This document shows positions 1-64,000 of a stretch of 64,000 nt of DNA, one piece after another. The DNA is taken from assembly GCA_965224245.1 (NCBI GenBank), contig OZ245046.1:896001-960000 (forward strand), in the 5' to 3' direction. The position numbers and the translations under genes are program-made. The notes under the pieces were generated by a model. The model was given only the letters and a program-made list of their open reading frames with translations, searched no databases and was not told the DNA's origin. The first letter of the stretch is position 1, and every line of letters begins with the position of its first letter. The stretch is from Candidatus Eiseniibacteriota bacterium (GTDB taxonomy: Bacteria; Eisenbacteria; RBG-16-71-46; CAZAMP01).

Positions 1-1
1 T

Positions 2-2422
2 GCCATCGGCATCACGGTCTCCGGTGACCTCGTCTTCGTTGCATGCGACACGCAGGGTCTTCAGGTCTTCGACATCCGCGATCCATCGAACCCGGTCATC
101 GCCAATGCCTTCGTCACGCCCAGCTCCGCAATCGGTGTCGCGGTGGCCGGAGATCTCGCCTTCGTCACGGACGAGATACAGGGTCTGCATGTGATCAGGG
201 TCCGATACCCCACGAGCCCGGCGCTGGAAGGTACCTTCGTGGACTCCGACGGCATCTACGATGTCGCGGTGTCCGGAGACCTGGCGTTCGTGGCCGCGCA
301 GACCGGGTTGCTGATCATCGACATCAGTGACCCGTCCACCCCGGTCGTCATCGGCAGCTACGATACGCCGGCAACTACCGCTCACATCGCGATCGCCGGG
401 AACCTCGCCTTCCTGGCGGAGTACGACTATTCGAACTACCGATACACGCTGCTGATCGTCGACGTCACGGACCCCGCGAGTCCCGCGCTCGTCAGCTCGC
501 ATGACACGACGGACTCGATCAACAGCCTCTCCGTGGCCGACGATCTTCTGCTCGTGCAGGTCGCCTTCTCCGGATTGGAGATCTACGACGTCAGTGATCC
601 GACCAGCCCTGTGCTGGTCGGCACCAGTGGCGGTCCATTCGGCGGCAGTACCATCTACGGCCATCGTGCCTATTTCGGCGGCAGTGGTCTCGGGATTCTC
701 GACATCAGCGACCCTTCGATGCCCGTGCCGGTCGGCAGCTGCTCTCTCTTCGGAAACGGCGGCTTTGGCGTGGAGGTGGAGGGCGATCTGGCCTATCTCG
801 CAAACGGGATCTGGGGCCTCGCGGTCGTCGACATCAGTGACCCTACCGCGCCGGAGGTGCTTTCCTACACCTGGACAGAGGAGGACGCGAGCCACATCGC
901 CGTCAGCGGCAACATCGCGCTCGTCACGGATCGCAACTGGGGGCTACACGTGTTCGACATCACCGACCCTGTGAACCCGGTCCTCACCGACGTGTACGAT
1001 ACGCCGGATGATGCTCGACGAGTCGTGATCGAAGGGGAGCTCGCGTTCATCGCAGACTGGGCGGGTGGCCTGCACATTCTCCGCATCTACCAGCATGAGC
1101 TGGATACCGCGAATCACGCAGGCCAGTCTCTCCCGGTCGATGGAGCTTCCAGCACGATCCCGCGTGCTCGTGTCCTGGATGTGAGTACCGGTGTGGTCTC
1201 CTGGGAGCTGAGCGCCGACGCGGGCGCGAGCTGGACGGCCGTTGCCACGCCCGATGCATGGACACGGATCGCATCCCCGGGTGCGGATCTCCAGTGGAGA
1301 TCGTTACTCGAACTGGGTGGAGTGGGTCTGCCCACCGTGTCGGAACTCACCCTGGAGTGGCTGAACGAATCTGGCCCGGTCGTCTCGATCACCGACATCG
1401 CCGATGATCAGGGCGGCTGGGTGCGTCTGAGCTTCGGCCGCTCGGGCTACGACTTCGCCGACGAGAGCAGCCTCCCGGTGGCGACGTACCAGATCTATCG
1501 ACGCCTGGATGACGAGGTCCTTCGCCGGCAGGTGCTCGAGGACGGCCGTATGGCCGATGCCGAGGTACTGGAGCGGGCGCCGATGTCGTCTCTCCATCCG
1601 TCAGCCGTTCGGAGCTTCCGTGATCGCCTGTATGTCCTGGGCGAGGAAGGGAGCGCCAGAGGTGAGATGCCTCCCGGGGTCTGGGAGATTCTGACGACAG
1701 TCTCGGCCTTGCAGCAGGATGAGTACGTGGTAGCGGTTCCAACCCTCGGAGACTCGAGCGATGCCGGAATCGCCTGGTCGGTCAACCTCGTCACCACACA
1801 CACGACGACGCCGTCGATCTGGTTCGCCTCCGCGCCCGATAGCGGCTACTCGGTCGACAACATCGCTCCGGGCATCCCGTCGGGTCTTGCCCTGCTTGGC
1901 ACGGAGCTCTCGTGGGATGCAGCACCGGAGGATGACTTCCGGCATCACAGCGTCTATGGCTCGGAGCTGGAGGAGTTCGATCCGGCGGCCACACTGATGG
2001 GCTACACGGTCGACCCTATCTACGACGTGAGCGGTGCCTCGTACGGCTACTACCACGTGACGACGACCGATCACGTGGGCAATGAAGGGGACGCGGCCAG
2101 CGTGGAGGGAAGCCTGCTCTCGTCACCCGAGGCGCCGATCCCGATGACGTATACACTGTCCTCGCCGGGCCCGAATCCGTCTGGTGGCCGCACCGCGATG
2201 ACGTTCGCACTGCCCGAGGCGGGGAACGTGCAGCTCGCGATCTACGACGCGAGCGGTCGTGCGGTCCGGACGCTGGCCGATGGGGCGTATGCGCCCGCGG
2301 TCCATCGGGTGTTCTGGGACGCGCGCGATGACTGCGGTCGGCGCGTGGGCCCAGGCGTCTACTTCGTGCGGATCGAGGTCGGGACGTTCCATGCGGAGCG
2401 ACGGCTCACGGTGATGCGGTGA
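2..2422 (+). CDS. Secreted LVIVD-repeat beta-propeller protein with C-terminal FlgD-Ig/T9SS-like domain (5' end outside window)
   Basis: Frame open from base 2; ~42-aa repeats (V.G.LAFVA...GL.I.DISDP..P); C-terminus PNP...F.LP...V.LAIYD..GR.VRTL...WD.RD..G..V..GVYF.R. Confidence 0.85.
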   Translation, partial: AIGITVSGDLVFVACDTQGLQVFDIRDPSNPVIANAFVTPSSAIGVAVAGDLAFVTDEIQGLHVIRVRYPTSPALEGTFVDSDGIYDVAVSGDLAFVAAQTGLLIIDISDPSTPVVIGSYDTPATTAHIAIAGNLAFLAEYDYSNYRYTLLIVDVTDPASPALVSSHDTTDSINSLSVADDLLLVQVAFSGLEIYDVSDPTSPVLVGTSGGPFGGSTIYGHRAYFGGSGLGILDISDPSMPVPVGSCSLFGNGGFGVEVEGDLAYLANGIWGLAVVDISDPTAPEVLSYTWTEEDASHIAVSGNIALVTDRNWGLHVFDITDPVNPVLTDVYDTPDDARRVVIEGELAFIADWAGGLHILRIYQHELDTANHAGQSLPVDGASSTIPRARVLDVSTGVVSWELSADAGASWTAVATPDAWTRIASPGADLQWRSLLELGGVGLPTVSELTLEWLNESGPVVSITDIADDQGGWVRLSFGRSGYDFADESSLPVATYQIYRRLDDEVLRRQVLEDGRMADAEVLERAPMSSLHPSAVRSFRDRLYVLGEEGSARGEMPPGVWEILTTVSALQQDEYVVAVPTLGDSSDAGIAWSVNLVTTHTTTPSIWFASAPDSGYSVDNIAPGIPSGLALLGTELSWDAAPEDDFRHHSVYGSELEEFDPAATLMGYTVDPIYDVSGASYGYYHVTTTDHVGNEGDAASVEGSLLSSPEAPIPMTYTLSSPGPNPSGGRTAMTFALPEAGNVQLAIYDASGRAVRTLADGAYAPAVHRVFWDARDDCGRRVGPGVYFVRIEVGTFHAERRLTVMR

Positions 2423-2444
2423 AGCCGGGATCCGCGTGCCAGAG

Positions 2445-2644
2445 CTCGAGCCCCGTACGTTCACCCGACGCGGGCTCGAAGTCCTCTCTACCTCTCTGTT
2501 TGGAAGGCCGTTCGAACAATCGCGATAACCGGCTGGCTGCAGCAACGTTGTCTGGTTGACTACTGGCGTACCCGCTCAGAGTTTGCACTGTCTCACACGG
2601 GTCACCATGGTCTGTCATGTAAGTGCATTTCGACAAATGGGTTA
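2445..2644 (+). repeat. Intergenic element A, copy 1
   Basis: CTCGAGCCC..GGGCTCGAA hairpin, CTCTCTACCTCTCTGTTTGGA, GTTCG, AGTTTGCACTGTCTCACACGGGTCACCA, TAAG..GTTA box; aligns with 17834-18033 and 26546-26743. Confidence 0.85.
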
Positions 2645-2700
2645 TGAGCCTACTCGCCCCCCCCTCGGCCAGCGTGATCGATCACTTCGCTTGAACTAGC

Positions 2701-2791
2701 CTGTCCCATTCGACCAGTTCTGACGCGGAGTGTCTTAGACCGCCCTCACTTCCCCGGCAGGCCCTGTCCACATCCGTCGAGCTTGCCGCGT
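2701..2791 (+). promoter_or_regulatory. Two tandem candidate ECF promoters CTGTCC-N17-CGCG upstream of the lipoprotein gene
   Basis: 2701-2727 and 2764-2791; same motif and spacing at 10005-10033. Confidence 0.5.
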
Positions 2792-2872
2792 GGTGATCGG
2801 AACGTCGCTACCGAAGGAAGAGTGAACCGTGGAGCCCGTACTCGACGGGAAGCCCCGAAACGAGAGAGAGTC

Positions 2873-5119
2873 ATGCGTAACCTATTGCTAATGATCGCGA
2901 TGTCACTCGAAACCCTTGTCGGCTGTTCACCAGACGGGGATGCTGGGGTCGGTCCCCGAGACGACGCGCCCCAGGAGGCAGCCACGATCGACGCGGATGG
3001 CGGCACGGTCACCGCAGTGTCCGAAGGCGTGAGCTCCTCGTTGAACTTTCCCCCGGGATCGCTCGGCGAAACGACCCGCATCGCGCTCCTGCCCGGCGAG
3101 GCGGAAGAGGGCGAGCTGGCCCGGTTCCGGATCGACGCCGACGAGCGGCGACTGCGGCGGCCGGCCAGCTTCCGGTTCACACTCCCGGACACCGTGGCCC
3201 CCGAACGCCTGGCGATCTTCCTGGAGACCGGAGCCCGCCGTGTCCCCCTCGTCACGTCGGTGGACGGTGGTGATCTCGTGGCCGAGATCTGGAGCTTCGG
3301 ACTCGACCTCGGCGACATCGGCACCGGTCGGTCAGGCGGCCTCTTCTCGGATGCGTTCATCGCGTACCTGGATTGTCAGTGGGAGCACGACCTCGTCCGC
3401 GAGGAACTCGTCCGCCTGAACGCGTGGATGTCCATGGACGGCGAACCGGGCATCGTGACCAGCCGGACCGAGCAGCTGATCGCACGGCTGAACGCGGTGA
3501 AGATCAGTTGCGGGGGTGTCGAGGGAACGGACGAGCTGGTGCAGTACGCGATGACGGCGAGCTGCGATCGCTACCGCGAGGCCTACGTCGATGCAGCGGC
3601 ACTGCCACCGCCGTCTGACTACGACACCATGCTCCGCCAGATCGTGCCCGTGCTGTCCAGTCATGCCGTCGTCGAGAACGTTGGCGTCGAGGCCTGCGGC
3701 TCCCCGATGTACCCGCTGATACAGGATGAGCTCTCGTCCTTCGTCGATCAGTATGCTGCCGAGATCACGGCCCCCGGCTACCTCGACGGCGCCGGGCCGT
3801 GGCGGCTGGTGTGGGCAGACCTCCGGTCGACGATCGGCAACCTCGCCGCCGACGTGGAAATGCTCGGCGTGGCGGAGGAGGTGCCCGTCTACGAGGATCT
3901 CGTGTACCCGCTCGCGAACATCCTCCGGCGTGCGGCCTACCAGTCGTGTCGTGAGTTCAACACCCAGGTGTACCTCGTCGACCTTCTCACCGGTGGGTGG
4001 TACCTCGAGCACCCCATCAGCCCGACGTCCGACCCATCGATCCTGAACCTCGAGTCGAGTGCGGTTCGGGAAGACGTCGAGCACTGTGCCTGCGAGTTCA
4101 CGGTGAAGGCCTTCGACGCCATCGGTGAGGTACTGGCCGAGGAGTCACTCGGCGGCGGCGATGCTCCCGGATCGGCCGTCACTACGGCGGCGATGTTCGT
4201 TCCGGCGGATGGCGTCCTCGAGTTCAGCGGATCCGTGCGGGCGTTTCGGTGCGAGCCTCCCGATCGGTCCGCCAGCTGGAGCATCGATCGCCTGGTGGTC
4301 CGGATCGGCGACGACGAGCTGGCCAGTCGCTTCGCCGGTGCGGACGGCCAGTACCTGAGCACGCCGCTCGACGTCTCCATGGAGGACGTGCTGGCCGCCG
4401 ACGCCTCGCGTCCCATTCTCCTGACCGTGCACCGCGTGGGCCCCGCGTGCGGTGGCTGGTACGCGGGGCACGCCGGTGAAGCGGAGGTCGACACTCAGCT
4501 ACTCGAGATCGAGCTCCGCTCCAACTTCGTGGTGCGGGACGGGGAGTTCGAGGACGGGGACTGGTCGCACGATCTCTTCGTGAACCATCCCAGCGGGGCC
4601 GGCCGTGCCTCCGTCGCGCGCTCGGGCTCGGCCGGCAACCCCGGAGCCGCCCAGACCGGCCGTCACGACTTCGGCCCGGGCGTGCTGACGTACGGACACC
4701 TCAACAACGAGGCCTGGTACGCTCCCGCGACGGACGGACCCATCTCATCGGTGTCCTTCTCGATCCAGTTTTCAGTCACGGCCGGCGGCGGTGCTTGCGG
4801 TGGTGATCCCGGCAATCCCCAGGTCTCTTGCGGGATGTTGCTTCATCAGGATGGGCACTACTTCAAGACCGGCGAGGCCTGGCTTTCAGCAGGGCAAGTG
4901 TCGGGCTGGGTGACGATTGCCGCACGCGATCTGACCGCCGAAGACTTCCGGCGCATTCGCGCCGACGGAACCACGGAGGCGGTTCACCCGGACTTCACCG
5001 AGAAGGGAAACCCGATCACCCTCGGGTACGGAACCGGAAACAGCACCGGGCTAGACACCTGTGTCCGGGACTGGAAGGTGGACAACTTCTACGTCGAGGT
5101 CGTGCCGGAGGAGCGCTGA
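2873..5119 (+). CDS. Hypothetical lipoprotein-like protein
   Basis: Long ORF; ATG 2873 after purine-rich RBS; MRNLLLMIAMSLETLVGC resembles a lipobox signal. Confidence 0.65.
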   Translation: MRNLLLMIAMSLETLVGCSPDGDAGVGPRDDAPQEAATIDADGGTVTAVSEGVSSSLNFPPGSLGETTRIALLPGEAEEGELARFRIDADERRLRRPASFRFTLPDTVAPERLAIFLETGARRVPLVTSVDGGDLVAEIWSFGLDLGDIGTGRSGGLFSDAFIAYLDCQWEHDLVREELVRLNAWMSMDGEPGIVTSRTEQLIARLNAVKISCGGVEGTDELVQYAMTASCDRYREAYVDAAALPPPSDYDTMLRQIVPVLSSHAVVENVGVEACGSPMYPLIQDELSSFVDQYAAEITAPGYLDGAGPWRLVWADLRSTIGNLAADVEMLGVAEEVPVYEDLVYPLANILRRAAYQSCREFNTQVYLVDLLTGGWYLEHPISPTSDPSILNLESSAVREDVEHCACEFTVKAFDAIGEVLAEESLGGGDAPGSAVTTAAMFVPADGVLEFSGSVRAFRCEPPDRSASWSIDRLVVRIGDDELASRFAGADGQYLSTPLDVSMEDVLAADASRPILLTVHRVGPACGGWYAGHAGEAEVDTQLLEIELRSNFVVRDGEFEDGDWSHDLFVNHPSGAGRASVARSGSAGNPGAAQTGRHDFGPGVLTYGHLNNEAWYAPATDGPISSVSFSIQFSVTAGGGACGGDPGNPQVSCGMLLHQDGHYFKTGEAWLSAGQVSGWVTIAARDLTAEDFRRIRADGTTEAVHPDFTEKGNPITLGYGTGNSTGLDTCVRDWKVDNFYVEVVPEER

Positions 5120-5244
5120 GCGTGTCGAAACGAATGGTCGGCGCTCGGTTTCCCGGGATCGCTGCGTCGTTCCGACCAGATGCGTGACGATGCTCCGGAC
5201 GTGAGCAGCGATCGCGATGCAGGATCAACGACCGAGGGTGAGTG

Positions 5245-5847
5245 TCATTCTGACGGACTGTCGTTCGAGCTCCGCGAGCTCTCGCCCTGCATGTCGCGGT
5301 AGAGCCACGCCTGAGCGTACTGGCAGTAGCGGCGAACGGATCGCGGTGTGACGTTCAAGACCTCAGCGATCTCCTCGTCGGGCACGCCGGCGAAGAGCTT
5401 CAGCTCCAGCACCCGCGCCTTCTCGGGGGCATGCTCGGTGAGGCGGGTCAGCGATTGATCGAGCGCGATGACGTCGAGCATCGGAACGTCGGCGGCCGAT
5501 ACCGTGATCGCGTGATCGAGGTCGATCGGCGTGACACCTCCGCCTCGGCGAAGGCGCTTCTTGCGGCGGGCATGATCGACGAGCACGCGTCGCATGGCCT
5601 GAGCGGCGATGGCGAAGAAGTGCGCGCGATCCTTCCACTCGGCCCGGGTCTGATCGATGAGCTTGAGGTAGGCCTCGTGCACGAGCGCCGTCGCCTGGAG
5701 GGTGTGGTCCGGTCGCTCTCGGGCGAGGTAGTACTGGGCGAGTCGGCGCAGCTCGTCGTAGACGAGGGGCAGCAGAGTGTCGGCCGCATCGGCTTCCTTG
5801 GCCGACGCCGCCTGGAGAAGTCTCGTGGCCTGGTCTGCACCGGACAT
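5245..5847 (-). CDS. ECF sigma factor, kinase-associated (ECF43/TIGR02999-like)
   Basis: LLPLVYDELRRLA, HTLQATALVHEAYLKL, HFFAIAAQAMRRVLVDHAR, sigma4 HTH. Confidence 0.92.
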   Translation of the reverse strand: MSGADQATRLLQAASAKEADAADTLLPLVYDELRRLAQYYLARERPDHTLQATALVHEAYLKLIDQTRAEWKDRAHFFAIAAQAMRRVLVDHARRKKRLRRGGGVTPIDLDHAITVSAADVPMLDVIALDQSLTRLTEHAPEKARVLELKLFAGVPDEEIAEVLNVTPRSVRRYCQYAQAWLYRDMQGESSRSSNDSPSE

Positions 5848-5950
5848 GTGACGACACCTCCCATGTTCCGTCGCCGTGGTTCACGAGTATAATCGTGTGA
5901 CGACTCGTGTAGGTCAACCTGCTCACATTGCTTGCCGGAGCCCCGCCCGC

Positions 5951-8900
5951 ATGACTGATCCACGACCCGACGCCGCCACGATCTTCTCCGATGCACTCGA
6001 GCTCCCGTCGTCCGAGCGTGAGGCCTTCGTGGCCCGGCAGTGTGGATCGGACGAGGCGCTCCGAACGGAGGTGGAGGCGCTCCTGGCCGTTCTTCCGGAG
6101 GCGGAGCGGGTGCTGGATCCGCGGGCGGTGGCGGCGGAAGTCGACGAGTCCGTTCGAGGCCTCGAGAGTCGCATGATCGGAACCCGGGTCGATGCCTACT
6201 GCATCATCGGCCTGCTCGGCACGGGCGGCATGGGCGCGGTCTATCTCGGTGAGCGGAGCGACGCCGAGTTCGACAAGCGCGTCGCGATCAAGCTCTTCCG
6301 CACGTCGGTCGGCAGCGACGCGATGCTGGAGCGGTTTCGCACCGAGCGTCGGGTTCTCGCGGCGCTGGAACACGCGAACATCGCGCGGCTGCTGGACGGC
6401 GGGGCCACGGACGACGGCGTTCCGTACATCATCATGGAGCACGTGGACGGTGTCGCGATCGATCGGCACGCCGACGACGCCCGACTCGAACTGAACGAGC
6501 GACTCCGAATCTTCCAGTTCGTCTGCGAGGCCGTCCGGTACGCGCACCAGAACCTCGTCATCCACCGCGACCTCAAGCCGTCGAACATTCTCGTCAGCCG
6601 CGACGGGCAGCCGAAGCTGCTCGACTTCGGAATCGCCAAGGTTGTCGACGACTCCGTCGATCCGGCCCAGCACACGGTCACCAACCTCCGCATGTTGACG
6701 CCACGGTATGCGAGCCCCGAGCAGATCAGGGGAGAGCCCGTCACCACGGCCACCGACGTCTACTCGCTCGGTGTCGTTCTCCACGAGCTTCTCACGGGCC
6801 TGCACCCGCACGACCGAGGCACGCAGTCGTCGACGGGCCTGGAGCGGATCATCGCGGAGGAGGACGCCGTGCGACCGAGCGTCGCGCTCGATCGGGATCC
6901 GGAGCGAGCCGAGCGTGCGGCCCGCGCGCGCGGGACCGATGTTCGCGGGCTTCGGTCGCGGCTGCGAGGTGACCTCGACACGGTCGTTCTCAAGGCCATC
7001 GACAACGATCCCGCGCGTCGCTACGACTCCGTTGGCGCGTTCTCCGAGGACATCCGACGTCACCTCGAGGGTCACACCGTCCTCGCCCGCCCGGACACGA
7101 TCCGATACCGGACGATGAAGTTCGCGCGCCGGAACAAGCCGATCGTACTCGGCATTCTCGGTGTCGTGCTGGCGCTCGTCGCTGGCCTCGTGGCCACACG
7201 AAGCCAGTACGTTCGCGCCGATCGCGAGCGGATGCGGGCCGAGGATCAGACGCGTGAGGCCACGTGGATCGCCTATGCCGCCAAGGTCTCGGCAGCCGAG
7301 AACGCAATCCGGGCGAACGAGATCGAGGACGCCGAGCGTTTCCTCGATGATGCGCCCGTCGAGCTCAGGGGCTGGGAGTGGCATCACCTGCGCCGGCGTC
7401 TGGATCGCAGCCTCGCGTCGATTCCCGCGCACGACTTCTGGGTGACCGCACTCGCGTTCAGTCCGGATGGCCAGCTGCTCGTCAGTGGATCCTACGATCA
7501 GACGGTCAAGGTGTGGGAGCTGGACCCCCCGCGCCTGCGGCACACGCTCCGTCGTCCGCTCACGTTGACGGGCCTGGCCTCCTGGGAGTTCGGTGTCCTG
7601 GACATCGACGTGCTTCCCGACGCGCGACGCGCCGTCGTGAACTATCTGCACGAGTCAGACCCCGGTGATGCGAAGGCGGGCGGCGCGGTGGTGATCTGGG
7701 ATCTGGAACGAGGCGAAGCCCTCGAGTCGTTCCGCGATCCCGGTCTATCGTGGTGGCATGGCGATGTCGACCGCACGGGTCGGCTGATCGCTGTCGGTAA
7801 CCGGTCGGGAACGGTCCGGGTCTTCGAGGGTGGTCTCCGGGATGTGGTGGCGACCTTCGACGCCTCACCGTCCACCGACGGGACGTTCCAGCGGCTACAC
7901 TCGGTCGCGTTCCATCCGGATCAGCCGATCGTGGCCACGGCCCGGAGCCGGATCGAGACCTGGCGCGCGACGGACGGCTCGCCGCTCGCCGCGTTTCCAT
8001 CCACGCCCGACAGACCGTCGACGTTGAGGTACTCGAACCGGGGAGATCGCCTCGCGGCGATCATGCGGCGTGGTCCGGTGACGATCTGGGACACGTCCAC
8101 CGTCACGGCGCTCACGCACTTCGCCGGCCACCAGGGCGCGGTTCAGGATCTCGTCTTCGGCGACACGGACGAGGAGATCTTCTCGGTCGGAGATGACGCG
8201 CGCGTCCTCGCCTGGGACTCGCGTACGGGAACGATCCGTCGAACGCTTCGCGGACACCGGAGCGCGGTCCGGGCGATTGCGATGAGCGATGACGGTCGTC
8301 GCCTGGCCACCGGCGACGAGCGGGGCGAGCTCCGGATCTGGAGTCCCGAGACCTCGGATGTCCCGAAGCGCACCATCCAGCAGGCCTGGCGCCCGATGTG
8401 GCCCACCGAGGCGATTCCGACCCCGGATGGTCGCGGCATCCTCAGTGCCGGAACGCACAAGCAGGTCGAGCGGTGGGACCGCGATGGAACCGATCGGGGC
8501 GAGCTGCTGCGGGAGCTCGACACGTGCGGAGCCCGCGCTCTGGCTCTTTCCGACGACGGAGACCTCCTGGTCGTGGCGAACGACCGGGGTTGCGTGACCG
8601 TGGCGGACTATTCGGCGCGCCGTCTGGAGCGCGTGTTCTGGGCGCACGGGGGGCACGTCGTGGACGTCGACATCCATCCCGACGGCGTCCACTTCGCCAC
8701 GGTGGGGGACGACTCTCTCCTTCGAGTCTGGCGTCGTGACGACCTCGACACCCCGGTGCACACATCGAAGCATCACAGCCCGACCACGGCGGTTGGCTTC
8801 GATCGAAGTGGCTCGAGCGTGCTCGTGGGAACTCGCGGAGGGGCGATCACCATCGTCAACTCGACGACGGGGGCGCTCGTCACGAAGATCGACGCGCACG

Positions 8901-9973
8901 CGGGATCGGTCGCGGACCTCGTCGTGGCTCCCGATGGCGAGACGTTCGTCACCGCCTCGGCGGACGGGTCGGTTCGAGAGTGGCGACTCCCCGGGGGCGA
9001 GTCCCTGCGCGTCCTCGTCGACGGCGACGCGCCGATGGACGCCGTGGTCTTTCATCCGGACGGAAGTCGCATCTTCGCGGGGGGGGACGGCGGTGCGATC
9101 CGCGTCATCGGCGCGACGCTCGGCCGGGAGATCGTTCGACTCGGCGGTCACCAGGCGGCGATACGGTCACTCTCGGTCGGCGACGACGGGCTCCTCGTGT
9201 CGACGTCGCGCGACGGCACGGTTCGATGGTGGGATCCGCACCCGGCTCGGCAGGCGGAGATCGAAGAGCAGTTACCGGTACCGGTAGCACCGGTGCACGC
9301 AGAGGCCGGTCTGGATGGAGACGACGTCGTCTCACGAGACCTCGTGGCGGCATGGCGAGGCGACGACAGCGCCCGCGACGCTGTCGGGGCTCACCACGGT
9401 GTCCTCCAGAACGGCGCTCGGTTCGCGGGCGGTGTGATAGGCGAGGCCTTCGAGTTTCAGGATCCGCTCGCGGTCGTTCGCATCGAGCCCGTACCTCGCT
9501 GTCTCCAATCGGGGGACGACTACTCGATCGTCCTCTGGGCCTCTCTTGCCGACTCGACGTCGAGCGGGACCGTGATCTCATGCCGGCCTGAGCGATGGCA
9601 CTTCGCTCGCAAGGGGTGGACGCTGCGCCGCAGCGCGGAGACGTGGCGCTTGGGGCGGGCCGAGCCACAGGAGCCGGCGCTCCTGGTTCCCGGCTCGGCC
9701 GATGGGGGTCGGTTCACGCACCTCGCGCTGGTCGTGGAGCCCCGGTTCGAGCGGGTGACGCTGTACGTCGACGGAACACCGCACGTCGGCCCCGGCGATC
9801 TCTTCGCCGACGTGGCGCTTCCGGGGACCGCGCTCCTGCGGATCGGGCGCGACGCCTACCACGAGGACACCACGTGGGACCCCCTCTCGGGCCGCGTCGA
9901 CGAGGTGGAGGTCTACGACCGCGCACTCCGCGCGAGCGAGATCCGAGCTTTCGCGTCTCGATACGCCCGGTAG
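5951..9973 (+). CDS. Ser/Thr protein kinase with TM segment, WD40 repeats and C-terminal LamG-like domain
   Basis: GTGGMGAV, VAIK, HRDLKPSN, DFG, YASPE; GH..WD repeats; G.VDEV.VYDRAL...EI terminus; TATAAT at 5888-5893. Confidence 0.9.
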   Translation: MTDPRPDAATIFSDALELPSSEREAFVARQCGSDEALRTEVEALLAVLPEAERVLDPRAVAAEVDESVRGLESRMIGTRVDAYCIIGLLGTGGMGAVYLGERSDAEFDKRVAIKLFRTSVGSDAMLERFRTERRVLAALEHANIARLLDGGATDDGVPYIIMEHVDGVAIDRHADDARLELNERLRIFQFVCEAVRYAHQNLVIHRDLKPSNILVSRDGQPKLLDFGIAKVVDDSVDPAQHTVTNLRMLTPRYASPEQIRGEPVTTATDVYSLGVVLHELLTGLHPHDRGTQSSTGLERIIAEEDAVRPSVALDRDPERAERAARARGTDVRGLRSRLRGDLDTVVLKAIDNDPARRYDSVGAFSEDIRRHLEGHTVLARPDTIRYRTMKFARRNKPIVLGILGVVLALVAGLVATRSQYVRADRERMRAEDQTREATWIAYAAKVSAAENAIRANEIEDAERFLDDAPVELRGWEWHHLRRRLDRSLASIPAHDFWVTALAFSPDGQLLVSGSYDQTVKVWELDPPRLRHTLRRPLTLTGLASWEFGVLDIDVLPDARRAVVNYLHESDPGDAKAGGAVVIWDLERGEALESFRDPGLSWWHGDVDRTGRLIAVGNRSGTVRVFEGGLRDVVATFDASPSTDGTFQRLHSVAFHPDQPIVATARSRIETWRATDGSPLAAFPSTPDRPSTLRYSNRGDRLAAIMRRGPVTIWDTSTVTALTHFAGHQGAVQDLVFGDTDEEIFSVGDDARVLAWDSRTGTIRRTLRGHRSAVRAIAMSDDGRRLATGDERGELRIWSPETSDVPKRTIQQAWRPMWPTEAIPTPDGRGILSAGTHKQVERWDRDGTDRGELLRELDTCGARALALSDDGDLLVVANDRGCVTVADYSARRLERVFWAHGGHVVDVDIHPDGVHFATVGDDSLLRVWRRDDLDTPVHTSKHHSPTTAVGFDRSGSSVLVGTRGGAITIVNSTTGALVTKIDAHAGSVADLVVAPDGETFVTASADGSVREWRLPGGESLRVLVDGDAPMDAVVFHPDGSRIFAGGDGGAIRVIGATLGREIVRLGGHQAAIRSLSVGDDGLLVSTSRDGTVRWWDPHPARQAEIEEQLPVPVAPVHAEAGLDGDDVVSRDLVAAWRGDDSARDAVGAHHGVLQNGARFAGGVIGEAFEFQDPLAVVRIEPVPRCLQSGDDYSIVLWASLADSTSSGTVISCRPERWHFARKGWTLRRSAETWRLGRAEPQEPALLVPGSADGGRFTHLALVVEPRFERVTLYVDGTPHVGPGDLFADVALPGTALLRIGRDAYHEDTTWDPLSGRVDEVEVYDRALRASEIRAFASRYAR

Positions 9974-10004
9974 TGTCTGTCCAGCGCAGGAATCTCTCCG
10001 AAAG

Positions 10005-10033
10005 CTGTCCAAGATCCTTCTCGTTGTCGCGTA
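10005..10033 (+). promoter_or_regulatory. Candidate ECF promoter CTGTCC-N17-CGCG
   Basis: CTGTCCAAGATCCTTCTCGTTGTCGCGTA upstream of the 10230 gene; matches 2764-2791. Confidence 0.5.
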
Positions 10034-10229
10034 CCTGATGATCGGCACTATCTAGACCGCTCGCTGGTGGGAACGGAGCCGTGTTCCGGCCGGCGCCGCA
10101 GGAAGGGGCGCGCATCCGATGGAGCGGAGTTGCGATCCCGCAACCACGAGGCAGCTCACATGACAGTTAGGCCGAACGCGCAGTCCAACTCGTCCATCGC
10201 CATACTCACTCAATCGGAGAGAGTGCAAC

Positions 10230-13200
10230 ATGAGTCATCGTGTGTCGCTTGCGATGTTTCTGCTGGCCATCGCTGCCTTGTCTCGTGCAAGTACCTTCAC
10301 CGAGGACTTCACGACCACAACCTACTGGGATGCAGCCGAGACGACCGCAAACTGGAACACCGGGGCCGGGGAGCTTGGACTGCACCCGTTCGAACCGAGC
10401 ATCGTCTCGGGTGTGGCTACGGGGCATGTGCGGAACGTGGCTGTGTCGGGGAACCTCGTCTTCGTGGCCAACGGCAGCCAGGGGTTTCTCGTGATCGACA
10501 TCACGGACCCCGCGAGTCCAGTGACCATCGGCAGTCTTCTCGACGCCTGGACTAAGTACGATCTCGCCGTGGCCGGGGATCATGTCTTCGCGGTGGGTAC
10601 GAGCGGCATTCAGGGGCTCGACGTCTCCGATCCCACCACGCCCGTGCTTGTCGGCAGCGCCGCGATACCGGGGACGTGTCTGGGCGTGGCACTGGCTGGA
10701 GACCACGCCTTCGTGGCAAACGGCAGCGATGGCCTTCGCGTGATCGACATCTCCGATCCGACGAGCCCCGCGATCGTCGGTCTCGTCGATACGCCAGGGT
10801 CCGCGTACGACGTGACGCTGGCCGGCGATCTAGCGTACGTGGCAGACCTCAACTTCGGTCTGCAGGTGATCGACATCTCCGATCCCACGACCCCTGGCAT
10901 CATGAGCAACGTCGATACGCCCGGGTCAGCAGCTTCGGTGGCGGTTTCGGGTGACATCGTGCACCTGACTGATCAGGCGGACGGACTGCACATGATCGAC
11001 GTGTCCGATCCCACATCGCCCACGATCGTCGGCAGCATCGATCCCGGCCTGGCGGCGGGCATCGCGGTGTCCGGAGACGTCGCGATCCTTGCGGACTTCA
11101 CTGCCGGGCTCCTGCTAATTGACATCACCGATCCTACGATGCCCACCATCCTCTCAAGCGCGCCGGTTCCCGCTGGCGGGACCGCGGTGACGGTAGCCGG
11201 GAACCTCGCATTTGTGGCAGACGGTAATCTTGATCTGCAGGTGTTCGAGATTGCTACTCCTGCGAGCCCTCTGAATGTCGGCAGCGTCGACACGCCGGAC
11301 GAAACCTACAGCGTCGCGATCGCCGGCGACGTCGCCTATGTGGCGGACCTGGGTTCCGGCGTCCAGGTGGTCGACATCTCTGATCCCGCGACCCCGGCAA
11401 TCATCGGCAGCGTCAACACACCGGGAGACGCCCGGGATATCGTCGCGACCGGTGACGTGGTGTATCTGGCCGATGACGCCTCCGGGCTCCAGGTGATCGA
11501 TGTGTCCGACCCCACAGCGCCGGCGATCATTGGAAGCATGGTCACTCCTGGGCGGGCACTCGGCCTCGCCGTGGAAGGCGATCTGGCCATCGTGGGAGAC
11601 TTCACGTCGGGACAGGTACTGACGGTCGATATCTCCTCGCCGGCGGCTCCAAGCATCGTCGGTAGCGTGCTCACGCCCGAGCGCCCCTTCAGCGTGGCGG
11701 TGGCCGGCGATGTCGCCTACGTGACCGACTACAACGTCGGTCTGCGGGCAATCGACATCTCCGATCCCGCGATCCCGGTGGAGATCGGTTCCGTCGCCAC
11801 ACCGGGCCCTCCGCGAACGGTCACCCTGTCCGGCGACGTCGCCTTCGTATCGGCCCGCGAGGCCGGCGTGGTGGCCATCGACGTCTCGGATCCAACCACG
11901 CCGACGATCGTTGGCAGCGTCGACACGCCGGGGTTCGCCACCGGCGTGACGGGCATCGCCGTCGCCGGCGACGTGGCGTTCGTGGCGGACTACGACTTCG
12001 GGGTCCAGGTGATCGACATCTCCGATCCCACGACGCTCGCGATCATCGGCGGGCTCGATACACCCGGCCTGTGCCGGAGCGTCGTGCTAGCCGGCGAGCA
12101 CGCCTTCGTGTCCGATGGTGAAGTCGGCCTCCAGATGATGCGCGTCTTCCAGCACACGTTCGATGAGTCTCGCAACGTCGGCCAGTCTCTGCCGCTACCC
12201 ACGGGTACCGACATCGTCATGAAGACGCGACTCTCGAGCGTTCAGACCGATCACGTCAGCTGGGAACTCAGCGCGAACGGGGAGAGCGATTTCACGTCGG
12301 TCGTTCCGGGCGCGGACTGGATGACGATCAACCCCGGCCAGAATCTCGTGTGGCGGTCGACCCATGCGCTCTCGGCGTCCCTCGCGAACCCCGCGGCCCA
12401 GGAGGTGACGATCGAGTGGCTCACGAAGTGGGCGCCGATCATCTCGATCACCGACGTTCCCGACGACGAGGGGCGCGCGGTATCGCTCACACTGACCCGC
12501 TCGGCGCACGAGTTCGACGACGAGACGACCTTCCCGGTGGTCGGCTACGCGATCTACCGGCGGGTCGACCAGGCGTCACTCGTCCGCGATGTCATGGAAG
12601 TCGGCACGATGCCCGATGCCGTCAGTCTCGACGGCACGCCGCTGGCCTCGTACGGGCCGGATCGCGTCCGTCTCATCGGCGATCGCGAGTTCGTGCTGGG
12701 CGATGCGCTGGCGGCGGGCGACGGCTTCCCCCCCGGTGTCTGGGAAGGTGTCGGCTGGGTGCTTCCCGAGCGAAGCGACACGTACACGACCACGGTCGCC
12801 ACGGCCGCCGACTCGAGTGGTTTCGGCATCCCGTGGTCGGTCTACCTCACGGCCACGCACACGACGACGCCGGCGGCGTACTTCCTGAGCGAGCCCGACA
12901 GCGCCTACTCGGTGGACAATCGCGCGCCGGCTGCACCGACGGGCCTGGCGCTCGTCGGGAACGATCTCTCCTGGGACACGGCCCCCGAATCCGACTTTGC
13001 GTATCATAGTGTCTACGGATCGTCATCATCGGAGTTCGATCCCGGAGCAACGTTCATCGACTACACGATCGATGCGACGTACGACGTGACTGGGCACGTC
13101 CATGCGTACTTCCACGTCACGACCACGGACTTCGCCGACAACGAGGGCGACGCCGCGAGCATCGAGAGTGATTTGCTGTCGGCGCCCGAAATGACGGTCC

Positions 13201-13481
13201 CGTCGGCGTACGCGCTGGCCCCACCGGGGCCGAACCCTGTCCGCAGCGGAACGACGTTGACGTTCACGTTGCCCGAGAGGGAAGAGGTGGTGCTGGTCAT
13301 CTACGACACCGGGGGGCGGGCCGTTCGGACCCTGGCTCGTGGTGCACACCGCGCCGCGGTCCATCGTGTGTCGTGGGAGGGCCGTGACGACGACGGGCGA
13401 CCCATCGCCCCGGGTGTCTACTTCGCACGTCTCCGCGCGGGCGCGTTTCACGCGGAGCGTCGTCTCACCGTGGTCCGGTGA
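10230..13481 (+). CDS. Secreted LVIVD-repeat protein with FlgD-Ig C-terminal domain
   Basis: Signal peptide, FTEDFTTT N-terminal motif, LVIVD repeats, paralogous to 2..2422 and 57909..61253. Confidence 0.9.
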   Translation: MSHRVSLAMFLLAIAALSRASTFTEDFTTTTYWDAAETTANWNTGAGELGLHPFEPSIVSGVATGHVRNVAVSGNLVFVANGSQGFLVIDITDPASPVTIGSLLDAWTKYDLAVAGDHVFAVGTSGIQGLDVSDPTTPVLVGSAAIPGTCLGVALAGDHAFVANGSDGLRVIDISDPTSPAIVGLVDTPGSAYDVTLAGDLAYVADLNFGLQVIDISDPTTPGIMSNVDTPGSAASVAVSGDIVHLTDQADGLHMIDVSDPTSPTIVGSIDPGLAAGIAVSGDVAILADFTAGLLLIDITDPTMPTILSSAPVPAGGTAVTVAGNLAFVADGNLDLQVFEIATPASPLNVGSVDTPDETYSVAIAGDVAYVADLGSGVQVVDISDPATPAIIGSVNTPGDARDIVATGDVVYLADDASGLQVIDVSDPTAPAIIGSMVTPGRALGLAVEGDLAIVGDFTSGQVLTVDISSPAAPSIVGSVLTPERPFSVAVAGDVAYVTDYNVGLRAIDISDPAIPVEIGSVATPGPPRTVTLSGDVAFVSAREAGVVAIDVSDPTTPTIVGSVDTPGFATGVTGIAVAGDVAFVADYDFGVQVIDISDPTTLAIIGGLDTPGLCRSVVLAGEHAFVSDGEVGLQMMRVFQHTFDESRNVGQSLPLPTGTDIVMKTRLSSVQTDHVSWELSANGESDFTSVVPGADWMTINPGQNLVWRSTHALSASLANPAAQEVTIEWLTKWAPIISITDVPDDEGRAVSLTLTRSAHEFDDETTFPVVGYAIYRRVDQASLVRDVMEVGTMPDAVSLDGTPLASYGPDRVRLIGDREFVLGDALAAGDGFPPGVWEGVGWVLPERSDTYTTTVATAADSSGFGIPWSVYLTATHTTTPAAYFLSEPDSAYSVDNRAPAAPTGLALVGNDLSWDTAPESDFAYHSVYGSSSSEFDPGATFIDYTIDATYDVTGHVHAYFHVTTTDFADNEGDAASIESDLLSAPEMTVPSAYALAPPGPNPVRSGTTLTFTLPEREEVVLVIYDTGGRAVRTLARGAHRAAVHRVSWEGRDDDGRPIAPGVYFARLRAGAFHAERRLTVVR

Positions 13482-13528
13482 TATGGAATGACCCTGTCAA
13501 GAGGCGAGTCTCTCCGGTCGGGAGGGGG

Positions 13529-14881
13529 GGATGCGTCCCGATTGTTGTGGAAAAGCGTAGCGCCCTCCTGATTGCGTGATAGTAGCGCGTTACGCGGCGT
13601 CTCGGCACCTCCGAGCCGAGATCGTGGCCACGTGCTGGTGTCCGTTGATCTTGCGCATCTTGATCTGACCGAACGCAACGAGACCGTAGAGCAACGTCAG
13701 CGCCGCCTCTTCGGTCGAGAACGACGCTTGGGTCTTGGTCCGCCGGCGGAACTCTCGGTTCAGATTCTCGATCGAGTTGGTCGATCGCAGCGACTTCCAC
13801 ATCGGCTTGGGGAACTCGTAGAACGTGAGGAGCTGATGCCCCACCTCCTCGAGACTTCTCGCGACGGCCGGACAGAGCGTCCGCCACTTACCCAGGAACG
13901 CGTCGTACGCCCCTCGTGCGTCCATGGCCGAGGTGGCCATGACGATCGCGTGGTAGTCGCGGGCGAGCTCAGGCCGGGCATGGACCGGACAGCACGCCTC
14001 GAGATTCGCACGCTTGTGAACCGTGCACCGCTGAACGCCAGCTTCGGGCCAGAGCGCAACCGCGCGAAGCAGTCCTTTGTGACCGTCGCTGATGATCAGC
14101 TCAGGACTCGGGAGTCCGCGAGCCCCAAGGTCCTCGATCACCGCGCCCCAGTTCGTCGCCGCCTCGCTGGCGGCGAGTCGAAGCGCCACCAGGCGCTTGT
14201 TTCCGGCCTCATCGACGCCCATCACCACCAGGACCGGCACGCTCACCACCCGGCGAGCCAGCCGCACCTTCAGGTGGATCGCATCGAGCATGACGATCGG
14301 ATAGGTCTCCTCGCTCAGGTCCCGCTCGCTCCAGCTCTGGAACAGCGCCTTGAGTCGAGATACGACCCGAGAAACGGCGCTCTTCGAGAGGTTCGCTTCG
14401 CCAAGAAGCGGCAGAAGCGCCTTGCGGATACGTCGACTGTTCGCGCCGGCGAGATACACCCCGAGGATGGCGTCGTCGACCCGGCGGGTACGACGGGCGT
14501 AGCGGGGCAGGATCTCGCTCGTGAACTCGGTGGTGTTCCCCGACTCGTCGCGGACGCGAGCCCTGGGAACCGAGATCTCCATCGGACCGGACTCCGTCGT
14601 GATCGTTCGCGACGTTCGCCCGTTCCGATAGCCTCGACGCTCATCGGTCCGCTGGTATCGAGAAGACCCGAGAAGCTCCGACAGCTCCTCCTCGATCACG
14701 ACCTCGACGACCTGTGCGATCCGCTGCTGGAGAAGCTCACGAACGACGTGACGGACGGGAAGTTGGGACGGAGCGGTGGTAGACTGAGCCATGGCGTTTC
14801 CTCCTCGCCCGGTGGGCGGTCTGGTTTGGCAACCAGGAGGTTACGCCATTTTCGTTTTTCCACAGGACTCGGGACGGATCC
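13529..14881 (-). mobile_element. IS256-family insertion sequence, copy 1
   Basis: TIRs GGAT(C/G)CGTCCCGA..TGTGGAAAA; 8-bp target duplication GGAGGGGG (13521-13528 / 14882-14889). Confidence 0.93.
13590..14792 (-). CDS. IS256-family (mutator-type DDE) transposase
   Basis: RRGYRNG, SKSAVSR, MLDAIHLKV, ISDGHKGL, QRCTVHK, RSTNSIENLNREFRRR. Confidence 0.95.
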   Translation of the reverse strand: MAQSTTAPSQLPVRHVVRELLQQRIAQVVEVVIEEELSELLGSSRYQRTDERRGYRNGRTSRTITTESGPMEISVPRARVRDESGNTTEFTSEILPRYARRTRRVDDAILGVYLAGANSRRIRKALLPLLGEANLSKSAVSRVVSRLKALFQSWSERDLSEETYPIVMLDAIHLKVRLARRVVSVPVLVVMGVDEAGNKRLVALRLAASEAATNWGAVIEDLGARGLPSPELIISDGHKGLLRAVALWPEAGVQRCTVHKRANLEACCPVHARPELARDYHAIVMATSAMDARGAYDAFLGKWRTLCPAVARSLEEVGHQLLTFYEFPKPMWKSLRSTNSIENLNREFRRRTKTQASFSTEEAALTLLYGLVAFGQIKMRKINGHQHVATISARRCRDAA

Positions 14882-15364
14882 GGAGGGGGTCGCCTCTCTT
14901 CGTATAGACGAGTTCGAGATGACATCGATCAATGGCGGCTTCGACGACGAGTCACGCTGCTGTTCGCGGGTTGAACCGGCGTCTCGGCCAGAGCCGCATG
15001 TGATCCGTCGGGAGAGGACGCTGTCTGAACTCGCGGGTTCGGGAGTGAACTCCGTACCGCACACCGCAGTTGCGCGCCGTCTCCAGATTCGTGCCTTCGA
15101 TCAGATGTCACCTCGAACGTCAACATCGTGGTGTCGTCAGTGGGCGATCGCGAGCCGGTCATTCCATCTTGTCTGAGCTGATCACGGGAAGTTCCATGGG
15201 CTCTGGGTCTTGGCGCGCCTACGCCTTGCCGACGCGAATGACGCCCGTGAGCCCGTTACCCTTGGCGTCTGGAGACGAGCGTGCTGTGATACGTATCCGT
15301 TCGGTGAACCCATGTTGAGCCCATCGGCCGGTCCTGAGAACGTGCGCACCCGAGGAGGTGCCGC

Positions 15365-15721
15365 ATGCTCTCGAAGTCGATCACGACCGCGCTCGCCCCG
15401 ATCTCCGACAACCGCTACTGGCGGGAGTCGGACGCGGAACGCGCACTTGCCATCTGGAGCCAGAGTGGGCTCACACTGAACGCCTTTGCGCGACAGTGTG
15501 GCCTCAGTGTGTCGCGACTGCGCCGCTGGAAGTCCAAGCTCGAGGCCGACGGCAGCCCCCGCTTCCACCCGGTCGAGATCGTGGAGACGGCTGACGCCGA
15601 CGTGGCCGACTCCGACGCCGGTATCGAGCTCATCGTCGGACAGCGCCACCGGATCGTCGTCCGCCGCGGCTTCGATCGCACGCTGCTACACGAGCTCATC
15701 GAGGCGCTCGATCCGTGCTGA
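15365..15721 (+). CDS. tnpA: IS66 accessory protein TnpA
   Basis: W..SGLT..AFA...GLS...L..W HTH; first ORF inside IS66 TIRs. Confidence 0.8.
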   Translation: MLSKSITTALAPISDNRYWRESDAERALAIWSQSGLTLNAFARQCGLSVSRLRRWKSKLEADGSPRFHPVEIVETADADVADSDAGIELIVGQRHRIVVRRGFDRTLLHELIEALDPC

Positions 15722-16095
15722 CCCTGCCGCACACCGTGCGCATCTACATCGCCGCTGAGCCCGTCGATCTCCGCAAGGGCTTCGACGGGCTCTCGGCGGC
15801 CACGCGCGAGATCATCTCCGCCGATCCCCTCTCGGGACACCTGTTCGTGTTCATCAACCGGCGCGCGAACCGGATGAAGATCCTCGTCTGGCAGCCCTCG
15901 GGCTATCTCCTCGTCTACAAGCGCCTCGAACGCGGCCGCTTCACGCTCCCGCGCCACCCCGAGGTCGGGTCCTCGCACGTCGAGATCGAGTCGTCGGAGC
16001 TGACGTTGCTCCTGGATGGGATCGATCTTCGCGGCTCCCAGCGCCGGAGTCGCTGGTCGCCGAAGAAGGGACTTGCCTGGCGCGCGACGATGTGA
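15715..16095 (+). CDS. tnpB: IS66 accessory protein TnpB
   Basis: PVDLRKGFDGL, LFVFINRR, KRLERGRF, LLLDGIDL. Confidence 0.93.
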   Translation: MLTLPHTVRIYIAAEPVDLRKGFDGLSAATREIISADPLSGHLFVFINRRANRMKILVWQPSGYLLVYKRLERGRFTLPRHPEVGSSHVEIESSELTLLLDGIDLRGSQRRSRWSPKKGLAWRATM

Positions 16096-16107
16096 TTCAA
16101 AGAGTGC

Positions 16108-17721
16108 ATGACCTTCGCGCAACTCACTCGTGAACTCGAGCGCTTCCGCTCCGAGCTCCAGACGCTGGCCGCCAACGGCCGTACCGATGACGCGATCGAG
16201 AAGGCGTTCGAGCGCATGCGCCTGCTCCTGCACCGGAACCTCCATCTCGAGCTGGCGCTGTTCGCCGAGCGTCGCAAGCGCGCGGGGATCCGGAGCGAGA
16301 AGGTGGACCCGGCTCAGCTGTTGTTGATGTTGGCCAAGATGCCCGAGAACAACGTCGATCCCGAGAACGATCTCGACGACACCGAGACCGACGATGCGCA
16401 GCTGACGGAGGAGATCGCGGCGGCCGAAGCGGCGTTGCCGAGTCCGCCGACGCGGCGGCCCCGCCGGCAACGGCTCCCCGAGACACTCCCACGCGAGATC
16501 GTGACCCACACGCTGCCGGAGCAGGATCTGCCTTGCGGCACGTGTGGCGTTCCGATGAAGGCGATCGGCGAGGACGTGAGCGAGATCCTGCGCCTGGTCC
16601 CCGCCCGGTTCGAGGTCGAGGAGCACCGTCGCACGAAGTACGCGTGTTCGACGTGCAAGGACGCGGTGGTCACCGCGCCGGGGCCCGCCAAGTTCATCGA
16701 CAAGGGTCGTGCGGCGCCGAGCCTCTTGGCGCACGTCGTTCAAGCGAAGTACCAGGACCACATCCCGCTGGCGCGGCTGAGCGAGATCTACGCCCGCGGC
16801 GGGGTCGCGATCGCGCGCTCCACGCTCTGCGACTGGACGGCGCGCGTGGCCGAGGAGCTACGGCCCATCGCCGAGCGGATCTGGGAGAAGGCGTTCCACG
16901 CGCACACGCTGCAGAGCGACGCGACCGGGCTGCGGGTGCTCGATCGTGACGACCCGAACGGGGTGCGGATGGGCACGATGTGGTGCGCCATCGGGGATGG
17001 GACGTACGCGGCGTTCCACTACGCGAAGACCGGCACGGGCGAGGACGGCCCGTGGCGCTTCCTGGCGGGCCGCGAGGGCTATCACCAGGCGGACGCGGCG
17101 ACGGTCTACGATCGGGTGTACAACGGCGAGGTGGCCAGCGCGATCGAGGTCGGCTGCTGGGCGCATGCCAGGCGGGGCTTCGAGGCGTTGCGCGACACGG
17201 ACTCTCGCGTGGCGTATCCGCTGAAGCTGATCGCGCAGCTGTATCGAGTGGAGACGCTGGCCGATCGGCGTGGGCTCGATCCCCCCGAACGCCAGGAGCT
17301 CCGCACCGAGCGCAGCCGAGCGATCCTGGATCGGCTCGATCGATGGATCGTGCGAACCGAAGAGTCCGAGCCGCCCGAGAGCGCGCTGTCGAAGGCGTGC
17401 GGGTACGTCGTGAATCAACACGACGCGCTCTGGTGCTTCCTCGACGACGGACATCTGCCGTTGGACAACAACCTGTGCGAGCGGCAGTTGAGAGCGGTCG
17501 CCGTCGGTCGGAAGAACTACCTGTTCGCGGGATCCGACCGGGCCGCCCAGCGCGCGGCGATCCTCTACTCCGTCGTGCGCACCGCCGCGCTGGCGAAGAT
17601 CGACGTCTACGCGTATCTCATCCGCGTTCTCGAGCGCATCGCCGATGGGTGGCCCGACGCCAAGATCGACGAGCTGCTGCCCGAGAACCACGTTCCCTGC
17701 TACGAAGCAGACCCCAGGTAG
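16108..17721 (+). CDS. tnpC: IS66 transposase TnpC
   Basis: C..CG/C..C zinc finger, KYQDHIPL, CWAHARR, DNNLCERQLR..AVGRKNYLFAGS. Confidence 0.95.
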   Translation: MTFAQLTRELERFRSELQTLAANGRTDDAIEKAFERMRLLLHRNLHLELALFAERRKRAGIRSEKVDPAQLLLMLAKMPENNVDPENDLDDTETDDAQLTEEIAAAEAALPSPPTRRPRRQRLPETLPREIVTHTLPEQDLPCGTCGVPMKAIGEDVSEILRLVPARFEVEEHRRTKYACSTCKDAVVTAPGPAKFIDKGRAAPSLLAHVVQAKYQDHIPLARLSEIYARGGVAIARSTLCDWTARVAEELRPIAERIWEKAFHAHTLQSDATGLRVLDRDDPNGVRMGTMWCAIGDGTYAAFHYAKTGTGEDGPWRFLAGREGYHQADAATVYDRVYNGEVASAIEVGCWAHARRGFEALRDTDSRVAYPLKLIAQLYRVETLADRRGLDPPERQELRTERSRAILDRLDRWIVRTEESEPPESALSKACGYVVNQHDALWCFLDDGHLPLDNNLCERQLRAVAVGRKNYLFAGSDRAAQRAAILYSVVRTAALAKIDVYAYLIRVLERIADGWPDAKIDELLPENHVPCYEADPR

Positions 17722-17833
17722 GCCTCACCCGACAGCGCGCCGGGACACGGGCTGATCACCCGGATGGGATGCCCGAACGGTTACTGTGATACGGCACTCG
17801 TGGTGCTGCGCGGGCTCACGGCAGCGGGATTTG

Positions 17834-18033
17834 GAGCCCCAGCCGGTCTCCCCGATATCGCTTGGGGCTCGAAAACATCTCTACCTCTCTGTTTGGAGTG
17901 ACGTTCGGTTGATCGCTGTAAGTTGTTGGTGGGGGGGTGTCGTGATCTTGGCGAGGGTCGGACGGAAGAGTTCGAACCGCCTCACTCGGGTCACCACTGA
18001 TGCGTCCGTAGCGGCTTTATCGGCCGCGGGCTA
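17834..18033 (+). repeat. Intergenic element A, copy 2
   Basis: GAGCCCC..GGGGCTCGAA, TCTCTACCTCTCTGTTTGGA, GTTCG, AGTTCGAACCGCCTCACTCGGGTCACCA, TAGC..GCTA box. Confidence 0.85.
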
Positions 18034-19072
18034 CAGCCCTGACCGTCGACCCGTCAGCACCTTTCGCCCGAGCAGTGCACTCCACCAGCACGCTCTTCGT
18101 GCGATTCCCTCGAGCGGTCTCGTCGCCTCTCTTCTTGCTCTCCAGGCGGGAGCATCTGAGACCTATCCGTTCTCCCGGGAGTGGCCAGCGTCGAGCAACA
18201 TGCGCTCGATGCGCCAAGAGAACCGGAGCACTGCTACGGGGTGACCACGGAGCGAAGGGTCCACGTCGACGTCTCCAGTCGCAGCCGCGCGAAGTAGACA
18301 CCCGGAACGAGCTCGACCCCCGCCACGTTGACGAGACGCCCCTCCGGTCCGGTTCGTGGGACATCCTGCTCGTAGACACGTCTCCCCAGGACATCGAACA
18401 CTTCCAGCCGCCCGGTCGCGGAAACCCCTGGCAGAACCCGGTAGGAGAGGCTCGGGCCCGGATTGCGCGTTGCATGCAGCAGGGCCGGTCGCTGCGCGAT
18501 CCCGACGTCCGTATCCGAGGTCGAGAGAAGCGCCTGCGGTCCCCGGAACAGCACCTCGCTCAGCCCCACGTATTCGGCGGCCAGGCCACTGTGCGCGCTG
18601 TCTGTGTCGAACTTGACCAGTCGGACTCCCGTTGCCTGGAAGGAGACGAGCTGCGCCGGCTCTGCGGGTCCGCCCGCCGCGACGTCGAGCGTGAACACGT
18701 CGACGGGGTCGCGGTCAGAGGATCCAGGTCGCTCGACACCAGGAGCCGAAAGCTGGCCACACCACGGTCTTCCAGGGCCGACTGATTGTGGTTCCAGATG
18801 TAGGCTCCGAGGAGATCGTATTCAGCACCGAGGTCGAAGATGAGTGCCTGTTCGTCGACCGCCGGCGGAGTCCCGACAGGGCCTCCGAGGCCACCATCGA
18901 CATCACCCGCGTGCCACATCGTTGCGGCACTGGCATCGTCGTCGTGTGTCCATGTCTCTACCGGTCCAGCACCGGACAGTCCGCTACCGTTGATGAGATT
19001 GATGGCGCGTCCATCTGGAGTTGACCCGGTTTCGTGGACACCAAGCCCTTACAATGGGGCGAGGAGGTCCCG

Positions 19073-19387
19073 ATGCCAAGATCCCGTCGATCGTACCCGC
19101 CTGAGTTCCGCCGCCAGCTGATCGAGCTGGTCCGTGCCGGACGAACCCCCGAGTCTCTCGCCCGTGAGTTCGAACCGTCGGCCGGGGCGATCCGGAACTG
19201 GGTCAGACAGGCCGATCTCGATGAAGGCCGCCGGGAGGACGGTGTGACCAGCGAGGAGCGAGAGGAACTCACCCGCCTGCGCCGTGAGAACCGGCAGCTT
19301 CGTGAAGAGCGGGAGATTCTAAAAAAAGCCGCGGCCTGGTTCGCTCGGGAGACCGAGTCAACGCCCCCGAAGCGTTCGCGTTCGTGA
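19073..19387 (+). CDS. IS3 OrfA (HTH), fused to OrfB by a likely -1 frameshift
   Basis: YPPEFR, IRNWV, EELTRLRRENRQLREEREILKKA. Confidence 0.9.
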   Translation: MPRSRRSYPPEFRRQLIELVRAGRTPESLAREFEPSAGAIRNWVRQADLDEGRREDGVTSEEREELTRLRRENRQLREEREILKKAAAWFARETESTPPKRSRS

Positions 19388-20235
19388 AGGCGAATCGGGC
19401 CGACCACGCGGTGCGCACGATGTGCCGAGTGCTGGGCGTCTCCACCAGCGGGTACTACGCGTGGCTTGATCGTCCCCTCAGCAACCGGGCACGGGAGGAT
19501 GCGGTCTTGCTGGAGATGATCGAGGAGTTCCACACGCGATCGGATGGGACCTATGGCGTTCCCCGCATCCACCAGGATCTGATCGATGAGGACATCTTCG
19601 TGGGAAAGAAGCGGGTTGGGCGCTTGATGCGCCTCAAGCAGCTCCAGGGCGTTCATCGACGGGCTCGGAGACGGACCACGATCCGTGGCGATGAACCCCC
19701 GTCTCAGGATCTGGTGAACCGGCGCTTCGAAGCCGACGGACCCGATCAGCTCTGGGTGGCGGACATCACCTACGTGCCGACCTGGGTGGGCTTTCTGTTC
19801 CTGGCCGTGGTGCTCGACGCGTGGAGTCGGCGCGTGGTGGGCTGGGCCATGGCCTCGCACCTGCGATCGGAGCTGGTTCTCGAGGCCCTGGAGATGGCCC
19901 TTCATCGCCGCCGTCCCGAGAACGTGATCCATCACTCCGACCAGGGGTGTCAGTACACGTCCTACGCCTTCGGAAAGCGTTGTCGGCAAGCCGGCGTGCG
20001 CCCCTCGATGGGATCGGTGGGCGACTGCTACGACAACGCTATGTGCGAGAGCTTCTTCGCCACACTGGAGTGCGAGCTCATCGAGCGCCGCACCTTCCGG
20101 AACCGGACCGATGCGAGGCGAGAGCTGTTCCAGTTCATCGAGGGGTGGTACAACCCTCATCGTCGTCACTCCGCCTTGGGGTATCGTTCACCCATGGCGT
20201 TCGAGGCGGCTCAGCTCGAGCCGATCCTCACATGA
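19384..20235 (+). CDS. IS3 OrfB DDE transposase/integrase domain
   Basis: WVADITY, HHSDQGCQYTS, CYDNAMCESFF..LECE, YNPHRRHSALGY. Confidence 0.95.
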   Translation: MKANRADHAVRTMCRVLGVSTSGYYAWLDRPLSNRAREDAVLLEMIEEFHTRSDGTYGVPRIHQDLIDEDIFVGKKRVGRLMRLKQLQGVHRRARRRTTIRGDEPPSQDLVNRRFEADGPDQLWVADITYVPTWVGFLFLAVVLDAWSRRVVGWAMASHLRSELVLEALEMALHRRRPENVIHHSDQGCQYTSYAFGKRCRQAGVRPSMGSVGDCYDNAMCESFFATLECELIERRTFRNRTDARRELFQFIEGWYNPHRRHSALGYRSPMAFEAAQLEPILT

Positions 20236-20472
20236 AACCTGTCCACCGAAGCGGGGCAACTCCAATCCGTTTCCCCGCCGCCCCATTCCGACGTACTCAG
20301 CACCTCGACCGGCGCGATGACGAGCGAGGGTTCTTGGGGGACACACTCGACATAAGCGGGTGTGAAGTCACTGATGTCCACGAGATCTAGTCCGCCGCTC
20401 CGTCCGTCAAAGTTAGACGTGGCGACGAATGCGTATCCCGACAACGTGGGATCGTCGCAGGCTGCAATCGGT

Positions 20473-21825
20473 GGATCCGTCCCGAGTCCTGTGGAAAAAC
20501 GAAAATGGCGTAACCTCCTGGTTGCCAAACCAGACCGCCCACCGGGCGAGGAGGAAACGCCATGGCTCAGTCTACCACCGCTCCGTCCCAACTTCCCGTC
20601 CGTCACGTCGTTCGTGAGCTTCTCCAGCAGCGGATCGCACAGGTCGTCGAGGTCGTGATCGAGGAGGAGCTGTCGGAGCTTCTCGGGTCTTCTCGATACC
20701 AGCGGACCGATGAGCGTCGAGGCTATCGGAACGGGCGAACGTCGCGAACGATCACGACGGAGTCCGGTCCGATGGAGATCTCGGTTCCCAGGGCTCGCGT
20801 CCGCGACGAGTCGGGGAACACCACCGAGTTCACGAGCGAGATCCTGCCCCGCTACGCCCGTCGTACCCGCCGGGTCGACGACGCCATCCTCGGGGTGTAT
20901 CTCGCCGGCGCGAACAGTCGACGTATCCGCAAGGCGCTTCTGCCGCTTCTTGGCGAAGCGAACCTCTCGAAGAGCGCCGTTTCTCGGGTCGTATCTCGAC
21001 TCAAGGCGCTGTTCCAGAGCTGGAGCGAGCGGGACCTGAGCGAGGAGACCTATCCGATCGTCATGCTCGATGCGATCCACCTGAAGGTGCGGCTGGCTCG
21101 CCGGGTGGTGAGCGTGCCGGTCCTGGTGGTGATGGGCGTCGATGAGGCCGGAAACAAGCGCCTGGTGGCGCTTCGACTCGCCGCCAGCGAGGCGGCGACG
21201 AACTGGGGCGCGGTGATCGAGGACCTTGGGGCTCGCGGACTCCCGAGTCCTGAGCTGATCATCAGCGACGGTCACAAAGGACTGCTTCGCGCGGTTGCGC
21301 TCTGGCCCGAAGCTGGCGTTCAGCGGTGCACGGTTCACAAGCGTGCGAATCTCGAGGCGTGCTGTCCGGTCCATGCCCGGCCTGAGCTCGCCCGCGACTA
21401 CCACGCGATCGTCATGGCCACCTCGGCCATGGACGCACGAGGGGCGTACGACGCGTTCCTGGGTAAGTGGCGGACGCTCTGTCCGGCCGTCGCGAGAAGT
21501 CTCGAGGAGGTGGGGCATCAGCTCCTCACGTTCTACGAGTTCCCCAAGCCGATGTGGAAGTCGCTGCGATCGACCAACTCGATCGAGAATCTGAACCGAG
21601 AGTTCCGCCGGCGGACCAAGACCCAAGCGTCGTTCTCGACCGAAGAGGCGGCGCTGACGTTGCTCTACGGTCTCGTTGCGTTCGGTCAGATCAAGATGCG
21701 CAAGATCAACGGACACCAGCACGTGGCCACGATCTCGGCTCGGAGGTGCCGAGACGCCGCGTAACGCGCTACTATCACGCAATCAGGAGGGCGCTACGCT
21801 TTTCCACAACAATCGGGACGCATCC
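20473..21825 (+). mobile_element. IS256-family insertion sequence, copy 2
   Basis: Same 1353-bp length and TIRs as copy 1; flanks CAATCGGT / CAATCGCA (6/8 match). Confidence 0.93.
20562..21764 (+). CDS. IS256-family transposase (identical protein to 13590..14792)
   Basis: Identical 400-aa translation. Confidence 0.95.
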   Translation: MAQSTTAPSQLPVRHVVRELLQQRIAQVVEVVIEEELSELLGSSRYQRTDERRGYRNGRTSRTITTESGPMEISVPRARVRDESGNTTEFTSEILPRYARRTRRVDDAILGVYLAGANSRRIRKALLPLLGEANLSKSAVSRVVSRLKALFQSWSERDLSEETYPIVMLDAIHLKVRLARRVVSVPVLVVMGVDEAGNKRLVALRLAASEAATNWGAVIEDLGARGLPSPELIISDGHKGLLRAVALWPEAGVQRCTVHKRANLEACCPVHARPELARDYHAIVMATSAMDARGAYDAFLGKWRTLCPAVARSLEEVGHQLLTFYEFPKPMWKSLRSTNSIENLNREFRRRTKTQASFSTEEAALTLLYGLVAFGQIKMRKINGHQHVATISARRCRDAA

Positions 21826-23814
21826 CAATCGCATATCCGCCTGCGCTCAGGGTTGTAGACCCCACCATCGTCGGGGTCTGGGGACTACTGATGTCGATGA
21901 CATCCAAGGTGCCGGCACTACTGGGCAAGGAAGCGGTTGCGACGTACGCATGAGTGCCGGCGAGTGCAATTGAACGTCCGCCCAGGTTAAGTGAAATGTT
22001 TATGTAGGGGAGGGGATTCAAGGGATTACTGATGTCGATCGGCGTGAAGTAGCCCGCGTCCTCATAGAGTTCATCGAAATCGGTAGAGGCGACAAAGAGG
22101 GTGTTGTCACAACCGGCGATCGCGCGCGCTCCAACGCCTAGATCGATTGATGCGACGATCACCGGATCGAGTGGGTCCGCGATGTCCACGACCACGAGTG
22201 CTCCTGTATCCCAGTCAACGGGGTCGACGTCTGCCGTGCCAATGTATGCGAAGTCGCCGACAACGGTGACCGCATGCCCTCCGTAGGGAAGATCGATGGA
22301 ACCTAGAGATACGGGGCTGAACGGGTCCTGGATGTCGATGATGTGGAAGGTGCCCGCATCCCAGCCTCCGTAGTTGACGTCCGCGGTCACGACGTAGGCA
22401 TGGAGATCGTCCTCGCTCAGGTCGACGGCACGGGCGCCCCAGGGAAGATTTACCGTCGATCCACTACTGAATGGAGGAGCCGCCCATATCACGTGAAAGC
22501 TGCCATAGTCTGGTCCGTTGGCCTCGACTTCCGAGAGTGCCATGAAGGCGTAGCGATCTCCATACACCTCCAAGATCTCCAGATCGTGAACTCCGTCGTG
22601 TTGACCAATGAAATGCGGGTAGTAGTTGTCATCACTCTCGAGAAACGTCGGATCGGAGATGTCCCAGACTTGATAATGGCCGCGATCGGTTCCTCCGTGT
22701 ACGTCGATCTCCGTCATGCCAAGGAACAACTCCAAGCCGACCACGTCCATGGCACGTCCGCCTCGTTCGAGGTCGTAGGTCGCCAGGACCTCGAATGCGT
22801 ACGACGTGCGGAGGGCCAGGGGAATGCCGATCAGGGTGAAGCAGAGTACAACGACACATCGTGCAAGCAGACTCGACCGTCGGGCCCGAGTCACGGAGAG
22901 TTGATCAGCCAAGCGTGGCAACCTGGCTCCGGAGCTCGCTCGTATCGAACCAAGTGCTGCACTCGGCATATCGTGCACTCCTCTGGGGGAAACCGTTGAT
23001 GGGTCTACAGACTGGACCGGCTGGGCGGCCTCAGATCAGCGGAGTATACTGCACTCGGTAATCGATGGTGCGGAACCGGGTGTCGCCCAGTCGCAGGGCT
23101 GACGGCTCCGGTGGAGCTCACCTGTCCGCGGTGATCGGTCCATCCGGAGTCTCGGTTCTTAGGCCATGCTCAGTGCCGGCCTGGGTTCGATGGCCTCCGG
23201 TGCCGGAGGCTGATGACAGGAAGCGAACCGGCTTCGGGCCAGGGCGAAAGCGGCCGTCACAGAGGCCAAGACGGCCTACCGGATCGCCCACGCGGCCTAC
23301 CGCGATGCGTGCCGCCGGGCCAGGGTGGGCTGCGAGTTCGCACGGGGGCGACCATCGTGGACGGTCAGCGTTGCGCGTTCGTAACCGTTGCCCGTCCACT
23401 CCCGGCCCTCTGCGCGCGACTCAGCGAGTGATGGGCAGTTCAGTGTCCACCGATTGCAGACCACATGGTCTCGATCGGTTTTCGGATGCTGGTGTGTCCA
23501 GCGAAGGTCGGCGCGTTCAGTGCGGGAACACTGCCCGGAGTTCCCGGAGTCGCCACTCTTGATCACCCGACGTACAATCTTCCGCCGACGGCACCGGCCG
23601 CGGATCTGGCCTCGATCCTCGTGATTGCTGTATGATCGGGCCCCAGCCACAACTTCCAGATACGCTTCGTGCTCGCCGCGATCTCCGGTCGCTCGCGTTC
23701 GTGGCGAAGCTCGGTCGTTGAGGTTTGACCCCCGTACCCCGGCGGCGTGATGCGCGGCCGCGATCCCATCGTGAGGTACGGCATCGAGACCACACGCCAA
23801 CCGGGAGGCGAGCC

Positions 23815-26520
23815 TTGCGCGATCACATCGAGAAGACACGTTCGGTCACACTCTCGGGCACATCGTCGTTCATGACCGGGCTCCTGATCCTGGCCGCGGC
23901 ACTCGTTCCGATCGCACCGTCGTTTGCCGATCCTCCACCTCAGATCGACGTCACAAACCCCGCCAACTCGTCGGATGTCATTCTCGACCGTCTGCCCGCA
24001 CATGCCGGAGCGGTCACGCATCGCGTAGAAGCCCCTCGGACGCTGCGGATCGACACGAGCACCGGTGTCTCGACCTGGGTATCGGACGACCCGAGCCTGG
24101 CGGACCGGCAGGACCCGGTGGGTCGGGGCGCCGCCACGCCGGTGTACGCCAACGACACGACCGAGCTGGCCGCGTATGTCATCCCCGGAGTGACGACGGG
24201 CGTCGTGTTCGGGGACTGGGTCAATCTGATCGAGCCGGGGAGGGTCGACGCGTGCCAGATAACCGTCTACAACGACCCCGGCTCCCCCGGGGCGCTCCTC
24301 ACGGCGACGGTGCGGGTGAGTTTCTACGATGCCAACGACTGGCCGACCTTTCCCGTGGGGTACCCGGCCACGCTGCTCGGCTCCTTCGACTACGACGTGG
24401 ACTTCGGAGCCGGCCTGTCGCCGTCGGCCACGACCATCGTTGCCCTTACCGATCTGGTCGCTTCGGGGACTGACATCTACTTGCCGACGAACATCGTGGT
24501 GGTGCAGCAGATCGTGTCGTTCACGGGCGACGTGACCGGCATCGGGATCGCGTTCTACGATCCTCCATCGATCGGCTACAGCGATGGCAGCAGCTGGTTC
24601 GTTGCGGCCGAAGGAATCGGCATCCCCTCGGGTCTCTACGGCGCCCTCTCGGGCCTGTATGGAAATCTCGGCTACCGCATCGGTCTGGAGCCGCCGGGGG
24701 GCGACGTGCTTCACGACCAGTCGGACTTCGTCGTCGGGGGCCCCGTCTTCACCGACTACTGGGGTCTCGCCAGTGGCATTCCCGGTCTCAGCGATGTCAC
24801 GGTTGACGGCGACGGCTGGAACATCGAACGCATCACCAGCTACTACGCGCTCGACCATCCCGAATGGGGTGGAAGCGTGACTGGGGGCTACGTCAGCGTG
24901 TTCCAGAAGACCGGCCCGCTGCCACTGTGGCCGGACCACAATCCCCATGACAGCCCGCTTGTCCCGATGTCCGCGTCGAACGCCGGTGACCACTGGGTCG
25001 TCACGGCCTCGGCACTGGACATCGACCTGGCACCGGGCGAGTACTGGATCGGCATCACGCCGATATCTGTCTATTCGCCCGACCGACGCCTGTCGTCCGG
25101 CACGTTTCTGGGCCATGCAACGGCGACGTGGCATGAGGGGTTCGGCACTCCCCCGTTCGGGGAGCCCCCGTACTGGTACAACGAACATCCAGGTGTGGAT
25201 GCGGCCATGCTGATCCGGGGCACCCGGCTGTGTACCTCGCCCCACATCGAAGTGGACACCACGTACTTCAACTTTGATCTGAACTTCAACGACGCGATCG
25301 CCTTCCAGCTCCCCATCAGCAACGAGAACGGCTGCTCGACACTGGACTACGAGGTCACCGGAAGCTGCCCGATAGGAACTGCGTCGGGATCGATCCCGGC
25401 CGGTGAGGTGGGTGGGCCGTGGCTCGTGATCGACCCGTTCGGGTATGCGCCGGGATCGTATACCTGCTGGCTTCAGGTGGACTCGAACGACCCGTACACC
25501 CCACTGGTCCTGGTCCAGGTCGACTTCACGCTCAACGGCACGATCTCCGATGCGGTCCCCGGGGTGCTGTACGCCACCCAGGGCACGGGCGGGATCAGCC
25601 AGTGGGTGGAGATCGATCCGCTCACCGGGGCCGGTACGGTCTCCGGATCGACGGGGCGTCTGCCGGACGATCTGACCGTCGACGGCGACGGTCGTCTCTG
25701 GGCCGCCTACACTGGCTACATCTACCGCGTCGACTCCGCAAGTGGCGCGATGGTCCGGCTCGGACTGACCGGCATGGAGACGCTCGCGAGCCACGAGGGC
25801 TTTCTCTACGGTCTCGACGTGGCCAACCAGGTGTGGCAGTTCAACCTCGACACCTACGAACAGCTCGGTCCGCTGGCGACCGTGACGCCCCACATGGACG
25901 GGTGTGCGATCGACCCGACCACTGGCATCATGTACCTGACGCCGTCCGGTGCGGGACCCGGCTCGGACACGCTCTACATGCTCGACCTTCCCGGACTCGG
26001 TGACGAAGCTGTGGCCGTGGGCCCGCTCGGGTACGGGGAGCCGATCGGCGACATCGCGTTCGACGGTCAGGGCAACCTGTTCGGCGTCATCGGTGGGGCG
26101 GGGCCGACGACGCTGGTCACGATCGACAAGACGACCGGGCTCGCCGACGACATCGGGGTGGTCGGTGTCGATCACCTGTCCGGGCTCGCGATGATCGGCA
26201 GCGGGCTTCTGAGCGCCCCGAGCGACGAGGTGTCGAGCCCGACGGCCGCCTCGTTCCGCGCGGCGTCGCCGAACCCGTTCCGCGGTGGCACGTCTCTGTC
26301 GTTCGGGTTGCCCGAGGCCGGACCCGTGAGGCTCGTCATCTTCGACGCGACCGGCCGCGAGGTACGGACCCTGGTCGATGGAACCTACCCTGCCGCCGCG
26401 CACCGCGTGGTCTGGGACGGCCGCGATCTGTCGGGGCGGACCGTGGCGCCCGGGATCTACTTCGCTCGGATCCGGGCAGGGGAGTACGAGTCGGTCCAGC
26501 GACTCACGCTGATTCGGTGA
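23815..26520 (+). CDS. Secreted multidomain beta-rich protein with FlgD-Ig C-terminal domain
   Basis: GGGAGG RBS before TTG 23815 (alternative ATG 23872); signal peptide; propeller-like repeats; paralog of 37691..40258. Confidence 0.8.
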   Translation: MRDHIEKTRSVTLSGTSSFMTGLLILAAALVPIAPSFADPPPQIDVTNPANSSDVILDRLPAHAGAVTHRVEAPRTLRIDTSTGVSTWVSDDPSLADRQDPVGRGAATPVYANDTTELAAYVIPGVTTGVVFGDWVNLIEPGRVDACQITVYNDPGSPGALLTATVRVSFYDANDWPTFPVGYPATLLGSFDYDVDFGAGLSPSATTIVALTDLVASGTDIYLPTNIVVVQQIVSFTGDVTGIGIAFYDPPSIGYSDGSSWFVAAEGIGIPSGLYGALSGLYGNLGYRIGLEPPGGDVLHDQSDFVVGGPVFTDYWGLASGIPGLSDVTVDGDGWNIERITSYYALDHPEWGGSVTGGYVSVFQKTGPLPLWPDHNPHDSPLVPMSASNAGDHWVVTASALDIDLAPGEYWIGITPISVYSPDRRLSSGTFLGHATATWHEGFGTPPFGEPPYWYNEHPGVDAAMLIRGTRLCTSPHIEVDTTYFNFDLNFNDAIAFQLPISNENGCSTLDYEVTGSCPIGTASGSIPAGEVGGPWLVIDPFGYAPGSYTCWLQVDSNDPYTPLVLVQVDFTLNGTISDAVPGVLYATQGTGGISQWVEIDPLTGAGTVSGSTGRLPDDLTVDGDGRLWAAYTGYIYRVDSASGAMVRLGLTGMETLASHEGFLYGLDVANQVWQFNLDTYEQLGPLATVTPHMDGCAIDPTTGIMYLTPSGAGPGSDTLYMLDLPGLGDEAVAVGPLGYGEPIGDIAFDGQGNLFGVIGGAGPTTLVTIDKTTGLADDIGVVGVDHLSGLAMIGSGLLSAPSDEVSSPTAASFRAASPNPFRGGTSLSFGLPEAGPVRLVIFDATGREVRTLVDGTYPAAAHRVVWDGRDLSGRTVAPGIYFARIRAGEYESVQRLTLIR

Positions 26521-26545
26521 GAAAGGCGACACGCAGCTAGATGGG

Positions 26546-26743
26546 TTCGAGCCCCGCAGGGACATCCGGCTGGGGCTCGAAGACCTCTCCACCTCTCTGT
26601 TTGGAGCGGTGTTCGATTGGTCCCGGCAAACGACTTGAGAGGTAGGGGACTGTGGGCTCAATGCCCCGACCCAGCCTGACAGTTTGGCCCGCCTCGTTCG
26701 GGTCACCATGCCCTACCTCAACATGCTTTATTGCAATGAGTTA
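26546..26743 (+). repeat. Intergenic element A, copy 3
   Basis: TTCGAGCCCC..GGGGCTCGAA, CTCTCCACCTCTCTGTTTGGA, GTTCG, AGTTTGGCCCGCCTCGTTCGGGTCACCA, CAAC..GTTA box. Confidence 0.85.
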
Positions 26744-27040
26744 TAGTCGCACATAGGGGGCGTAGCGCCAACCTCTGGGCTCACCTAGCGTATCTCGGCC
26801 TGCCAATCGGGTAGGATGTGCCTTTCGCCCAACGATCTCCATCGGGTGGGGTTGGGGGATCACGTTGCCCAGTCGGCCATATTGGGGCAAGGCACCGAAC
26901 CCGACACGACCTGCCCTTGGAGGCAAGGTCATCCGCTGCACCGTGGGGGAAACGGATCGCGCTCTGGTCCTTCGGCGTCTAGGCGGCTCGCCGTTGCGGG
27001 ATGACAAACCCATCCAGCTTGCACGAGGGGGCTGAGCGGC

Positions 27041-29956
27041 GTGGACGTACACGAGTTTCGGCGGGCTGAGGCCATCTTCCAGGTCATGGCTGACCTCCCG
27101 CGCGACCAGCGCGAGTCGGCCGTCGCCGAGGCGTGCGCCGGGGACACCCAGCTTCTCGCCCTGGTTCAGCGGCTGCTTGCCCATCACGAAGATGGTCTAA
27201 GCGAGTTCCTGATCCCGCCCGAGCTGCAACATCTCGATCCGCTCACCGACGATGTCCCGGCGCACGTCCGCATCGGTGCCTACGAGATCCTGCGCAAGAT
27301 CGGCGAGGGCGGCATGGGCACCGTCTACGAGGCCCGGCAGAGCAACCCCCGCCGAACCGTGGCACTGAAGGTGGCCCGAGGCGCAACCGTCGACCCCTCG
27401 CGGGTTCGGAGGTTTCGGTTCGAAACCCGGGTGTTGGCGGAGCTGAATCATCCGGGCATCGCGCGAGTCTACGAGGCCGGCGAGACCGACGACGGCATCC
27501 CGTACTTCGCCATGGAGATGGTGTCGGGGCTATCGCTCACCCACCATGCCGAAGAGCGCAAGCTCGACGTGGCCGAGCGCCTCGAGCTCATGACGAGGAT
27601 CTGTGATGCCGTCCATCATGCCCACGAGGCGGGTGTCATCCACCGGGACCTGAAACCTGCCAACATCCTCGTTTCCGAGGACGGAGGACGTGGCCCGCAA
27701 CCAAAGATTCTCGATTTCGGTGTGGCGCGCGCACTCCGCGCCGATCTGCAGACGGTTTCGATGTACACCTCGGCCGGACAGCTGGTCGGAACGCTCGCGT
27801 ACATGAGCCCCGAGCAGGTCTCCGGCAACTCCGAGAACCTCGATGCACGATCGGACGTTTACCAGCTCGGTGTGATCCTCTACGAGCTTCTGGCTGGGCG
27901 TCGGCCCTACTCGGTGACGGGCCTCGAGGTTCCCCGTGCTGCACGTGTGATCCTGGAGGAAGACCCTCCATCCCTCAGTGCCGCCGACACCGCGTACCGG
28001 GGGGACATCGAGGCCATCGTGGGCAAGGCGCTGTGCAAGGAGCCCGAGCGTCGGTACCCGACCGCAGCGGCCATGGCGGACGACATCCGTCGCCACCTCC
28101 GCAACGAGCCGATCATCGCGCGTCCCAGCAGCGGCCTGTACCGGCTCCGGAAGCTCGCGATGAGGAGGCGCGAGGCGATCGGCGGACTGGCCGTGGGGGT
28201 CGTGCTCGCGGCTACGATCATCCTGGCGCTGGTGATGCGGAACGGTGGGTCGGCGACCGATGGACCGATGTCGGTGCAGGAGACCCGGCTCACCGCGATG
28301 ACCCCGGAGTTCCTCGTCGCGATCGGCGCCGTGTCCCCCGACGGATCGAAGCTCGCCTGCATACGAAACGATGGGCTCGTGTTTCAGGACATCATCTCCG
28401 GCGAGAGTGCCCACGTCCTGCTTCCGGACGGGTTCGCCCGGTACCGCCAGACGCGCTGGCACCCCGTCGACCAGCGGTTCTTCACCCGGCTGACCGGAGA
28501 GCGCGGAAAGAAAGACTGGTACTTCGTGAACGCCGACGGAGAGATCGCGCGTGCCCTGCCCACCTCCGTCGCCGCCTCCATGGGGGATACCCCCAGGGAC
28601 GCGCGCCTCACGCCGGATGGCGAACGCTGGCTCTTCATGTCCTCGGATTACCGGAGCCTGTGGGTCATGGACGCGAACGGGACGACGCCGGAACGACTGA
28701 TCACACTCCCCGAGTCCGACTGGCTCGAGTCTCCGGTGTGGAGCCCGACCGGGGAGCGGATCGCGTTTCTGCGGTGCGACAGTGTCCGAGAGCGGTACAC
28801 CCTCCAGTCGATAGATCTCGAGGGCCGGTCCACGACAATCATCGGGCCTGATCCACGCCTCTTACAGCCGTACGCCGTCGGAGACCCGTGGGACTCGCTC
28901 TGCTGGCTTCCGGATGGGCGCCTGCTCTACTCGCGAGCGATGCCCACCCCGAACGAGCTGAGCTCGGAGCTTGCCTCGATCCACGTCGACCCCGGACGTG
29001 GCGAGCCCCGGGGCGAGGTCGAGGTCGTCGCCGGCTGGGTGGGCTCCGGCATCTTCGGACTGTCGGCGACGAGCGATGGCGGTGTCATCACCTGCGTTCG
29101 CAAGCAATCCCAGGATGACATCTTCCTCGTGGACCTCGACGAGGACGGGCACTTCCAGGGCGCCCCGAAGCGATTCACGCTCGACGAGCGCATCGATCGT
29201 CCCGGTGCCTGGGGACCGGATGGGACGAGCATGTACTTCGCCTCGAACCGGTTCGGGGTGTGGAACGTCCTGCACAAGCGGCTCGGTGAGCTGACGCCGA
29301 CGCGAATCGTGACCGATCTCGCGGACTGGCCACGCATCGTCGTCGCCCCCGGGGGGGAGGATCTTCTCGTCGTGGGGCGCCGTGTCCGTGACGGAGAGGA
29401 CGACGATCGCCTCTGCGTGCAGCGCGTACCGATCGCCGGCGGTGACCCGGAGGTGGTTGCCTGGCTGGGCGCTGACGATCGCCTCGCCTGCGATCCTGCG
29501 TCGGGCGGTCGATGCGTCATCTCCCGTCGATCGGCGTCCAGCGTCGCCTTCTTCGAACTCGATGGAGGGTGGAAGCCGGGCGTCGAGCTCGGACGCATCG
29601 ACGTCGGAAACGATTTCTACAACTGGGCGCTGTCGCCGGATGGGGGAGAGCTCGCGGTCGTCACCGGTCACATGACAACGCTACACGTGCTCGAGCTCTC
29701 GTCCGGCCGATGGCAGAGGATTCTCGAACGACGCAGACTGCAGCACGTCACCTACGCTACCGGGCAGAGCGGCTTCTACCTGACGAGCTACGACCCCAAA
29801 CAGCTCCTGCGGGTCTCGAGGGAAGGCGATGTCGAGCAGGTCATTGACGTCTATCCGTCTTGGCCGTTCGCACCGAGCGTGTCACCGGACGGGGCGGTCC
29901 TGGCGTGCGGCCTGCGTGAGCAGGGCCAAAACGTGTGGATGCTCGAAGGACTCTGA
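27041..29956 (+). CDS. Ser/Thr protein kinase with TM helix and TolB/PD40-like propeller
   Basis: GEGGMGTVY, VALK, HRDLKPAN, DFG, GTLAYMSPEQ; SPDG/WSP repeats. Confidence 0.9.
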   Translation: MDVHEFRRAEAIFQVMADLPRDQRESAVAEACAGDTQLLALVQRLLAHHEDGLSEFLIPPELQHLDPLTDDVPAHVRIGAYEILRKIGEGGMGTVYEARQSNPRRTVALKVARGATVDPSRVRRFRFETRVLAELNHPGIARVYEAGETDDGIPYFAMEMVSGLSLTHHAEERKLDVAERLELMTRICDAVHHAHEAGVIHRDLKPANILVSEDGGRGPQPKILDFGVARALRADLQTVSMYTSAGQLVGTLAYMSPEQVSGNSENLDARSDVYQLGVILYELLAGRRPYSVTGLEVPRAARVILEEDPPSLSAADTAYRGDIEAIVGKALCKEPERRYPTAAAMADDIRRHLRNEPIIARPSSGLYRLRKLAMRRREAIGGLAVGVVLAATIILALVMRNGGSATDGPMSVQETRLTAMTPEFLVAIGAVSPDGSKLACIRNDGLVFQDIISGESAHVLLPDGFARYRQTRWHPVDQRFFTRLTGERGKKDWYFVNADGEIARALPTSVAASMGDTPRDARLTPDGERWLFMSSDYRSLWVMDANGTTPERLITLPESDWLESPVWSPTGERIAFLRCDSVRERYTLQSIDLEGRSTTIIGPDPRLLQPYAVGDPWDSLCWLPDGRLLYSRAMPTPNELSSELASIHVDPGRGEPRGEVEVVAGWVGSGIFGLSATSDGGVITCVRKQSQDDIFLVDLDEDGHFQGAPKRFTLDERIDRPGAWGPDGTSMYFASNRFGVWNVLHKRLGELTPTRIVTDLADWPRIVVAPGGEDLLVVGRRVRDGEDDDRLCVQRVPIAGGDPEVVAWLGADDRLACDPASGGRCVISRRSASSVAFFELDGGWKPGVELGRIDVGNDFYNWALSPDGGELAVVTGHMTTLHVLELSSGRWQRILERRRLQHVTYATGQSGFYLTSYDPKQLLRVSREGDVEQVIDVYPSWPFAPSVSPDGAVLACGLREQGQNVWMLEGL

Positions 29957-29976
29957 CCGTCCGCCATGGAGGACCT

Positions 29977-30549
29977 TCAGTCGGCGCCGCGGAGCTCATC
30001 GAAGAGCACCACCCGAGCGAACCGCCAGTCGCGCTCCACGGTGGGAAGTGAGACACCCAGGACGTCGGCCGTCTCCTTCATCGTCAGACCCGCGAAGTAG
30101 CGGAGTTCGACGACGTCGGCCTTTCTCGGATCGTTCTCACGCAGCCGGTCGAGGCTCTCGGCGAGTGCCTCGATGTCCCCGGAAGGAGACTCCACGGAGA
30201 TGTCGATCTCGTTCACGTCGAGCCGGTGCTGATCGCCGCCCCGCTTCACGGCGGCCTTGCGCCGCGCCTGCTCGATGAGGATCCGGCGCATCGCCTTGGC
30301 GGCCGCGCCGAAGAAGTAGCGACGACTCTTCCAGTCGCGAACGTCGCTGGACACGAGGCGCAGATAGCCCTCGTGCACGAGGGCGGTTGGTTGGAGCGTG
30401 TTCCCGGGAGGAACGCGCACCATGAGCGAGCGAGCGAGGGCACGAAGCTCGTCGTAGACGGCGACGAGGAGGCGCTCGGAGGCCGTGGGGTCTCCGTCCT
30501 GGATGGACTTGACGATGCACGTGACGGTTCCGGGCGACGAGTCGTCCAC
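29977..30549 (-). CDS. ECF sigma factor, kinase-associated (ECF43/TIGR02999-like)
   Basis: VYDELRALA, TLQPTALVHEGYLRL, MRRILIEQARRK, TVERDWRFAR; GTG start after GAGG. Confidence 0.92.
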   Translation of the reverse strand: MDDSSPGTVTCIVKSIQDGDPTASERLLVAVYDELRALARSLMVRVPPGNTLQPTALVHEGYLRLVSSDVRDWKSRRYFFGAAAKAMRRILIEQARRKAAVKRGGDQHRLDVNEIDISVESPSGDIEALAESLDRLRENDPRKADVVELRYFAGLTMKETADVLGVSLPTVERDWRFARVVLFDELRGAD

Positions 30550-30722
30550 GCGATCCTCGATCGTTGGGGGTGTCCCTGGTGACGGCCCCGGCGGTTCGAA
30601 GTGTACCCTACCCCGGTGGGAAGCACGTATCGCCGCGCGGGTGGGATGCGTCGGGCGCCGTGGCAACCCGAACACACCCCACCCCGACGGCGTCGCGGAC
30701 CCACCACGGAGGCGCTGGCAGG

Positions 30723-33263
30723 TCATCGCTTGAGCGCGATCCTCCTGGACTCGGACTGGCCGGAAGCCTCGAGGCGGACGTAGTAGACGCCATTCACGAG
30801 CGGCTGTCCCCGACCGTCCGTCGCCAGGTTGCCATCGAACCGATGCGTGCCCGCATCGAGCTCGCGCTCGATCAGCGTGCGGATCTCCCGTCCCATCACG
30901 TCGAACACCGATACCCGCACGGTCGAGCGTTCGGAGAGCTCGACGGTGTAGGTGAACTCATCTGCCACCGGATTGGGCTGGATGGCGCCGAGCGTGACGG
31001 ACGCCGGCATGTTCGGAGTCGTCGGTGATCCGACGTCGATCAGCTCACCGAAGTGGCGCATCACGAACCCGTCCTTCCACTCGATGTCCGTGTGCTCGGC
31101 GAACTCCATGTCGTAGGCACCATCGGTGATCGGGAAGTCGGCCTGTGCCCCGCCGCCCAGGACCAGACGTCCGGCGGAATCCCGGAGCAGGCGATGGATG
31201 TAGTCCCGCCGGGAGCCTCCGATGTAGGTCGAGTACCGGAGATCGTCGGAACCGTTTCCTTCCGGGCGGATGCGGAAGAGCACACCTTCCTCGCGACCGT
31301 TGGGGGTAGTGTCGAAGGCGCCGGGCGTCGTGGGAAACCCGGTCGAGCTGCTGAACCCGGCGGCAATGATGTCACCGGAGGCGTCGAACATGAGGTCATA
31401 CACGGCCTCCCACAAGCCGCCGCCGATCAGGGTCGAATACAGGAGATCCGAGGCTCCACCCCCCTGAGGGGCGAGCAGGCATACGATCGCGTCGTCGTTT
31501 GCCATGAACGTGTCCTCGAACGCCCCCGGTGTCGTGGGGAAGGCGGCCGATCGTGTGAATCCTCCGACGGCGATCCGTCCCAGATCGTCGACGGTAACCG
31601 TCGTGAAGACGTCTCTTGACGAGCCTCCCATGAACGTGCTGTACAGAAGGTCCGAGCCCGTCGGATCCAGGCGACACACGACGGCGTCGTAGTCGCCGTT
31701 GTGCGTGACGTCGTAGGCCCCGGACGTCGTCGGGAAGTCGGCTGAGAACGTCATGCCACCCAGCACGAGGGCCCCGGTCGGATCGACTGCGATTGTCTGG
31801 TACCAGGGCTGAGCGTCCGGCGGGTCGGCGGGGTCGGCAAAGAGACCCTCGGCGCTGGAGCCCCCGAGGAGCGTCGACCAGACGAGGTCGGAGCCGTCGG
31901 CCTCGAGGTGTGTGATGAAGTAGTCCCGGCTGCCCCCGAGGGTCCGGTCGTAGGCCCCGTCCGTCGTGGGGTACGCAGACGATCCCGTGATGCCGACCAC
32001 GATTGCCTCGGAACCATCGAGGACGAGCTCCGTCGCCCAGTCCTCCGCCTCCGCCCCCAGGAACGTCGAGTAGACGAGCGTCGTTCCCTCGTCGCCGAGG
32101 CAGGTCACAAAGGCGTCGATCTCGCCTCCCCCGTAGGTAGGCGCGAGCGCCCCCGGCGTGGTGGGGAAGTCCGCGGAGTAAGTCATGCCGGTGATGTAGG
32201 CGCGGTCCGCGTCGTCGAGGCTGAGCGAGAACGCCGCGTCGCGAGCGGAACCGCCGAGGTAGGTCGACCACACGAGGTCACTGCCATCGGGACTCAGTGC
32301 GCAGACGAACGCGTCGTAGTCCCCGGAGAGGTCGGGTTGCACGACACCGATCGTGGTGTCGAGGTCCACCGCATTGGTGTATCCGGCCACGATGATGCGG
32401 CCCTCGCTGTCTTCGGCCAGTCCGTGGACGGCCTCATCACCAGTCCCCCCGACGTATGTGGACCAATGGATGACGGGGTCGATGACGAGCGCCAGGCCGT
32501 CGTCCCGTTCGGGAACGTCGAATCCGAACCGGTGCCCATCGATGGATCGGTAGCGGCAAATCACCGGACGCCGCTCACCGTCGTCGAGCTCGTACCACGT
32601 CGCGGGCGGAGGCTGGAGGATGGGACCGAGCGCCGTGAGCAGACTCAGGCTTCCGTCGCCACCGATCTCATATCCGAGTGTGCCGTCACAACGCACGACA
32701 ACCTGCTCGAGGTCACTCCCCGGCGCGAGCAGGAGATCGTACTCGAGCGATCCCTGGCACTCGCGCAGCCGGACGTCGACGCCGTCGTACATGTCGCGGT
32801 ACACGAGGTCGGCGTAGCTTCCGACGGCTCTGGCCTCGCAGCCGTCGCGGAAGTAGCTATGAGTACCGCCGCGGCTGGCGCCGGGCTCGATCCACGACGC
32901 GCCCGCGGTGCCCTCGAAGACCAGTTCGATGCCTAGCCGCCCGGCCAGCAACCCATCGGAGGCTGGCCTGCGCAGCTGGAGCACCACGGACTCATCGCGA
33001 ACGTGGATGGTCATGCCGCGTGCTTGTGCGAGATAGCGGGTGTCCGGGTCCCACTGACCACCATTCTCGATGAACGAGAACGGCAGCTTCGCGATCGGCG
33101 TGATGTCAGCGCGGACATCGGTCGCCTCAGCATCTGCAGTCGCGAAGCCGAGACAGAGAACGCTGACCAGGAGGGCTGATGTTCCCTCAGACATCTTGCG
33201 AGACGCAATTGCCAGGCGTGATCTCCCGAACCTGCACTCACGATGCTCTTCCCTGTGGTACAT
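30723..33263 (-). CDS. Secreted SBBP-repeat beta-propeller protein with C-terminal sorting-like Ig domain
   Basis: FIENGGQWD, LVIDP..WSTY.GG, G.T.S.DFPTT.GAY repeats, PNP...GVYYVRL tail. Confidence 0.88.
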   Translation of the reverse strand: MYHREEHRECRFGRSRLAIASRKMSEGTSALLVSVLCLGFATADAEATDVRADITPIAKLPFSFIENGGQWDPDTRYLAQARGMTIHVRDESVVLQLRRPASDGLLAGRLGIELVFEGTAGASWIEPGASRGGTHSYFRDGCEARAVGSYADLVYRDMYDGVDVRLRECQGSLEYDLLLAPGSDLEQVVVRCDGTLGYEIGGDGSLSLLTALGPILQPPPATWYELDDGERRPVICRYRSIDGHRFGFDVPERDDGLALVIDPVIHWSTYVGGTGDEAVHGLAEDSEGRIIVAGYTNAVDLDTTIGVVQPDLSGDYDAFVCALSPDGSDLVWSTYLGGSARDAAFSLSLDDADRAYITGMTYSADFPTTPGALAPTYGGGEIDAFVTCLGDEGTTLVYSTFLGAEAEDWATELVLDGSEAIVVGITGSSAYPTTDGAYDRTLGGSRDYFITHLEADGSDLVWSTLLGGSSAEGLFADPADPPDAQPWYQTIAVDPTGALVLGGMTFSADFPTTSGAYDVTHNGDYDAVVCRLDPTGSDLLYSTFMGGSSRDVFTTVTVDDLGRIAVGGFTRSAAFPTTPGAFEDTFMANDDAIVCLLAPQGGGASDLLYSTLIGGGLWEAVYDLMFDASGDIIAAGFSSSTGFPTTPGAFDTTPNGREEGVLFRIRPEGNGSDDLRYSTYIGGSRRDYIHRLLRDSAGRLVLGGGAQADFPITDGAYDMEFAEHTDIEWKDGFVMRHFGELIDVGSPTTPNMPASVTLGAIQPNPVADEFTYTVELSERSTVRVSVFDVMGREIRTLIERELDAGTHRFDGNLATDGRGQPLVNGVYYVRLEASGQSESRRIALKR

Positions 33264-33345
33264 GTCTTCGCTCCCTCGTTCTCGTTGGCGTGTGGCCGGG
33301 TATGTGCTGTGTCCCGACTGCGTGGCAAAGCCGGAGGGTTCAACG

Positions 33346-33377
33346 GGACATGCGCAGAATGAGGGCGAGACCCATCA
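33346..33377 (-). promoter_or_regulatory. Candidate ECF promoter TGATGGG-N13-CTGCGCATGTCC
   Basis: Same bipartite motif and spacing as 34776-34807. Confidence 0.6.
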
Positions 33378-33494
33378 GGCGAAGAGGAGCTCGTCCCGCA
33401 TGGGTGCGGGACCGGATGACTTGCTCGGTCGAGCTCTCGGGATCACATGCAGGAGGCGAAATCGTGATCACAGGTGACCAGGGGAAACGGCGGC

Positions 33495-34673
33495 TCACTT
33501 CCATTGCTGCCGACCTTTGATCCGCCCCCACGTGGTCTGGATGGTCGGTGTTGCACCACAGCCGTGCTCCCAGGCCCCGATCAGCCCGCAGTCATCACCA
33601 TCGGGATGGTTGCCGGGGAGGCAGGGGGAGTCGGCGTCCAGCGTGAGCTCACCATTCAGCGGGTCACAGAAGAGCGGATCGGCCGAGAAGTTTCCGTTCA
33701 TACCGAGCTGATCCTCCAGGCAGTCCGACCAGTCGCCACCGGAGTTGCCAAACAGGTTGCAGCAGGTGAGCCTCACCGTCGTGCAGCCCAGAATGGCTCG
33801 CCCATCTCTACCGAACGCGATGATCGTGTTGATGAGAGTGAGTTGGCCGTCAAGGTTGGAGATGCCGGAGCCTGCCTCCGCGGCGTTTCCCCAGAGTGTA
33901 CAGCGGGTGAGCGTGGCGCTGGAGGTTTCGCGAAGGTACAGAGCGCCGCCTTCGCCCGCGAGTGCCGGACACTCATTCGCCAGAAAGGTGCAGCTGTCCA
34001 GCGTGGGTGCGGAGCCTGGGCCGATGCCCATTCCGCCACCCCGGCCGCCGCGGCCCGAGGCGGCCCAGTTCTGTTCGAACGCGCAGTTGGTGAGGCTCGG
34101 GGATGAGTTCTGACAGTACAATCCTCCGCCGTGATTGCTGGAGTTCTGCACGAACCTGCAGCCGTCGAGGGTGGCATTCGAGTCCCCGAGGTAGAGACCG
34201 CCGCCTTCGCCTCCCGGGTCAAACATGTCGGCGGACACGGAGTTCCCGAGGAACGTGCACGTTCGGATCGTGGGGGAGGACCCTTCGCAGTACATCCCGC
34301 CTCCGGACTGTTCGTGCCGTCGACCATTTGAGATCGTCACCCCCTCGAGCACGGACATTGGCCCTTCCCCGGTGTTCAGGATGAAACCACGGTCCTGCTC
34401 CTCGCAGTCGATGATGCAGGCATCCGGGTCGCCACTCCGGGAGCGGACCGTGATTGCCTTTCCCAGGTAGTCAATCCCCCGGTTCCCGGGTCCGGTGAAG
34501 GTGCCGTTGGTCAGCTCGACGATGTCCCCGTCCTCGGCAGCATCGATCGCGGCCTGAATCGTGGGGAAATCCCCAGTACCGTCAGGGATGACGACATGAG
34601 TAGCGGCCATGAGTGCGAACGGGGTCAACAAGGACAGCATGAAAGCTCCGGACCAGGTACGTAGTACTCTCAT
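33495..34673 (-). CDS. Secreted right-handed beta-helix (Pmp-like) protein with TTWGRIK tail
   Basis: Signal peptide, DFPTIQAAIDAA, GGG..C..SSP....C.F..N repeats, ADPLFC..L..DSPC. Confidence 0.88.
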   Translation of the reverse strand: MRVLRTWSGAFMLSLLTPFALMAATHVVIPDGTGDFPTIQAAIDAAEDGDIVELTNGTFTGPGNRGIDYLGKAITVRSRSGDPDACIIDCEEQDRGFILNTGEGPMSVLEGVTISNGRRHEQSGGGMYCEGSSPTIRTCTFLGNSVSADMFDPGGEGGGLYLGDSNATLDGCRFVQNSSNHGGGLYCQNSSPSLTNCAFEQNWAASGRGGRGGGMGIGPGSAPTLDSCTFLANECPALAGEGGALYLRETSSATLTRCTLWGNAAEAGSGISNLDGQLTLINTIIAFGRDGRAILGCTTVRLTCCNLFGNSGGDWSDCLEDQLGMNGNFSADPLFCDPLNGELTLDADSPCLPGNHPDGDDCGLIGAWEHGCGATPTIQTTWGRIKGRQQWK

Positions 34674-34775
34674 TCGTAGTCTCCTCGAAGAAACGTCGAC
34701 GGTTTTTCAGGGCTTGCGCTGCAATGTGACCTCGTGGGCCCTCGAGAGATCGAGTCGGTTCGTTGGCGATCACTA

Positions 34776-34807
34776 GGACATGCGTAGTTAGCGAAGAAAC
34801 CCCATCA
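34776..34807 (-). promoter_or_regulatory. Candidate ECF promoter TGATGGG-N13-CTACGCATGTCC
   Basis: Matches 33346-33377 at 18 of 19 defined positions. Confidence 0.6.
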
Positions 34808-34816
34808 TCTCATAGA

Positions 34817-35275
34817 TGTTCGGCGTCAGAGCTGATGGGACACGATCAAGTCTAATCGCAACGGTCACTTCTGGGATGTATTCTTTGAATCGTCATCCAA
34901 GGAGCGGACCTGATGTCGAAGAAGACTGGCGCGGAAGCGGCGGTTCGTGAGTTCCGCCGCAAGAACCGCCGTAAGTTCTCATCGGAAGAGAAGATCCGGA
35001 TCGTTCTGGAAGGTCTCCGGGGTGAGGAGACGATTGGGCGAGTCGGACGGTCAATGAGGCACACGGCGTCCGAGAAGCTCGAGATCATCCGACTGGTCCG
35101 CGGGCGTGAGATCCGTTCGGCCAGGGCGCTCGTGAAGCGAGAGACCCTGCGGCGCAGAAGGCGCTACAATCCAGGCTTGCCGGTCACGAGAAAGGACGTC
35201 GTCCGGCCAGCCGACGTGAGGGAAGTGTCCATAGCGATGAGCCGCGAGGTGTCCCAAAGGCCCTGACGACGAACA
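34817..35275 (+). mobile_element. Non-autonomous, internally deleted IS3-family derivative (MITE-like)
   Basis: 27-bp TIRs (22/27) TGTTCG.CGTCAG.GC...TGGGACAC; ORF 34913-35266 joins OrfA start (RRKFSSEEKIRIVLEGLRGE), OrfB start (ASEKLEIIRLV) and an OrfB-end-like segment. Confidence 0.8.
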
Positions 35276-35282
35276 CGTAATC

Positions 35283-37580
35283 CTACTCGCTCAGCCCCAG
35301 TCGCTCGATCAGCTCGTCCCACCGCGGATCTCCGTGAAGGGAGCGGAAGCCGGGCTCGGTGTTCAGAAGGGGAAGGCCACTATCCTGGTTCGCGTGCGTG
35401 CGTTCGAGCCACATGAATGCGGCATCGACATCACCGCGCACCGCGTAGCAGGTCGCGATCTGATACGCCGCATCATGCGCCTGGGTCTCGATGAGAGTCG
35501 AGAGTGCGGCGTCCGACGCATCGTGATTGCCACGGGCGTGGTGCACCTGGCAGAGCGCGGTGAGGCGCCCCCAGTCCGTCCCATCCGATTCGGCCACGGT
35601 GAGAGCCTCGTCGAGTCGTCCCAGGCTGGTCAGCACGCTCGCCAGCAGTACCCGGACGCTGGACATTCCCGGCGAAAGCTCGATCACGCGCCGGAATGCA
35701 ACTTCGGCCTCCTCGAGACGTCCTGCCGCTCGGTACGTGCGGCCGAGCTGTCCCTGTCCGGCGACGTGCAGGGGATCCAGTTCGAGCAGACGGAGGATCA
35801 GAGTCTCGGATTCCTCGAAGCGCCTGAAGACGTGAGCGAGCGTCGCCTTCCACAGGAGGGCGTCCGGATTGTCCGGGTCGATCTCGAGGGACCTCTCGAG
35901 CAAGGCTCCGGCGCCGTCCCAGTCCCGGTCATACATGATCTGGATGGCGGCGAGTGAGCACAAGGCATCGACGAGATCCGGCTGCAGCTCGAGTGCTCGG
36001 CTCAGTGCCGCGCGCGCCCGGGGGAGTGCATCCTCGACAGAAAACGCCCCGTACCCGGCCCCGAGGAAGTACCCGCGAGACAACGACACCCACGCGCGCG
36101 CGTGATCGGGGCTCAGCTCGAGGGCCTGCTCGAGGTACTCGATCGCCTTCGGAAAGTCGTGCTGGGCACTCCGGGCGACGAGGTGCCGCCCGCGGAGGAA
36201 GAGCAGATGTGCCTCCCGGTTCTCTCCACGCCCCTGTGCCGCCGCGGCGATCTCCGCGACTGCGTCACCGGTCGCATTCGAGTCGGGCTCTTCACCGAGC
36301 AGGGTGGTGCGCAGTTCCTTCACCACGCAGCCTGCGATGTCGTCCTGAACCTCGAAGATGTCATCGAGGGTTCGATCGAACACCTCGGACCACATCTGGA
36401 ATCCATCGGATACCTTCACGAGCTGAACGGACACGCGAAGTCGAGTCCCGGCCTTGCGGACCGTGCCTTCCAGCAACGACGCTACCCGGAGCTTCTCGCC
36501 GACCACGGCCGGATCCTCGTGCCGACCCTGGAACTGGAATGACGACGTGCGTGCCGCAACGCGCAGTCCGCTGATCTTCGAGAGTACGTGCATGATCTCG
36601 TCGGCCAGACCGTCGGCGAAGTACTCATCGTCCTCGTCGCGGCTGCGGTTCACAAATGGAAGGACGGCGATCGACGGCACCCCGGACTGATCGGGGGCAG
36701 GCGTGGACACCGGGCCGGTCGCCGCGCCGGAGCTGCGGCGAAGGAGCTCGAGCTCGTTTCGCATGTCCTTCGCGGTCTGGACTCGCCGATCCGGGTCCTT
36801 CTCCAGGCAGCGGGTGATGATCCGTTCCAGGTCGGCCGGGGCGTCCGTGCGGATGGTGCGTAACGGCGCAGGCGTGTCCCGGAGGATCGCCGAGGTCAGG
36901 TCGGCAGTGGTGTCACCGGAAAACGGACGCCTGCCCGTCACGAGCTCATAGAGGATGATCCCCAGCGCAAAGAGATCACTTCGCGCGTCGACCTGCTCCC
37001 CGCGCAGCTGCTCGGGCGCCATGTAGGGAATCGTGCCGGCGATCTTGCCCGGAGTGGACACGGTCGGTGCGAGGGTCGGGAGCTCTGTCTCCGCACCCGG
37101 CTGATCGGCACCGGTCACGCTGGCGAGGCCGAAGTCGAGCACCTTCAAGCGCCCCTGGGTGGTGATCATGATGTTGCGCGGCTTGAGGTCTCGATGCACC
37201 ACCCCCCGGTCGTGCGCCGCGACCAGTGCCTCCGAGAGGGGAATGGCGAGATCCAGCAGGCTCGCGAGGGGGAGTCCGTCGCGTGGAAGATGGCGATCGA
37301 GCGTCGCGCCCTCGACCCGCTCCATGGTGATGAACCTGATCCCGTCGGCTTCTTCCAGCGAGAACAGGGTCACGATGTTGGGGTGGTTCAGGCCGGCAAC
37401 CGTCTTCGCCTCACGCTCGAGCAGGGCGAGCCGATCGGGGTGGTCGGCGAGTTCCGCTGGAAGCAGCTTGATCGCCACGTCGCGCTGTAGCTTCAGGTCG
37501 CGCGCGAGATAGACCTCACCCATGCCGCCCTGACCGAGCCGCTCGCGTATCTCGTAGTGGGCAAGTGTGTTCCCGACCAT
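35283..37580 (-). CDS. Ser/Thr protein kinase with TolB-N-like domain and TPR repeats
   Basis: GQGGMGEVY, HRDLKPRN, DFG; SIAVLPFVN...YFADGLADEI; TPR helices; DPRW tail. Confidence 0.92.
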   Translation of the reverse strand: MVGNTLAHYEIRERLGQGGMGEVYLARDLKLQRDVAIKLLPAELADHPDRLALLEREAKTVAGLNHPNIVTLFSLEEADGIRFITMERVEGATLDRHLPRDGLPLASLLDLAIPLSEALVAAHDRGVVHRDLKPRNIMITTQGRLKVLDFGLASVTGADQPGAETELPTLAPTVSTPGKIAGTIPYMAPEQLRGEQVDARSDLFALGIILYELVTGRRPFSGDTTADLTSAILRDTPAPLRTIRTDAPADLERIITRCLEKDPDRRVQTAKDMRNELELLRRSSGAATGPVSTPAPDQSGVPSIAVLPFVNRSRDEDDEYFADGLADEIMHVLSKISGLRVAARTSSFQFQGRHEDPAVVGEKLRVASLLEGTVRKAGTRLRVSVQLVKVSDGFQMWSEVFDRTLDDIFEVQDDIAGCVVKELRTTLLGEEPDSNATGDAVAEIAAAAQGRGENREAHLLFLRGRHLVARSAQHDFPKAIEYLEQALELSPDHARAWVSLSRGYFLGAGYGAFSVEDALPRARAALSRALELQPDLVDALCSLAAIQIMYDRDWDGAGALLERSLEIDPDNPDALLWKATLAHVFRRFEESETLILRLLELDPLHVAGQGQLGRTYRAAGRLEEAEVAFRRVIELSPGMSSVRVLLASVLTSLGRLDEALTVAESDGTDWGRLTALCQVHHARGNHDASDAALSTLIETQAHDAAYQIATCYAVRGDVDAAFMWLERTHANQDSGLPLLNTEPGFRSLHGDPRWDELIERLGLSE

Positions 37581-37690
37581 GACCCCCTCCGGTTGAGTCC
37601 GGGGATCGTACCCTACCGGTGCGTCCCCCGGGGAGTGCTGACTGCGGGCCAGTGAGGGGGCAAGGCGGCAGGCCGGCTCACGGTCGCTCC

Positions 37691-40258
37691 ATGTCGCAGC
37701 TCGAGCCCGGCCAGAGGAGCAACCCTAAGGGCCGGCCCAAGGGTACGAAGCTCACCGATCGCCTGAGCACCGAGTTCCCCGGTTCGCCGTACGTGCATGT
37801 CGGCACCGGGGTCTCGATATCGGCTTCGGACGATGTGACGGGTTCGGACGCCTCCGGCATCGAACCGCGCATGGCCATGGATGTCTACTCGAACGTCACG
37901 TACTACCAGGCCAGCATGGCCATCACGCCGGAGGGTACCGACCACGTTTTCGGCGACCGGATCTCGACGACCGGGTTCGGGGTCCTGGATGAGAGCCTCG
38001 TGTCGGTCTACAACTCGTCGTCGTCTCCGGGGCCGCTACTGACTGCCACGTTGAGGGTCAGCTTCTACGATGCCTCGGACTGGCCGACCTATCCGAACGG
38101 GTATCCGACGACACTGTTCGGGTGGTACGAACAGGTGTGGGATTTCGGGACCGGCCTGGCGCCGGGCGAAGGCGCCCTCATCTCCGCCACTGGGTTGGCC
38201 GGATTCGGGATCGCTCTCACCTCCACGACTCTCCTCGTGACGCACCAGGTCGTGAGCCACACCGGAAACGTGACGGGGTTGGGGGTCGGGCTCTACCATC
38301 CGCCGACGACCGGTAACAGTGACGCCGAGTACTGGTTCGTCGACACGCCCGACTATCCGGCCGGCATGTACTACCAGTCGTTTCCCCTCGGGAACATCCC
38401 CTTGCGCATTGCGGTCCTCCCGACGGTCCCTCCGGGGGAAGATGTACTCCACGACCAGTCGGACTTCGTCGTCGATGGACCTCGCTTCGCCGACGTCATC
38501 GGCCTCTTCGACGCCTACTACGGCTACAGCGACATCACCGTCGACGGTGACGGCTGGAACATCGAACGCATCGTCAGCTACTACTCGCTCGACATTCCGG
38601 ACTGGGGCTCGGGCGTGTTCGAGGGCAGGATCAACATCTTCCCGAAGACCGGTTCGTTGCCGTTATGGCCGGGCCACAGTCCCTATGGCGCTCCCTTGGT
38701 GCCGATGTCCGCGTCGCACGCCGGTGACCACTGGGTCGTCACGGCCTGGGGACTGGACATCGATCTGGCGCCGGGCGAGTACTGGATCGGGATGACACCG
38801 TCGAACGGATACCTTGCTTCGGAGGGGCACCTGTCGTCGGGCACGTACGTCGGAAACGCAACGGCGACGCTGTTTCCGGAAACGTTCTTCGACCCGCCCT
38901 ACTGGGCGAACCAGCATCCAGGTGTGGATGCGGCGTTGCTGATCAAGGGCACCCGACTCTGCTCAGGTCCGGTCATCGACGTGGATGAGACACCGATCGA
39001 CATCCCCTCGATCCCGCTCAACGGCTTCCACGTTCTGAACACGTTCCTGGTGGGCAATGACGGCTGCGCGCCGCTCGACTTCGTGATCAGCGGGGACTGC
39101 CCGGGAGTCGAAGCCTCGGGCACGGTCCCTCCGGGCGGCGTGGCCGCTCCGGTGATGATTCTGTTCCCGTTCGGATACGCACCCGGCTCCTACTCCTGCT
39201 GGATGACGGTCAGCTCCAACGATCCGGACACGCCGGTGGTCAATGTCCCGATCAACTTCACCGTCACCGGCACGGTCTCCGATGCCACGCCGGGCGTGTG
39301 CTATGCCACCCAGGGCCCCGGGGGTTTCAGTGACTGGATCGCGATCGATCCCACGACCGGGGAGGGGACACCCACCGGAACGACCATCTTCCCCGTGGTG
39401 GGCCTGACCATCGCTGACGACGGACGCATCTGGGCGCCGTACGACAACAAGCTGTACTACCTCGATGCCACCACCGGCGCGATGATCCAGTACGCGGTGG
39501 TCGGATGCTGGGAAGAGATCGCGGCCTTCGAGGGCAACCTGTACGGCATCGACTGCGCCGACCAGCTATGGGAGCTGGATCTCGGAACCGGTGTACAGAG
39601 CGGCCCCTTCACGGTGGTCTCGCCGTCCGTGGACGGGCTCGACATCGACCCGACGACCGGGGTGCTCTGGGTGTCGGAAGCCCACAGCGGCCCCGGGACG
39701 GACAACCTCTACGTGATCAACCTCTTCTCCGGCGATCTGGAGCCACTCCTGGTCGGTTCGCTGGGACTCGGGCTACCGATCGGAGGTATCGCGTTCGACG
39801 ATGACGGGAATCTCTTCGCCGTGGTGGGGGACGGCTCGAGTCCGTCCGAGTTCGTGTCGATCGACAAGGGCACCGGCGCCGCGACGGTCATCGGGGAGAC
39901 GGGTTCGACCCACCTCGCCGGGCTCGCGATGATCGGCAGCGGTCTTCTGAGTGCCCCGAACGACGAGGCTCCGATCCCGACGACCGTCTCGTTCCGCGTG
40001 GCGTCGCCGAACCCGTTCCGCAGCGGCACGTCTCTGTCGTTCGAGTTGCCTGAGGCGAGACCCGTGAGGCTCGTCATCTTCGACACGACCGGCCGCCAGG
40101 TACGGACCCTGGTCGATGGAACCTACCCTGCCGCCGCGCACCGCGCGGTGTGGGACGGCCGCGATCTATCCGGGCGCACAGTGGCGCCCGGGGTCTACTT
40201 CGCGCGGATCCGGGCAGGGGAATACGAGTCGGTCCAGCGACTCACGCTGATCCGGTGA
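37691..40258 (+). CDS. Paralog of 23815..26520 with FlgD-Ig domain; N-terminus lacks a signal peptide
   Basis: Colinear similarity (VLHDQSDFVV, ASPNPFR..VQRLTLIR); start uncertain. Confidence 0.75.
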   Translation: MSQLEPGQRSNPKGRPKGTKLTDRLSTEFPGSPYVHVGTGVSISASDDVTGSDASGIEPRMAMDVYSNVTYYQASMAITPEGTDHVFGDRISTTGFGVLDESLVSVYNSSSSPGPLLTATLRVSFYDASDWPTYPNGYPTTLFGWYEQVWDFGTGLAPGEGALISATGLAGFGIALTSTTLLVTHQVVSHTGNVTGLGVGLYHPPTTGNSDAEYWFVDTPDYPAGMYYQSFPLGNIPLRIAVLPTVPPGEDVLHDQSDFVVDGPRFADVIGLFDAYYGYSDITVDGDGWNIERIVSYYSLDIPDWGSGVFEGRINIFPKTGSLPLWPGHSPYGAPLVPMSASHAGDHWVVTAWGLDIDLAPGEYWIGMTPSNGYLASEGHLSSGTYVGNATATLFPETFFDPPYWANQHPGVDAALLIKGTRLCSGPVIDVDETPIDIPSIPLNGFHVLNTFLVGNDGCAPLDFVISGDCPGVEASGTVPPGGVAAPVMILFPFGYAPGSYSCWMTVSSNDPDTPVVNVPINFTVTGTVSDATPGVCYATQGPGGFSDWIAIDPTTGEGTPTGTTIFPVVGLTIADDGRIWAPYDNKLYYLDATTGAMIQYAVVGCWEEIAAFEGNLYGIDCADQLWELDLGTGVQSGPFTVVSPSVDGLDIDPTTGVLWVSEAHSGPGTDNLYVINLFSGDLEPLLVGSLGLGLPIGGIAFDDDGNLFAVVGDGSSPSEFVSIDKGTGAATVIGETGSTHLAGLAMIGSGLLSAPNDEAPIPTTVSFRVASPNPFRSGTSLSFELPEARPVRLVIFDTTGRQVRTLVDGTYPAAAHRAVWDGRDLSGRTVAPGVYFARIRAGEYESVQRLTLIR

Positions 40259-40379
40259 TATGGAATGACCCTGTCAAGAGGCGATTCTCTCGGGTCAGGA
40301 GGGGGTCGCCTCTTGGTTTGTGTCGAGATGCTCGGGATGACGGCGATCGGCGGCGGCTTCGACGACGAGTCGGCGCTGC
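40251..40379 (+). repeat. Intergenic element B, copy 2 (uninterrupted), containing AAGAGGCGA..TCGCCTCTT hairpin
   Basis: Aligns with the reconstructed empty site at 13474-14960; likely includes a terminator. Confidence 0.8.
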
Positions 40380-40491
40380 CGATGGCGACACATTGCAGAT
40401 GTGCGCCATGTGGGCCGAGTTCGAGCCCCGGTCGGACTACCGCGTGAGGCAGTCGAAGACCGATCTAATTCTCTCGGGGAACGACGTTCGG

Positions 40492-40645
40492 TTCGTGCGG
40501 ACCAACGTCTGGGTCGGTCCCCGCAAGGCCGGTGGGTACGAATGTGAGCTCGACGTCGTGGCCATCGATCCCCACAAGGAGCGAATCCTTCACTACGAGC
40601 CGACGATGGGTGCTCTCTCGTGGGAGAAGCGGGAGGAGAGGTTTG
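40492..40645 (+). pseudogene. Fragment resembling a PD-(D/E)XK-like nuclease
   Basis: FVRTNVWVGPRKAGGYECELDVVA...ILHYE...SWEKREERF; no intact start or C-terminal half. Confidence 0.35.
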
Positions 40646-40753
40646 AGAGACAACCTGACGACGGAAGTCATCCCCATGGTCAGCTCCGGGTTTCCAGCGG
40701 CTGTGCCAGATGTTCTGACGACGAGCGAAACGAGCGCAGGAGGTAGGGGCCAG

Positions 40754-41524
40754 ATGTCAAGACGTCAACGGAGACAGCGTCCACGAGTTGTTGGTCCCGT
40801 CAAAGCCAAGGCGGGTCGTGCAGGCGACCACTCGCGTGAATTCACTGCTTGCGGGTACGGTGTGTGCATGGCCCTGCTCACCGCGAGCCTCGCCCCTGCG
40901 CTGGGCGATCCCAGTGTGCTCTTCGAGCAGCTGCCGGGCCTCGGCGAGTCACTTGCCGAGAGTAAATGCGTCTCACACCTCGACGGGGAGATCATCGACG
41001 CCGAAGCGGGTGATGGGTTTCAGGTCCCCGCCGCCACCATCGAGCGCATCGAGTGGTGGGGGCACTGGCATCGAGCTGAGCCCAATCCCATCAGCGCGTT
41101 CTGGGTTCGGATGTACGGGGTCGGTCCCGAAGGAGGCCCGTGGACGCTCCAGTACGAAGCACGCATCACTGACTATGAGTGGGAGCCGTACGCCCCATTG
41201 GCCCGCGTCTACCAGTTCGGCGCCGATCTCATCAGTCCCATCGTGGTGGACGAGCAGATGCTGTTCCTGTCCATTCAAGCAGAGGACCGGCACGACTATT
41301 ACTGGAAGCTCCACGCCAGTGACGAGGGGGACGGCGTCGAGGGTTGGATTCGCTGCGCCAGCGCCGCGGGAGCGTGCTTCAGCCACGACTGGGCACCGTT
41401 CTCAGAATCGTACTCCTGCCCCGGTCTCTTCTCGCCGGATTTGGCCTTTCGCCTGCTCGGTACTCAGTTCTCCACGCCGACGCGATCGAGGAGCTGGGCG
41501 TCGATGAAGGCCGTTTACCGTTGA
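40754..41524 (+). CDS. Hypothetical secreted protein with SWASMKAVYR tail
   Basis: AGGAGG RBS; hydrophobic segment MALLTASLAPALG; IEWWG, DLAFRL; start could be later. Confidence 0.65.
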   Translation: MSRRQRRQRPRVVGPVKAKAGRAGDHSREFTACGYGVCMALLTASLAPALGDPSVLFEQLPGLGESLAESKCVSHLDGEIIDAEAGDGFQVPAATIERIEWWGHWHRAEPNPISAFWVRMYGVGPEGGPWTLQYEARITDYEWEPYAPLARVYQFGADLISPIVVDEQMLFLSIQAEDRHDYYWKLHASDEGDGVEGWIRCASAAGACFSHDWAPFSESYSCPGLFSPDLAFRLLGTQFSTPTRSRSWASMKAVYR

Positions 41525-41665
41525 GGTCCGCCCTGCGGGCGGCCTCGATCAGCTCAGCTGCAGTTGGTCCTGGCGCCGGCCGTCATCCTCTTGCCGTTGG
41601 ATGTACTCCCGGATCACGCCCTCGTCTCGACCGACCGTGGAGACGAAGCAGCCACGCGCCCAGAA
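41523..41665 (-). mobile_element. IS200/IS605 tnpA 3' remnant with downstream hairpin
   Basis: 41665->41549 reads FWARGCFVSTVGRDEGVIREYIQRQEDDGRRQDQLQLS*; hairpin GAGG.CCGCCC-TGC-GGGCGGCCTC at 41523-41546. Confidence 0.75.
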
Positions 41666-41669
41666 GACG

Positions 41670-44600
41670 CTAGGGCCGGGACCGCGCGATCACGAGCTTT
41701 CGCGTGGCCGAGCTCAGCGCGTTCCTCACGCGCACGAAGTAGACGCCGCTGGTCACGTCGACGCCGTTGGTGCTCTTCCCGTCCCAGGTGACCGTGTGCA
41801 TGGGACCTCGGAACGACCCCGTGGCGACCGTCCGGACGCGCCTTCCGAGGACGTCGAGGATCATGACTTCCGTCGGTATGGGCGCGCCTCCCAAACTCGA
41901 CGCGAACGTGATCGACAGGCTACCTCCCCGGTACGGTACCGGACGCAGGACCGGGATCTGGACGGACGGCGTCGCGCCCGTATTCACCGTCTCACCCAGA
42001 TACAGTTCCTCGCCGAGACCGTTGATTGCGAACAACCGATACGAGTCGCCAGTCCTGCCATCGATGTCGTGATGGCTCGTCCCGGTCGTGTGCGTCACCA
42101 GCACGACGTACTCACCGCTACTCGACTTGTCCAGGCGATACCCGCTGAGGTCCTGGGGCCCGGGGTCGGTGTCCCATGAGACCACGAGTCCCGATCCGCT
42201 CGATGACGGCGAGACACGGAGCATGAGAAGCGAGACCGAGGTCTCGATCGTGAAGAGCGACTCGCTCTCGGCGATAGAGTGTCGGTAGATGAAGGTGCCA
42301 AAGTCGTTGGCATCCTCGCGGCGCTCCACTCGAACGAGCGAGAACCTCGACGGTGTATGGGGCACGAGCACGTCGTAGCTTCCGCCCGACACGCCCGTGG
42401 CAACCGACGTGTACGTGCTGCCACCGTCGACCGAGAGCGCGACGTCCACCGTTCCCTCACCGTCCCACGTCACCGATCTCGTTGCGCCGACGGGCCATAC
42501 GTCGCCCCCGGATGGACTCGCCAGCTCCACTGCGCCCGAGGCGTATCTGAGATCCTGGCTCGACGCATCCCGGTAGCCGATGTGCGGGTTGCCCTGGGCA
42601 TCCAGGTCGATCGAGGTGAACCAACCCACGGCTCCGTCTGCTTCTACCGTCTCTATCCTCCAGCTGCCCCAGATCTTCACGGCGTATCGGAGATCGGCAG
42701 TGCCCCAATCGTAGTAGCTGATGTGAGGACGACCTTCCGTGTCGAGCACGATCGATGTGAACTCTCCTCCGCTTGCCTCCGGTCCGTCCACGGCCTCGAT
42801 GGTCCAACCCCCTGATGTCTTGACCGCATACTTGAGATCGAAGTTCGTTGCGTCGTAGTAACTGATGTGGGGCCTGCCCTCGTCATCGATCGCAATCCAC
42901 GAGTGAAAGCCAACCGATCCCGTCACATCGACGGTGTCCGTCGCCCAGAATCCACCCGTCTTCACCGCATACTTGAGACTCGCATTCGTGACATCGTGAT
43001 AGCTGATGTGAGGAACATCGTCGTCATCGACTGCGATCGACGTGTACGTGCCCACCGTTCCCGTGGCGTCGACCGTCTCGAGAGTCCAGCTGCCACCCGT
43101 CTTGACCGCGTATCGGAGGTCGCCGTTCGTCCAGTCGTAGTGGCTGATGTGCGGATTGTCCTGCCCATCCATCGCGATCGAGCCGAACTCGCCCTTGACG
43201 TCCACCGCATCTACCGTCTCCGTCGTCCAGGTACCGCCGGTTCTCGTCGCGTACTTGAGATCGAAGTTCGTGACGTCGCGGTAGCAAACGTGCGGGACTC
43301 CCTCGCTATCCAGTGCAATTCGTGTGAACTGACCCACAACACCGGCCGCGTCCACCGTCTCTGTCACCCAGCTGCTCCCCGACTTGACCGCGTACTTCAG
43401 GTCTGCGTTTGTGCCGTCGTAGTAACTCATGTGCGGAACACCCCGCGCATCGAGTGTTAGCGACGCGTCAAAGCCCACGTCGCCCACCGCGTCCACCGTC
43501 GTCGTCCACCAGGGCACTACGCGGTCGGGGGAGATGTCGAACAAGGCGGGAGACGCCGACGACGAGAACGGGCTCGACCGTTCGATTCTTACGCGGGCGT
43601 GTTCCGTGTCGATTGCGGGCACGCTCACCATCGCACTGCCACCAGTCACAAACGACGTCAGCGGCACATACGAGAGACCACCATCGGCGGAGAGCAGGAT
43701 ATCCACGTCGCCGGCCCCTCTCCACGTCACCGTCTCCTGAGAGCCGCGAACCCAATGGTCACCGCCGAGAGGAGACGTGAGGTGGATCGCCGAATCGCTC
43801 AGCCTGAGATCCCTGTCTCCGTCCTGGTAGTAGCTGATCAATGGGTTGTCCTGACGGTCGAGGGCAATCGACGAAAACCTCCCGGCCCCGGATTGATCCA
43901 CCGTCTCGGTCAACCAGCCTCCACCACTCGTTCTCGCGGCGTGTTTCAGGGCGCCGGCGGCGCCGTCGTAGTAGCTGATGCGGGGAAGCCCTCCGCTGTT
44001 GATCGCGATCGATGTGTGGGAGCCTGTCGCGTCGACCGTCTCGATCAACCACGCGGCCATCTTCGCGGCGTACTTGAGCGCGCCGGTTCCATCGTCCCTG
44101 TAACTGATGTGCGGAATGCCCTGGGCGTCGAGCGCAAGCGATATGTACGTAATCGAGGACGCCGATGCACTCGCCGTCTCTATCTGCCAACCCCCCGCGG
44201 CGTTCACCGCGTAGACGAGTTCCAGAGTCGTGAAGTCCAGATACGCGACGTGCGGTCTGTCGAGTCCGTCGACTGCGATGGACGTGTACCTACCGACATC
44301 TCCGACGATGTCGACGTTGTCGATCGTCCATGAGCCGCCGCTCTTGAGAGCGTATCTCAGGTTACCGTTGGTCGCATCGTAGTAGGTGATGTGGGGCCTG
44401 CCCTGTCCGTCGAGGTCGAGCGCGCAGTACGATCCGACATCGCCGGCGGCATCGACCGTCTCGGTGCTCCAGCTCCCACCGGTCTTGACGGTGTACTTCA
44501 GGTCGCCGTCGCTGAAGTCGTAGTGGCAAATGTGAGGAACGCCCTGTTCGTCGATTGCAATGGACGTGTACTGACCGACCCAGTTCGTGGCAAAAGGCGT

Positions 44601-44840
44601 CTCGATTACCCAGGTGCCATTCGATCTCGTTGCGTACTTGAGGTCGCGATTGAGCTCATCGAAGTAGCTGACGTGAGGATTGCCCTGGGCGTCCAGAGCG
44701 AGCGACGTGTACTGACCGACCTGACCGCCCGTATCGACGTCTTCGTGTACGAACGGCGTGGTCGCACGAGCGACGGTGCCGATCGTCGATACGCTCGTGA
44801 TGCAAACCACGATCATCACGGAACAGCGGGCGTTGGTCAT
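41670..44840 (-). CDS. Secreted beta-propeller repeat protein (PHISYYD...DLKYA...W..ETVD) with FlgD-Ig domain
   Basis: ATG 44840, signal peptide, ~45-aa repeats; TATAAT at 44914-44919 (-); paralog of 61358..64000. Confidence 0.88.
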   Translation of the reverse strand: MTNARCSVMIVVCITSVSTIGTVARATTPFVHEDVDTGGQVGQYTSLALDAQGNPHVSYFDELNRDLKYATRSNGTWVIETPFATNWVGQYTSIAIDEQGVPHICHYDFSDGDLKYTVKTGGSWSTETVDAAGDVGSYCALDLDGQGRPHITYYDATNGNLRYALKSGGSWTIDNVDIVGDVGRYTSIAVDGLDRPHVAYLDFTTLELVYAVNAAGGWQIETASASASSITYISLALDAQGIPHISYRDDGTGALKYAAKMAAWLIETVDATGSHTSIAINSGGLPRISYYDGAAGALKHAARTSGGGWLTETVDQSGAGRFSSIALDRQDNPLISYYQDGDRDLRLSDSAIHLTSPLGGDHWVRGSQETVTWRGAGDVDILLSADGGLSYVPLTSFVTGGSAMVSVPAIDTEHARVRIERSSPFSSSASPALFDISPDRVVPWWTTTVDAVGDVGFDASLTLDARGVPHMSYYDGTNADLKYAVKSGSSWVTETVDAAGVVGQFTRIALDSEGVPHVCYRDVTNFDLKYATRTGGTWTTETVDAVDVKGEFGSIAMDGQDNPHISHYDWTNGDLRYAVKTGGSWTLETVDATGTVGTYTSIAVDDDDVPHISYHDVTNASLKYAVKTGGFWATDTVDVTGSVGFHSWIAIDDEGRPHISYYDATNFDLKYAVKTSGGWTIEAVDGPEASGGEFTSIVLDTEGRPHISYYDWGTADLRYAVKIWGSWRIETVEADGAVGWFTSIDLDAQGNPHIGYRDASSQDLRYASGAVELASPSGGDVWPVGATRSVTWDGEGTVDVALSVDGGSTYTSVATGVSGGSYDVLVPHTPSRFSLVRVERREDANDFGTFIYRHSIAESESLFTIETSVSLLMLRVSPSSSGSGLVVSWDTDPGPQDLSGYRLDKSSSGEYVVLVTHTTGTSHHDIDGRTGDSYRLFAINGLGEELYLGETVNTGATPSVQIPVLRPVPYRGGSLSITFASSLGGAPIPTEVMILDVLGRRVRTVATGSFRGPMHTVTWDGKSTNGVDVTSGVYFVRVRNALSSATRKLVIARSRP

Positions 44841-45077
44841 TTGTGGAGTTCCTACCAGCACCACGACGACGACCTCGCGTACACGGCCGCAGTTTGCGGC
44901 TGTTACCTCTACTATTATATCCCGGTGGCGACGAGGTGGACGGCGTAGTGTCCGAGCACTGGAACACGCGGAAACAGGCCCACTTACGAGACCCAGGGTC
45001 TCTGGATGAGTGAGTCCATCCACCTGCGAGTGCTTCCGGCCACGTTCTCCCAGCGCCGACGTCAGGGTCGTTTCACG

Positions 45078-45443
45078 TCATCGCACGGCGTTGATCTTTC
45101 GGGCCCGATGCGCGTCCGCCGTCTTCAAGCGGAGGAAGTAGACGCCTGGCGGACCTCATCACCGAGGAGCAGGGGACACCGTGTTCCGAGGATCCGAGGA
45201 CAAAGCAGACCGAGGTTGACACCTCCGGGGACGGTGTCCCGGATCAGGGTCAACACTCGGCGACCCAGAACGTCGAACAGCGACACCTCGATCTCGGTCG
45301 GGACATCGACCGAGTAGGTGAACTGGCTTCCGGCTCGCGAGGGGTTGGGAACGATGGCACCCAGGTGAACGCGCGGGTCGACGATAGAGCTCGTGACGTC
45401 CAGCGGTCTTGGACACTCGACGCAGAGGTCATCGATGTAGAAC
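45078..45443 (-). pseudogene. Orphan 3' end of an FlgD-like CTD gene, truncated by IS481 and frameshifted
   Basis: LGAIVPNP...LFDVLGRRVLTL, then another frame PGVYFLRLK...INAVR*. Confidence 0.7.
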
Positions 45444-46439
45444 TGTAGGGATGTCAGACCTCTTGAGACCTTTTGTGCTTCCCTGTTGTGGTCATTCTCA
45501 GGAGGTGTTCCGTGAGAAGAACTCGGTTGGCCTGGAAGAAGATGGTCCTGGAGTATGCCGAGCTCTGCGGTAGCAATGCGAAGGCCTGTCGCGAGTTCGA
45601 GGTGCCCAGGTCGACGTTCTATCGCTGGAAGAGCAAGCGAGCCCTTGGTGGTGACGGCGAGCTTCGTGACAAGAAGCCCATCGCCAAGAGCTGGCCGAAT
45701 CAGCTCTCTCCCGCAGTGGTCGAGAAGATCCTGCACCTGCGACGCACGTACCACCTTGGACCCCAGCGGATCGCCTGGTACCTCGAGCGCTACCACGGCA
45801 TCAAGACGTCGCGGGCGACGGTCTACCGCACCCTCGTTCGCAACGGCATGCCCCGGCTGCCTCGGAAGGTGGGACGGCGGGCACTCCACACCCGCCGCTA
45901 CGCGAAGCGGGTTCCTGGTCATCACATCCAGGTGGACGTGACGTTCCTGTCTCTGGCGACGACAGAGGGCAAGCGAGTTCGTCGGTATCAGTACACGGCC
46001 ATCGATGACGCCACTCGGATCCGCGCGCTGAGGATCTACGACCGCCACAATCAGAAGAACGCCATCCACTTCATCGACTACGTCGTCGAGAAGTTCCCCT
46101 TCCGCATCCACACCGTGCGCACCGATCGCGGTCATGAGTTCCAGGCCCAGTTCCACTGGCACGTCGAGGACAGGGGCATCCGCCACGTCTACATCAAGCC
46201 GCGATCCCCGCAGCTCAACGGAAAGGTCGAGAGATCCCATCGGACGGACAAGGAGGAGTTCCACCAGCTTCTGACGTACACTGATGACGTGGATCTCAAC
46301 CAGAAGCTCGAGGAATGGGAGAGCTTCTACAATCTCAGCCGGCCGCACGGAGCGTTCAAGGGCAAGACCCCCTACGAGGCGATGAGGTCTCTCTTGGAAT
46401 AGGCGTAGATGAGTCTCGCGAGGTCCGAGCTATCACACA
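45444..46439 (+). mobile_element. IS481-family insertion sequence
   Basis: TGT...ACA ends with imperfect IR (GACCTC..GAGAC); no target duplication visible. Confidence 0.8.
45512..46402 (+). CDS. IS481-family transposase
   Basis: STFYRW HTH, PGHHIQVDV, YTAIDDATR, TDRGHEF, PQLNGKVERSHRT, YN..RPH...GKTP. Confidence 0.93.
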   Translation: MRRTRLAWKKMVLEYAELCGSNAKACREFEVPRSTFYRWKSKRALGGDGELRDKKPIAKSWPNQLSPAVVEKILHLRRTYHLGPQRIAWYLERYHGIKTSRATVYRTLVRNGMPRLPRKVGRRALHTRRYAKRVPGHHIQVDVTFLSLATTEGKRVRRYQYTAIDDATRIRALRIYDRHNQKNAIHFIDYVVEKFPFRIHTVRTDRGHEFQAQFHWHVEDRGIRHVYIKPRSPQLNGKVERSHRTDKEEFHQLLTYTDDVDLNQKLEEWESFYNLSRPHGAFKGKTPYEAMRSLLE

Positions 46440-46537
46440 GCGCGCGAGAGTACCGTCACTCCCTCAGCCGGCTCGCCTTCATCGGCGCAACGAGTACCAT
46501 GTCCTCGCCCGGGTGCGGCCACAGGGGCACGCCTCGG

Positions 46538-49500
46538 TCAACGCCAGTCACCCGCGACGACGAAGCCCGCCCAGAAGAACGGATGCGCGCTCGACCCCGA
46601 AGCCCGGCGAGCCACGAGCACGTCGAGGCTCGCCCCGCGCGCGGCATCGTCGATCGGCAGCGCCTCGACGAAGCGTTTCTGGTAGAACGCGCGCATCCAC
46701 GCCCGCGCGGACTCGTCTTCGACGGCCCAGAGGCTCATCACGATCGTGCCGACGCCGGCAGTCTCGAATGCACGGCGAAGACCGAGCACCCCCTCGCCGG
46801 TGGTGATCGTACCCAGGCCCGTGTCGCAGGCCGAGAGCACCGCCAGGTCGACCGCCGTGAGATCCAGCGACGCGATTTCCTCCGCGGTCAGAATGCCGTC
46901 CTCGTCGGCGGGTGTCGCCTCGGCGCGGAGATTGGCACCCGCCAGCGCCAGTCCGGAGAGAAGAAGCGGATTCTCTCCCGCGTCGGCACCCGGCCCCTGC
47001 GTGGCGCGAGCGACGCCGCCGATCCCTCGCCGTGACGGCGCCGAACGGCACTGTTCTCCGAGAAAGAAGCCGTGCGTTGCCAGGTGCAGAACTCGATACC
47101 CGGGGGCCGACTCCTTGAAGTGAGCCTCGCTCGCCTCGCGTCCGATCCTGAGGTACGGCTCGGGCAGTGCGGCGCGACGCCAGAGCTCGGCCACCTCGCG
47201 CGCCTCTTCCACCGCCGCAGGCAGGTCCTCGAAACGAAGCGCCCGGAAATCGCCACAAGCCGACCGCCGCCCGCGATTCCGCGGTGCCGACCCGGGCGAT
47301 GCGTGCGGAGGATCGCCCGTCCACGTCGCCGCCGCACTCGCGGGTCCAACTGGGGTCGCCGGGCCGACATGCGCCGTCGCACCGTCGGCGATCCCGAGCC
47401 GTGTTGGGTCTCCGGAGCCGGCGAACGGTGCCGGGGAGTCGAAGCTCGGGCCCCCGAGCGCGAGCAACGCCCCGGTGGAAGCGTTCCTCGGCGGTTGCAC
47501 GAGATCTCGCTCCGCGGACAGATGGTGAAGTGTAGGTCCCGTTTCGAGGAGAAAGTGCGCATCCTCGAGCGGCAGGGAGGAGAAGCTGACGAGGTGGAGC
47601 GGCCCCGCGGGTACGACGAAGACTCGACTGGCGTTTTCCAGAAGAGAGGCCAGCGGGTCCCAGATCAGCTCCGCAAGCTCCCGTCCGGCGCGGGTGTAGC
47701 GGCGCACGTCATCTCCGTCGTGACCGGGGGCGCTCCCGAACGTCGCCTCCTTGCGCCAGGTCGATATCGCGGCGTCGACCAGCGCCGCGTCTCCGATGGG
47801 GACCAAGGACACGCGACCGCCATCCGACAGCACGAAGGCGACATAGACCGGACTCCCATCTCGCAGCCCCCGGTCCGACACGTGTGCGAAGGCGATGAGC
47901 GCGGCACGCGGTTCGAGGGTCTGCATCACCTCGGACAACCCGGTTCGCTCCCGCGTCAGCTCGTGCCGAAAGGAAGCGCTTCGAGCCGCCAGCGCCTCTT
48001 CGAGCGACTCCTTTTCGTGACGAGCCGCATCGAGAGCGGTCCGGTACTCCGCGGGCTCGGCGTCCCCGATCCCGCGCACGACGAGGTCCGCCAGGCGCTT
48101 TCGCGACGCGGCGGTTCTGGCGGCGAGCTCCCGTGTCTCGGCGTCACCGGCGAGCCATACACGACGGTTGCGTGCCGCCATCTCGTCGAGGACGAGTGCA
48201 CGCGCCTTGATCAAGGCGTCCCAGGCGTCCTGGATCACGCGACGATCGCGCTGGTCGAGCGCGATGGAGATCGCAATGTCGAGCCCGGCCTCACGGTATG
48301 CGGCGTATGTCAGCGCCTCGCGTTCCGGAAGTGATCTCGACGTCAACCGGAAGTGAGCACGGAAGATCTCTTCCGACCGGAGCGCCAGGCGCGCTGCCGT
48401 GCGCCAATCACCCGTCGCCAACGAGTTGAGCGAGCGCTCTCGTAAGACCTCGCTCAGGACCGGATGCTCGGGTCCGAGAGAACGTTCGAAGATCTCCTGC
48501 GCTCGGGCGATGTGCCGTTCGCAGTCCTCGAGCTCGCCGAAGTGCGCGTGATGTCGGGCGAGCTCGAGATGTGTCTCGGCCACCTTCGGGTGCCCGTCGC
48601 CCAGCACGCCCTCACGCAGGCGCAGCGCCCGCTCCATGTCCTCTCGAACTCCGTGCACGCGACCGAGCTCGCGATGCGCCATTGCCCTCGCCGCGACGAT
48701 GCTGGCGATCTCGAGCTGGTTCGCGTCGGGATCGGCTTCGAGAATCGTGAGCGCGCGCTCGAGGTATGCGAGTCCGGAATCATACTCCCTCTGAGCGAGC
48801 AGGAGCGATCCGAGCTTCGACAATCGGCGACCCAGCCACACGCTCTCCGGTGCATGCGCCTCGCTTATCGCAACGGCACGCTCCAGTAGAAGCCGTGCAT
48901 CCTCCAGATTGCCCATCTCGGAGTACAGGACGGCCAGGTTGGACATGACCGTGGCGAGCTTCGGATGCGTCGGCGGGAGCGTCCGCTCGCGGATCCGAAG
49001 CGCCTCCTCGTATGCGCTTCTGGCCCCGGAGTAGTCTCCGGTCGTGTAGCGCAGAATGCCGAGCGAGCTGTAGTTCGCGGCCAGAATCGGGCTGTCCGGG
49101 GGGCCGTACAGCGTGTTCAGCTGGATGGCTCTTTCCAGGTAGGCATGCGCCGCATCGAGCTCGTCCGTGCGCCACGTGAGCATGCTGAGATTGCCGAGAA
49201 CGCTCGCGGCTCGGAGCGGTTCGAGGCCTGGAAGCGCGTCGTAGATCGCGAGCGCTCGCAGATAGCATGCACGCGCCACCGAGAGATCGTCGCTCTGGAA
49301 GTTCACGAGGCCGAGCGCGTTCAACGTGCGTGCCAGCTCGAGCGAGTCGACGGGCGCCGAGGCCTCCTGGATGGACAGCGCCTCCTCGAACGCCGTCTCG
49401 GCATCCGCCAGTCGACCGCGCACGCGCAGCGCGGATCCGAGATTCCTGACGCTGAGTGCAACGTCTAGGCCCGCAACGCCGACGATGGATTTCTTGATGT

Positions 49501-49819
49501 CGATCGCGCGCCGGGCGACGGCCTGTGCCTCGTCCTCGCCGGCCTTGCCACCGCGCCAGAGTGCCTCGGCGAGAAGATCGAGCACCCGGGCGGTCTCGAT
49601 CGTCCGGGCACCGGACTCGGCCTCGACGTCGGCCAGCAGCTCGCGAGCGGCGTTCTCAGCCGTCGCGTACCCGCCTTCGGCGAGCATCACGCGGATCTCT
49701 TCGAGTGGATCGAACGCGGAGCTCTCCGATGCGCTTGCCATCGTCACGATGCCGATCAGCAGCCCGACGCACAGGACCGTCGGACCTCCACTCGAGGCGA
49801 GATGCATGTCTATTCGCAT
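46538..49819 (-). CDS. TPR-CHAT (caspase-like) protease with N-terminal signal/TM segment
   Basis: HP..A TPR repeats; LHLATHG and VLSACDTGLG catalytic dyad motifs; SLW.V.D; HPFFWAGF..GD. Confidence 0.92.
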   Translation of the reverse strand: MRIDMHLASSGGPTVLCVGLLIGIVTMASASESSAFDPLEEIRVMLAEGGYATAENAARELLADVEAESGARTIETARVLDLLAEALWRGGKAGEDEAQAVARRAIDIKKSIVGVAGLDVALSVRNLGSALRVRGRLADAETAFEEALSIQEASAPVDSLELARTLNALGLVNFQSDDLSVARACYLRALAIYDALPGLEPLRAASVLGNLSMLTWRTDELDAAHAYLERAIQLNTLYGPPDSPILAANYSSLGILRYTTGDYSGARSAYEEALRIRERTLPPTHPKLATVMSNLAVLYSEMGNLEDARLLLERAVAISEAHAPESVWLGRRLSKLGSLLLAQREYDSGLAYLERALTILEADPDANQLEIASIVAARAMAHRELGRVHGVREDMERALRLREGVLGDGHPKVAETHLELARHHAHFGELEDCERHIARAQEIFERSLGPEHPVLSEVLRERSLNSLATGDWRTAARLALRSEEIFRAHFRLTSRSLPEREALTYAAYREAGLDIAISIALDQRDRRVIQDAWDALIKARALVLDEMAARNRRVWLAGDAETRELAARTAASRKRLADLVVRGIGDAEPAEYRTALDAARHEKESLEEALAARSASFRHELTRERTGLSEVMQTLEPRAALIAFAHVSDRGLRDGSPVYVAFVLSDGGRVSLVPIGDAALVDAAISTWRKEATFGSAPGHDGDDVRRYTRAGRELAELIWDPLASLLENASRVFVVPAGPLHLVSFSSLPLEDAHFLLETGPTLHHLSAERDLVQPPRNASTGALLALGGPSFDSPAPFAGSGDPTRLGIADGATAHVGPATPVGPASAAATWTGDPPHASPGSAPRNRGRRSACGDFRALRFEDLPAAVEEAREVAELWRRAALPEPYLRIGREASEAHFKESAPGYRVLHLATHGFFLGEQCRSAPSRRGIGGVARATQGPGADAGENPLLLSGLALAGANLRAEATPADEDGILTAEEIASLDLTAVDLAVLSACDTGLGTITTGEGVLGLRRAFETAGVGTIVMSLWAVEDESARAWMRAFYQKRFVEALPIDDAARGASLDVLVARRASGSSAHPFFWAGFVVAGDWR

Positions 49820-49875
49820 CGTCATCTCCTCGACGGACGGTCCGCACAATCATAGCGCAGAGGAGGGGGGGTTGC

Positions 49876-51639
49876 TCAGGGAGGGCTCGGACCGGGGTTC
49901 TCGAGCACGACTTCACGCAGCCAGACGCCTCGGACCGTCTCACGTCGGTCCGTGAGACGCTCGACCATCCCGAAGACACGGCCGACGCCGTCGCCGGTCC
50001 CCGGAGCGGCACCCGACGAGAGCCCCCCGATCCCGCGCAGCCGACCGATCGCTCGTTCACCCAGCCGAACCGCGGCAACGTCAACGGGCGCATCGGCTTT
50101 GGGCAGTCCGAGCTCGACGATCTCGCGCTCGAAGTCATCGAGCCTCTCGACGCTCGCCACGATCAGCACGTGCTCGCGTCCACCGGAAGTCGTCACCTTC
50201 CAGTAGTACTCTTCTCCGTGGAGAGGGCCCGGGAGTCGATGAGACTCGTCGGCCTTCAGGGGATTGTCGAGATCGTATCCGGGCAGTGGAAAGAGAAGAA
50301 ACGCGTCGCCGCTCTCGTCCTCCGAGACCACGTACACGTAGACATCGCGCGATGCCTGGACCACCAGGAAGAGCTCGTCTCCGGGCGACACGGTCGATCC
50401 GGGTACGAGTCGCTGCGAGGCCGCATCGGCGTGCCGGAGGAGTCGCGCCTCGACCTGATAGCTTTGACCGGCGGCGAGGAACGCTCCGGAGCGAACGAGA
50501 AGCGTGAACAGCACGATACCCGCCGCAATCAGGAGCATCCAGCGCCCACGCCGAAACGCGGGGATCGCCTCCACGCGATCGAGCGTTGCGGTAAGCGCTT
50601 CCTCCATTGCGCCGGCGCTCTCGAACCGCTCCTGGGGATCGGACGCGAGTGCGCGCTCCACGGTCTGCGCGAAGGCAGGGATGACGTCGGGCCTGGCATC
50701 GCGGAGCAACGTCTTGCGTCGTTCGGCGTGCGCCTGGCGCAGCTCGCGGAGGCTCTTCGCCTCGACCGGGTACGCTCCGGTCACCAGATGATGAAGGAGC
50801 ACACCGAGCGAGTAGAGGTCGGACCGAGGACTGGCGACGCCGTCGCGGAGCACCTCGGGCGCCATGTACAGCGGCGTGCCCGCTCTTCCGTGCACCTCGG
50901 CACCACCGTCGGGCGCGTCCTCATCGATCTCACGTCCGATGCCGAAGTCCATCAACACGATCCGGCCTCCGGCCTCGCGCATGACGTTCTGTGGCTTCAC
51001 GTCACGGTGAACGAGACCCGCGGCGTGCACGGCCGCCAACGCTCGACAGACGTCGACGCCGATGAGGGCCGCTTCGCGCGGGCTGAAGCGTCCGCGCGAA
51101 GCCAGAATCTCCTCGAGGGATTCCCCGCGGACGAGCTCCATCCAGATCCCGATCATCCCGTCGCGCGCATCGGCCCCGTGCACGGTCACGACGTTCGGGT
51201 GTCGAATGCGGGCGAGACGCCTCCCCTCGTCCACCACGGCCGGCACGGCGTCGGTCTCTGCAGGGTCGGAGGTCGTGCGATCGGGTCCCGCCCGGGGTCT
51301 GATCAGCTTCAGCGCTACCTCCCGCACGAGGCGCGCATCCCGGGCTCGATAGACCTCTGCAAACGACCCGGTCGCGATCCTGTCGATGATCTCGAGATTA
51401 CCCCAGCGCCACGGCATGGTGACGTCCAAGGGATCGTCGGGCCACTGCTCACCCGGAGGTTCGCCGATCCAGGCCTGGGATCGATGGAACTCGGCGATGC
51501 CCTCGACCACACGGAGCAAGTGCAGCGTGTCCCGGTCGCCCGGACCCACGCACGCGTCCTCGACCGCGTCCCAGTCGATGGCGCGGCCGTCCGAGATCGA
51601 CGCGGCGAGATCGATCAGTCGATTCTCTCCGGCGCTCAT
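49876..51639 (-). CDS. Ser/Thr protein kinase with TM helix and DUF4384-like extracytoplasmic domain
   Basis: VALK, HRDVKPQN, DFG, GTPLYMAPE; TM WMLLIAAGIVLFTLLV; PGDEL...YVYVV.ED..G...LLFP...G.E..LIVAS. Confidence 0.88.
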   Translation of the reverse strand: MSAGENRLIDLAASISDGRAIDWDAVEDACVGPGDRDTLHLLRVVEGIAEFHRSQAWIGEPPGEQWPDDPLDVTMPWRWGNLEIIDRIATGSFAEVYRARDARLVREVALKLIRPRAGPDRTTSDPAETDAVPAVVDEGRRLARIRHPNVVTVHGADARDGMIGIWMELVRGESLEEILASRGRFSPREAALIGVDVCRALAAVHAAGLVHRDVKPQNVMREAGGRIVLMDFGIGREIDEDAPDGGAEVHGRAGTPLYMAPEVLRDGVASPRSDLYSLGVLLHHLVTGAYPVEAKSLRELRQAHAERRKTLLRDARPDVIPAFAQTVERALASDPQERFESAGAMEEALTATLDRVEAIPAFRRGRWMLLIAAGIVLFTLLVRSGAFLAAGQSYQVEARLLRHADAASQRLVPGSTVSPGDELFLVVQASRDVYVYVVSEDESGDAFLLFPLPGYDLDNPLKADESHRLPGPLHGEEYYWKVTTSGGREHVLIVASVERLDDFEREIVELGLPKADAPVDVAAVRLGERAIGRLRGIGGLSSGAAPGTGDGVGRVFGMVERLTDRRETVRGVWLREVVLENPGPSPP

Positions 51640-52229
51640 TCGCGCATCTCCCTGGCGAGCTTCACCAGCGCTCGCGATACCGTCATGCGGGCTGCGTCGG
51701 CCGACGACTTGCTCAGCGCTACGGCAATGTGGCCGTAGCTACAGCCCATCTCGATCCGTGCGATGACCGCTTCGCGCTCGACCTCGCCGAGGCGCGCGAG
51801 CGCGGACTCGTATCGCCCGACCATCTCGCGTCCGATCGTCTCGTCGAGTGGAGACGGAGTTCGATCGTGATCCGAGTGCCAGATCTCATCCGGACCCGGC
51901 GCCCGGGTCGCACGACGCACCTCGTCGCGGATCCGGTTCAGAACGGCTTGCCGCATGTACGCCTGAAGCGCCCCCTCGCCGCGGTTCTGGAAGTCGTCAA
52001 TCCGGTCGAGGGTGCGAAGCACCGTGTCTTGCACGAGGTCGTCGGTATCGAGAAGGCCGCGCGCGCGGTTCGGGAGTCGGCCGGACGCCCATCGGCGCAG
52101 CCTCGGAAGGTAGCGTGCGCAGAGGCGGTCCAGGGCTCCTCGATCGCCCCGTCTGGCGAGCTCGAGAAGCTCGACGGACGACTCCATCGGGTTCCCGGCG
52201 TGATCGGGGGTCCGGTCGTCTCCGGCCAT
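51636..52229 (-). CDS. ECF sigma factor, stop overlapping the kinase start
   Basis: G...AL..L..RYLPRL.RWA, LLDTDDLVQD, NRIRDE.RR, DAARMTVSRAL; ATGA overlap at 51636-51639; start uncertain. Confidence 0.9.
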   Translation of the reverse strand: MAGDDRTPDHAGNPMESSVELLELARRGDRGALDRLCARYLPRLRRWASGRLPNRARGLLDTDDLVQDTVLRTLDRIDDFQNRGEGALQAYMRQAVLNRIRDEVRRATRAPGPDEIWHSDHDRTPSPLDETIGREMVGRYESALARLGEVEREAVIARIEMGCSYGHIAVALSKSSADAARMTVSRALVKLAREMRE

Positions 52230-52340
52230 CCTTCCGTCCGCTCCAGGGTTCGCGCCGAACTGCGCGGTCAATCATACCCAGGATGACGGCTCGTGCCCGC
52301 TACCAAATCGACGAACCCGACCAGATTCGCTCGCTCGTCG

Positions 52341-52886
52341 TCATCGGACGAGCACCATCCGGTGCGTCTTCACGTACGCATCCGCCTCGAACCGGATGAA
52401 GTAGATCCCCGAGGCCACCGGGCTGCCGTGGTCATCGCGCCCGGCCCACCGAACCGACTTGTATCCGGGCTGCTCGTCGCCGTTCACGAGCGTTCGGACG
52501 AGACGCCCGGACGGCGCGTACACGCGCAAACGCACGGTGCCCCCGGGTGGGGGAACGTCGTACCGGATCTTCGTGACCGGATTGAACGGGTTCGGCGTGT
52601 TTGGATGAAGTCGGAACTGCTCTGGAAACGGGCCGCTCGGGTCGTGCGTGGAGAGAAGGGTCGTGGTGTCCGGCCGCGCCTCCCGGAAGCCCGAGGCGAT
52701 ACCGTAGCTCGTCGAGCCGGCCCGTCCCGCGATCGCCTGACCGTGTGTCGTGCGGAGCGCATACCGGCTCGTGGCCGTGCCGGAGCCGCCGGCGCTGAAC
52801 ACGTGACGCACGATCCCGACGGACGCGACGGCACTCGAACCACCGGCAACGAGCGCGACGAGCCAGATGAGGTCTCTGATCTTCAC
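52341..52886 (-). CDS. Small secreted protein with FlgD-Ig C-terminal domain
   Basis: Signal peptide; short G-rich module (VFSAGG..Y.L..T.GQ..AG..GF); PNPFNP.T.IRY...SGIYF. Confidence 0.85.
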   Translation of the reverse strand: MKIRDLIWLVALVAGGSSAVASVGIVRHVFSAGGSGTATSRYALRTTHGQAIAGRAGSTSYGIASGFREARPDTTTLLSTHDPSGPFPEQFRLHPNTPNPFNPVTKIRYDVPPPGGTVRLRVYAPSGRLVRTLVNGDEQPGYKSVRWAGRDDHGSPVASGIYFIRFEADAYVKTHRMVLVR

Positions 52887-52952
52887 GACTACGTCTCCTC
52901 CTCTCCAGAACGCGCACCTTCGAGCTCTCGGCGACGGTGCATCGGTAGAACC

Positions 52953-54821
52953 TCACTGCAGGCTGATGAGAACCAGTACGAGCCCCTGACCGCTCGACAG
53001 CGCCGACATCGCCTTGCCGACGATCGCTCCCGAGGAGCGCGACGGGTCGACGGCACGCATGACGTGACCCGGTGTCTCCGATGTCGTCAAGGGATCGCCG
53101 GGCTCGATCGGTCCCGCCGCCGCGTCGGCGAGCGCGTACACGCGCCCGCCGATCGCGACGTGCTGATCTCCTTCGAGCACGCCGACCTGAGCCAGCGTGA
53201 GTCCGGGTCGCACGCCGCCGGCGCCGCTGATGACTCCCGCCACGCGGCGGTCGTACGCGTGCCGGCTCATGGCGAGGTGCCCGGGCCGCTCGCGGTCGAT
53301 CACGACGACGGTTCCCGGCACCAGCGTCTCGGAATCGGACATTGGAAACGGCTCCGCCACGTCGGAGCCGCCGGTGATCTCGAGCACCCGGGTCGTCGTC
53401 GTACCCGACATGCCGTCCAGCTCGATGGTGGTGGTATAGCCGCCGTTCTCGACCTGGACGTTGCCCGGGACCCCGCCCCCGATGCGGACGCCGCCGGCCG
53501 CTCGGACGAACATCTGGTTCTCGGCGGTCGTGTTGAGGTCCATGTCCAGTCCGTCCGCGATCGCGATGGATCCGTAGTGCCAGACGTTGGCGCGGCGTCC
53601 GACGGCGAACGAGTAGCCGCCCCCCGCGAAGCAGTCTCGGCCGCCGGCGACGGCGGAGTAGTGGCCCGCGGCGCTGTTTCCATACCCACCCGCAACCACG
53701 CTGTAATCGCCGAGGGCTTCGTTCTGCCGTCCGGCACCCGCACGCGCGTGGGAGCCGCTCGCAACGTTGTCCTCACCGCCGCCGATGGCCGCGTAGTCGC
53801 CGCTGGCCTCGTTGCCGTAACCGCCGGCGACTGTCGCGCCGAATCCGCTGGCCGTGTTGCTCGCCCCGCCGCCGACCGCGGCCAGCGCGGAGTTGAGGAC
53901 ATCGGCATCGTCGCTGCCGGCCGTGTTGCCGTTGCCCCCGGCGATCGTTCCCCAGGAATCGGTGACGACGTTCGGGGAGGGAGTGCCCAGAACCTGGACG
54001 CCACCGCCACCGATCGTGGCGCCCTTGACGTCCGCGCTCACCGAGTTGATGCTCATCCCGCCGATCACGTTGGGGCCCGAAGCGGTCGTTCCGTCATACG
54101 CAACCGGTTCCAGCCGGAGCGCGATCGCGTTGTCCACCTTGAACACCAGGCGCTGGTCGTCGGTCGTTCCGATGAACTCGGAGCCGGGATCGGTTCCCGC
54201 GTTTCCATCGAGCAACCAGACGTCCGACATCATGATGTCGGAGGCCGAGGTCTGAGTGGTTCCGTCGGGAAACTTGAACCCGCCCGAGGTCGACCATACG
54301 GTCTCCGAAACCGTCACGTTCCCCGTGGCGGTGAGATCTCCGGATACGGTGAAGTCGTGGAGCGCTCGCTCGGCCGACTCGGCATGAAGGGCGAACGGTG
54401 CGCTCACGATTCGCTGATCGTCCATCTGCTCGAAGGGCTCTGCGAGATCCGTCGTCAGCCAGATCCGGAGGTAGCATTCGGAGCTCTCGTCGAGAAGATC
54501 CGTCGTGAGCGCGTCCATCGGCGCTTCACCGAGATCGACGCTGTATACGCCCTCGTCGACGTCGACGGAAACATACCAGTCCGTGGGCTCGCTGCCGCCG
54601 ACGCTGGATCCGTCGTGGGACCAGAGCGTGTTTGCACCGGCATCGACGATCGCGAACTTGAAGTACGCCGTGCCATCGAACGCGGTGTCCGGTTCTCCGT
54701 CGGAATCGGTGTCCTCCTCGAGAACGCCCTGAGTATTCATGATCGTTGCCTGCGCGTGCACCTCGGCACAGAACGCGAAGCCGAGCGTGATCCACGCGAG
54801 ACTGACGAGAGTCGTGTTCAT
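52953..54821 (-). CDS. Secreted fibre/adhesin-like protein with GG..N.A.G repeats and C-terminal intramolecular-chaperone-like domain
   Basis: GGAGG + ATG 54821; 14-aa repeats; GGSDVAE..PGTVVVID..VAGVISG..GRV..GD.LTTS..G.IVGKAM. Confidence 0.8.
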   Translation of the reverse strand: MNTTLVSLAWITLGFAFCAEVHAQATIMNTQGVLEEDTDSDGEPDTAFDGTAYFKFAIVDAGANTLWSHDGSSVGGSEPTDWYVSVDVDEGVYSVDLGEAPMDALTTDLLDESSECYLRIWLTTDLAEPFEQMDDQRIVSAPFALHAESAERALHDFTVSGDLTATGNVTVSETVWSTSGGFKFPDGTTQTSASDIMMSDVWLLDGNAGTDPGSEFIGTTDDQRLVFKVDNAIALRLEPVAYDGTTASGPNVIGGMSINSVSADVKGATIGGGGVQVLGTPSPNVVTDSWGTIAGGNGNTAGSDDADVLNSALAAVGGGASNTASGFGATVAGGYGNEASGDYAAIGGGEDNVASGSHARAGAGRQNEALGDYSVVAGGYGNSAAGHYSAVAGGRDCFAGGGYSFAVGRRANVWHYGSIAIADGLDMDLNTTAENQMFVRAAGGVRIGGGVPGNVQVENGGYTTTIELDGMSGTTTTRVLEITGGSDVAEPFPMSDSETLVPGTVVVIDRERPGHLAMSRHAYDRRVAGVISGAGGVRPGLTLAQVGVLEGDQHVAIGGRVYALADAAAGPIEPGDPLTTSETPGHVMRAVDPSRSSGAIVGKAMSALSSGQGLVLVLISLQ

Positions 54822-54835
54822 GATCGGCGCCTCCG

Positions 54836-57373
54836 CTATTTGATCTCCACGACACCGGGACCCCACCCGGTGACGCGGCCGTGTTTGTAGAACGCGATCG
54901 GGGCTTCCGTGTAGGTCCCCGGTCGGATCGCGATCGTCGTGCCGATGCCGGCGGCATCGATGGCCTCGCCGACGGTGTCGTACGGGCTGGCCATCGAACC
55001 GTTCTCGAAGCCCGAAGCCTGCTCGTCCACGTACACGACATCCAGAGGCCGACATCGAAACATCCCGCGGCCATGCGTGGCGGCGATGAGGTTGTCGCCA
55101 CACCAGAAGAGGTCGTCGACTTCGACGTTTGCGGGTCCCTCGTTGGCGGGATAGTTCGTCATCACGCTCCAGCGCTGTCCGCGATTCTCGGACGCGAATA
55201 CGCCGAGATCCGTCCCGGCGTACATCCAGTCCGTGTTCGCGGGATGGAACTGGATCGTGTTCACCGGGATGGCCGGGAGATCGTCCGGAGCATCTCCTGA
55301 CCGCTGGACCCACGTCGATCCACCGTCGAAGGTGACCCACACGTTGTCCGGTTCATATCGGGAATAGGTGACCGCGACGATGTTGACCTCGTCCGGACAG
55401 ATCGCGATGTCGGTGACCCACCGGCTCACCGGTCCGGCGATCGTCGTCCACGTCGTCCCCCCGTTTCCGGACATACCGAGCGTGCCGTCGTCGTAGCCCA
55501 CCCAGACGAAGTTCCGGTCCGACTGAGCGACGTCGATGGCGCTGCAGAACGCATCGCTCGGGACGGGGCTTCGTACCTCGTACCAGCTCTCTGCGTAGTC
55601 AGACGTCTTCCAGATGCTCTTGCCGCCCGCGTAGAGAACGTGGGACGCCACGGGATCCATCGTGAACGGCGCGATGAAGAGCGCGGACACGCCGGCATCG
55701 CCGAGACCCGTCACCTTCGACGCCCACGTGGCGCCACCGTCATCGCTTCTCTTGATCTGGAGGTTTATGTACTCGCCGTACAGAATGCTCGGATCGTTGA
55801 AGTCCACGGCGCAGTATCCGCCATCTCCGGACTCGGCCTGAAACCAGCTGCCCGTCCCGCCCCCGGTGAGCCGCAGCGTGCTGTTGTCCTGCGTCCCGCC
55901 GATGATGACCGTACCCGCAGGATCGGATGCTCCACCGTAGAACTGCGTGATTCCGAGGTTGTCAGCGAGATTCGTCCAGCTGGTTTCGGTTGCCGTTCGA
56001 ATGTTCTGCACCATCTGGACGCCACCGTCGTTTCCGACGTAGACGCGAAGGTCGCTTCCACCGTAGCCCGGGATGGGCACGATCGCGTGTTGATCCGCGT
56101 GTGCGCTCGACCCATCGACGTGATAGAGATGCCAGTCGCTGATCTTCGTGAGCGTCACGCCCTCATCATCGCTTCTCCAGAGGTCGAGTCCGCCGACGAC
56201 CATGTCGAACGGAAACGTCTGGGGTGCCACCCAGATCGCATTCGCGTAGTCGCCGATGTTGCCGGCCGAATTGGAGAGGTAGCCGTAGCCCGTACACTGC
56301 CGAGTCCACAGTGAGCCGGTGTCGTCGGTGGAACGCCAGATCTCACCGTCATTGCGTTGCATCGAGATGTACATGTGCGCCGAGCCCTGGTGAAACGCCA
56401 CCTCACATCGCCCCGGGTCGACCGGGAAGCCGGGAGTGCTTCGGAAGGAAGTCCAGCTTGCACCGTCGTCCGGCGAGTAGTACCCATCGCTGGACGTACC
56501 GACGAGGATCCGGTTCGCGGAGGTCGGGTGGATCTCGATGTCGAGCGCCGGGCCCGTGGTCGCGAGCGCGGAGTCCCACGAGAGGCCTCCATCGGTGCTG
56601 CGCCACACCGTGTGTGGATGGACCGTCCAGTCGTCGGATCGGGTCGTCGCCCACAGCTCTCCGCTGCGGGCCGGATGGTGCGCGAGGCGGGTCACCCATC
56701 GGAACATCTCGTTGTCCGTGCTTGACAGCTGGAACCACGTGCTCCCGTGATTCGTGCTCTTGAAGATGCCCGCGCCCGGCAGTCCGCCCCCCAGCTGGTC
56801 TCCTCCGCTCAGGAACCCCTCGCCGGTCGACGCGTACAGGACTTCGGCATCGAACGGGTCCTGGACGATCGACGTGACGCCGAGGTTCGCCATGAAGTCG
56901 TCGATCAGCTGCCAGCTGCTCGCGGTCGGCGGACGCTTCCAGAGTCCGCCGGTGACGCCACCGATCCACAGCGTGCCGTCTGACTCGATGTGAAGCGCTC
57001 GTACGCGTCCGCCGATGTTCCCCGGGCCCAGCCAGTCCCAGTTCCAGATCCCGGCGTCTCGCTGCCCCGAACGCATCCGGTCCACTTGGTCCTTGGCGGA
57101 GGCCAGCGCTCCGATGGGGATCTGGCCGTCCTCGCCGGCTCGTTGGCGGCGCCGCTCCTCGGCCAGACCGTGCGGGTGCTCGGGGATGCGGTCACTCTCG
57201 GTAGTCAGCTTCGTGCCGGTCACATGCTCGCTACGCTCGATGCCCGGCGGATGAGCCGGCTCCTGCACCGGAACTCCGGTGCGCTGGTCGAGGATCGGAA
57301 GGACCACGGCGGTGCCGATCGCGATCGCGACCGCCGAGCGTTCGAGCGTTCGTGTACGGGTTCGTCGTTTCAC
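54836..57373 (-). CDS. Secreted BNR/Asp-box (VPS10/sialidase-like) propeller protein
   Basis: GPGNIGGRVR, S.D.G.TW boxes, HADQHAI, GNDGG, GGTQDN, ATHGRG; GTG after GGAGG. Confidence 0.85.
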   Translation of the reverse strand: MKRRTRTRTLERSAVAIAIGTAVVLPILDQRTGVPVQEPAHPPGIERSEHVTGTKLTTESDRIPEHPHGLAEERRRQRAGEDGQIPIGALASAKDQVDRMRSGQRDAGIWNWDWLGPGNIGGRVRALHIESDGTLWIGGVTGGLWKRPPTASSWQLIDDFMANLGVTSIVQDPFDAEVLYASTGEGFLSGGDQLGGGLPGAGIFKSTNHGSTWFQLSSTDNEMFRWVTRLAHHPARSGELWATTRSDDWTVHPHTVWRSTDGGLSWDSALATTGPALDIEIHPTSANRILVGTSSDGYYSPDDGASWTSFRSTPGFPVDPGRCEVAFHQGSAHMYISMQRNDGEIWRSTDDTGSLWTRQCTGYGYLSNSAGNIGDYANAIWVAPQTFPFDMVVGGLDLWRSDDEGVTLTKISDWHLYHVDGSSAHADQHAIVPIPGYGGSDLRVYVGNDGGVQMVQNIRTATETSWTNLADNLGITQFYGGASDPAGTVIIGGTQDNSTLRLTGGGTGSWFQAESGDGGYCAVDFNDPSILYGEYINLQIKRSDDGGATWASKVTGLGDAGVSALFIAPFTMDPVASHVLYAGGKSIWKTSDYAESWYEVRSPVPSDAFCSAIDVAQSDRNFVWVGYDDGTLGMSGNGGTTWTTIAGPVSRWVTDIAICPDEVNIVAVTYSRYEPDNVWVTFDGGSTWVQRSGDAPDDLPAIPVNTIQFHPANTDWMYAGTDLGVFASENRGQRWSVMTNYPANEGPANVEVDDLFWCGDNLIAATHGRGMFRCRPLDVVYVDEQASGFENGSMASPYDTVGEAIDAAGIGTTIAIRPGTYTEAPIAFYKHGRVTGWGPGVVEIK

Positions 57374-57445
57374 GTGGCTCGCCTCCATCATCGGGAGCCG
57401 GTTCACTGTCCCCACGGGCTGGGTTAGACCTGCTCCCGGGTCTTA

Positions 57446-57481
57446 CCCCCGAAAACGAACGAGCCCCCGAAACCGAACGAG
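57446..57481. repeat. Tandem 18-bp direct repeat, possible operator
   Basis: CCCCCGAAAACGAACGAG / CCCCCGAAACCGAACGAG. Confidence 0.6.
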
Positions 57482-57908
57482 CGCTTTCTGGAAACCGCGA
57501 AGCCCGGACATTGAGCCTCGCCGACGTGTCTGCGGAGGCCAAGAACTGGGTGCACGAGCACTCCGACGCAAAGATGCACGTGCTCGTGGTGGGTGGAGCC
57601 TCGCCGGACAGGTTTTCGCGCTTCTAGCAACGGGCGGCACCCGATCGCCCGTTCGGGGCCACGCACGGCCTCGTGTGTGACCGCTCGGGCCTTCCGACGG
57701 TCGGTCACGGATCGTGTCCTGATCCTCCCCGGGGGTCGATCCCGTTCGTCTCGCACATTCCCCGCTGACCCCAGCCTCTGAGCCACTCACCCCCTCATTG
57801 TGGTCAGACCCTCGACCAGCGTGTGTACTGGGTCCGAATGTCGCTCGGAGCGACAGCGACCTGGAGGGTGGTGGCCTCCAAGAACTCCGCCAGAAAGGAA
57901 GCCAGCCC

Positions 57909-60900
57909 ATGCGCATGGTTCACCGGGATCCAGAGCGAATCGACGCGGTTCTCGCGCTTCTCACCGGGTGCGCGTCGGTTCTGGTCGGTCTGACGATCAC
58001 GTCGCTCGGTCTCGCCGGCCTGCCGGGCTCCGCCCGGGCCGGCTCGCAGAGCTTCACCGAGGACTTCACCACCACCACGTTCAAGGACCCGGTCTACACC
58101 ACCGCCGACTGGGACACCGTTTCGGGCGAGCTCAAGCTGCTGCCTTTCGTGCCTTCTCTCGTCGGGGCCTACGACACGCCGGGTTCCGCGCAGGGCGTCA
58201 CGGTGGCGGGTGGCCTGGCCCTCGTGGCGGACGGGAGCTCCGGTCTCCAGATCGTGGACATCACCGATCCGTCGGCGCCGACGCTCGTCGGGACCTACGA
58301 TACGCCGGGTTTCGCGCAGGGCGTCACGGTGGCGGGTGACCTGGCCCTCCTGGCGGACGGGAGCTCCGGTCTCCAGATCGTGGACATCACCGACCCGTCC
58401 TCGCCGATGCTCCTCGGGACCTACGATACCCCGGACTACGCCTATGGTGTCACCGTGGCGGGGGATCTGGCATTCGTGGTGGACGACCAGTCCGGTCTCC
58501 AGATCGTGGACATCACCGATCCGACGGCGCCGACACCCGTCGGATCCTACGACACGCCCGCAAACGCCGTTGGCGTCACGGTGGCGGGGGATCTCGCCTT
58601 CGTGGCGGACTACGCGTCCGGTCTCCAGATCGTGGACATCACCGATCCGTCGTCGCCCACGCTCGTGGGGACCTGCGATACGTCGGGTTTCGCGCAGGGC
58701 GTCACGGTGGCGGGTGACCTGGCCCTCGTGGCGGACGGGAGCTCCGGTCTCCAGATCGTGGACATCACCGATCCCTCGTCGCCCACGTCCATCGGGGCCT
58801 ACGATACGTCGGGGTTCGCCCTCGGCGTCACGGTGACGGGTGATGTCGCCCTGGTAGCGGACGATGTGTCCGGTCTCCAGCTCGTGGACGTCACCGATCC
58901 CTCGGCGCCCACGCTCATCGGGACCTACGATACGTCGGGATCCGCTTACGGTGTCGCGGTGGCGGGCGGGCGCCTGGCCTTCGTGGCAGACGATGCTTCC
59001 GGTCTGCGGATCGTGAACGTCGCCGATACATCGCCGGTGACGTTTGTCGGGGCCCACGACACCCCGGGTCGGGCCTATGGCGTCTCGGTGGCGGGGGACC
59101 TCGCCTTCGTGGCGGACGATACGACCGGCCTCCAGATCGTGGACATCGCCGATCCATCGTCGCCGACGCTCGTCGGGACCTACGATACGCCGGACCTCGC
59201 CCGTGGCGTTACAGTGGCGGGGGACCTGGCCTTCGTGGCGGACGGGAACGCCGGCCTCCAGATCGTGGATGTCACCGATCCGTCGGCACCGACCCTCGTG
59301 GGGGTCTACGATACGCCGGGCTTCGCCTCTAACGTCACGGCGGCGGGGGACCTGGCCCTCGTGGCGGTCGGGAGCTCCGGCCTCCAGATCGTGGACATCA
59401 CCGATCCGTCGGCGCCGACGCTCGTCGGGACCTACAGCACGTGGCAACCCATCCTGGGCGTGACGGTGGCGGGGGACCTCGCCTTCGTGGCGGCCTACGG
59501 TAACGGGCTCCAGATTGTGGACATCAGCAATCCGTCCGCACCGACGCTCGTCGGGAGCCACGATACGCCGGGCCTCGCCCACGGCGTCGCGGTGGCGGGG
59601 GATCTCGCCTTCGTGGCGGACTACGAGTCCGGTCTCCAGATCGTGGACATCACCGATCCGTCAGCACCGACGCTCGTCGGGACCTACGATACGCCGGGCC
59701 GCGCCCACGAAGTCGCGGTGGCGGGGAACCTCGCCTTCGTGGCGGACTGGGACTGGCTTTCCGGTCTCCAGATCCTGGACATCACCGATCCATCGGCGCC
59801 GACGCTCGTCGGGAACTACGATAGCCCGGACTCCCCCTATGCCGTCACGGTGGCGGGGGACCACGCCTTCGTCGCGGACAGGAACTCCGGTCTCCGGATC
59901 GTCGAGTTCGCCCAGCATGACTGGGGCACGACGATCCAGAACGCCGGTCGGTCGCTGGTCGTGGACGGTGCGGACGACGCCATCGTGCGCGCCCGACTGA
60001 CGTCGACGCAGCTCGACGGCGTTCCCTGGATCTGGGAGCTGAGCTCCGACACGGGAGAGAACTGGACGCCGATCGCGCCCACGAGCACGTGGACCCGTTT
60101 GACGGATCCCGGAAGCGATCTCGTGTGGCGCTCGACGCAAGAGGTGGCAGGCGCCGTGAACCCCAGCGTGTCGGAGCTGACGATCGATTGGCTGAACGCG
60201 TTCGCACCGCTCCTTTCGATCACGGATGTGCCGGACGACCAGGGGAGACGCGTCGAGCTCTCGTTCACGCGGTCGGGCTACGACTTCGCCGACGAGGTGG
60301 AGCTGCCGGTGGTCGGGTACGCGGTCTATCTCCGGGTCGACGACGAGGCGAGAGCCGCCGAGGTCGTGAAGGACGGCGCGGCGCCGGCGCCGGCCGAGCT
60401 GGAGGGTTCTCCGCTCGACTCCTACGGGGCCTCCCGGGTCCGTGCGCTGGGAGATGACCGCTTCGTCCTCGGGGGTGATCTGGCGCGCGGGAGTGCGTTC
60501 CCTCCCGGTGTCTGGGAATCGGTGGCGTGGGTGCTGCCCACCCAGAGCGATCAGTACACGAGGGAGACGTTCACGTTCGCCGACTCGACGTCGGCCGGCA
60601 ACCACTGGTCGGTGTTTCTCACGGCCACGCACACCTCGGACCCGTCGATCTGGTTCACCAGCTACCCCGACAGCGCCTACTCGGTCGACAACATCCCGCC
60701 GAGCATTCCGACCGGGCTGGCGCTCGTGGGCACGGAGCTCTCCTGGGATTCCGCGTCCGAGTCCGACTTCGAGTACCACAGCGTGTACGGCTCGGCGACG
60801 GCGGGGTTCGATGGCACGGCAGCCCTGATCGGGTACACGGTCGATCCGACCTACGACGTGTCCAGCGAGTCGTATGCGTTCTATCACGTGACCACGACCG

Positions 60901-61253
60901 ATCACGCGGGCAACGAGGGCGAGGCGGCGAGCGTGGAAGGGACGCTGCTCTCATCGCCGGACGCATCGATCCCGACGGTGTACGCGCTGTCCCCGCCGGG
61001 CCCGAACCCGTTCCGTGGCCGGGCGGCCATGACGTTCGCGCTGCCCGAAGCGGGGAAGGTGCGGCTCGCGATCTACGACGCGAGCGGTCGCGCGGTACGG
61101 ACCCTGGCGAATGGGACGCACGGGGCGGCCGTCCATCGTGTGGTCTGGGATGCTCGCGATGACGGCGGCCGGCTGGTGGGTCCGGGTGTTTACTTCGCTC
61201 GGATCTCGGCGGGGGCGTACGAGGCCGATCGTCGTCTCACCGTGATCCGTTAG
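57909..61253 (+). CDS. Secreted LVIVD-repeat protein with FlgD-Ig C-terminal domain
   Basis: Hydrophobic leader, FTEDFTTT, highly homogeneous 42-aa repeats. Confidence 0.9.
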   Translation: MRMVHRDPERIDAVLALLTGCASVLVGLTITSLGLAGLPGSARAGSQSFTEDFTTTTFKDPVYTTADWDTVSGELKLLPFVPSLVGAYDTPGSAQGVTVAGGLALVADGSSGLQIVDITDPSAPTLVGTYDTPGFAQGVTVAGDLALLADGSSGLQIVDITDPSSPMLLGTYDTPDYAYGVTVAGDLAFVVDDQSGLQIVDITDPTAPTPVGSYDTPANAVGVTVAGDLAFVADYASGLQIVDITDPSSPTLVGTCDTSGFAQGVTVAGDLALVADGSSGLQIVDITDPSSPTSIGAYDTSGFALGVTVTGDVALVADDVSGLQLVDVTDPSAPTLIGTYDTSGSAYGVAVAGGRLAFVADDASGLRIVNVADTSPVTFVGAHDTPGRAYGVSVAGDLAFVADDTTGLQIVDIADPSSPTLVGTYDTPDLARGVTVAGDLAFVADGNAGLQIVDVTDPSAPTLVGVYDTPGFASNVTAAGDLALVAVGSSGLQIVDITDPSAPTLVGTYSTWQPILGVTVAGDLAFVAAYGNGLQIVDISNPSAPTLVGSHDTPGLAHGVAVAGDLAFVADYESGLQIVDITDPSAPTLVGTYDTPGRAHEVAVAGNLAFVADWDWLSGLQILDITDPSAPTLVGNYDSPDSPYAVTVAGDHAFVADRNSGLRIVEFAQHDWGTTIQNAGRSLVVDGADDAIVRARLTSTQLDGVPWIWELSSDTGENWTPIAPTSTWTRLTDPGSDLVWRSTQEVAGAVNPSVSELTIDWLNAFAPLLSITDVPDDQGRRVELSFTRSGYDFADEVELPVVGYAVYLRVDDEARAAEVVKDGAAPAPAELEGSPLDSYGASRVRALGDDRFVLGGDLARGSAFPPGVWESVAWVLPTQSDQYTRETFTFADSTSAGNHWSVFLTATHTSDPSIWFTSYPDSAYSVDNIPPSIPTGLALVGTELSWDSASESDFEYHSVYGSATAGFDGTAALIGYTVDPTYDVSSESYAFYHVTTTDHAGNEGEAASVEGTLLSSPDASIPTVYALSPPGPNPFRGRAAMTFALPEAGKVRLAIYDASGRAVRTLANGTHGAAVHRVVWDARDDGGRLVGPGVYFARISAGAYEADRRLTVIR

Positions 61254-61278
61254 AGGTTGAGGCAGGCAAGGGGCAGCG

Positions 61279-61325
61279 TTCGAGCCCCGGCCGGTGGACC
61301 GGTCGGGGCTCGATGACATCTCTAC
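61279..61325. terminator. Hairpin between convergent genes; partial copy of element A
   Basis: TCGAGCCCCGGCCGGT-GG-ACCGGTCGGGGCTCGA followed by ACATCTCTAC. Confidence 0.65.
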
Positions 61326-61357
61326 TGCTCGGTTGCGACTGACGCTCGAGTGCGCCA

Positions 61358-64000
61358 CTACCTGACGATCACCAGTGTTCGCGAGTGGTCGGTGACACCG
61401 TTGCTCTCACGAAGGAAGTAGGTTCCGCTCGGTACCCTCACGCCCGAGCCATCCGTCCCGTCCCATGTGACGCGATGGAATGGAGGTCTGAACTTGCCCC
61501 GCGCCAGCGTCCGGATCTTGCGACCGCGCGGGTCGTAGATCGCGACCTCGGTTTCGACGACGGACCCATTCACGGTCGTGGTTGCGAACTCGACGGTGAG
61601 GATGCGTCCCCTGAACGGCGTTGGATAGGCGCGCAATCCCCCCGTGAACGACGGGCTCAGATCGGCTGACGCCTCCCCGAGATGGAATTCGTCACCTAGA
61701 CCGTTGATCGCAAAGAGGCGATACCTGTCGCCGTCTCTTCCCTCCGCGTCGTGATGGACCGACTCGCGTGTACGGGAAACGAGCGTGGAGTAGTCGCCCT
61801 GCGCCGGTCTCTTGTCGAGCCGGTAGCCGGCGAGATCCGGGGGACCGGGGTCCGTATCCCAGCTGATCGTCAACCCGGATCCGTTCTCGGGCCGATGGAC
61901 GCGCATGTTCAACAGTGCGATTGAAGTCTCGATCGTGAACAGGGAGTCGCTCTCCGACCTGGAGTACTGATAGACATGAGTACCGAAGTCGTTGGCATTC
62001 TCGCGACGTTCCACTCTGACGCGTGAGAACCTCGATGGCGTGTGTGGAACGACGAGATCGTGCGACCCACCCGATACGTTCGTGGCGATCGGCATGTAAG
62101 AGCTCCCGCCGTCAACCGAGAGCAAGATGTCCACGACACCAATGCCGTCCCACGTGACGGTTCGGGTCGATCCGACGGGCCAGATCATGCCGCCCGAAGG
62201 ACGCGACACCGCGATCGCCCCGGTCGTGTAGAGGAGATCGCCGTTCGTGTTGTCATAGTACACGGCGTGCGGAGCCATGTCGGAGCGCAGCGCGAGCGAG
62301 GTCCCCAGGCCGACGTCACCAGTTGCATCGATGGTTTCAATGACCCAGTTCGTGCCGGTCTTCACTGAGTACCTCAGGCTCAGGCCTGTTCCATCATAGT
62401 ATGCGATTCGTGGTTTCCCGGTGGCGTTCAGGGCGAGCGACGAGAACGCGCCGACGTCTCCAGCGGCGTCGACGACCTCTATCGCCCACGTCCCCTGATA
62501 CCTGGCTGCGTACTTGAGATCGCCGTTCGTCTCATCGTAGTAGCTCACATGCGGGTTGCCACTCGCGTCCAGCCGCAGCGATGTATGCAGACCCACTTCG
62601 CCGGGGACGTCAACCACCTCGGACGTCCAGAAGCCACCGTCCTTCACCGCGTAGTTCAGGTCGCCGGCCGCGCGATAGGAGACATGGGGTCGGCCCGCGT
62701 CATCGATCACGAGCGATGAATAGAGGCCTGAGCCAAGAGACGCATCCGCCGTCTCGGCACTCCATGCGCCTCCCGTCCTGTCGGCGTAGCGGAGGGTCAT
62801 GTTCGAGAGGTCGTAGTAGCTGATGTGCGGAACGCCGTTCGCGTCGAGTGCGAGCGAGGTGAACCAGCCGACGACTCCTGTCGTGTCTACCACCTCGAGC
62901 GTCCAGGCGCCGCCGGTGCCGGTCGCGTACTTGAGGTCGCCATTCGTGTCGTCGTAGTAGCTGATGTGTGCGACGCCATCGTCGTCCATCTCGAGCGAAG
63001 AGAAAGCTCCGACGTCGGCCCCGGCGTCCACCGTTTCAACTGACCATTCCCCTGCGGCTCGGCGCGCGTACTTGAGATCGAGGTTGGCCACGTCGTGGTA
63101 CGCGACATGAGGTGCGTCGCCATGAAGCGACAGAGAGGGGAGAAAGCCGACGAGTCCCGTCTCGTCGACGGACTCCCTCCACCATGGAGAGACCCGATTG
63201 GGAACGATCGCGAACGTCTCAGACGTGGAGGAAGAGTACGGGGTGCTCCGAACGACCTTCACCCTCGCGCTGGAGGTCGCCGTCCCCGGCACGTCGATCA
63301 ACACGCTGCCGCCGCTCACACTGGAGATCGCGGTCGTGTACTCGGCACCACCGTCCAGGGAGAGCAGGATGTCGACGGTGCCCGTGCCGTCCCACGCAAC
63401 CATGCCCCGCCCGCCCCGGAGCCACGCATCGCCGTTGCCGGGCGACGTCAGCTGGATCGACGAACTCGCGAGCTTGAGTGCTCCGTTGGTGTTGTCGTGG
63501 TAGGCAATCGATGGGTTGCCGTGGGCATCGAGCGCCAGCGACGTCTGAAGGCCGACGACACCGATGGCATCGACTACCTCGATGCTCCAGTCTCCGTCGA
63601 TCAGCGCGGCGTACTTCACGTCTTGATCGGCGATGTAGTAGTAGCTGATCCGCGGCTCGCCAAGCGGAGACAAGACGAGTGAAGAAGCGGTGCCGACACT
63701 CGAGAAGCCGTCGACCGTCTCCAGCGGCCAGGTGGCCCCATCCTTCCAGGCGTACATCAGGTCGTCGGAGCCTTCGTTGAAGTACGTGATGTGCGGTCTG
63801 CCCCACGCATCCACGGCGATCGAGGTGTGTGCGCCCACCTGTGCCGATGAATCGACGGTCTCGCTCATCCAGACCCCATCGTGCATGACGGCATGCTTGA
63901 GGTTGTAGTTCGTGATGTCGAGGTAAGCGATGTGTGGAGTGCCGTGGTTGTCGAGCGCGAGGGACGACCAGGATCCGACGTGGCCGGTGGTGTCCACCGC
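61358..64000 (-). CDS. Secreted beta-propeller repeat protein with FlgD-Ig domain (5' end outside window)
   Basis: Same repeats and VPHTPSRFS...ANDFGT...LFTIETS linker as 41670..44840. Confidence 0.88.
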   Translation of the reverse strand, partial: AVDTTGHVGSWSSLALDNHGTPHIAYLDITNYNLKHAVMHDGVWMSETVDSSAQVGAHTSIAVDAWGRPHITYFNEGSDDLMYAWKDGATWPLETVDGFSSVGTASSLVLSPLGEPRISYYYIADQDVKYAALIDGDWSIEVVDAIGVVGLQTSLALDAHGNPSIAYHDNTNGALKLASSSIQLTSPGNGDAWLRGGRGMVAWDGTGTVDILLSLDGGAEYTTAISSVSGGSVLIDVPGTATSSARVKVVRSTPYSSSTSETFAIVPNRVSPWWRESVDETGLVGFLPSLSLHGDAPHVAYHDVANLDLKYARRAAGEWSVETVDAGADVGAFSSLEMDDDGVAHISYYDDTNGDLKYATGTGGAWTLEVVDTTGVVGWFTSLALDANGVPHISYYDLSNMTLRYADRTGGAWSAETADASLGSGLYSSLVIDDAGRPHVSYRAAGDLNYAVKDGGFWTSEVVDVPGEVGLHTSLRLDASGNPHVSYYDETNGDLKYAARYQGTWAIEVVDAAGDVGAFSSLALNATGKPRIAYYDGTGLSLRYSVKTGTNWVIETIDATGDVGLGTSLALRSDMAPHAVYYDNTNGDLLYTTGAIAVSRPSGGMIWPVGSTRTVTWDGIGVVDILLSVDGGSSYMPIATNVSGGSHDLVVPHTPSRFSRVRVERRENANDFGTHVYQYSRSESDSLFTIETSIALLNMRVHRPENGSGLTISWDTDPGPPDLAGYRLDKRPAQGDYSTLVSRTRESVHHDAEGRDGDRYRLFAINGLGDEFHLGEASADLSPSFTGGLRAYPTPFRGRILTVEFATTTVNGSVVETEVAIYDPRGRKIRTLARGKFRPPFHRVTWDGTDGSGVRVPSGTYFLRESNGVTDHSRTLVIVR

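Follow-up and report, generated by a model that had tools for sequence, protein, structure and literature searches.

Repeat modules with pieces of tRNA-Lys(UUU) as probable att-like junction scars of stacked islands that now lack integrases

Introduction

Tandem islands at tRNA and tmRNA genes are already well described. Integrons consist of intI with an adjacent attI and of short, mostly single-ORF, co-oriented cassettes, each of which ends in an attC site. The attP of lambda-type phages is about 200 bp long and places a long arm beside a short core, with protein-binding boxes whose spacing is critical. Dehalococcoides carries tandem islands in the ~100 kb that follow ssrA (2011, PMC3146451). 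Accretion of integrative elements with CIMEs is another described case, e.g. at tRNA-Lys in Streptococcus agalactiae (review PMC5704250).

Here we describe a repeat module of a stretch of 64,000 nucleotides, called the window, from the genome of a member of an uncultured bacterial phylum. Plain positions are those of the window, and C1 denotes the contig that contains it. We regard it as probable that the repeats are attP-like junction scars of islands that were stacked at tRNA-Lys(UUU) and are now devoid of integrases.

The locus shares several features with the ssrA islands as presented in the sections of the Dehalococcoides report used here (PMC3146451): several tandem islands downstream of one small-RNA gene over ~100 kb, direct repeats of the 3' end of this gene that bound the islands, extra conserved sequence around the repeats with insertion near the T-loop, and some islands without integration genes, which are discussed there as cis-mobilizable. 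The Dehalococcoides integrase is a large serine recombinase, and one such gene sits next to the tRNA here. Yet the target is tRNA-Lys(UUU) instead of tmRNA, the arm is much longer (~135 nt before the core) and carries a second, palindromic tRNA piece, and no segment of the window has an integration module at its left edge. Moreover, strain variation and mobility were demonstrated for Dehalococcoides, whereas the present array is known from the sequence of one genome. Compared with CIMEs, as the part of the review used here outlines them (PMC5704250), the segments likewise have att sites on both sides, have lost integration and transfer genes, and stand in tandem at a tRNA 3' end as expected from successive site-specific integration. 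In contrast to CIME accretion, no functional partner element, conjugation genes or excision was seen at this locus, the phylum is uncultured, and the cargo consists of secreted surface-type proteins.

Like integron arrays and attC clusters without an integrase, the locus has imperfect palindromes of one orientation after genes, with conserved ends, a variable middle and no adjoining integrase. It differs from integrons in lacking intI and attI, without a PF00589 match in the window or the array. Furthermore, the palindrome ends are GTTCGAGCCCC...GGGGCTCGAA and not attC core sites, and the sites are tRNA-derived. A lambda-type attP is resembled in the size of ~200 bp, the long one-sided arm, the short core and the several spaced boxes, but the far-side arm is not conserved here, and a cognate integrase carrying an arm-binding domain was not found.

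Results

Reading of the sequence and alignment confirmed that three copies of the module lie on the same strand, as the original prediction had claimed (Table 1). The predicted order and spacing of hairpin A, CT box and GTTCG, the latter 5 nt past TTTGGA, were present in all three. The 28-nt core ended in CGGGTCACCA in 3/3 copies, with GGGTCACCA beginning 91-95 nt past TTTGGA. Mean column identity of the three aligned copies was 71% with long invariant blocks. CGGGTCACCA occurred three times in the window, always inside a copy, as compared to a mean of 0.25 in shuffled sequences, of which 0/100 reached three. MAFFT aligned the tRNA with a gap of 3 bases against each of the three copies, which fits the three extra nucleotides noted before in copy 2.

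The copies cease to be similar at the CCA that closes the core, as an att junction would predict. A 25-nt palindrome had been proposed beyond the CCA; this element did not stand out from chance either in likeness between copies or in folding. Pairwise comparison of the stretch past the CCA gave shuffle z-scores of -0.2 to 2.1, the best pair being equalled by 74/2000 shuffles, and in 4/5 cases the stretch folded no better than shuffles (z of -0.08, -1.88, -0.29, +0.75 and +0.21).

Table 1. Coordinates of the repeat modules, the related tRNA gene and neighbouring features
Feature	Position	Strand	Details
tRNA-Lys(UUU)	C1:878,813-878,888	+	window position -17,187 to -17,112; ends ...GTTCGAGCCCCAGCCGGGTCACCA
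Secreted LVIVD-repeat protein gene, 3' part	143..2422	+	FlgD_ig C-terminal domain
Copy 1, junction module	2445..2607	+	hairpin A 2445-2480, CT box 2483-2504, GTTCG 2510-2514, core 2580-2607 ending CGGGTCACCA; profile search, alignment, motif counts
LVIVD/FlgD_ig gene upstream of copy 2	10230..13481	+	
IS256-family element, Mutator-type transposase	13528..14881	-	identical to inverted copy 20473-21826
IS66-family element, three ORFs	15291..17783 (approximate)	+	8-bp duplication TGTGATAC
Copy 2, junction module	17830..17996	+	hairpin A 17830-17873, CT box 17876-17897, GTTCG 17903-17907, core 17969-17996; alignment, motif counts
Second IS256 copy	20473..21826	+	inverted relative to the first
FlgD_ig-tailed gene	23725..26520	+	right end of the segment ending in copy 3
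Copy 3, junction module	26546..26708	+	hairpin A 26546-26581, CT box 26584-26605, GTTCG 26611-26615, core 26681-26708; alignment, motif counts
Diverged copy w40	40415..40510	+	hairpin A has GTTCGAGCCCCGGTCGG; degenerate CT box; GTTCGG
Diverged copy w61	61269..61357	+	hairpin A has GTTCGAGCCCCGGCCGG; degenerate CT box

A tRNA matching the core had been predicted and was found: GGGTCACCA is present in 1/55 ARAGORN tRNA predictions, that of tRNA-Lys(UUU) alone. The gene is located 19.5 kb upstream of copy 1 on the strand of every copy; it is the nearest tRNA found to the copies, all of which are downstream. Its last 10 bases close the core in 3/3 copies, and GTT-G of the T-loop is also common to them in the MAFFT alignment. 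The 3' end of the intact tRNA gene is thus repeated directly, downstream and in the same orientation. The stem of hairpin A represents a second piece of the tRNA end, GTTCGAGCCCCAGCCGG. Allowing one mismatch at most, this 17-mer was found at six places in 6.9 Mb, five of which are the tRNA or copies of the module; an exact match lies at C1:890,178, and four window copies have 1-2 mismatches. Each full module therefore contains two tRNA-derived pieces, ~110-135 nt apart. The simple one-crossover model does not predict two such pieces, which counts against the stacking of islands. Profile and shuffle comparisons found no significant likeness between the sequence to the right of the tRNA's own CCA and that to the right of the copies, and when the stretch past the CCA was used as a profile, the flank of tRNA-Lys(UUU) was not detected.

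Base composition breaks at tRNA-Lys(UUU), from a GC content of 0.68-0.76 in the 8 kb before the gene to 0.575-0.59 just after it. GC then stays at 0.62-0.69 across the window and beyond it as far as C1:1,070k, compared with a mean of 0.691 for the contig. No right-hand boundary of low GC was seen up to C1:1,070k, i.e. at least 190 kb past the tRNA, and low GC may reflect gene class instead of foreign origin. The upstream neighbour of the tRNA was useless as a synteny marker, since its family is multi-copy and occurs in 206/206 genomes of the phylum.

A whole-genome nhmmer search with a profile of the module returned eight copies or partial copies including the three main ones. The five additional copies are more diverged and lie on the + strand at C1:936k-1,020k. 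A motif scan added a ninth fragment at C1:890,176. All nine are on the + strand of one ~130-kb stretch (C1:890k-1,020k) of one 6.45-Mb contig, and the profile matched nowhere else in the genome. Several copies are decayed; decay does not rise strictly with distance from the tRNA, which counts against island stacking.

Segments 2608-17829 and 17997-26545 have modules at both ends and contain only cargo and IS genes among the ORFs scanned. As in a CIME, att-like sites on both sides enclose no integration or transfer genes among these ORFs. Segments measure 8.5-15 kb or more, carry several genes on both strands and are rich in IS elements. As cargo they carry secreted proteins of a diversifying family, together with ECF sigma/kinase pairs; gene content differs between segments, and genes directly to the right of the cores are not paralogous. 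For the first gene after copy 1 matches were found in only 6/205 other genomes of the phylum and in none of the sister genus. Copy 1 begins 23 nt past the stop of its LVIVD/FlgD_ig neighbour, the frame of which continues upstream of the window and which forms the right end of the segment ending in copy 1. Copy 3 begins 26 nt past the stop of the FlgD_ig-tailed gene before it. Upstream of copy 2 lies a decayed remnant of the coding end of a C-terminal domain, and IS66 and IS256 insertions separate the module from the LVIVD/FlgD_ig gene. IS256 is inserted in this gene's own terminator-like hairpin, and the two IS256 copies bracket 5.6 kb including copy 2. The coordinates of the IS66 element are approximate because its ends and the duplication were read by eye.

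The claim that the window is free of integrases holds for tyrosine and serine recombinases, as none of the 24 PF00589 and 13 PF00239 matches of the genome falls into it; DDE transposases of IS3, IS66 and IS256 are present. No tyrosine or serine recombinase gene was found within the array at C1:898k-1,020k either, and this counts against island stacking. An integrase had further been expected near the tRNA. An intact large serine recombinase gene lies between tRNA and copy 1, just outside the window, starting 4.4 kb from the tRNA and accompanied by DUF2924 and an HTH gene. A tyrosine recombinase is represented there by a fragment truncated by IS21, which adjoins the ninth module fragment with IS21 between them. 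It is of a ~200-aa catalytic-domain-only type, and because it is part of a multi-copy element found elsewhere in the genome, its sequence may represent an unrelated insertion. Close to the multi-copy recombinase element (C1:6.10 Mb) the end of tRNA-Asn was not found repeated, and in the four relatives checked no tyrosine recombinase was detected within 20 kb of tRNA-Lys(UUU).

A structured ncRNA had been named as the alternative to recombination sites. It received no support beyond the first hairpin from Rfam, consensus folding and shuffles. The window gave no Rfam match at gathering score, and ARAGORN predicted no genes in the window and in five flanking loci. RNAalifold folded hairpin A alone; besides the copies, its input alignment contained a 10-base fragment that had been included by mistake as the fourth sequence. 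Folding of the whole module was not clearly better than that of shuffles (z of -0.99, -1.38 and -2.89; fourth copy -0.28), with z between -0.3 and -3.6 when both strands were considered. In hairpin A pairing was kept in 83% of cells and two pairs had changed on both sides. A coding function was rejected because the reading frame of the core differs between copies 1 and 2. A selenocysteine/SECIS reading of TGA plus hairpin was dismissed as well, as this hairpin also occurs in paralogs that stop with TAG. Scans of the conserved part were negative for sigma-70-type promoters and U-tract terminators in all three copies.

Searches for the module in other genomes were negative. A two-block pattern yielded only chance matches in coding DNA of 40 relatives. 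The box pattern with up to 3 mismatches gave 11 matches outside this genome among 206 genomes of the phylum versus 6 in the reversed control, and none had other blocks. The exact pattern was absent from metagenome contigs and matched once in a collection of species representatives, in an unrelated MAG and with no other block. Neither profile nor motif matched at 80 metagenome loci that encode domains related to the C-terminal one, with identities of up to 54%. Independent arrival of the module from outside is thus undocumented. In the one other genome placed in the same family, tRNA-Lys(UUU) lies 434 nt from where its contig ends, and no closer relative was found among the phylum genomes and in metagenome searches.

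Excision was examined by comparing assembled contigs of four runs of one study with the window; the sequencing runs listed for this DNA included none of RNA. Contigs bridge copies 1 and 2 in window order, and the 15 joints listed, of 92 in the four runs, included no core-to-core, excision or circle joint. The proposal of mobilisation in trans was unsupported. One joint at 13528/14914 was attributed to cross-mapping of a paralog.

Discussion

The link to the tRNA, the common orientation, the clustering, the end of homology at the CCA and the nearby recombinase genes support the reading of the repeats as scars of islands stacked at tRNA-Lys(UUU). Related integrative elements would have been inserted successively at the end of this gene by site-specific recombination; every new arrival would have restored the tRNA and displaced older elements downstream. 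Separate integration events and the identity of the acting recombinase are what we infer here. Each boundary would have retained an attP-like hybrid site made up of the conserved arm, the 28-nt core and the unrelated left end of the older island. The arm of ~135 nt would be the right end of the newer island, in which the end of a secreted-protein gene is followed by the palindrome, the CT-rich box and the GTTCG box at fixed spacing. Its palindrome of ~45 bp is built from T-loop and acceptor sequence of the tRNA, and the core closes with the tRNA's own CGGGTCACCA. The conserved boxes, separated by spacers of fixed length and free sequence, are putative binding sites of recombinase and accessory proteins, and may have been kept by selection on the elements before their arrival. 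The palindrome probably doubles as a terminator or 3' stabiliser of the upstream gene. The segments of the window are probably fixed CIME-like relics, which were reshuffled by IS elements. Besides the points already named, this reading has against it the low GC without a right-hand boundary up to C1:1,070k, the tyrosine recombinase fragment as a possible unrelated insertion, the dissimilar flanks past the CCA of the tRNA and of the copies, the negative searches for the module in other genomes and metagenomes, and the four relatives with no tyrosine recombinase within 20 kb of tRNA-Lys(UUU).

An explanation that we consider rather unlikely starts from a single old att scar at tRNA-Lys behind a secreted-protein gene, which was multiplied by local duplication and gene conversion in a paralog array, while host-level selection maintained the boxes as terminator and regulatory sites; repeated site-specific integration would then not be needed. 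Indeed the copies track FlgD_ig-type tails: 6/9 are at most ~26 nt away from where a + strand gene bearing such a tail stops, one, w40, follows the stop of gene 37619-40258 at 157 nt, and the remaining two follow a decayed remnant of such a coding end. The tails form one paralog group with 52-75% identity to that of copy 1. Mosaic joins exactly at stop codons among these paralogs show that recombination between them occurs. Confinement of all copies to one paralog-rich stretch of 130 kb, the pairing retained in hairpin A (83%, two two-sided changes) and the failure to find the module in other phylum genomes and metagenomes point the same way. Against duplication, module likeness does not track the likeness of the adjacent C-terminal domains. 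Genes 23725-26520 and 37619-40258 have almost the same tail, but beyond the stop codon no relation between their flanks is left. For the tail next to copy 1 the best match is that of LVIVD/FlgD_ig gene 57798-61253 (75%), yet the w61 module directly 3' of this gene's stop is strongly diverged. In addition, collinear duplication is not seen among the segments, the module is missing behind some + strand genes whose tails belong to this group, the promoter and terminator scans of the three copies were negative, and the end of homology at the tRNA's CCA is left unexplained.

A transcribed RNA element of ~165 nt from hairpin A to CCA, i.e. a 3' UTR or small RNA with the CT box as a possible pyrimidine-rich seed or with a tRNA-like 3' end for processing, is improbable in our view. 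Hairpins directly after stop codons with some compensatory change, conserved blocks that are non-coding (the core frames of copies 1 and 2 differ) and a sharp 3' boundary at CCA, which could mark an RNA end, would suit it. The Rfam, ARAGORN and folding results do not, and neither the clustering downstream of the matching tRNA nor the identity to this tRNA is explained. A slim chance at best is assigned to an active integron-like platform, in which a recombinase encoded elsewhere inserts and excises integrase-less multi-gene cassettes at tRNA-Lys via the modules. Conserved boxes with free spacers suggest sites that were functional until recently, intact recombinases are encoded close to the tRNA and, in many copies, in the rest of the genome, and the cargo of diversifying secreted proteins with ECF sigma/kinase pairs would be apt. 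However, the integron-like character originally proposed is not borne out by IS-rich segments of 8.5-15 kb or more that carry several genes distributed over both strands, and an intI/attI arrangement was not seen. Decay of several copies and contigs that bridge copies 1 and 2 in window order also speak against it. Thus the stacking of islands at tRNA-Lys(UUU) is the explanation that we prefer, and a binding-site role of the boxes is inferred along with it.

Should the array be a working capture platform, which we think improbable, a recombinase encoded outside would stack and reshuffle multi-gene cassettes at the tRNA-Lys end; a cassette would consist of a gene for a secretion-tagged surface protein with a ~165-nt site of two tRNA-derived pieces at its end. 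Such a platform would amount to a large-cassette, tRNA-anchored counterpart of the integron, by which an uncultured phylum diversifies its cell-surface proteome. The long arm, the fixed spacing of the boxes and the two tRNA-derived pieces are concrete substrates for identifying the recombinase. Secretion-tagged surface proteins and their partners, ECF sigma factors and kinases, are encoded at high density in the stretch of ~130 kb. If stacking at tRNA-Lys(UUU) is true, ~130 kb of the genome were built by repeated site-specific insertion at one tRNA gene, and the locus would illustrate a way in which a little-known, uncultured phylum expands and diversifies its repertoire of surface proteins.

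Architecture of the repeats

The three repeats of the original prediction were confirmed at their positions (see table). Aligned with each other, copies 1 to 3 showed a mean column identity of 71% with long invariant runs. Each copy, here called a module, starts with a GC-rich hairpin TTCGAGCCCC...GGGGCTCGAA, followed by the CT box TCTCYACCTCTCTGTTTGGA, a GTTCG 5 nt past this box and, 3' of a spacer of variable sequence and nearly constant length, a 28-nt core ending in CGGGTCACCA. This 10-mer occurred three times in the 64-kb window, each time inside a copy, and none of 100 shuffles gave three occurrences. A coding reading of the conserved blocks was ruled out, because copies 1 and 2 differ in the frame in which the 28-nt core is read. 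GTTCG-type motifs resembling a tRNA T-loop recur within every full module, i.e. in a hairpin arm (with the inverse in the opposite arm), after the CT box and in the core. Their recurrence could reflect repeated recombinase-binding sites.

Searching the whole 6.9-Mb genome with a three-copy profile yielded five additional, progressively more diverged copies, which were confined to C1:936k-1,020k of the main contig (C1) and were on the + strand throughout. A profile of the hairpin and box region detected no extra place in the whole genome; the top unrelated match had E = 0.07.

The first hairpin comprises ~45 bp with dyad symmetry. Its pairing was kept in 83% of cells compared to at most 53% with the partners slid, and two pairs were changed on both sides. 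The hairpin could serve as a dimer site for a recombinase, could terminate transcription of the upstream gene, or could do both, and its persistence in decayed copies suggests a role for the host. A 25-nt palindrome, which had been proposed to lie past the CCA, did not hold up: similarity between copies was not significant (z of -0.2 to 2.1; best pair equalled by 74 of 2000 shuffles), and in four of the five cases the stretch had no folding advantage over shuffles.

Positions of the repeats and of associated features on the main contig and elsewhere
Feature	Position	Strand	Remarks
tRNA-Lys(UUU)	C1:878,813-878,888	+	ARAGORN; 19.5 kb upstream of copy 1
Low-GC stretch, ~4 kb	C1:879,000-883,000 (tRNA-Lys locus L111, 1000-5000)		57-59% GC, immediately 3' of tRNA-Lys
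Ninth copy, incomplete	C1:890,178		exact GTTCGAGCCCCAGCCGG copy, reading on to ...ACTACCA
Copy 1	window 2445-2607	+	to the right: 778-aa lipoprotein-like protein
Copy 2	window 17830-17996	+	to the right: opposite-strand gene fragment, then IS elements
Copy 3	window 26546-26708	+	to the right: kinase
Five further copies	window-equivalent 40.4k, 61.3k, 82.6k, 91.8k, 124.0k	+	profile search
ECF sigma factor (PF07638 type) and Ser/Thr kinase, three pairs	window 5245-9973, 27041-30726, 49876-52271
TPR-CHAT (caspase-like) gene, large	window 46538-49849		adjoins kinase and ECF sigma gene
IS256-family copies, two	window 13528-14881 and 20473-21826	inverted to each other	1354 bp, 100% identical
Multi-copy element	L121 (contig C18) 7070-10629; L120 (C1:6,104,908-6,108,400); other small contigs		

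Relationship to tRNA-Lys(UUU)

ARAGORN predicted 55 tRNAs genome-wide, and GGGTCACCA was present in just one of them, tRNA-Lys(UUU), the 3' end of which reads GGGTTCGAGCCCCAGCCGGGTCACCA. Thus the matching tRNA that had been predicted exists, and in each of the three copies the core ends in the final ten bases of this tRNA. The start of the T-loop is common to core and tRNA as well. In a MAFFT alignment the tRNA row has a 3-base gap opposite all three copies, consistent with the 3-nt insertion proposed originally. A second piece of the tRNA-Lys end constitutes the stem of the first hairpin. With at most one mismatch allowed, the genome contained the 17-mer GTTCGAGCCCCAGCCGG six times, and tRNA-Lys and copies account for five of these occurrences. 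One of them, the incomplete ninth copy, lies 20 nt 3' of the stop codon terminating a further secretion-tagged gene, and an IS21 element begins ~55 nt after the copy. No trace of the 5' half of tRNA-Lys was found in any copy, which is the pattern of integration and not of tRNA gene duplication.

The family is represented by one other genome (G001), in which tRNA-Lys(UUU) lies 434 nt from the end of a contig (C51, locus L112, 1-511) with AT-richer sequence 3' of it; the tRNA gene may be an insertion point there as well.

Genes around the copies

The window belongs to an extended series of genes that encode secreted proteins ending in a C-terminal FlgD_ig or Por_Secre_tail domain; LVIVD, BNR or FG-GAP repeats are present in many of these proteins. 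Among these genes are pairs of an ECF sigma factor and a Ser/Thr kinase and many IS elements of the families IS3, IS21, IS66 and IS256. Copies 1 and 3 begin 23 and 26 nt downstream of the stop of a gene of the FlgD_ig/Por_Secre_tail type, and upstream of copy 2 the 3' end of a coding region of this type survives as a decayed remnant. Two insertions separate the gene at 10230-13481 from copy 2: an IS256, which sits within the hairpin of this gene, and an IS66, whose 8-bp duplication was read directly from the sequence. The genes to the right of copies 1 to 3 are mutually unrelated. The inverted IS256 pair encloses 5.6 kb with the IS66, copy 2, a gene fragment and an IS3; this arrangement may represent a composite transposon or else a segment capable of inversion.

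The three ECF/kinase pairs differ in relative orientation, and the fusion partners of their kinases are WD40/LamG, PD40 or DUF4384 domains. The pairs resemble signalling modules that go with the secreted-protein genes.

Up to the stop (26281-26520 and 40019-40258), there is near identity between the C-terminal domains of the genes at 23725-26520 and 37619-40258, yet their 3' flanks are unrelated from the stop codon onward. On the other hand, the genes at 10230-13481 and 37619-40258 have another 3' flank in common, with the hairpin TATGGAATGACCCTGTCAAGAGGCGA... (13482-13527 and 40259-40330). Recombination joins are thus located exactly at stop codons.

Base composition and recombinases

Base composition gave a further indication of an island: the GC content was 0.68-0.76 in the 8 kb before tRNA-Lys and fell to 0.575-0.59 over the following 4 kb. 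Across the window and on to C1:1,070k, the end of the stretch examined, it was 0.62-0.69 compared to 0.691 for the contig. Because no right-hand GC boundary was detected up to C1:1,070k, the lowered GC may in part be due to the gene class. The low-GC stretch adjoining tRNA-Lys is probably the newest insertion; it encodes a DUF6602 protein and has further ORFs that lack Pfam matches.

No window segment has an integrase, in agreement with the original prediction, and no match to a tyrosine or serine recombinase was found inside the array of copies (C1:898k-1,020k). Between tRNA-Lys and copy 1, the low-GC stretch gives way to an operon at L111:4919-7235 with overlapping stops and starts for a DUF2924 protein, a large serine recombinase of 421 aa and an HTH protein. 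A tyrosine-recombinase fragment (Pfam positions 2-83 of 172) is also located between tRNA-Lys and copy 1. The fragment ends beside the same IS21 that truncates the ninth copy, and we infer that a single IS21-linked deletion accounts for both truncations. The fragment belongs to a family of ~200-aa catalytic-domain-only recombinases; at C1:6.10 Mb and on nine or more small contigs, members of this family are found together with a large serine recombinase. Thus the fragment may come from some unrelated mobile element.

A multi-copy element, which occurs once on the main contig and on nine or more small contigs of lower GC, contains a catalytic-domain-only tyrosine recombinase of 198 aa, three ORFs that gave no Pfam match and, on the opposite strand, a large serine recombinase of ~590 aa. 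An intact gene of the small tyrosine recombinase family lies at L121:7070-7666.

Origin of the repeats

We moderately favor the view that the repeats are scars of successive site-specific integration at the 3' end of tRNA-Lys. Pieces of a tRNA 3' end, located downstream on the same strand with homology ending at the CCA, are the leftovers expected from integration into a tRNA gene. Successive elements would insert at the restored tRNA, and each internal boundary would become a hybrid attP-like site composed of the newer element's right arm, the shared core and the older element's left end. Such hybrid boundaries would explain why similarity stops sharply at the CCA, why unrelated genes lie to the right of each core and why perfectly kept boxes occur alongside free spacers of fixed length. 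The latter combination is what one would expect if selection had acted on the sites at which proteins bind a mobile element, and not from the decay of a dead scar. Yet an integrase is absent from every segment between modules in the window, and a single crossover does not predict that a module holds two pieces of tRNA origin. None of the other genomes or metagenomes searched yielded the module (counts of 206 genomes take in G083, which is flagged as unpublished and on which no claim depends), and no excision joint was among the joints listed from the assembled contigs of four runs of one study.

Alternatively, copying of a paralogous gene's 3' end might have carried along a single scar, which was retained for a host function. 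We regard this as unlikely, because the likeness of the modules disagrees with that of the gene tails, the segments are non-collinear and the boundary at the CCA is left unexplained. Even less probable is that the module is an RNA element, for which nothing but the first hairpin speaks.

Relation to known systems

Among the published cases consulted, the ssrA islands of Dehalococcoides come nearest to the serial integration at tRNA-Lys that we favor. Excerpts of the report (PMC3146451) describe them as islands lying in tandem within the 100 kb downstream of ssrA, each flanked by a 20-bp repeat of the gene's 3' end with further conservation surrounding the repeat and insertion near the T-loop. 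The integrase is a large serine recombinase, and some islands without integration genes are discussed as cis-mobilizable. The array at tRNA-Lys resembles these islands in its layout, and a large serine recombinase gene lies near tRNA-Lys as well. Sections of a review (PMC5704250) treat the general scheme in which integrative elements decay to cis-mobilizable elements (CIMEs) and accrete at tRNA genes, one example being tRNA-Lys of Streptococcus agalactiae. The integron-like system envisaged originally fails on the features tested, since the array, in contrast to integrons, is without intI and attI and has multi-gene units on both strands. On the reading that we favor, the array would be a case of accretion at a tRNA gene in an uncultured lineage.

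Follow-up and report, generated by a model that had tools for sequence, protein, structure and literature searches.

The locus analysed here raises the question of how an ECF-type sigma factor might be controlled in a cluster that encodes a membrane kinase and a protease and holds no anti-sigma gene. Within the window, the 64,000-nucleotide stretch of DNA that was analysed, the minus strand carries all three genes. The sigma factor gene (51636..52229; longest ORF to 52271) matched Sigma70_r2 (37.4 bits; cut-off 24), Sigma70_ECF (25.1; cut-off 21.1) and TIGR02937 (63.7; cut-off 42.9), and its start is likely the ATG at 52229, because the TTG at 52271 falls inside a TATGAT -10-like box read directly on the 5' side of the gene (52271..52276); the hexamer was also found in 23 of 47 regions upstream of homologous ECF genes. 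The sigma factor stop overlaps, as ATGA, the start of a single-pass Hanks-type Ser/Thr kinase gene (49876..51639; 587 aa), and the TPR-CHAT protease gene (46538..49819; longest ORF to 49849) could begin at ATG 49825 or ATG 49819, the latter 56 nt past the kinase stop. [quoted passage not shown]

The kinase carries the VALK, HRDVKPQN, DFG and APE motifs, and its cytoplasmic kinase domain (residues 84-345; 50605..51390; Pkinase, 144.4 bits) is preceded by an N-terminal extension of 83 aa. A transmembrane helix recognised by direct reading of the sequence (residues 366-391; 50467..50544) is Arg-rich on its N-terminal side, and the topology was therefore assigned as N-in/C-out. The predicted extracytoplasmic part begins with a DUF4384 beta-sandwich (residues 417-497; 50149..50391; PF14326, 53.7 bits against a cut-off of 27), whose strands (14-116) reached a pLDDT of about 90 in an AF2 model of the ectodomain. 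It continues into a linker of pLDDT below 50 with the motif LRGIGGL (50020..50040), in which Arg535 marks a candidate recognition or cleavage site. The 52 C-terminal residues after Arg535 (49879..50034) include a beta-hairpin (..RGVWLREVVLENP), which is conserved in alignment A2, was modelled as strands 187-201 at a pLDDT of about 90, and appears in the model to pack back onto the sandwich. The motif had been assigned to the kinase domain beyond the transmembrane helix; its residues 535-539 indeed lie past the helix, on the predicted extracytoplasmic side, but outside the kinase domain proper.

The protease matched the CHAT (203.7 bits) and TPR_12 (168.7 bits) profiles, and the best fold matches of its CHAT domain were Csx29 (E 3.7e-10), DdvA, separase and gingipain R. 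Its hydrophobic N-terminus, noticed in the original prediction, is a signal-peptide-like stretch (MRIDMH...MASA, followed by SE; 49730..49819; hydrophobic 15-mer score 2.47), and a signal-like hydrophobic segment occurs in 22 of 24 complete homologous CHAT N-termini, several of them lipobox-like. A TPR repeat region (about residues 130-500; 48350..49462; TPR_12, TPR_10 and others) precedes the CHAT domain of caspase fold (residues 720-1101; 46547..47692), which was delimited by profile, model and fold matches. The catalytic His926 (HLATHG; 47072..47074) and Cys1008 (LSACD; 46826..46828) are both conserved in every one of the 23 aligned CHAT domains, and between them, as had been noted, lies RRGIGGV (47012..47032; RGIGG at residues 941-945) in a loop of pLDDT below 50, with Arg941 at His926+15. 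Cys934 (47048..47050), seven residues ahead of the loop Arg, is near-invariant in alignment A3, where 90% or more of the rows keep C184 and C253, and it probably forms a disulfide with Cys865 (47255-47257). The near-invariant Cys pair flanking the loop and the signal-like N-termini both suggest that the CHAT protein resides outside the cytoplasm, as originally proposed. An acidic S1 residue was sought in the CHAT protein and none was identified.

Taken by itself, the window pair gives no signal. The two proteins share two pentapeptides (ESLEE and RGIGG), and the RGIGG match thus falls within chance, since shuffled pairs share about 1.9 on average (2000 shuffles) and 83% of the shuffles share at least one (18% for the ectodomain against the CHAT domain alone). 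The homologues, in which conservation had been proposed as the check, gave a different picture. Across the ectodomain family of the kinase, which comprises 697 clusters at E<=1e-30, the predicted flexible linker retains L-R-G-[IV]-G-G-[LV]; among the best 150 cluster representatives, the Arg was found in 150, the Leu at P2 in 139 and the Gly at P3' in 147, and the Arg is one of only five invariant positions among 188 despite the pLDDT below 50 of its segment. The motif is present in 72 of 74 loci, the two exceptions being cut by contig ends. The partner CHATs carry x-R-[GSA]-[VIA]-G-G-[LV] in a flexible loop about 15 residues past the catalytic His, with the Arg invariant in the 23 domains of alignment A3; the loop motif was seen in 25 kinase-linked CHATs and in further ones, and in all 27 pairs used, which had been preselected for a motif match in both partners. 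A seven-residue motif, x-R-[GSA]-[VIA]-G-G-[LVI] with an invariant Arg, is thus common to the kinase linker and the CHAT His-to-Cys loop, at fixed positions in the aligned sequences of both families far beyond chance, and both copies lie in segments predicted to be flexible and outside the cytoplasm.

The three genes travel together as a conserved unit. Of the 60 loci with at least 2.6 kb of upstream sequence, 58 have a homologous ECF gene directly before the kinase, and a CHAT gene, either downstream, upstream on the same strand or divergent, occurs in 22 of the 29 loci whose flanks reach 6.5 kb or more on the upstream side and 5 kb or more on the downstream side; the seven well-flanked loci without a nearby CHAT count against the reading preferred below. 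The window's own genome holds three such triplets. Among 41 genomes of the same class, 12 have both the kinase and the CHAT subfamily, two the kinase only, five the CHAT only and 22 neither. The CHATs of kinase-less genomes lack the loop motif in four of five cases, and no CHAT of the subfamily was found in the genome of the sole motif-less kinase. Since subfamily CHATs without the loop motif exist, the loop copy is unneeded for folding or basic activity, and since those of kinase-less genomes mostly lack it, it looks like a partner-linked mimic. The earlier idea that RGIGG, split after its Arg, is a shared self-processing or pseudosubstrate site is therefore better supported as regards a mimic of the partner than as regards a general self-activation site.

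Co-variation of the motif between partners, also anticipated, was borne out in part. The 27 cognate pairs show 146 identities against 122.5 +/- 4.6 for shuffled partners, a number reached in 0 of 20000 shuffles, in a test that ignores relatedness. The signal is carried by positions P1', P2' and P5'. Examples among paralogues are the kinase/CHAT combinations LRGIGGL/RRGIGGV, RRSIGGL/TRSIGGL and LRGAGAI/LRGAGEI. When the tree is taken into account, however, only one or two independent contrasts lie on well-supported branches (three to six on all branches), which puts significance out of reach and leaves co-variation at the level of clades; in the window's own genome, exchanging two of the three paralogues leaves the pairing score unchanged (18 vs 18), which gives no sign of insulation between them. 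Position P2 differs between the partners, with Leu in 25 of 27 kinases and Thr in 14 of 27 CHAT loops.

In the sigma factor, the candidate phospho-acceptor is Thr76 of region 2.2 (52044..52046), where DTDD replaces the canonical DAED. Of the 55 aligned module ECFs, 54 keep this Thr of DTDD, named in the original prediction, and the remaining one has Ser. DTDD retains two acidic residues of DAED, which counts against the preferred reading.

These observations led us to a reading to which we give roughly even chances, judged from the sequences: the kinase linker is a recognition site and probably a cleavage site of the protease, and the CHAT loop mimics it, so that the protease probably acts on the sensor of the kinase. 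The unit would consist of an exported clan CD TPR-CHAT protease, a single-pass Hanks kinase whose outer part comprises the DUF4384 sandwich, the flexible linker and the C-terminal hairpin, and a kinase-associated ECF. The substrate cleft of the protease would recognise the motif; the kinase linker would be the substrate, cut at or beside the invariant Arg, so that the sensor would lose its final ~52 residues, and the CHAT loop would fill that cleft in cis, either as a pseudosubstrate inhibiting its own enzyme or as a site of self-cleavage. A cue from outside, probably sensed by the TPR part, would free the protease, and trimming of the sensor would relieve its hold on the kinase, activation rather than silencing being a guess. 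The kinase would then phosphorylate the conserved Thr in region 2.2, and the sigma factor would engage RNA polymerase without any anti-sigma factor. We infer that the cut falls after Arg, that control runs from the protease to the kinase, and that the kinase is switched on rather than off. Among precedents, separase cleaves after Arg (PMC11506125) and the periplasmic domain of PknS seems to restrain autophosphorylation (PMC13147305); against the reading, the characterised Craspase CHAT proteases cut after Met or Leu (PMC11506125). The original interpretation as a whole is partly supported, and the proposed link between a protease and a kinase sensor has not yet been described in print.

Several other explanations were weighed against this reading. 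The motif could serve docking without cleavage: the TPR groove or the catalytic cleft would bind it as an epitope, the CHAT loop and the kinase linker would compete for that site, and the kinase sensor would be reversibly sequestered and released while proteolysis is aimed at other targets or lost. TPR domains are known to bind peptides, this view would explain the conservation, co-variation and phyletic data equally well, and the contrast at P2 would fit copies tuned to different affinities; the invariant catalytic His and Cys argue for retained catalysis, and an invariant Arg in a flexible loop beside the active-site His occupies the position of C11 self-cleavage (PMC4850288). We consider docking alone unlikely. 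A shade less likely still is the reverse direction. On this view the kinase linker, tethered to the membrane, would serve as a pseudosubstrate or anchor and hold the exported protease at the inner membrane in an inactive state; the unit would act through proteolysis of further envelope proteins, with the kinase and sigma factor doing no more than reporting on it or inducing it. Inhibition of separase by a pseudosubstrate of the securin type is well established (PMC11506125), and in the window's own genome TPR-CHAT matches (16) outnumber kinases of the module type (4) and two of five motif-bearing CHATs lie away from kinases. A strict motif scan of the six-frame ORFs of that genome, however, gave 11 matches, four of them within modules, and no further convincing exported targets, and the close operon linkage with a sigma factor whose Thr is conserved points to transcription as the output.

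The two remaining explanations deny the CHAT protein any part in reading the motif. A third, unlinked enzyme, such as another envelope protease or an enzyme for processing or sorting, might read it in both proteins; nothing specific speaks for this beyond a Gly-rich motif that could suit other peptidases, and it leaves unexplained the copy beside the CHAT active-site His, the likeness of cognate copies and the tracking of the loop motif with kinase presence, and the module loci showed no third conserved gene. It is accordingly improbable. A chance or compositional likeness between two proteins rich in Gly and Arg, from a high-GC genome and with no functional link, would agree with the shuffled pentapeptide counts and with the motif being not rare in six-frame translations of the genome, but it is contradicted by the fixed aligned position, by the invariant Arg, by conservation over hundreds of divergent homologues and by the phyletic pattern, and we regard it as most improbable.

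The proposed protease-to-kinase unit resembles several known systems in part. Kinase-activated ECFs include EcfP/PknT of Vibrio parahaemolyticus and EcfK/PknS of Xanthomonas citri, of group ECF43, with ECF59-62, 217, 267 and 283 as other kinase-linked groups, and the window shares with them an ECF gene adjoining a single-pass Hanks kinase gene, no anti-sigma gene, and a conserved Thr in the region 2.2 stretch contacting the beta' subunit (PMC8999054, PMC7826278, PMC13147305). The N-terminal extension of the window kinase, about 80 residues, is also as in PknS (PMC13147305). The phosphorylated Thr of EcfP is the third residue of STTA (PMC8999054), whereas the candidate Thr of the window sigma factor is the second of D-T-x-D with two acids kept; the sensor here is DUF4384 and theirs TPR, and the cited parts of these reports describe no counterpart of the motif-matched partner protease. 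Among C11 peptidases, PmC11 (His133, Cys179) is activated by self-cleavage at Lys147, which relieves autoinhibition, and clostripain cleaves itself at Arg181 and Arg190 (PMC4850288); these clan CD enzymes likewise have a basic loop residue about 14-15 past the catalytic His. The window protease differs in belonging to the CHAT family, in having Ser (LSAC) where PmC11 has its S1 Asp two before the Cys, and in the absence of the loop motif from most of its relatives in kinase-less genomes.

DdvA, fourth among the fold matches, is a periplasmic TPR-CHAT protein in sigma control that is likewise coupled to an ECF sigma factor, and juxtamembrane linker proteolysis as the first step is a proposal in both systems (PMC11506125). 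It is one polypeptide of zinc-binding anti-sigma domain, transmembrane helix and TPR-CHAT that works through sequestration and RseP, whereas here the CHAT is a separate, predicted exported protein, an anti-sigma domain is lacking, and the kinase would carry the signal. Type III-E Craspase comprises TPR-CHAT Csx29, the best structural match of the window CHAT domain, its substrate Csx30, Csx31 and the ECF-type RpoE; there, as predicted here, a TPR-CHAT cuts the flexible linker of a partner and the activity of an ECF-type sigma factor is changed. Craspase works in the cytoplasm under RNA guidance (Cas7-11) and cleaves after Met or Leu, while the window protease appears to be exported, has no CRISPR gene in its cluster, and faces a kinase rather than a sigma-binding protein, with Arg as the conserved residue. 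Csx30, the substrate of Csx29, binds the ECF-type RpoE, and some Csx30 C-terminal domains are DUF4384 (bioRxiv 10.1101/2022.08.17.504292).

The module was found to consist of three minus-strand genes arranged head to tail, namely the gene for an ECF-type sigma factor (51636-52271 at its longest, as read from the sequence), that for a Ser/Thr kinase of 587 residues (49876-51639), and that for a TPR-CHAT protein with a maximum length of 1103 residues (46538-49849). As originally predicted, the sigma stop and the kinase start overlap in ATGA, and the protease gene begins 56 nt past the kinase stop when ATG 49819 is taken as its start. The predicted sigma start, ATG 52229, was also the likelier one, since TTG 52271 falls within a TATGAT -10-like box (52271-52276, minus strand) upstream of the sigma gene. 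A box of this kind, TATGAT or TATCAT, was recurrent upstream of homologous ECF genes (TATGAT in 23 of 47), and no shared ECF-type -35/-10 element emerged upstream of the sigma genes when these 47 regions were compared. Because the -10-like box recurs and an ECF-type promoter was not seen, the operon may be transcribed by the housekeeping sigma factor, without autoregulation. The neighbors of the cluster were unrelated to it, encoding secreted BNR/FlgD_ig and Sortilin-Vps10 proteins and an rve-type transposase. The rve/HTH_32 transposase gene (45473-46402, plus strand, 309 aa) converges with the 3' end of the CHAT gene as part of an insertion sequence adjoining the module, and FlgD_ig-like C-terminal domains were common among the secreted proteins around the window.

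The kinase matched the Pkinase profile over residues 84-345 (144.4 bits) and possessed all the catalytic motifs of a Hanks kinase, namely VALK108, HRDVKPQN211, DFG231, and APE260. Since its single TM helix (residues 366-391) has an Arg-rich cytoplasmic flank, the DUF4384 domain (PF14326; residues 417-497, 53.7 bits against a cut-off of 27) and the tail behind it are predicted to face outward. In the AF2 model of this ectodomain, DUF4384 formed a beta-sandwich onto which a C-terminal hairpin packs back; a fold search of the PDB returned no solved structure resembling the model at E<=1e-3, apart from generic Ig-like sandwiches. The motif LRGIGGL was located at 50020-50040, where it had been predicted, in a segment with pLDDT <50 flanked by the confident sandwich and the confident hairpin. 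Across homologs, R-[GSA]-[VIALM]-[GA] appeared at the aligned place in 72 of 74 loci, the remaining two of which end at contig ends. In 18 loci (17 from relatives of the same class, together with a fourth pair of the window's own genome), the motif was canonical in 14, replaced by the variants RGIAS or RGVTG in two, cut in one, and missing from one (L097). When 1.84 billion cluster representatives were searched with a profile, the ectodomain family proved to be sizeable, with 3475 proteins at E<=1e-3, 1326 at 1e-10, and 697 clusters at 1e-30, labelled as Eisenbacteria, Acidobacteriota (Vicinamibacteria), and other lineages. In the best 150 cluster representatives, the Arg was present in all 150 and preceded by Leu in 139, and was followed by Gly (134), Ser (13), or Ala (3) at P1', by Gly at P3' (147), and by Gly at P4' (127). 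The motif Arg was among just five invariant positions of the 188 in the ectodomain.

The TPR-CHAT protein contained a CHAT domain (PF12770; residues 720-1101, 203.7 bits against a cut-off of 24) in addition to matched TPR repeats, and its catalytic dyad, His926 (HLATHG) and Cys1008 (SAC), was invariant in all 23 aligned CHAT domains. The AF2 model of this domain (mean pLDDT 76.7) showed a caspase-like fold, and Foldseek retrieved Csx29 (8eey_B, E 3.7e-10), DdvA (8rot_A, 3.9e-7), and, at <1e-3, separase and gingipain R; judged from sequence and model, the protein is a predicted protease of the caspase fold, clan CD. Its motif RRGIGGV (47012-47032) was found at the predicted position between the catalytic residues, 15 residues past His926 and 67 ahead of Cys1008, in a loop with pLDDT <50 whose Arg was invariant across the 23 domains. 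Two cysteines flanking the loop region were kept in at least 90% of these rows, and a signal-like hydrophobic segment was present in 22 of 24 complete homologous N-termini, several of them with a lipobox-like Cys. Because of these signal-like N-termini and the conserved Cys pair, an extracytoplasmic rather than a cytoplasmic protease is supported, in agreement with the original prediction. In the window protein, the conserved Cys865 is preceded by a Pro/Ala/Gly-rich insert about 50 residues long that is modelled as disordered (47255-47419, minus strand); it is lineage-specific, being absent from the 22 other aligned CHAT domains.

The sigma factor, in keeping with an ECF protein (sigma-70 group 4) built of regions 2 and 4 only, was recognized by Sigma70_r2 (37.4 bits, cut-off 24), Sigma70_ECF, and TIGR02937 (63.7, cut-off 42.9), while region 4_2, aligned over 154-205, scored 19.5 bits, below its cut-off of 25.7; the best NCBIfam subfamily, TIGR02984 (Planctomycete type), likewise remained below its cut-off (77.9 against 183.75 bits). 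The stretch equivalent to DAED read [DEQ]-T-x-D in 54 of 55 aligned module ECFs, with Ser in one, and DTDD in the window copy. A profile search of the three module proteins detected no anti-sigma family match. In EcfP, the acidic stretch is lost and reads STTA, the second Thr of which is phosphorylated by PknT (PMC8999054, in part), and the equivalent residue of EcfK, Thr51, is a phosphorylation target of PknS (PMC13147305, in part). The Hanks kinase gene adjacent to the sigma gene is a feature shared with ECF43, the pair occurring in 58 of 60 homologous loci. Unlike EcfP, the module ECF keeps the first and fourth acids; membership of ECF43 was not accepted, because these two acids remain in region 2.2 and the Thr lies one position earlier. 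The factor fits the pattern of other kinase-linked ECF groups, in which a DAED-like stretch is kept with Ser/Thr in or near it (PMC8999054, in part).

Linkage of the genes was assessed in the 92 loci that matched the ectodomain, a count that includes near-duplicates. An ectodomain-alignment scan of species-representative genomes yielded 21 loci, labelled as Eisenbacteria, Vicinamibacteria or other Acidobacteriota, one Fibrobacteraceae-labelled bin, and two Planctomycetota; a metagenome scan supplied 50 more, and same-class relatives 17 more in addition to the own genome's fourth pair. A homologous ECF gene was located upstream of the kinase gene in 58 of the 60 loci having at least 2.6 kb upstream, both exceptions being Planctomycetota. 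Of the 29 loci flanked by at least 6.5 kb upstream and 5 kb downstream, 22 contained a CHAT homolog. The CHAT gene was found downstream, upstream on the same strand, or divergent, and the linkage is therefore not that of one frozen operon.

As to the shared motif itself, the predicted positions held, and the pentapeptide match alone proved to be within chance: the kinase and the CHAT protein share two pentapeptides against about 1.9 in shuffled sequences, and at least one was shared in 83% of 2000 shuffles of the whole proteins (18% for the ectodomain and the CHAT domain alone). The first sign that the motif belongs to the module came from the sequences of paralogs. In the own genome, with its 16 CHAT and six DUF4384 matches, the ECF-kinase(DUF4384)-CHAT triplet was encountered three times and an ECF-kinase pair a fourth time, and the triplets carried, at the same aligned places, LRGIGGL in the kinase and RRGIGGV in the CHAT protein, RRSIGGL and TRSIGGL, and LRGAGAI and LRGAGEI, respectively. 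A long loop with the motif was seen in five of the 16 CHATs, three of which adjoin a kinase gene, as do none of the other 11. A search of the own genome for further motif-bearing targets gave 580 loose and 11 strict six-frame ORF matches, with no convincing extra substrate.

The phyletic distribution was examined in 41 genomes, i.e., the window's own and 40 of its class, with a cut-off of E<=1e-40 for the CHAT subfamily. The ectodomain family was found in 14 genomes and the CHAT subfamily in 17; both were found in 12, the kinase ectodomain only in two, the CHAT subfamily only in five, and neither in 22 (Fisher P 5e-5, which is overstated because relatives are not independent). CHAT loops were read in the best 30 of 43 matches. 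Within these 30, motif-bearing CHATs occurred in 10 of the 14 kinase genomes, with a degenerate copy in one more, and G017 (78% complete), G024 (70% complete), and G012 yielded none; in G024, no CHAT of the subfamily was found at E<=1e-40. The kinase without the motif (L097) came from a kinase-only genome that is 92% complete. The five CHAT-only genomes had a loop without the motif in four cases and an ambiguous one in the fifth, again within the best 30 of 43 matches. Since the CHAT loop copy thus tracks the kinase, it is argued to be a mimic tied to the partner, not a site of general maturation. An obligatory self-activation site of the whole CHAT subfamily was considered and rejected as a general rule, as relatives in kinase-less genomes do not carry the motif.

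The two copies were also compared for co-variation. In 22 non-identical cognate pairs, 116 identities were counted over nine positions against 99.5 +/- 4.0 for shuffled partners (P ~1.5e-4), and with five pairs added, the 27 pairs gave 146 against 122.5 +/- 4.6, a value reached in none of 20000 shuffles; both shuffle tests ignore the relatedness of the pairs. The signal resided at P1' (Gly with Gly; Ser with Ala or Ser), P2' (Ile/Val/Ala), and P5' (Leu/Val/Ile). In a tree-aware test by independent contrasts, a kinase-ectodomain tree of the 27 pairs was used with the motif masked, L104 being excluded for its frameshifted kinase. The motif variants were grouped into a few clades; 1-2 contrasts fell on well-supported branches and 3-6 on all branches, too few for significance; most pointed in the same direction. 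In the own genome, the cognate arrangement of paralogs scored equal to one swap. The predicted co-variation was therefore borne out insofar as cognate pairs are closer than shuffled ones, the tree-aware test did not confirm it, and it is regarded as suggestive, not proven, because the shuffles ignore relatedness, the tree contrasts are few, and the own-genome pairing ties with a swap. Where CHAT was encoded away from the kinase (L091/L115 of G033; L089/L127 of G036), the motifs were still alike, as in LRGIGAL with TRGIGLL, both off Gly-Gly, and LRGVGGVAP with ARGVGGVEP. At P2, immediately before the invariant Arg (50038-50040 in the kinase and 47030-47032 in the CHAT gene), Leu was found in 25 of 27 kinases, whereas the CHAT loops had Thr in 14 of 27 and Leu in just four; this difference might mark a good substrate as opposed to a poor one, i.e., a pseudosubstrate.

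Taken as a whole, these observations allow us to state with high confidence that the module and its shared motif are real and functionally linked. Chance resemblance, to which the pentapeptide counts of the window pair alone would conform, is scarcely credible beside the fixed aligned place of the motif in hundreds of divergent homologs, the invariance of its Arg, and the phyletic pattern. An invariant residue within a flexible linker looks like a recognition or cleavage site. Docking without cleavage, which would suit the same conservation, co-variation, and phyletic data, we consider unlikely; that control runs in the reverse direction appears somewhat more unlikely still, and a third enzyme reading both copies is improbable. 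The reading in which the protease recognizes the motif and cuts the kinase linker, its own loop serving as a mimic, stands at about an even chance. Putative cleavage behind Arg535 would release the 52 C-terminal residues of the kinase, and activation through such sensor trimming is plausible by analogy, because PknS, which like the module kinase has an 83-residue N-terminal extension, seems restrained by its periplasmic domain (PMC13147305, in part).

Extending the cleavage reading, we tentatively propose a protease-gated receptor kinase, a scheme that is possible rather than probable as a whole. An exported caspase-like protease would respond to an extracellular event by irreversibly cutting the sensor of a Hanks kinase, which would then activate its sigma factor via phosphorylation. 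The seven-residue cut address would be mirrored in the autoinhibitory loop of the protease, and each protease would therefore be matched to its own kinase, such that one cell could run several matched units in parallel. As DUF4384 is found in kinases, anti-sigma factors, Csx30, and orthocaspase fusions alike, it would on this view serve caspase-fold proteases generally, as their substrate or partner domain.

Several of these elements have precedents. Kinase-linked ECF groups are already known, with TPR-CHAT genes noted in the ECF54 context and DUF4384 in ECF25 anti-sigma factors (PMC7826278 and its supplement, in part). DUF4384 is fused to orthocaspases (PMC7475262), makes up the C-terminal domain of certain Csx30 proteins, which the TPR-CHAT protease Csx29 has as its substrates (bioRxiv 10.1101/2022.08.17.504292, in part), and is an accessory domain of one kinase family in a kinome atlas, the main text of which makes no mention of CHAT, ECF, or sigma (bioRxiv 10.1101/2025.01.12.632604). 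C11 peptidases self-cleave after a Lys or Arg of the loop that comes after the catalytic His (PMC4850288, in part), and DdvA is a periplasmic TPR-CHAT protein fused to an anti-sigma factor, with self-cleavage proposed and unproven (PMC11506125, in part). The present arrangement is different from all of these: in contrast to DdvA, the module CHAT has no N-terminal cytoplasmic zinc-binding anti-sigma domain or TM fusion, just a signal-like segment before the TPR. In type III-E Craspase (Cas7-11/Csx29/Csx30/Csx31/RpoE), the TPR-CHAT gene lies beside a Cas7-11 effector gene and a CRISPR array; the genes flanking the present cluster encode secreted FlgD_ig/BNR proteins and a transposase. No published description of an ECF-kinase(DUF4384)-CHAT module was found in the literature on DUF4384, ECF43, and CHAT/kinase/ECF or in the available part of the PMC7826278 supplement. 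The inputs of bacterial receptor Ser/Thr kinases and the triggers of kinase-dependent ECF sigma factors are largely open, the input step being unknown for EcfP/PknT and EcfK/PknS in the literature cited (PMC8999054 and PMC13147305, both in part), and substrates are mostly lacking for bacterial CHAT/caspase-like proteases. The module bears on both questions by supplying a defined seven-residue candidate site in a defined partner. Should this site be cut, a protease would for the first time be seen to provide the input to a bacterial Hanks kinase, and DUF4384 would be tied to caspase-fold proteases in several systems.

Three other loci of the own genome merit description. The fourth ECF-kinase(DUF4384) pair (L105, G000:C1:5266615-5285163) carries the motif HRGVGGL and has no CHAT gene within 9 kb. 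At L013 (G000:C1:3950047-3953277), a separate ECF gene is paired with that of a 302-aa, anti-sigma-like membrane protein having a periplasmic DUF4384 without the motif, about 4.3 kb from another TPR-CHAT gene whose product also lacks it in the loop. In the third paralogous cluster (L106, G000:C1:5479700-5481800), the kinase and CHAT genes are separated by an inserted gene (249-1883, plus strand) for a 544-aa secreted protein with an FlgD_ig-like C-terminus.
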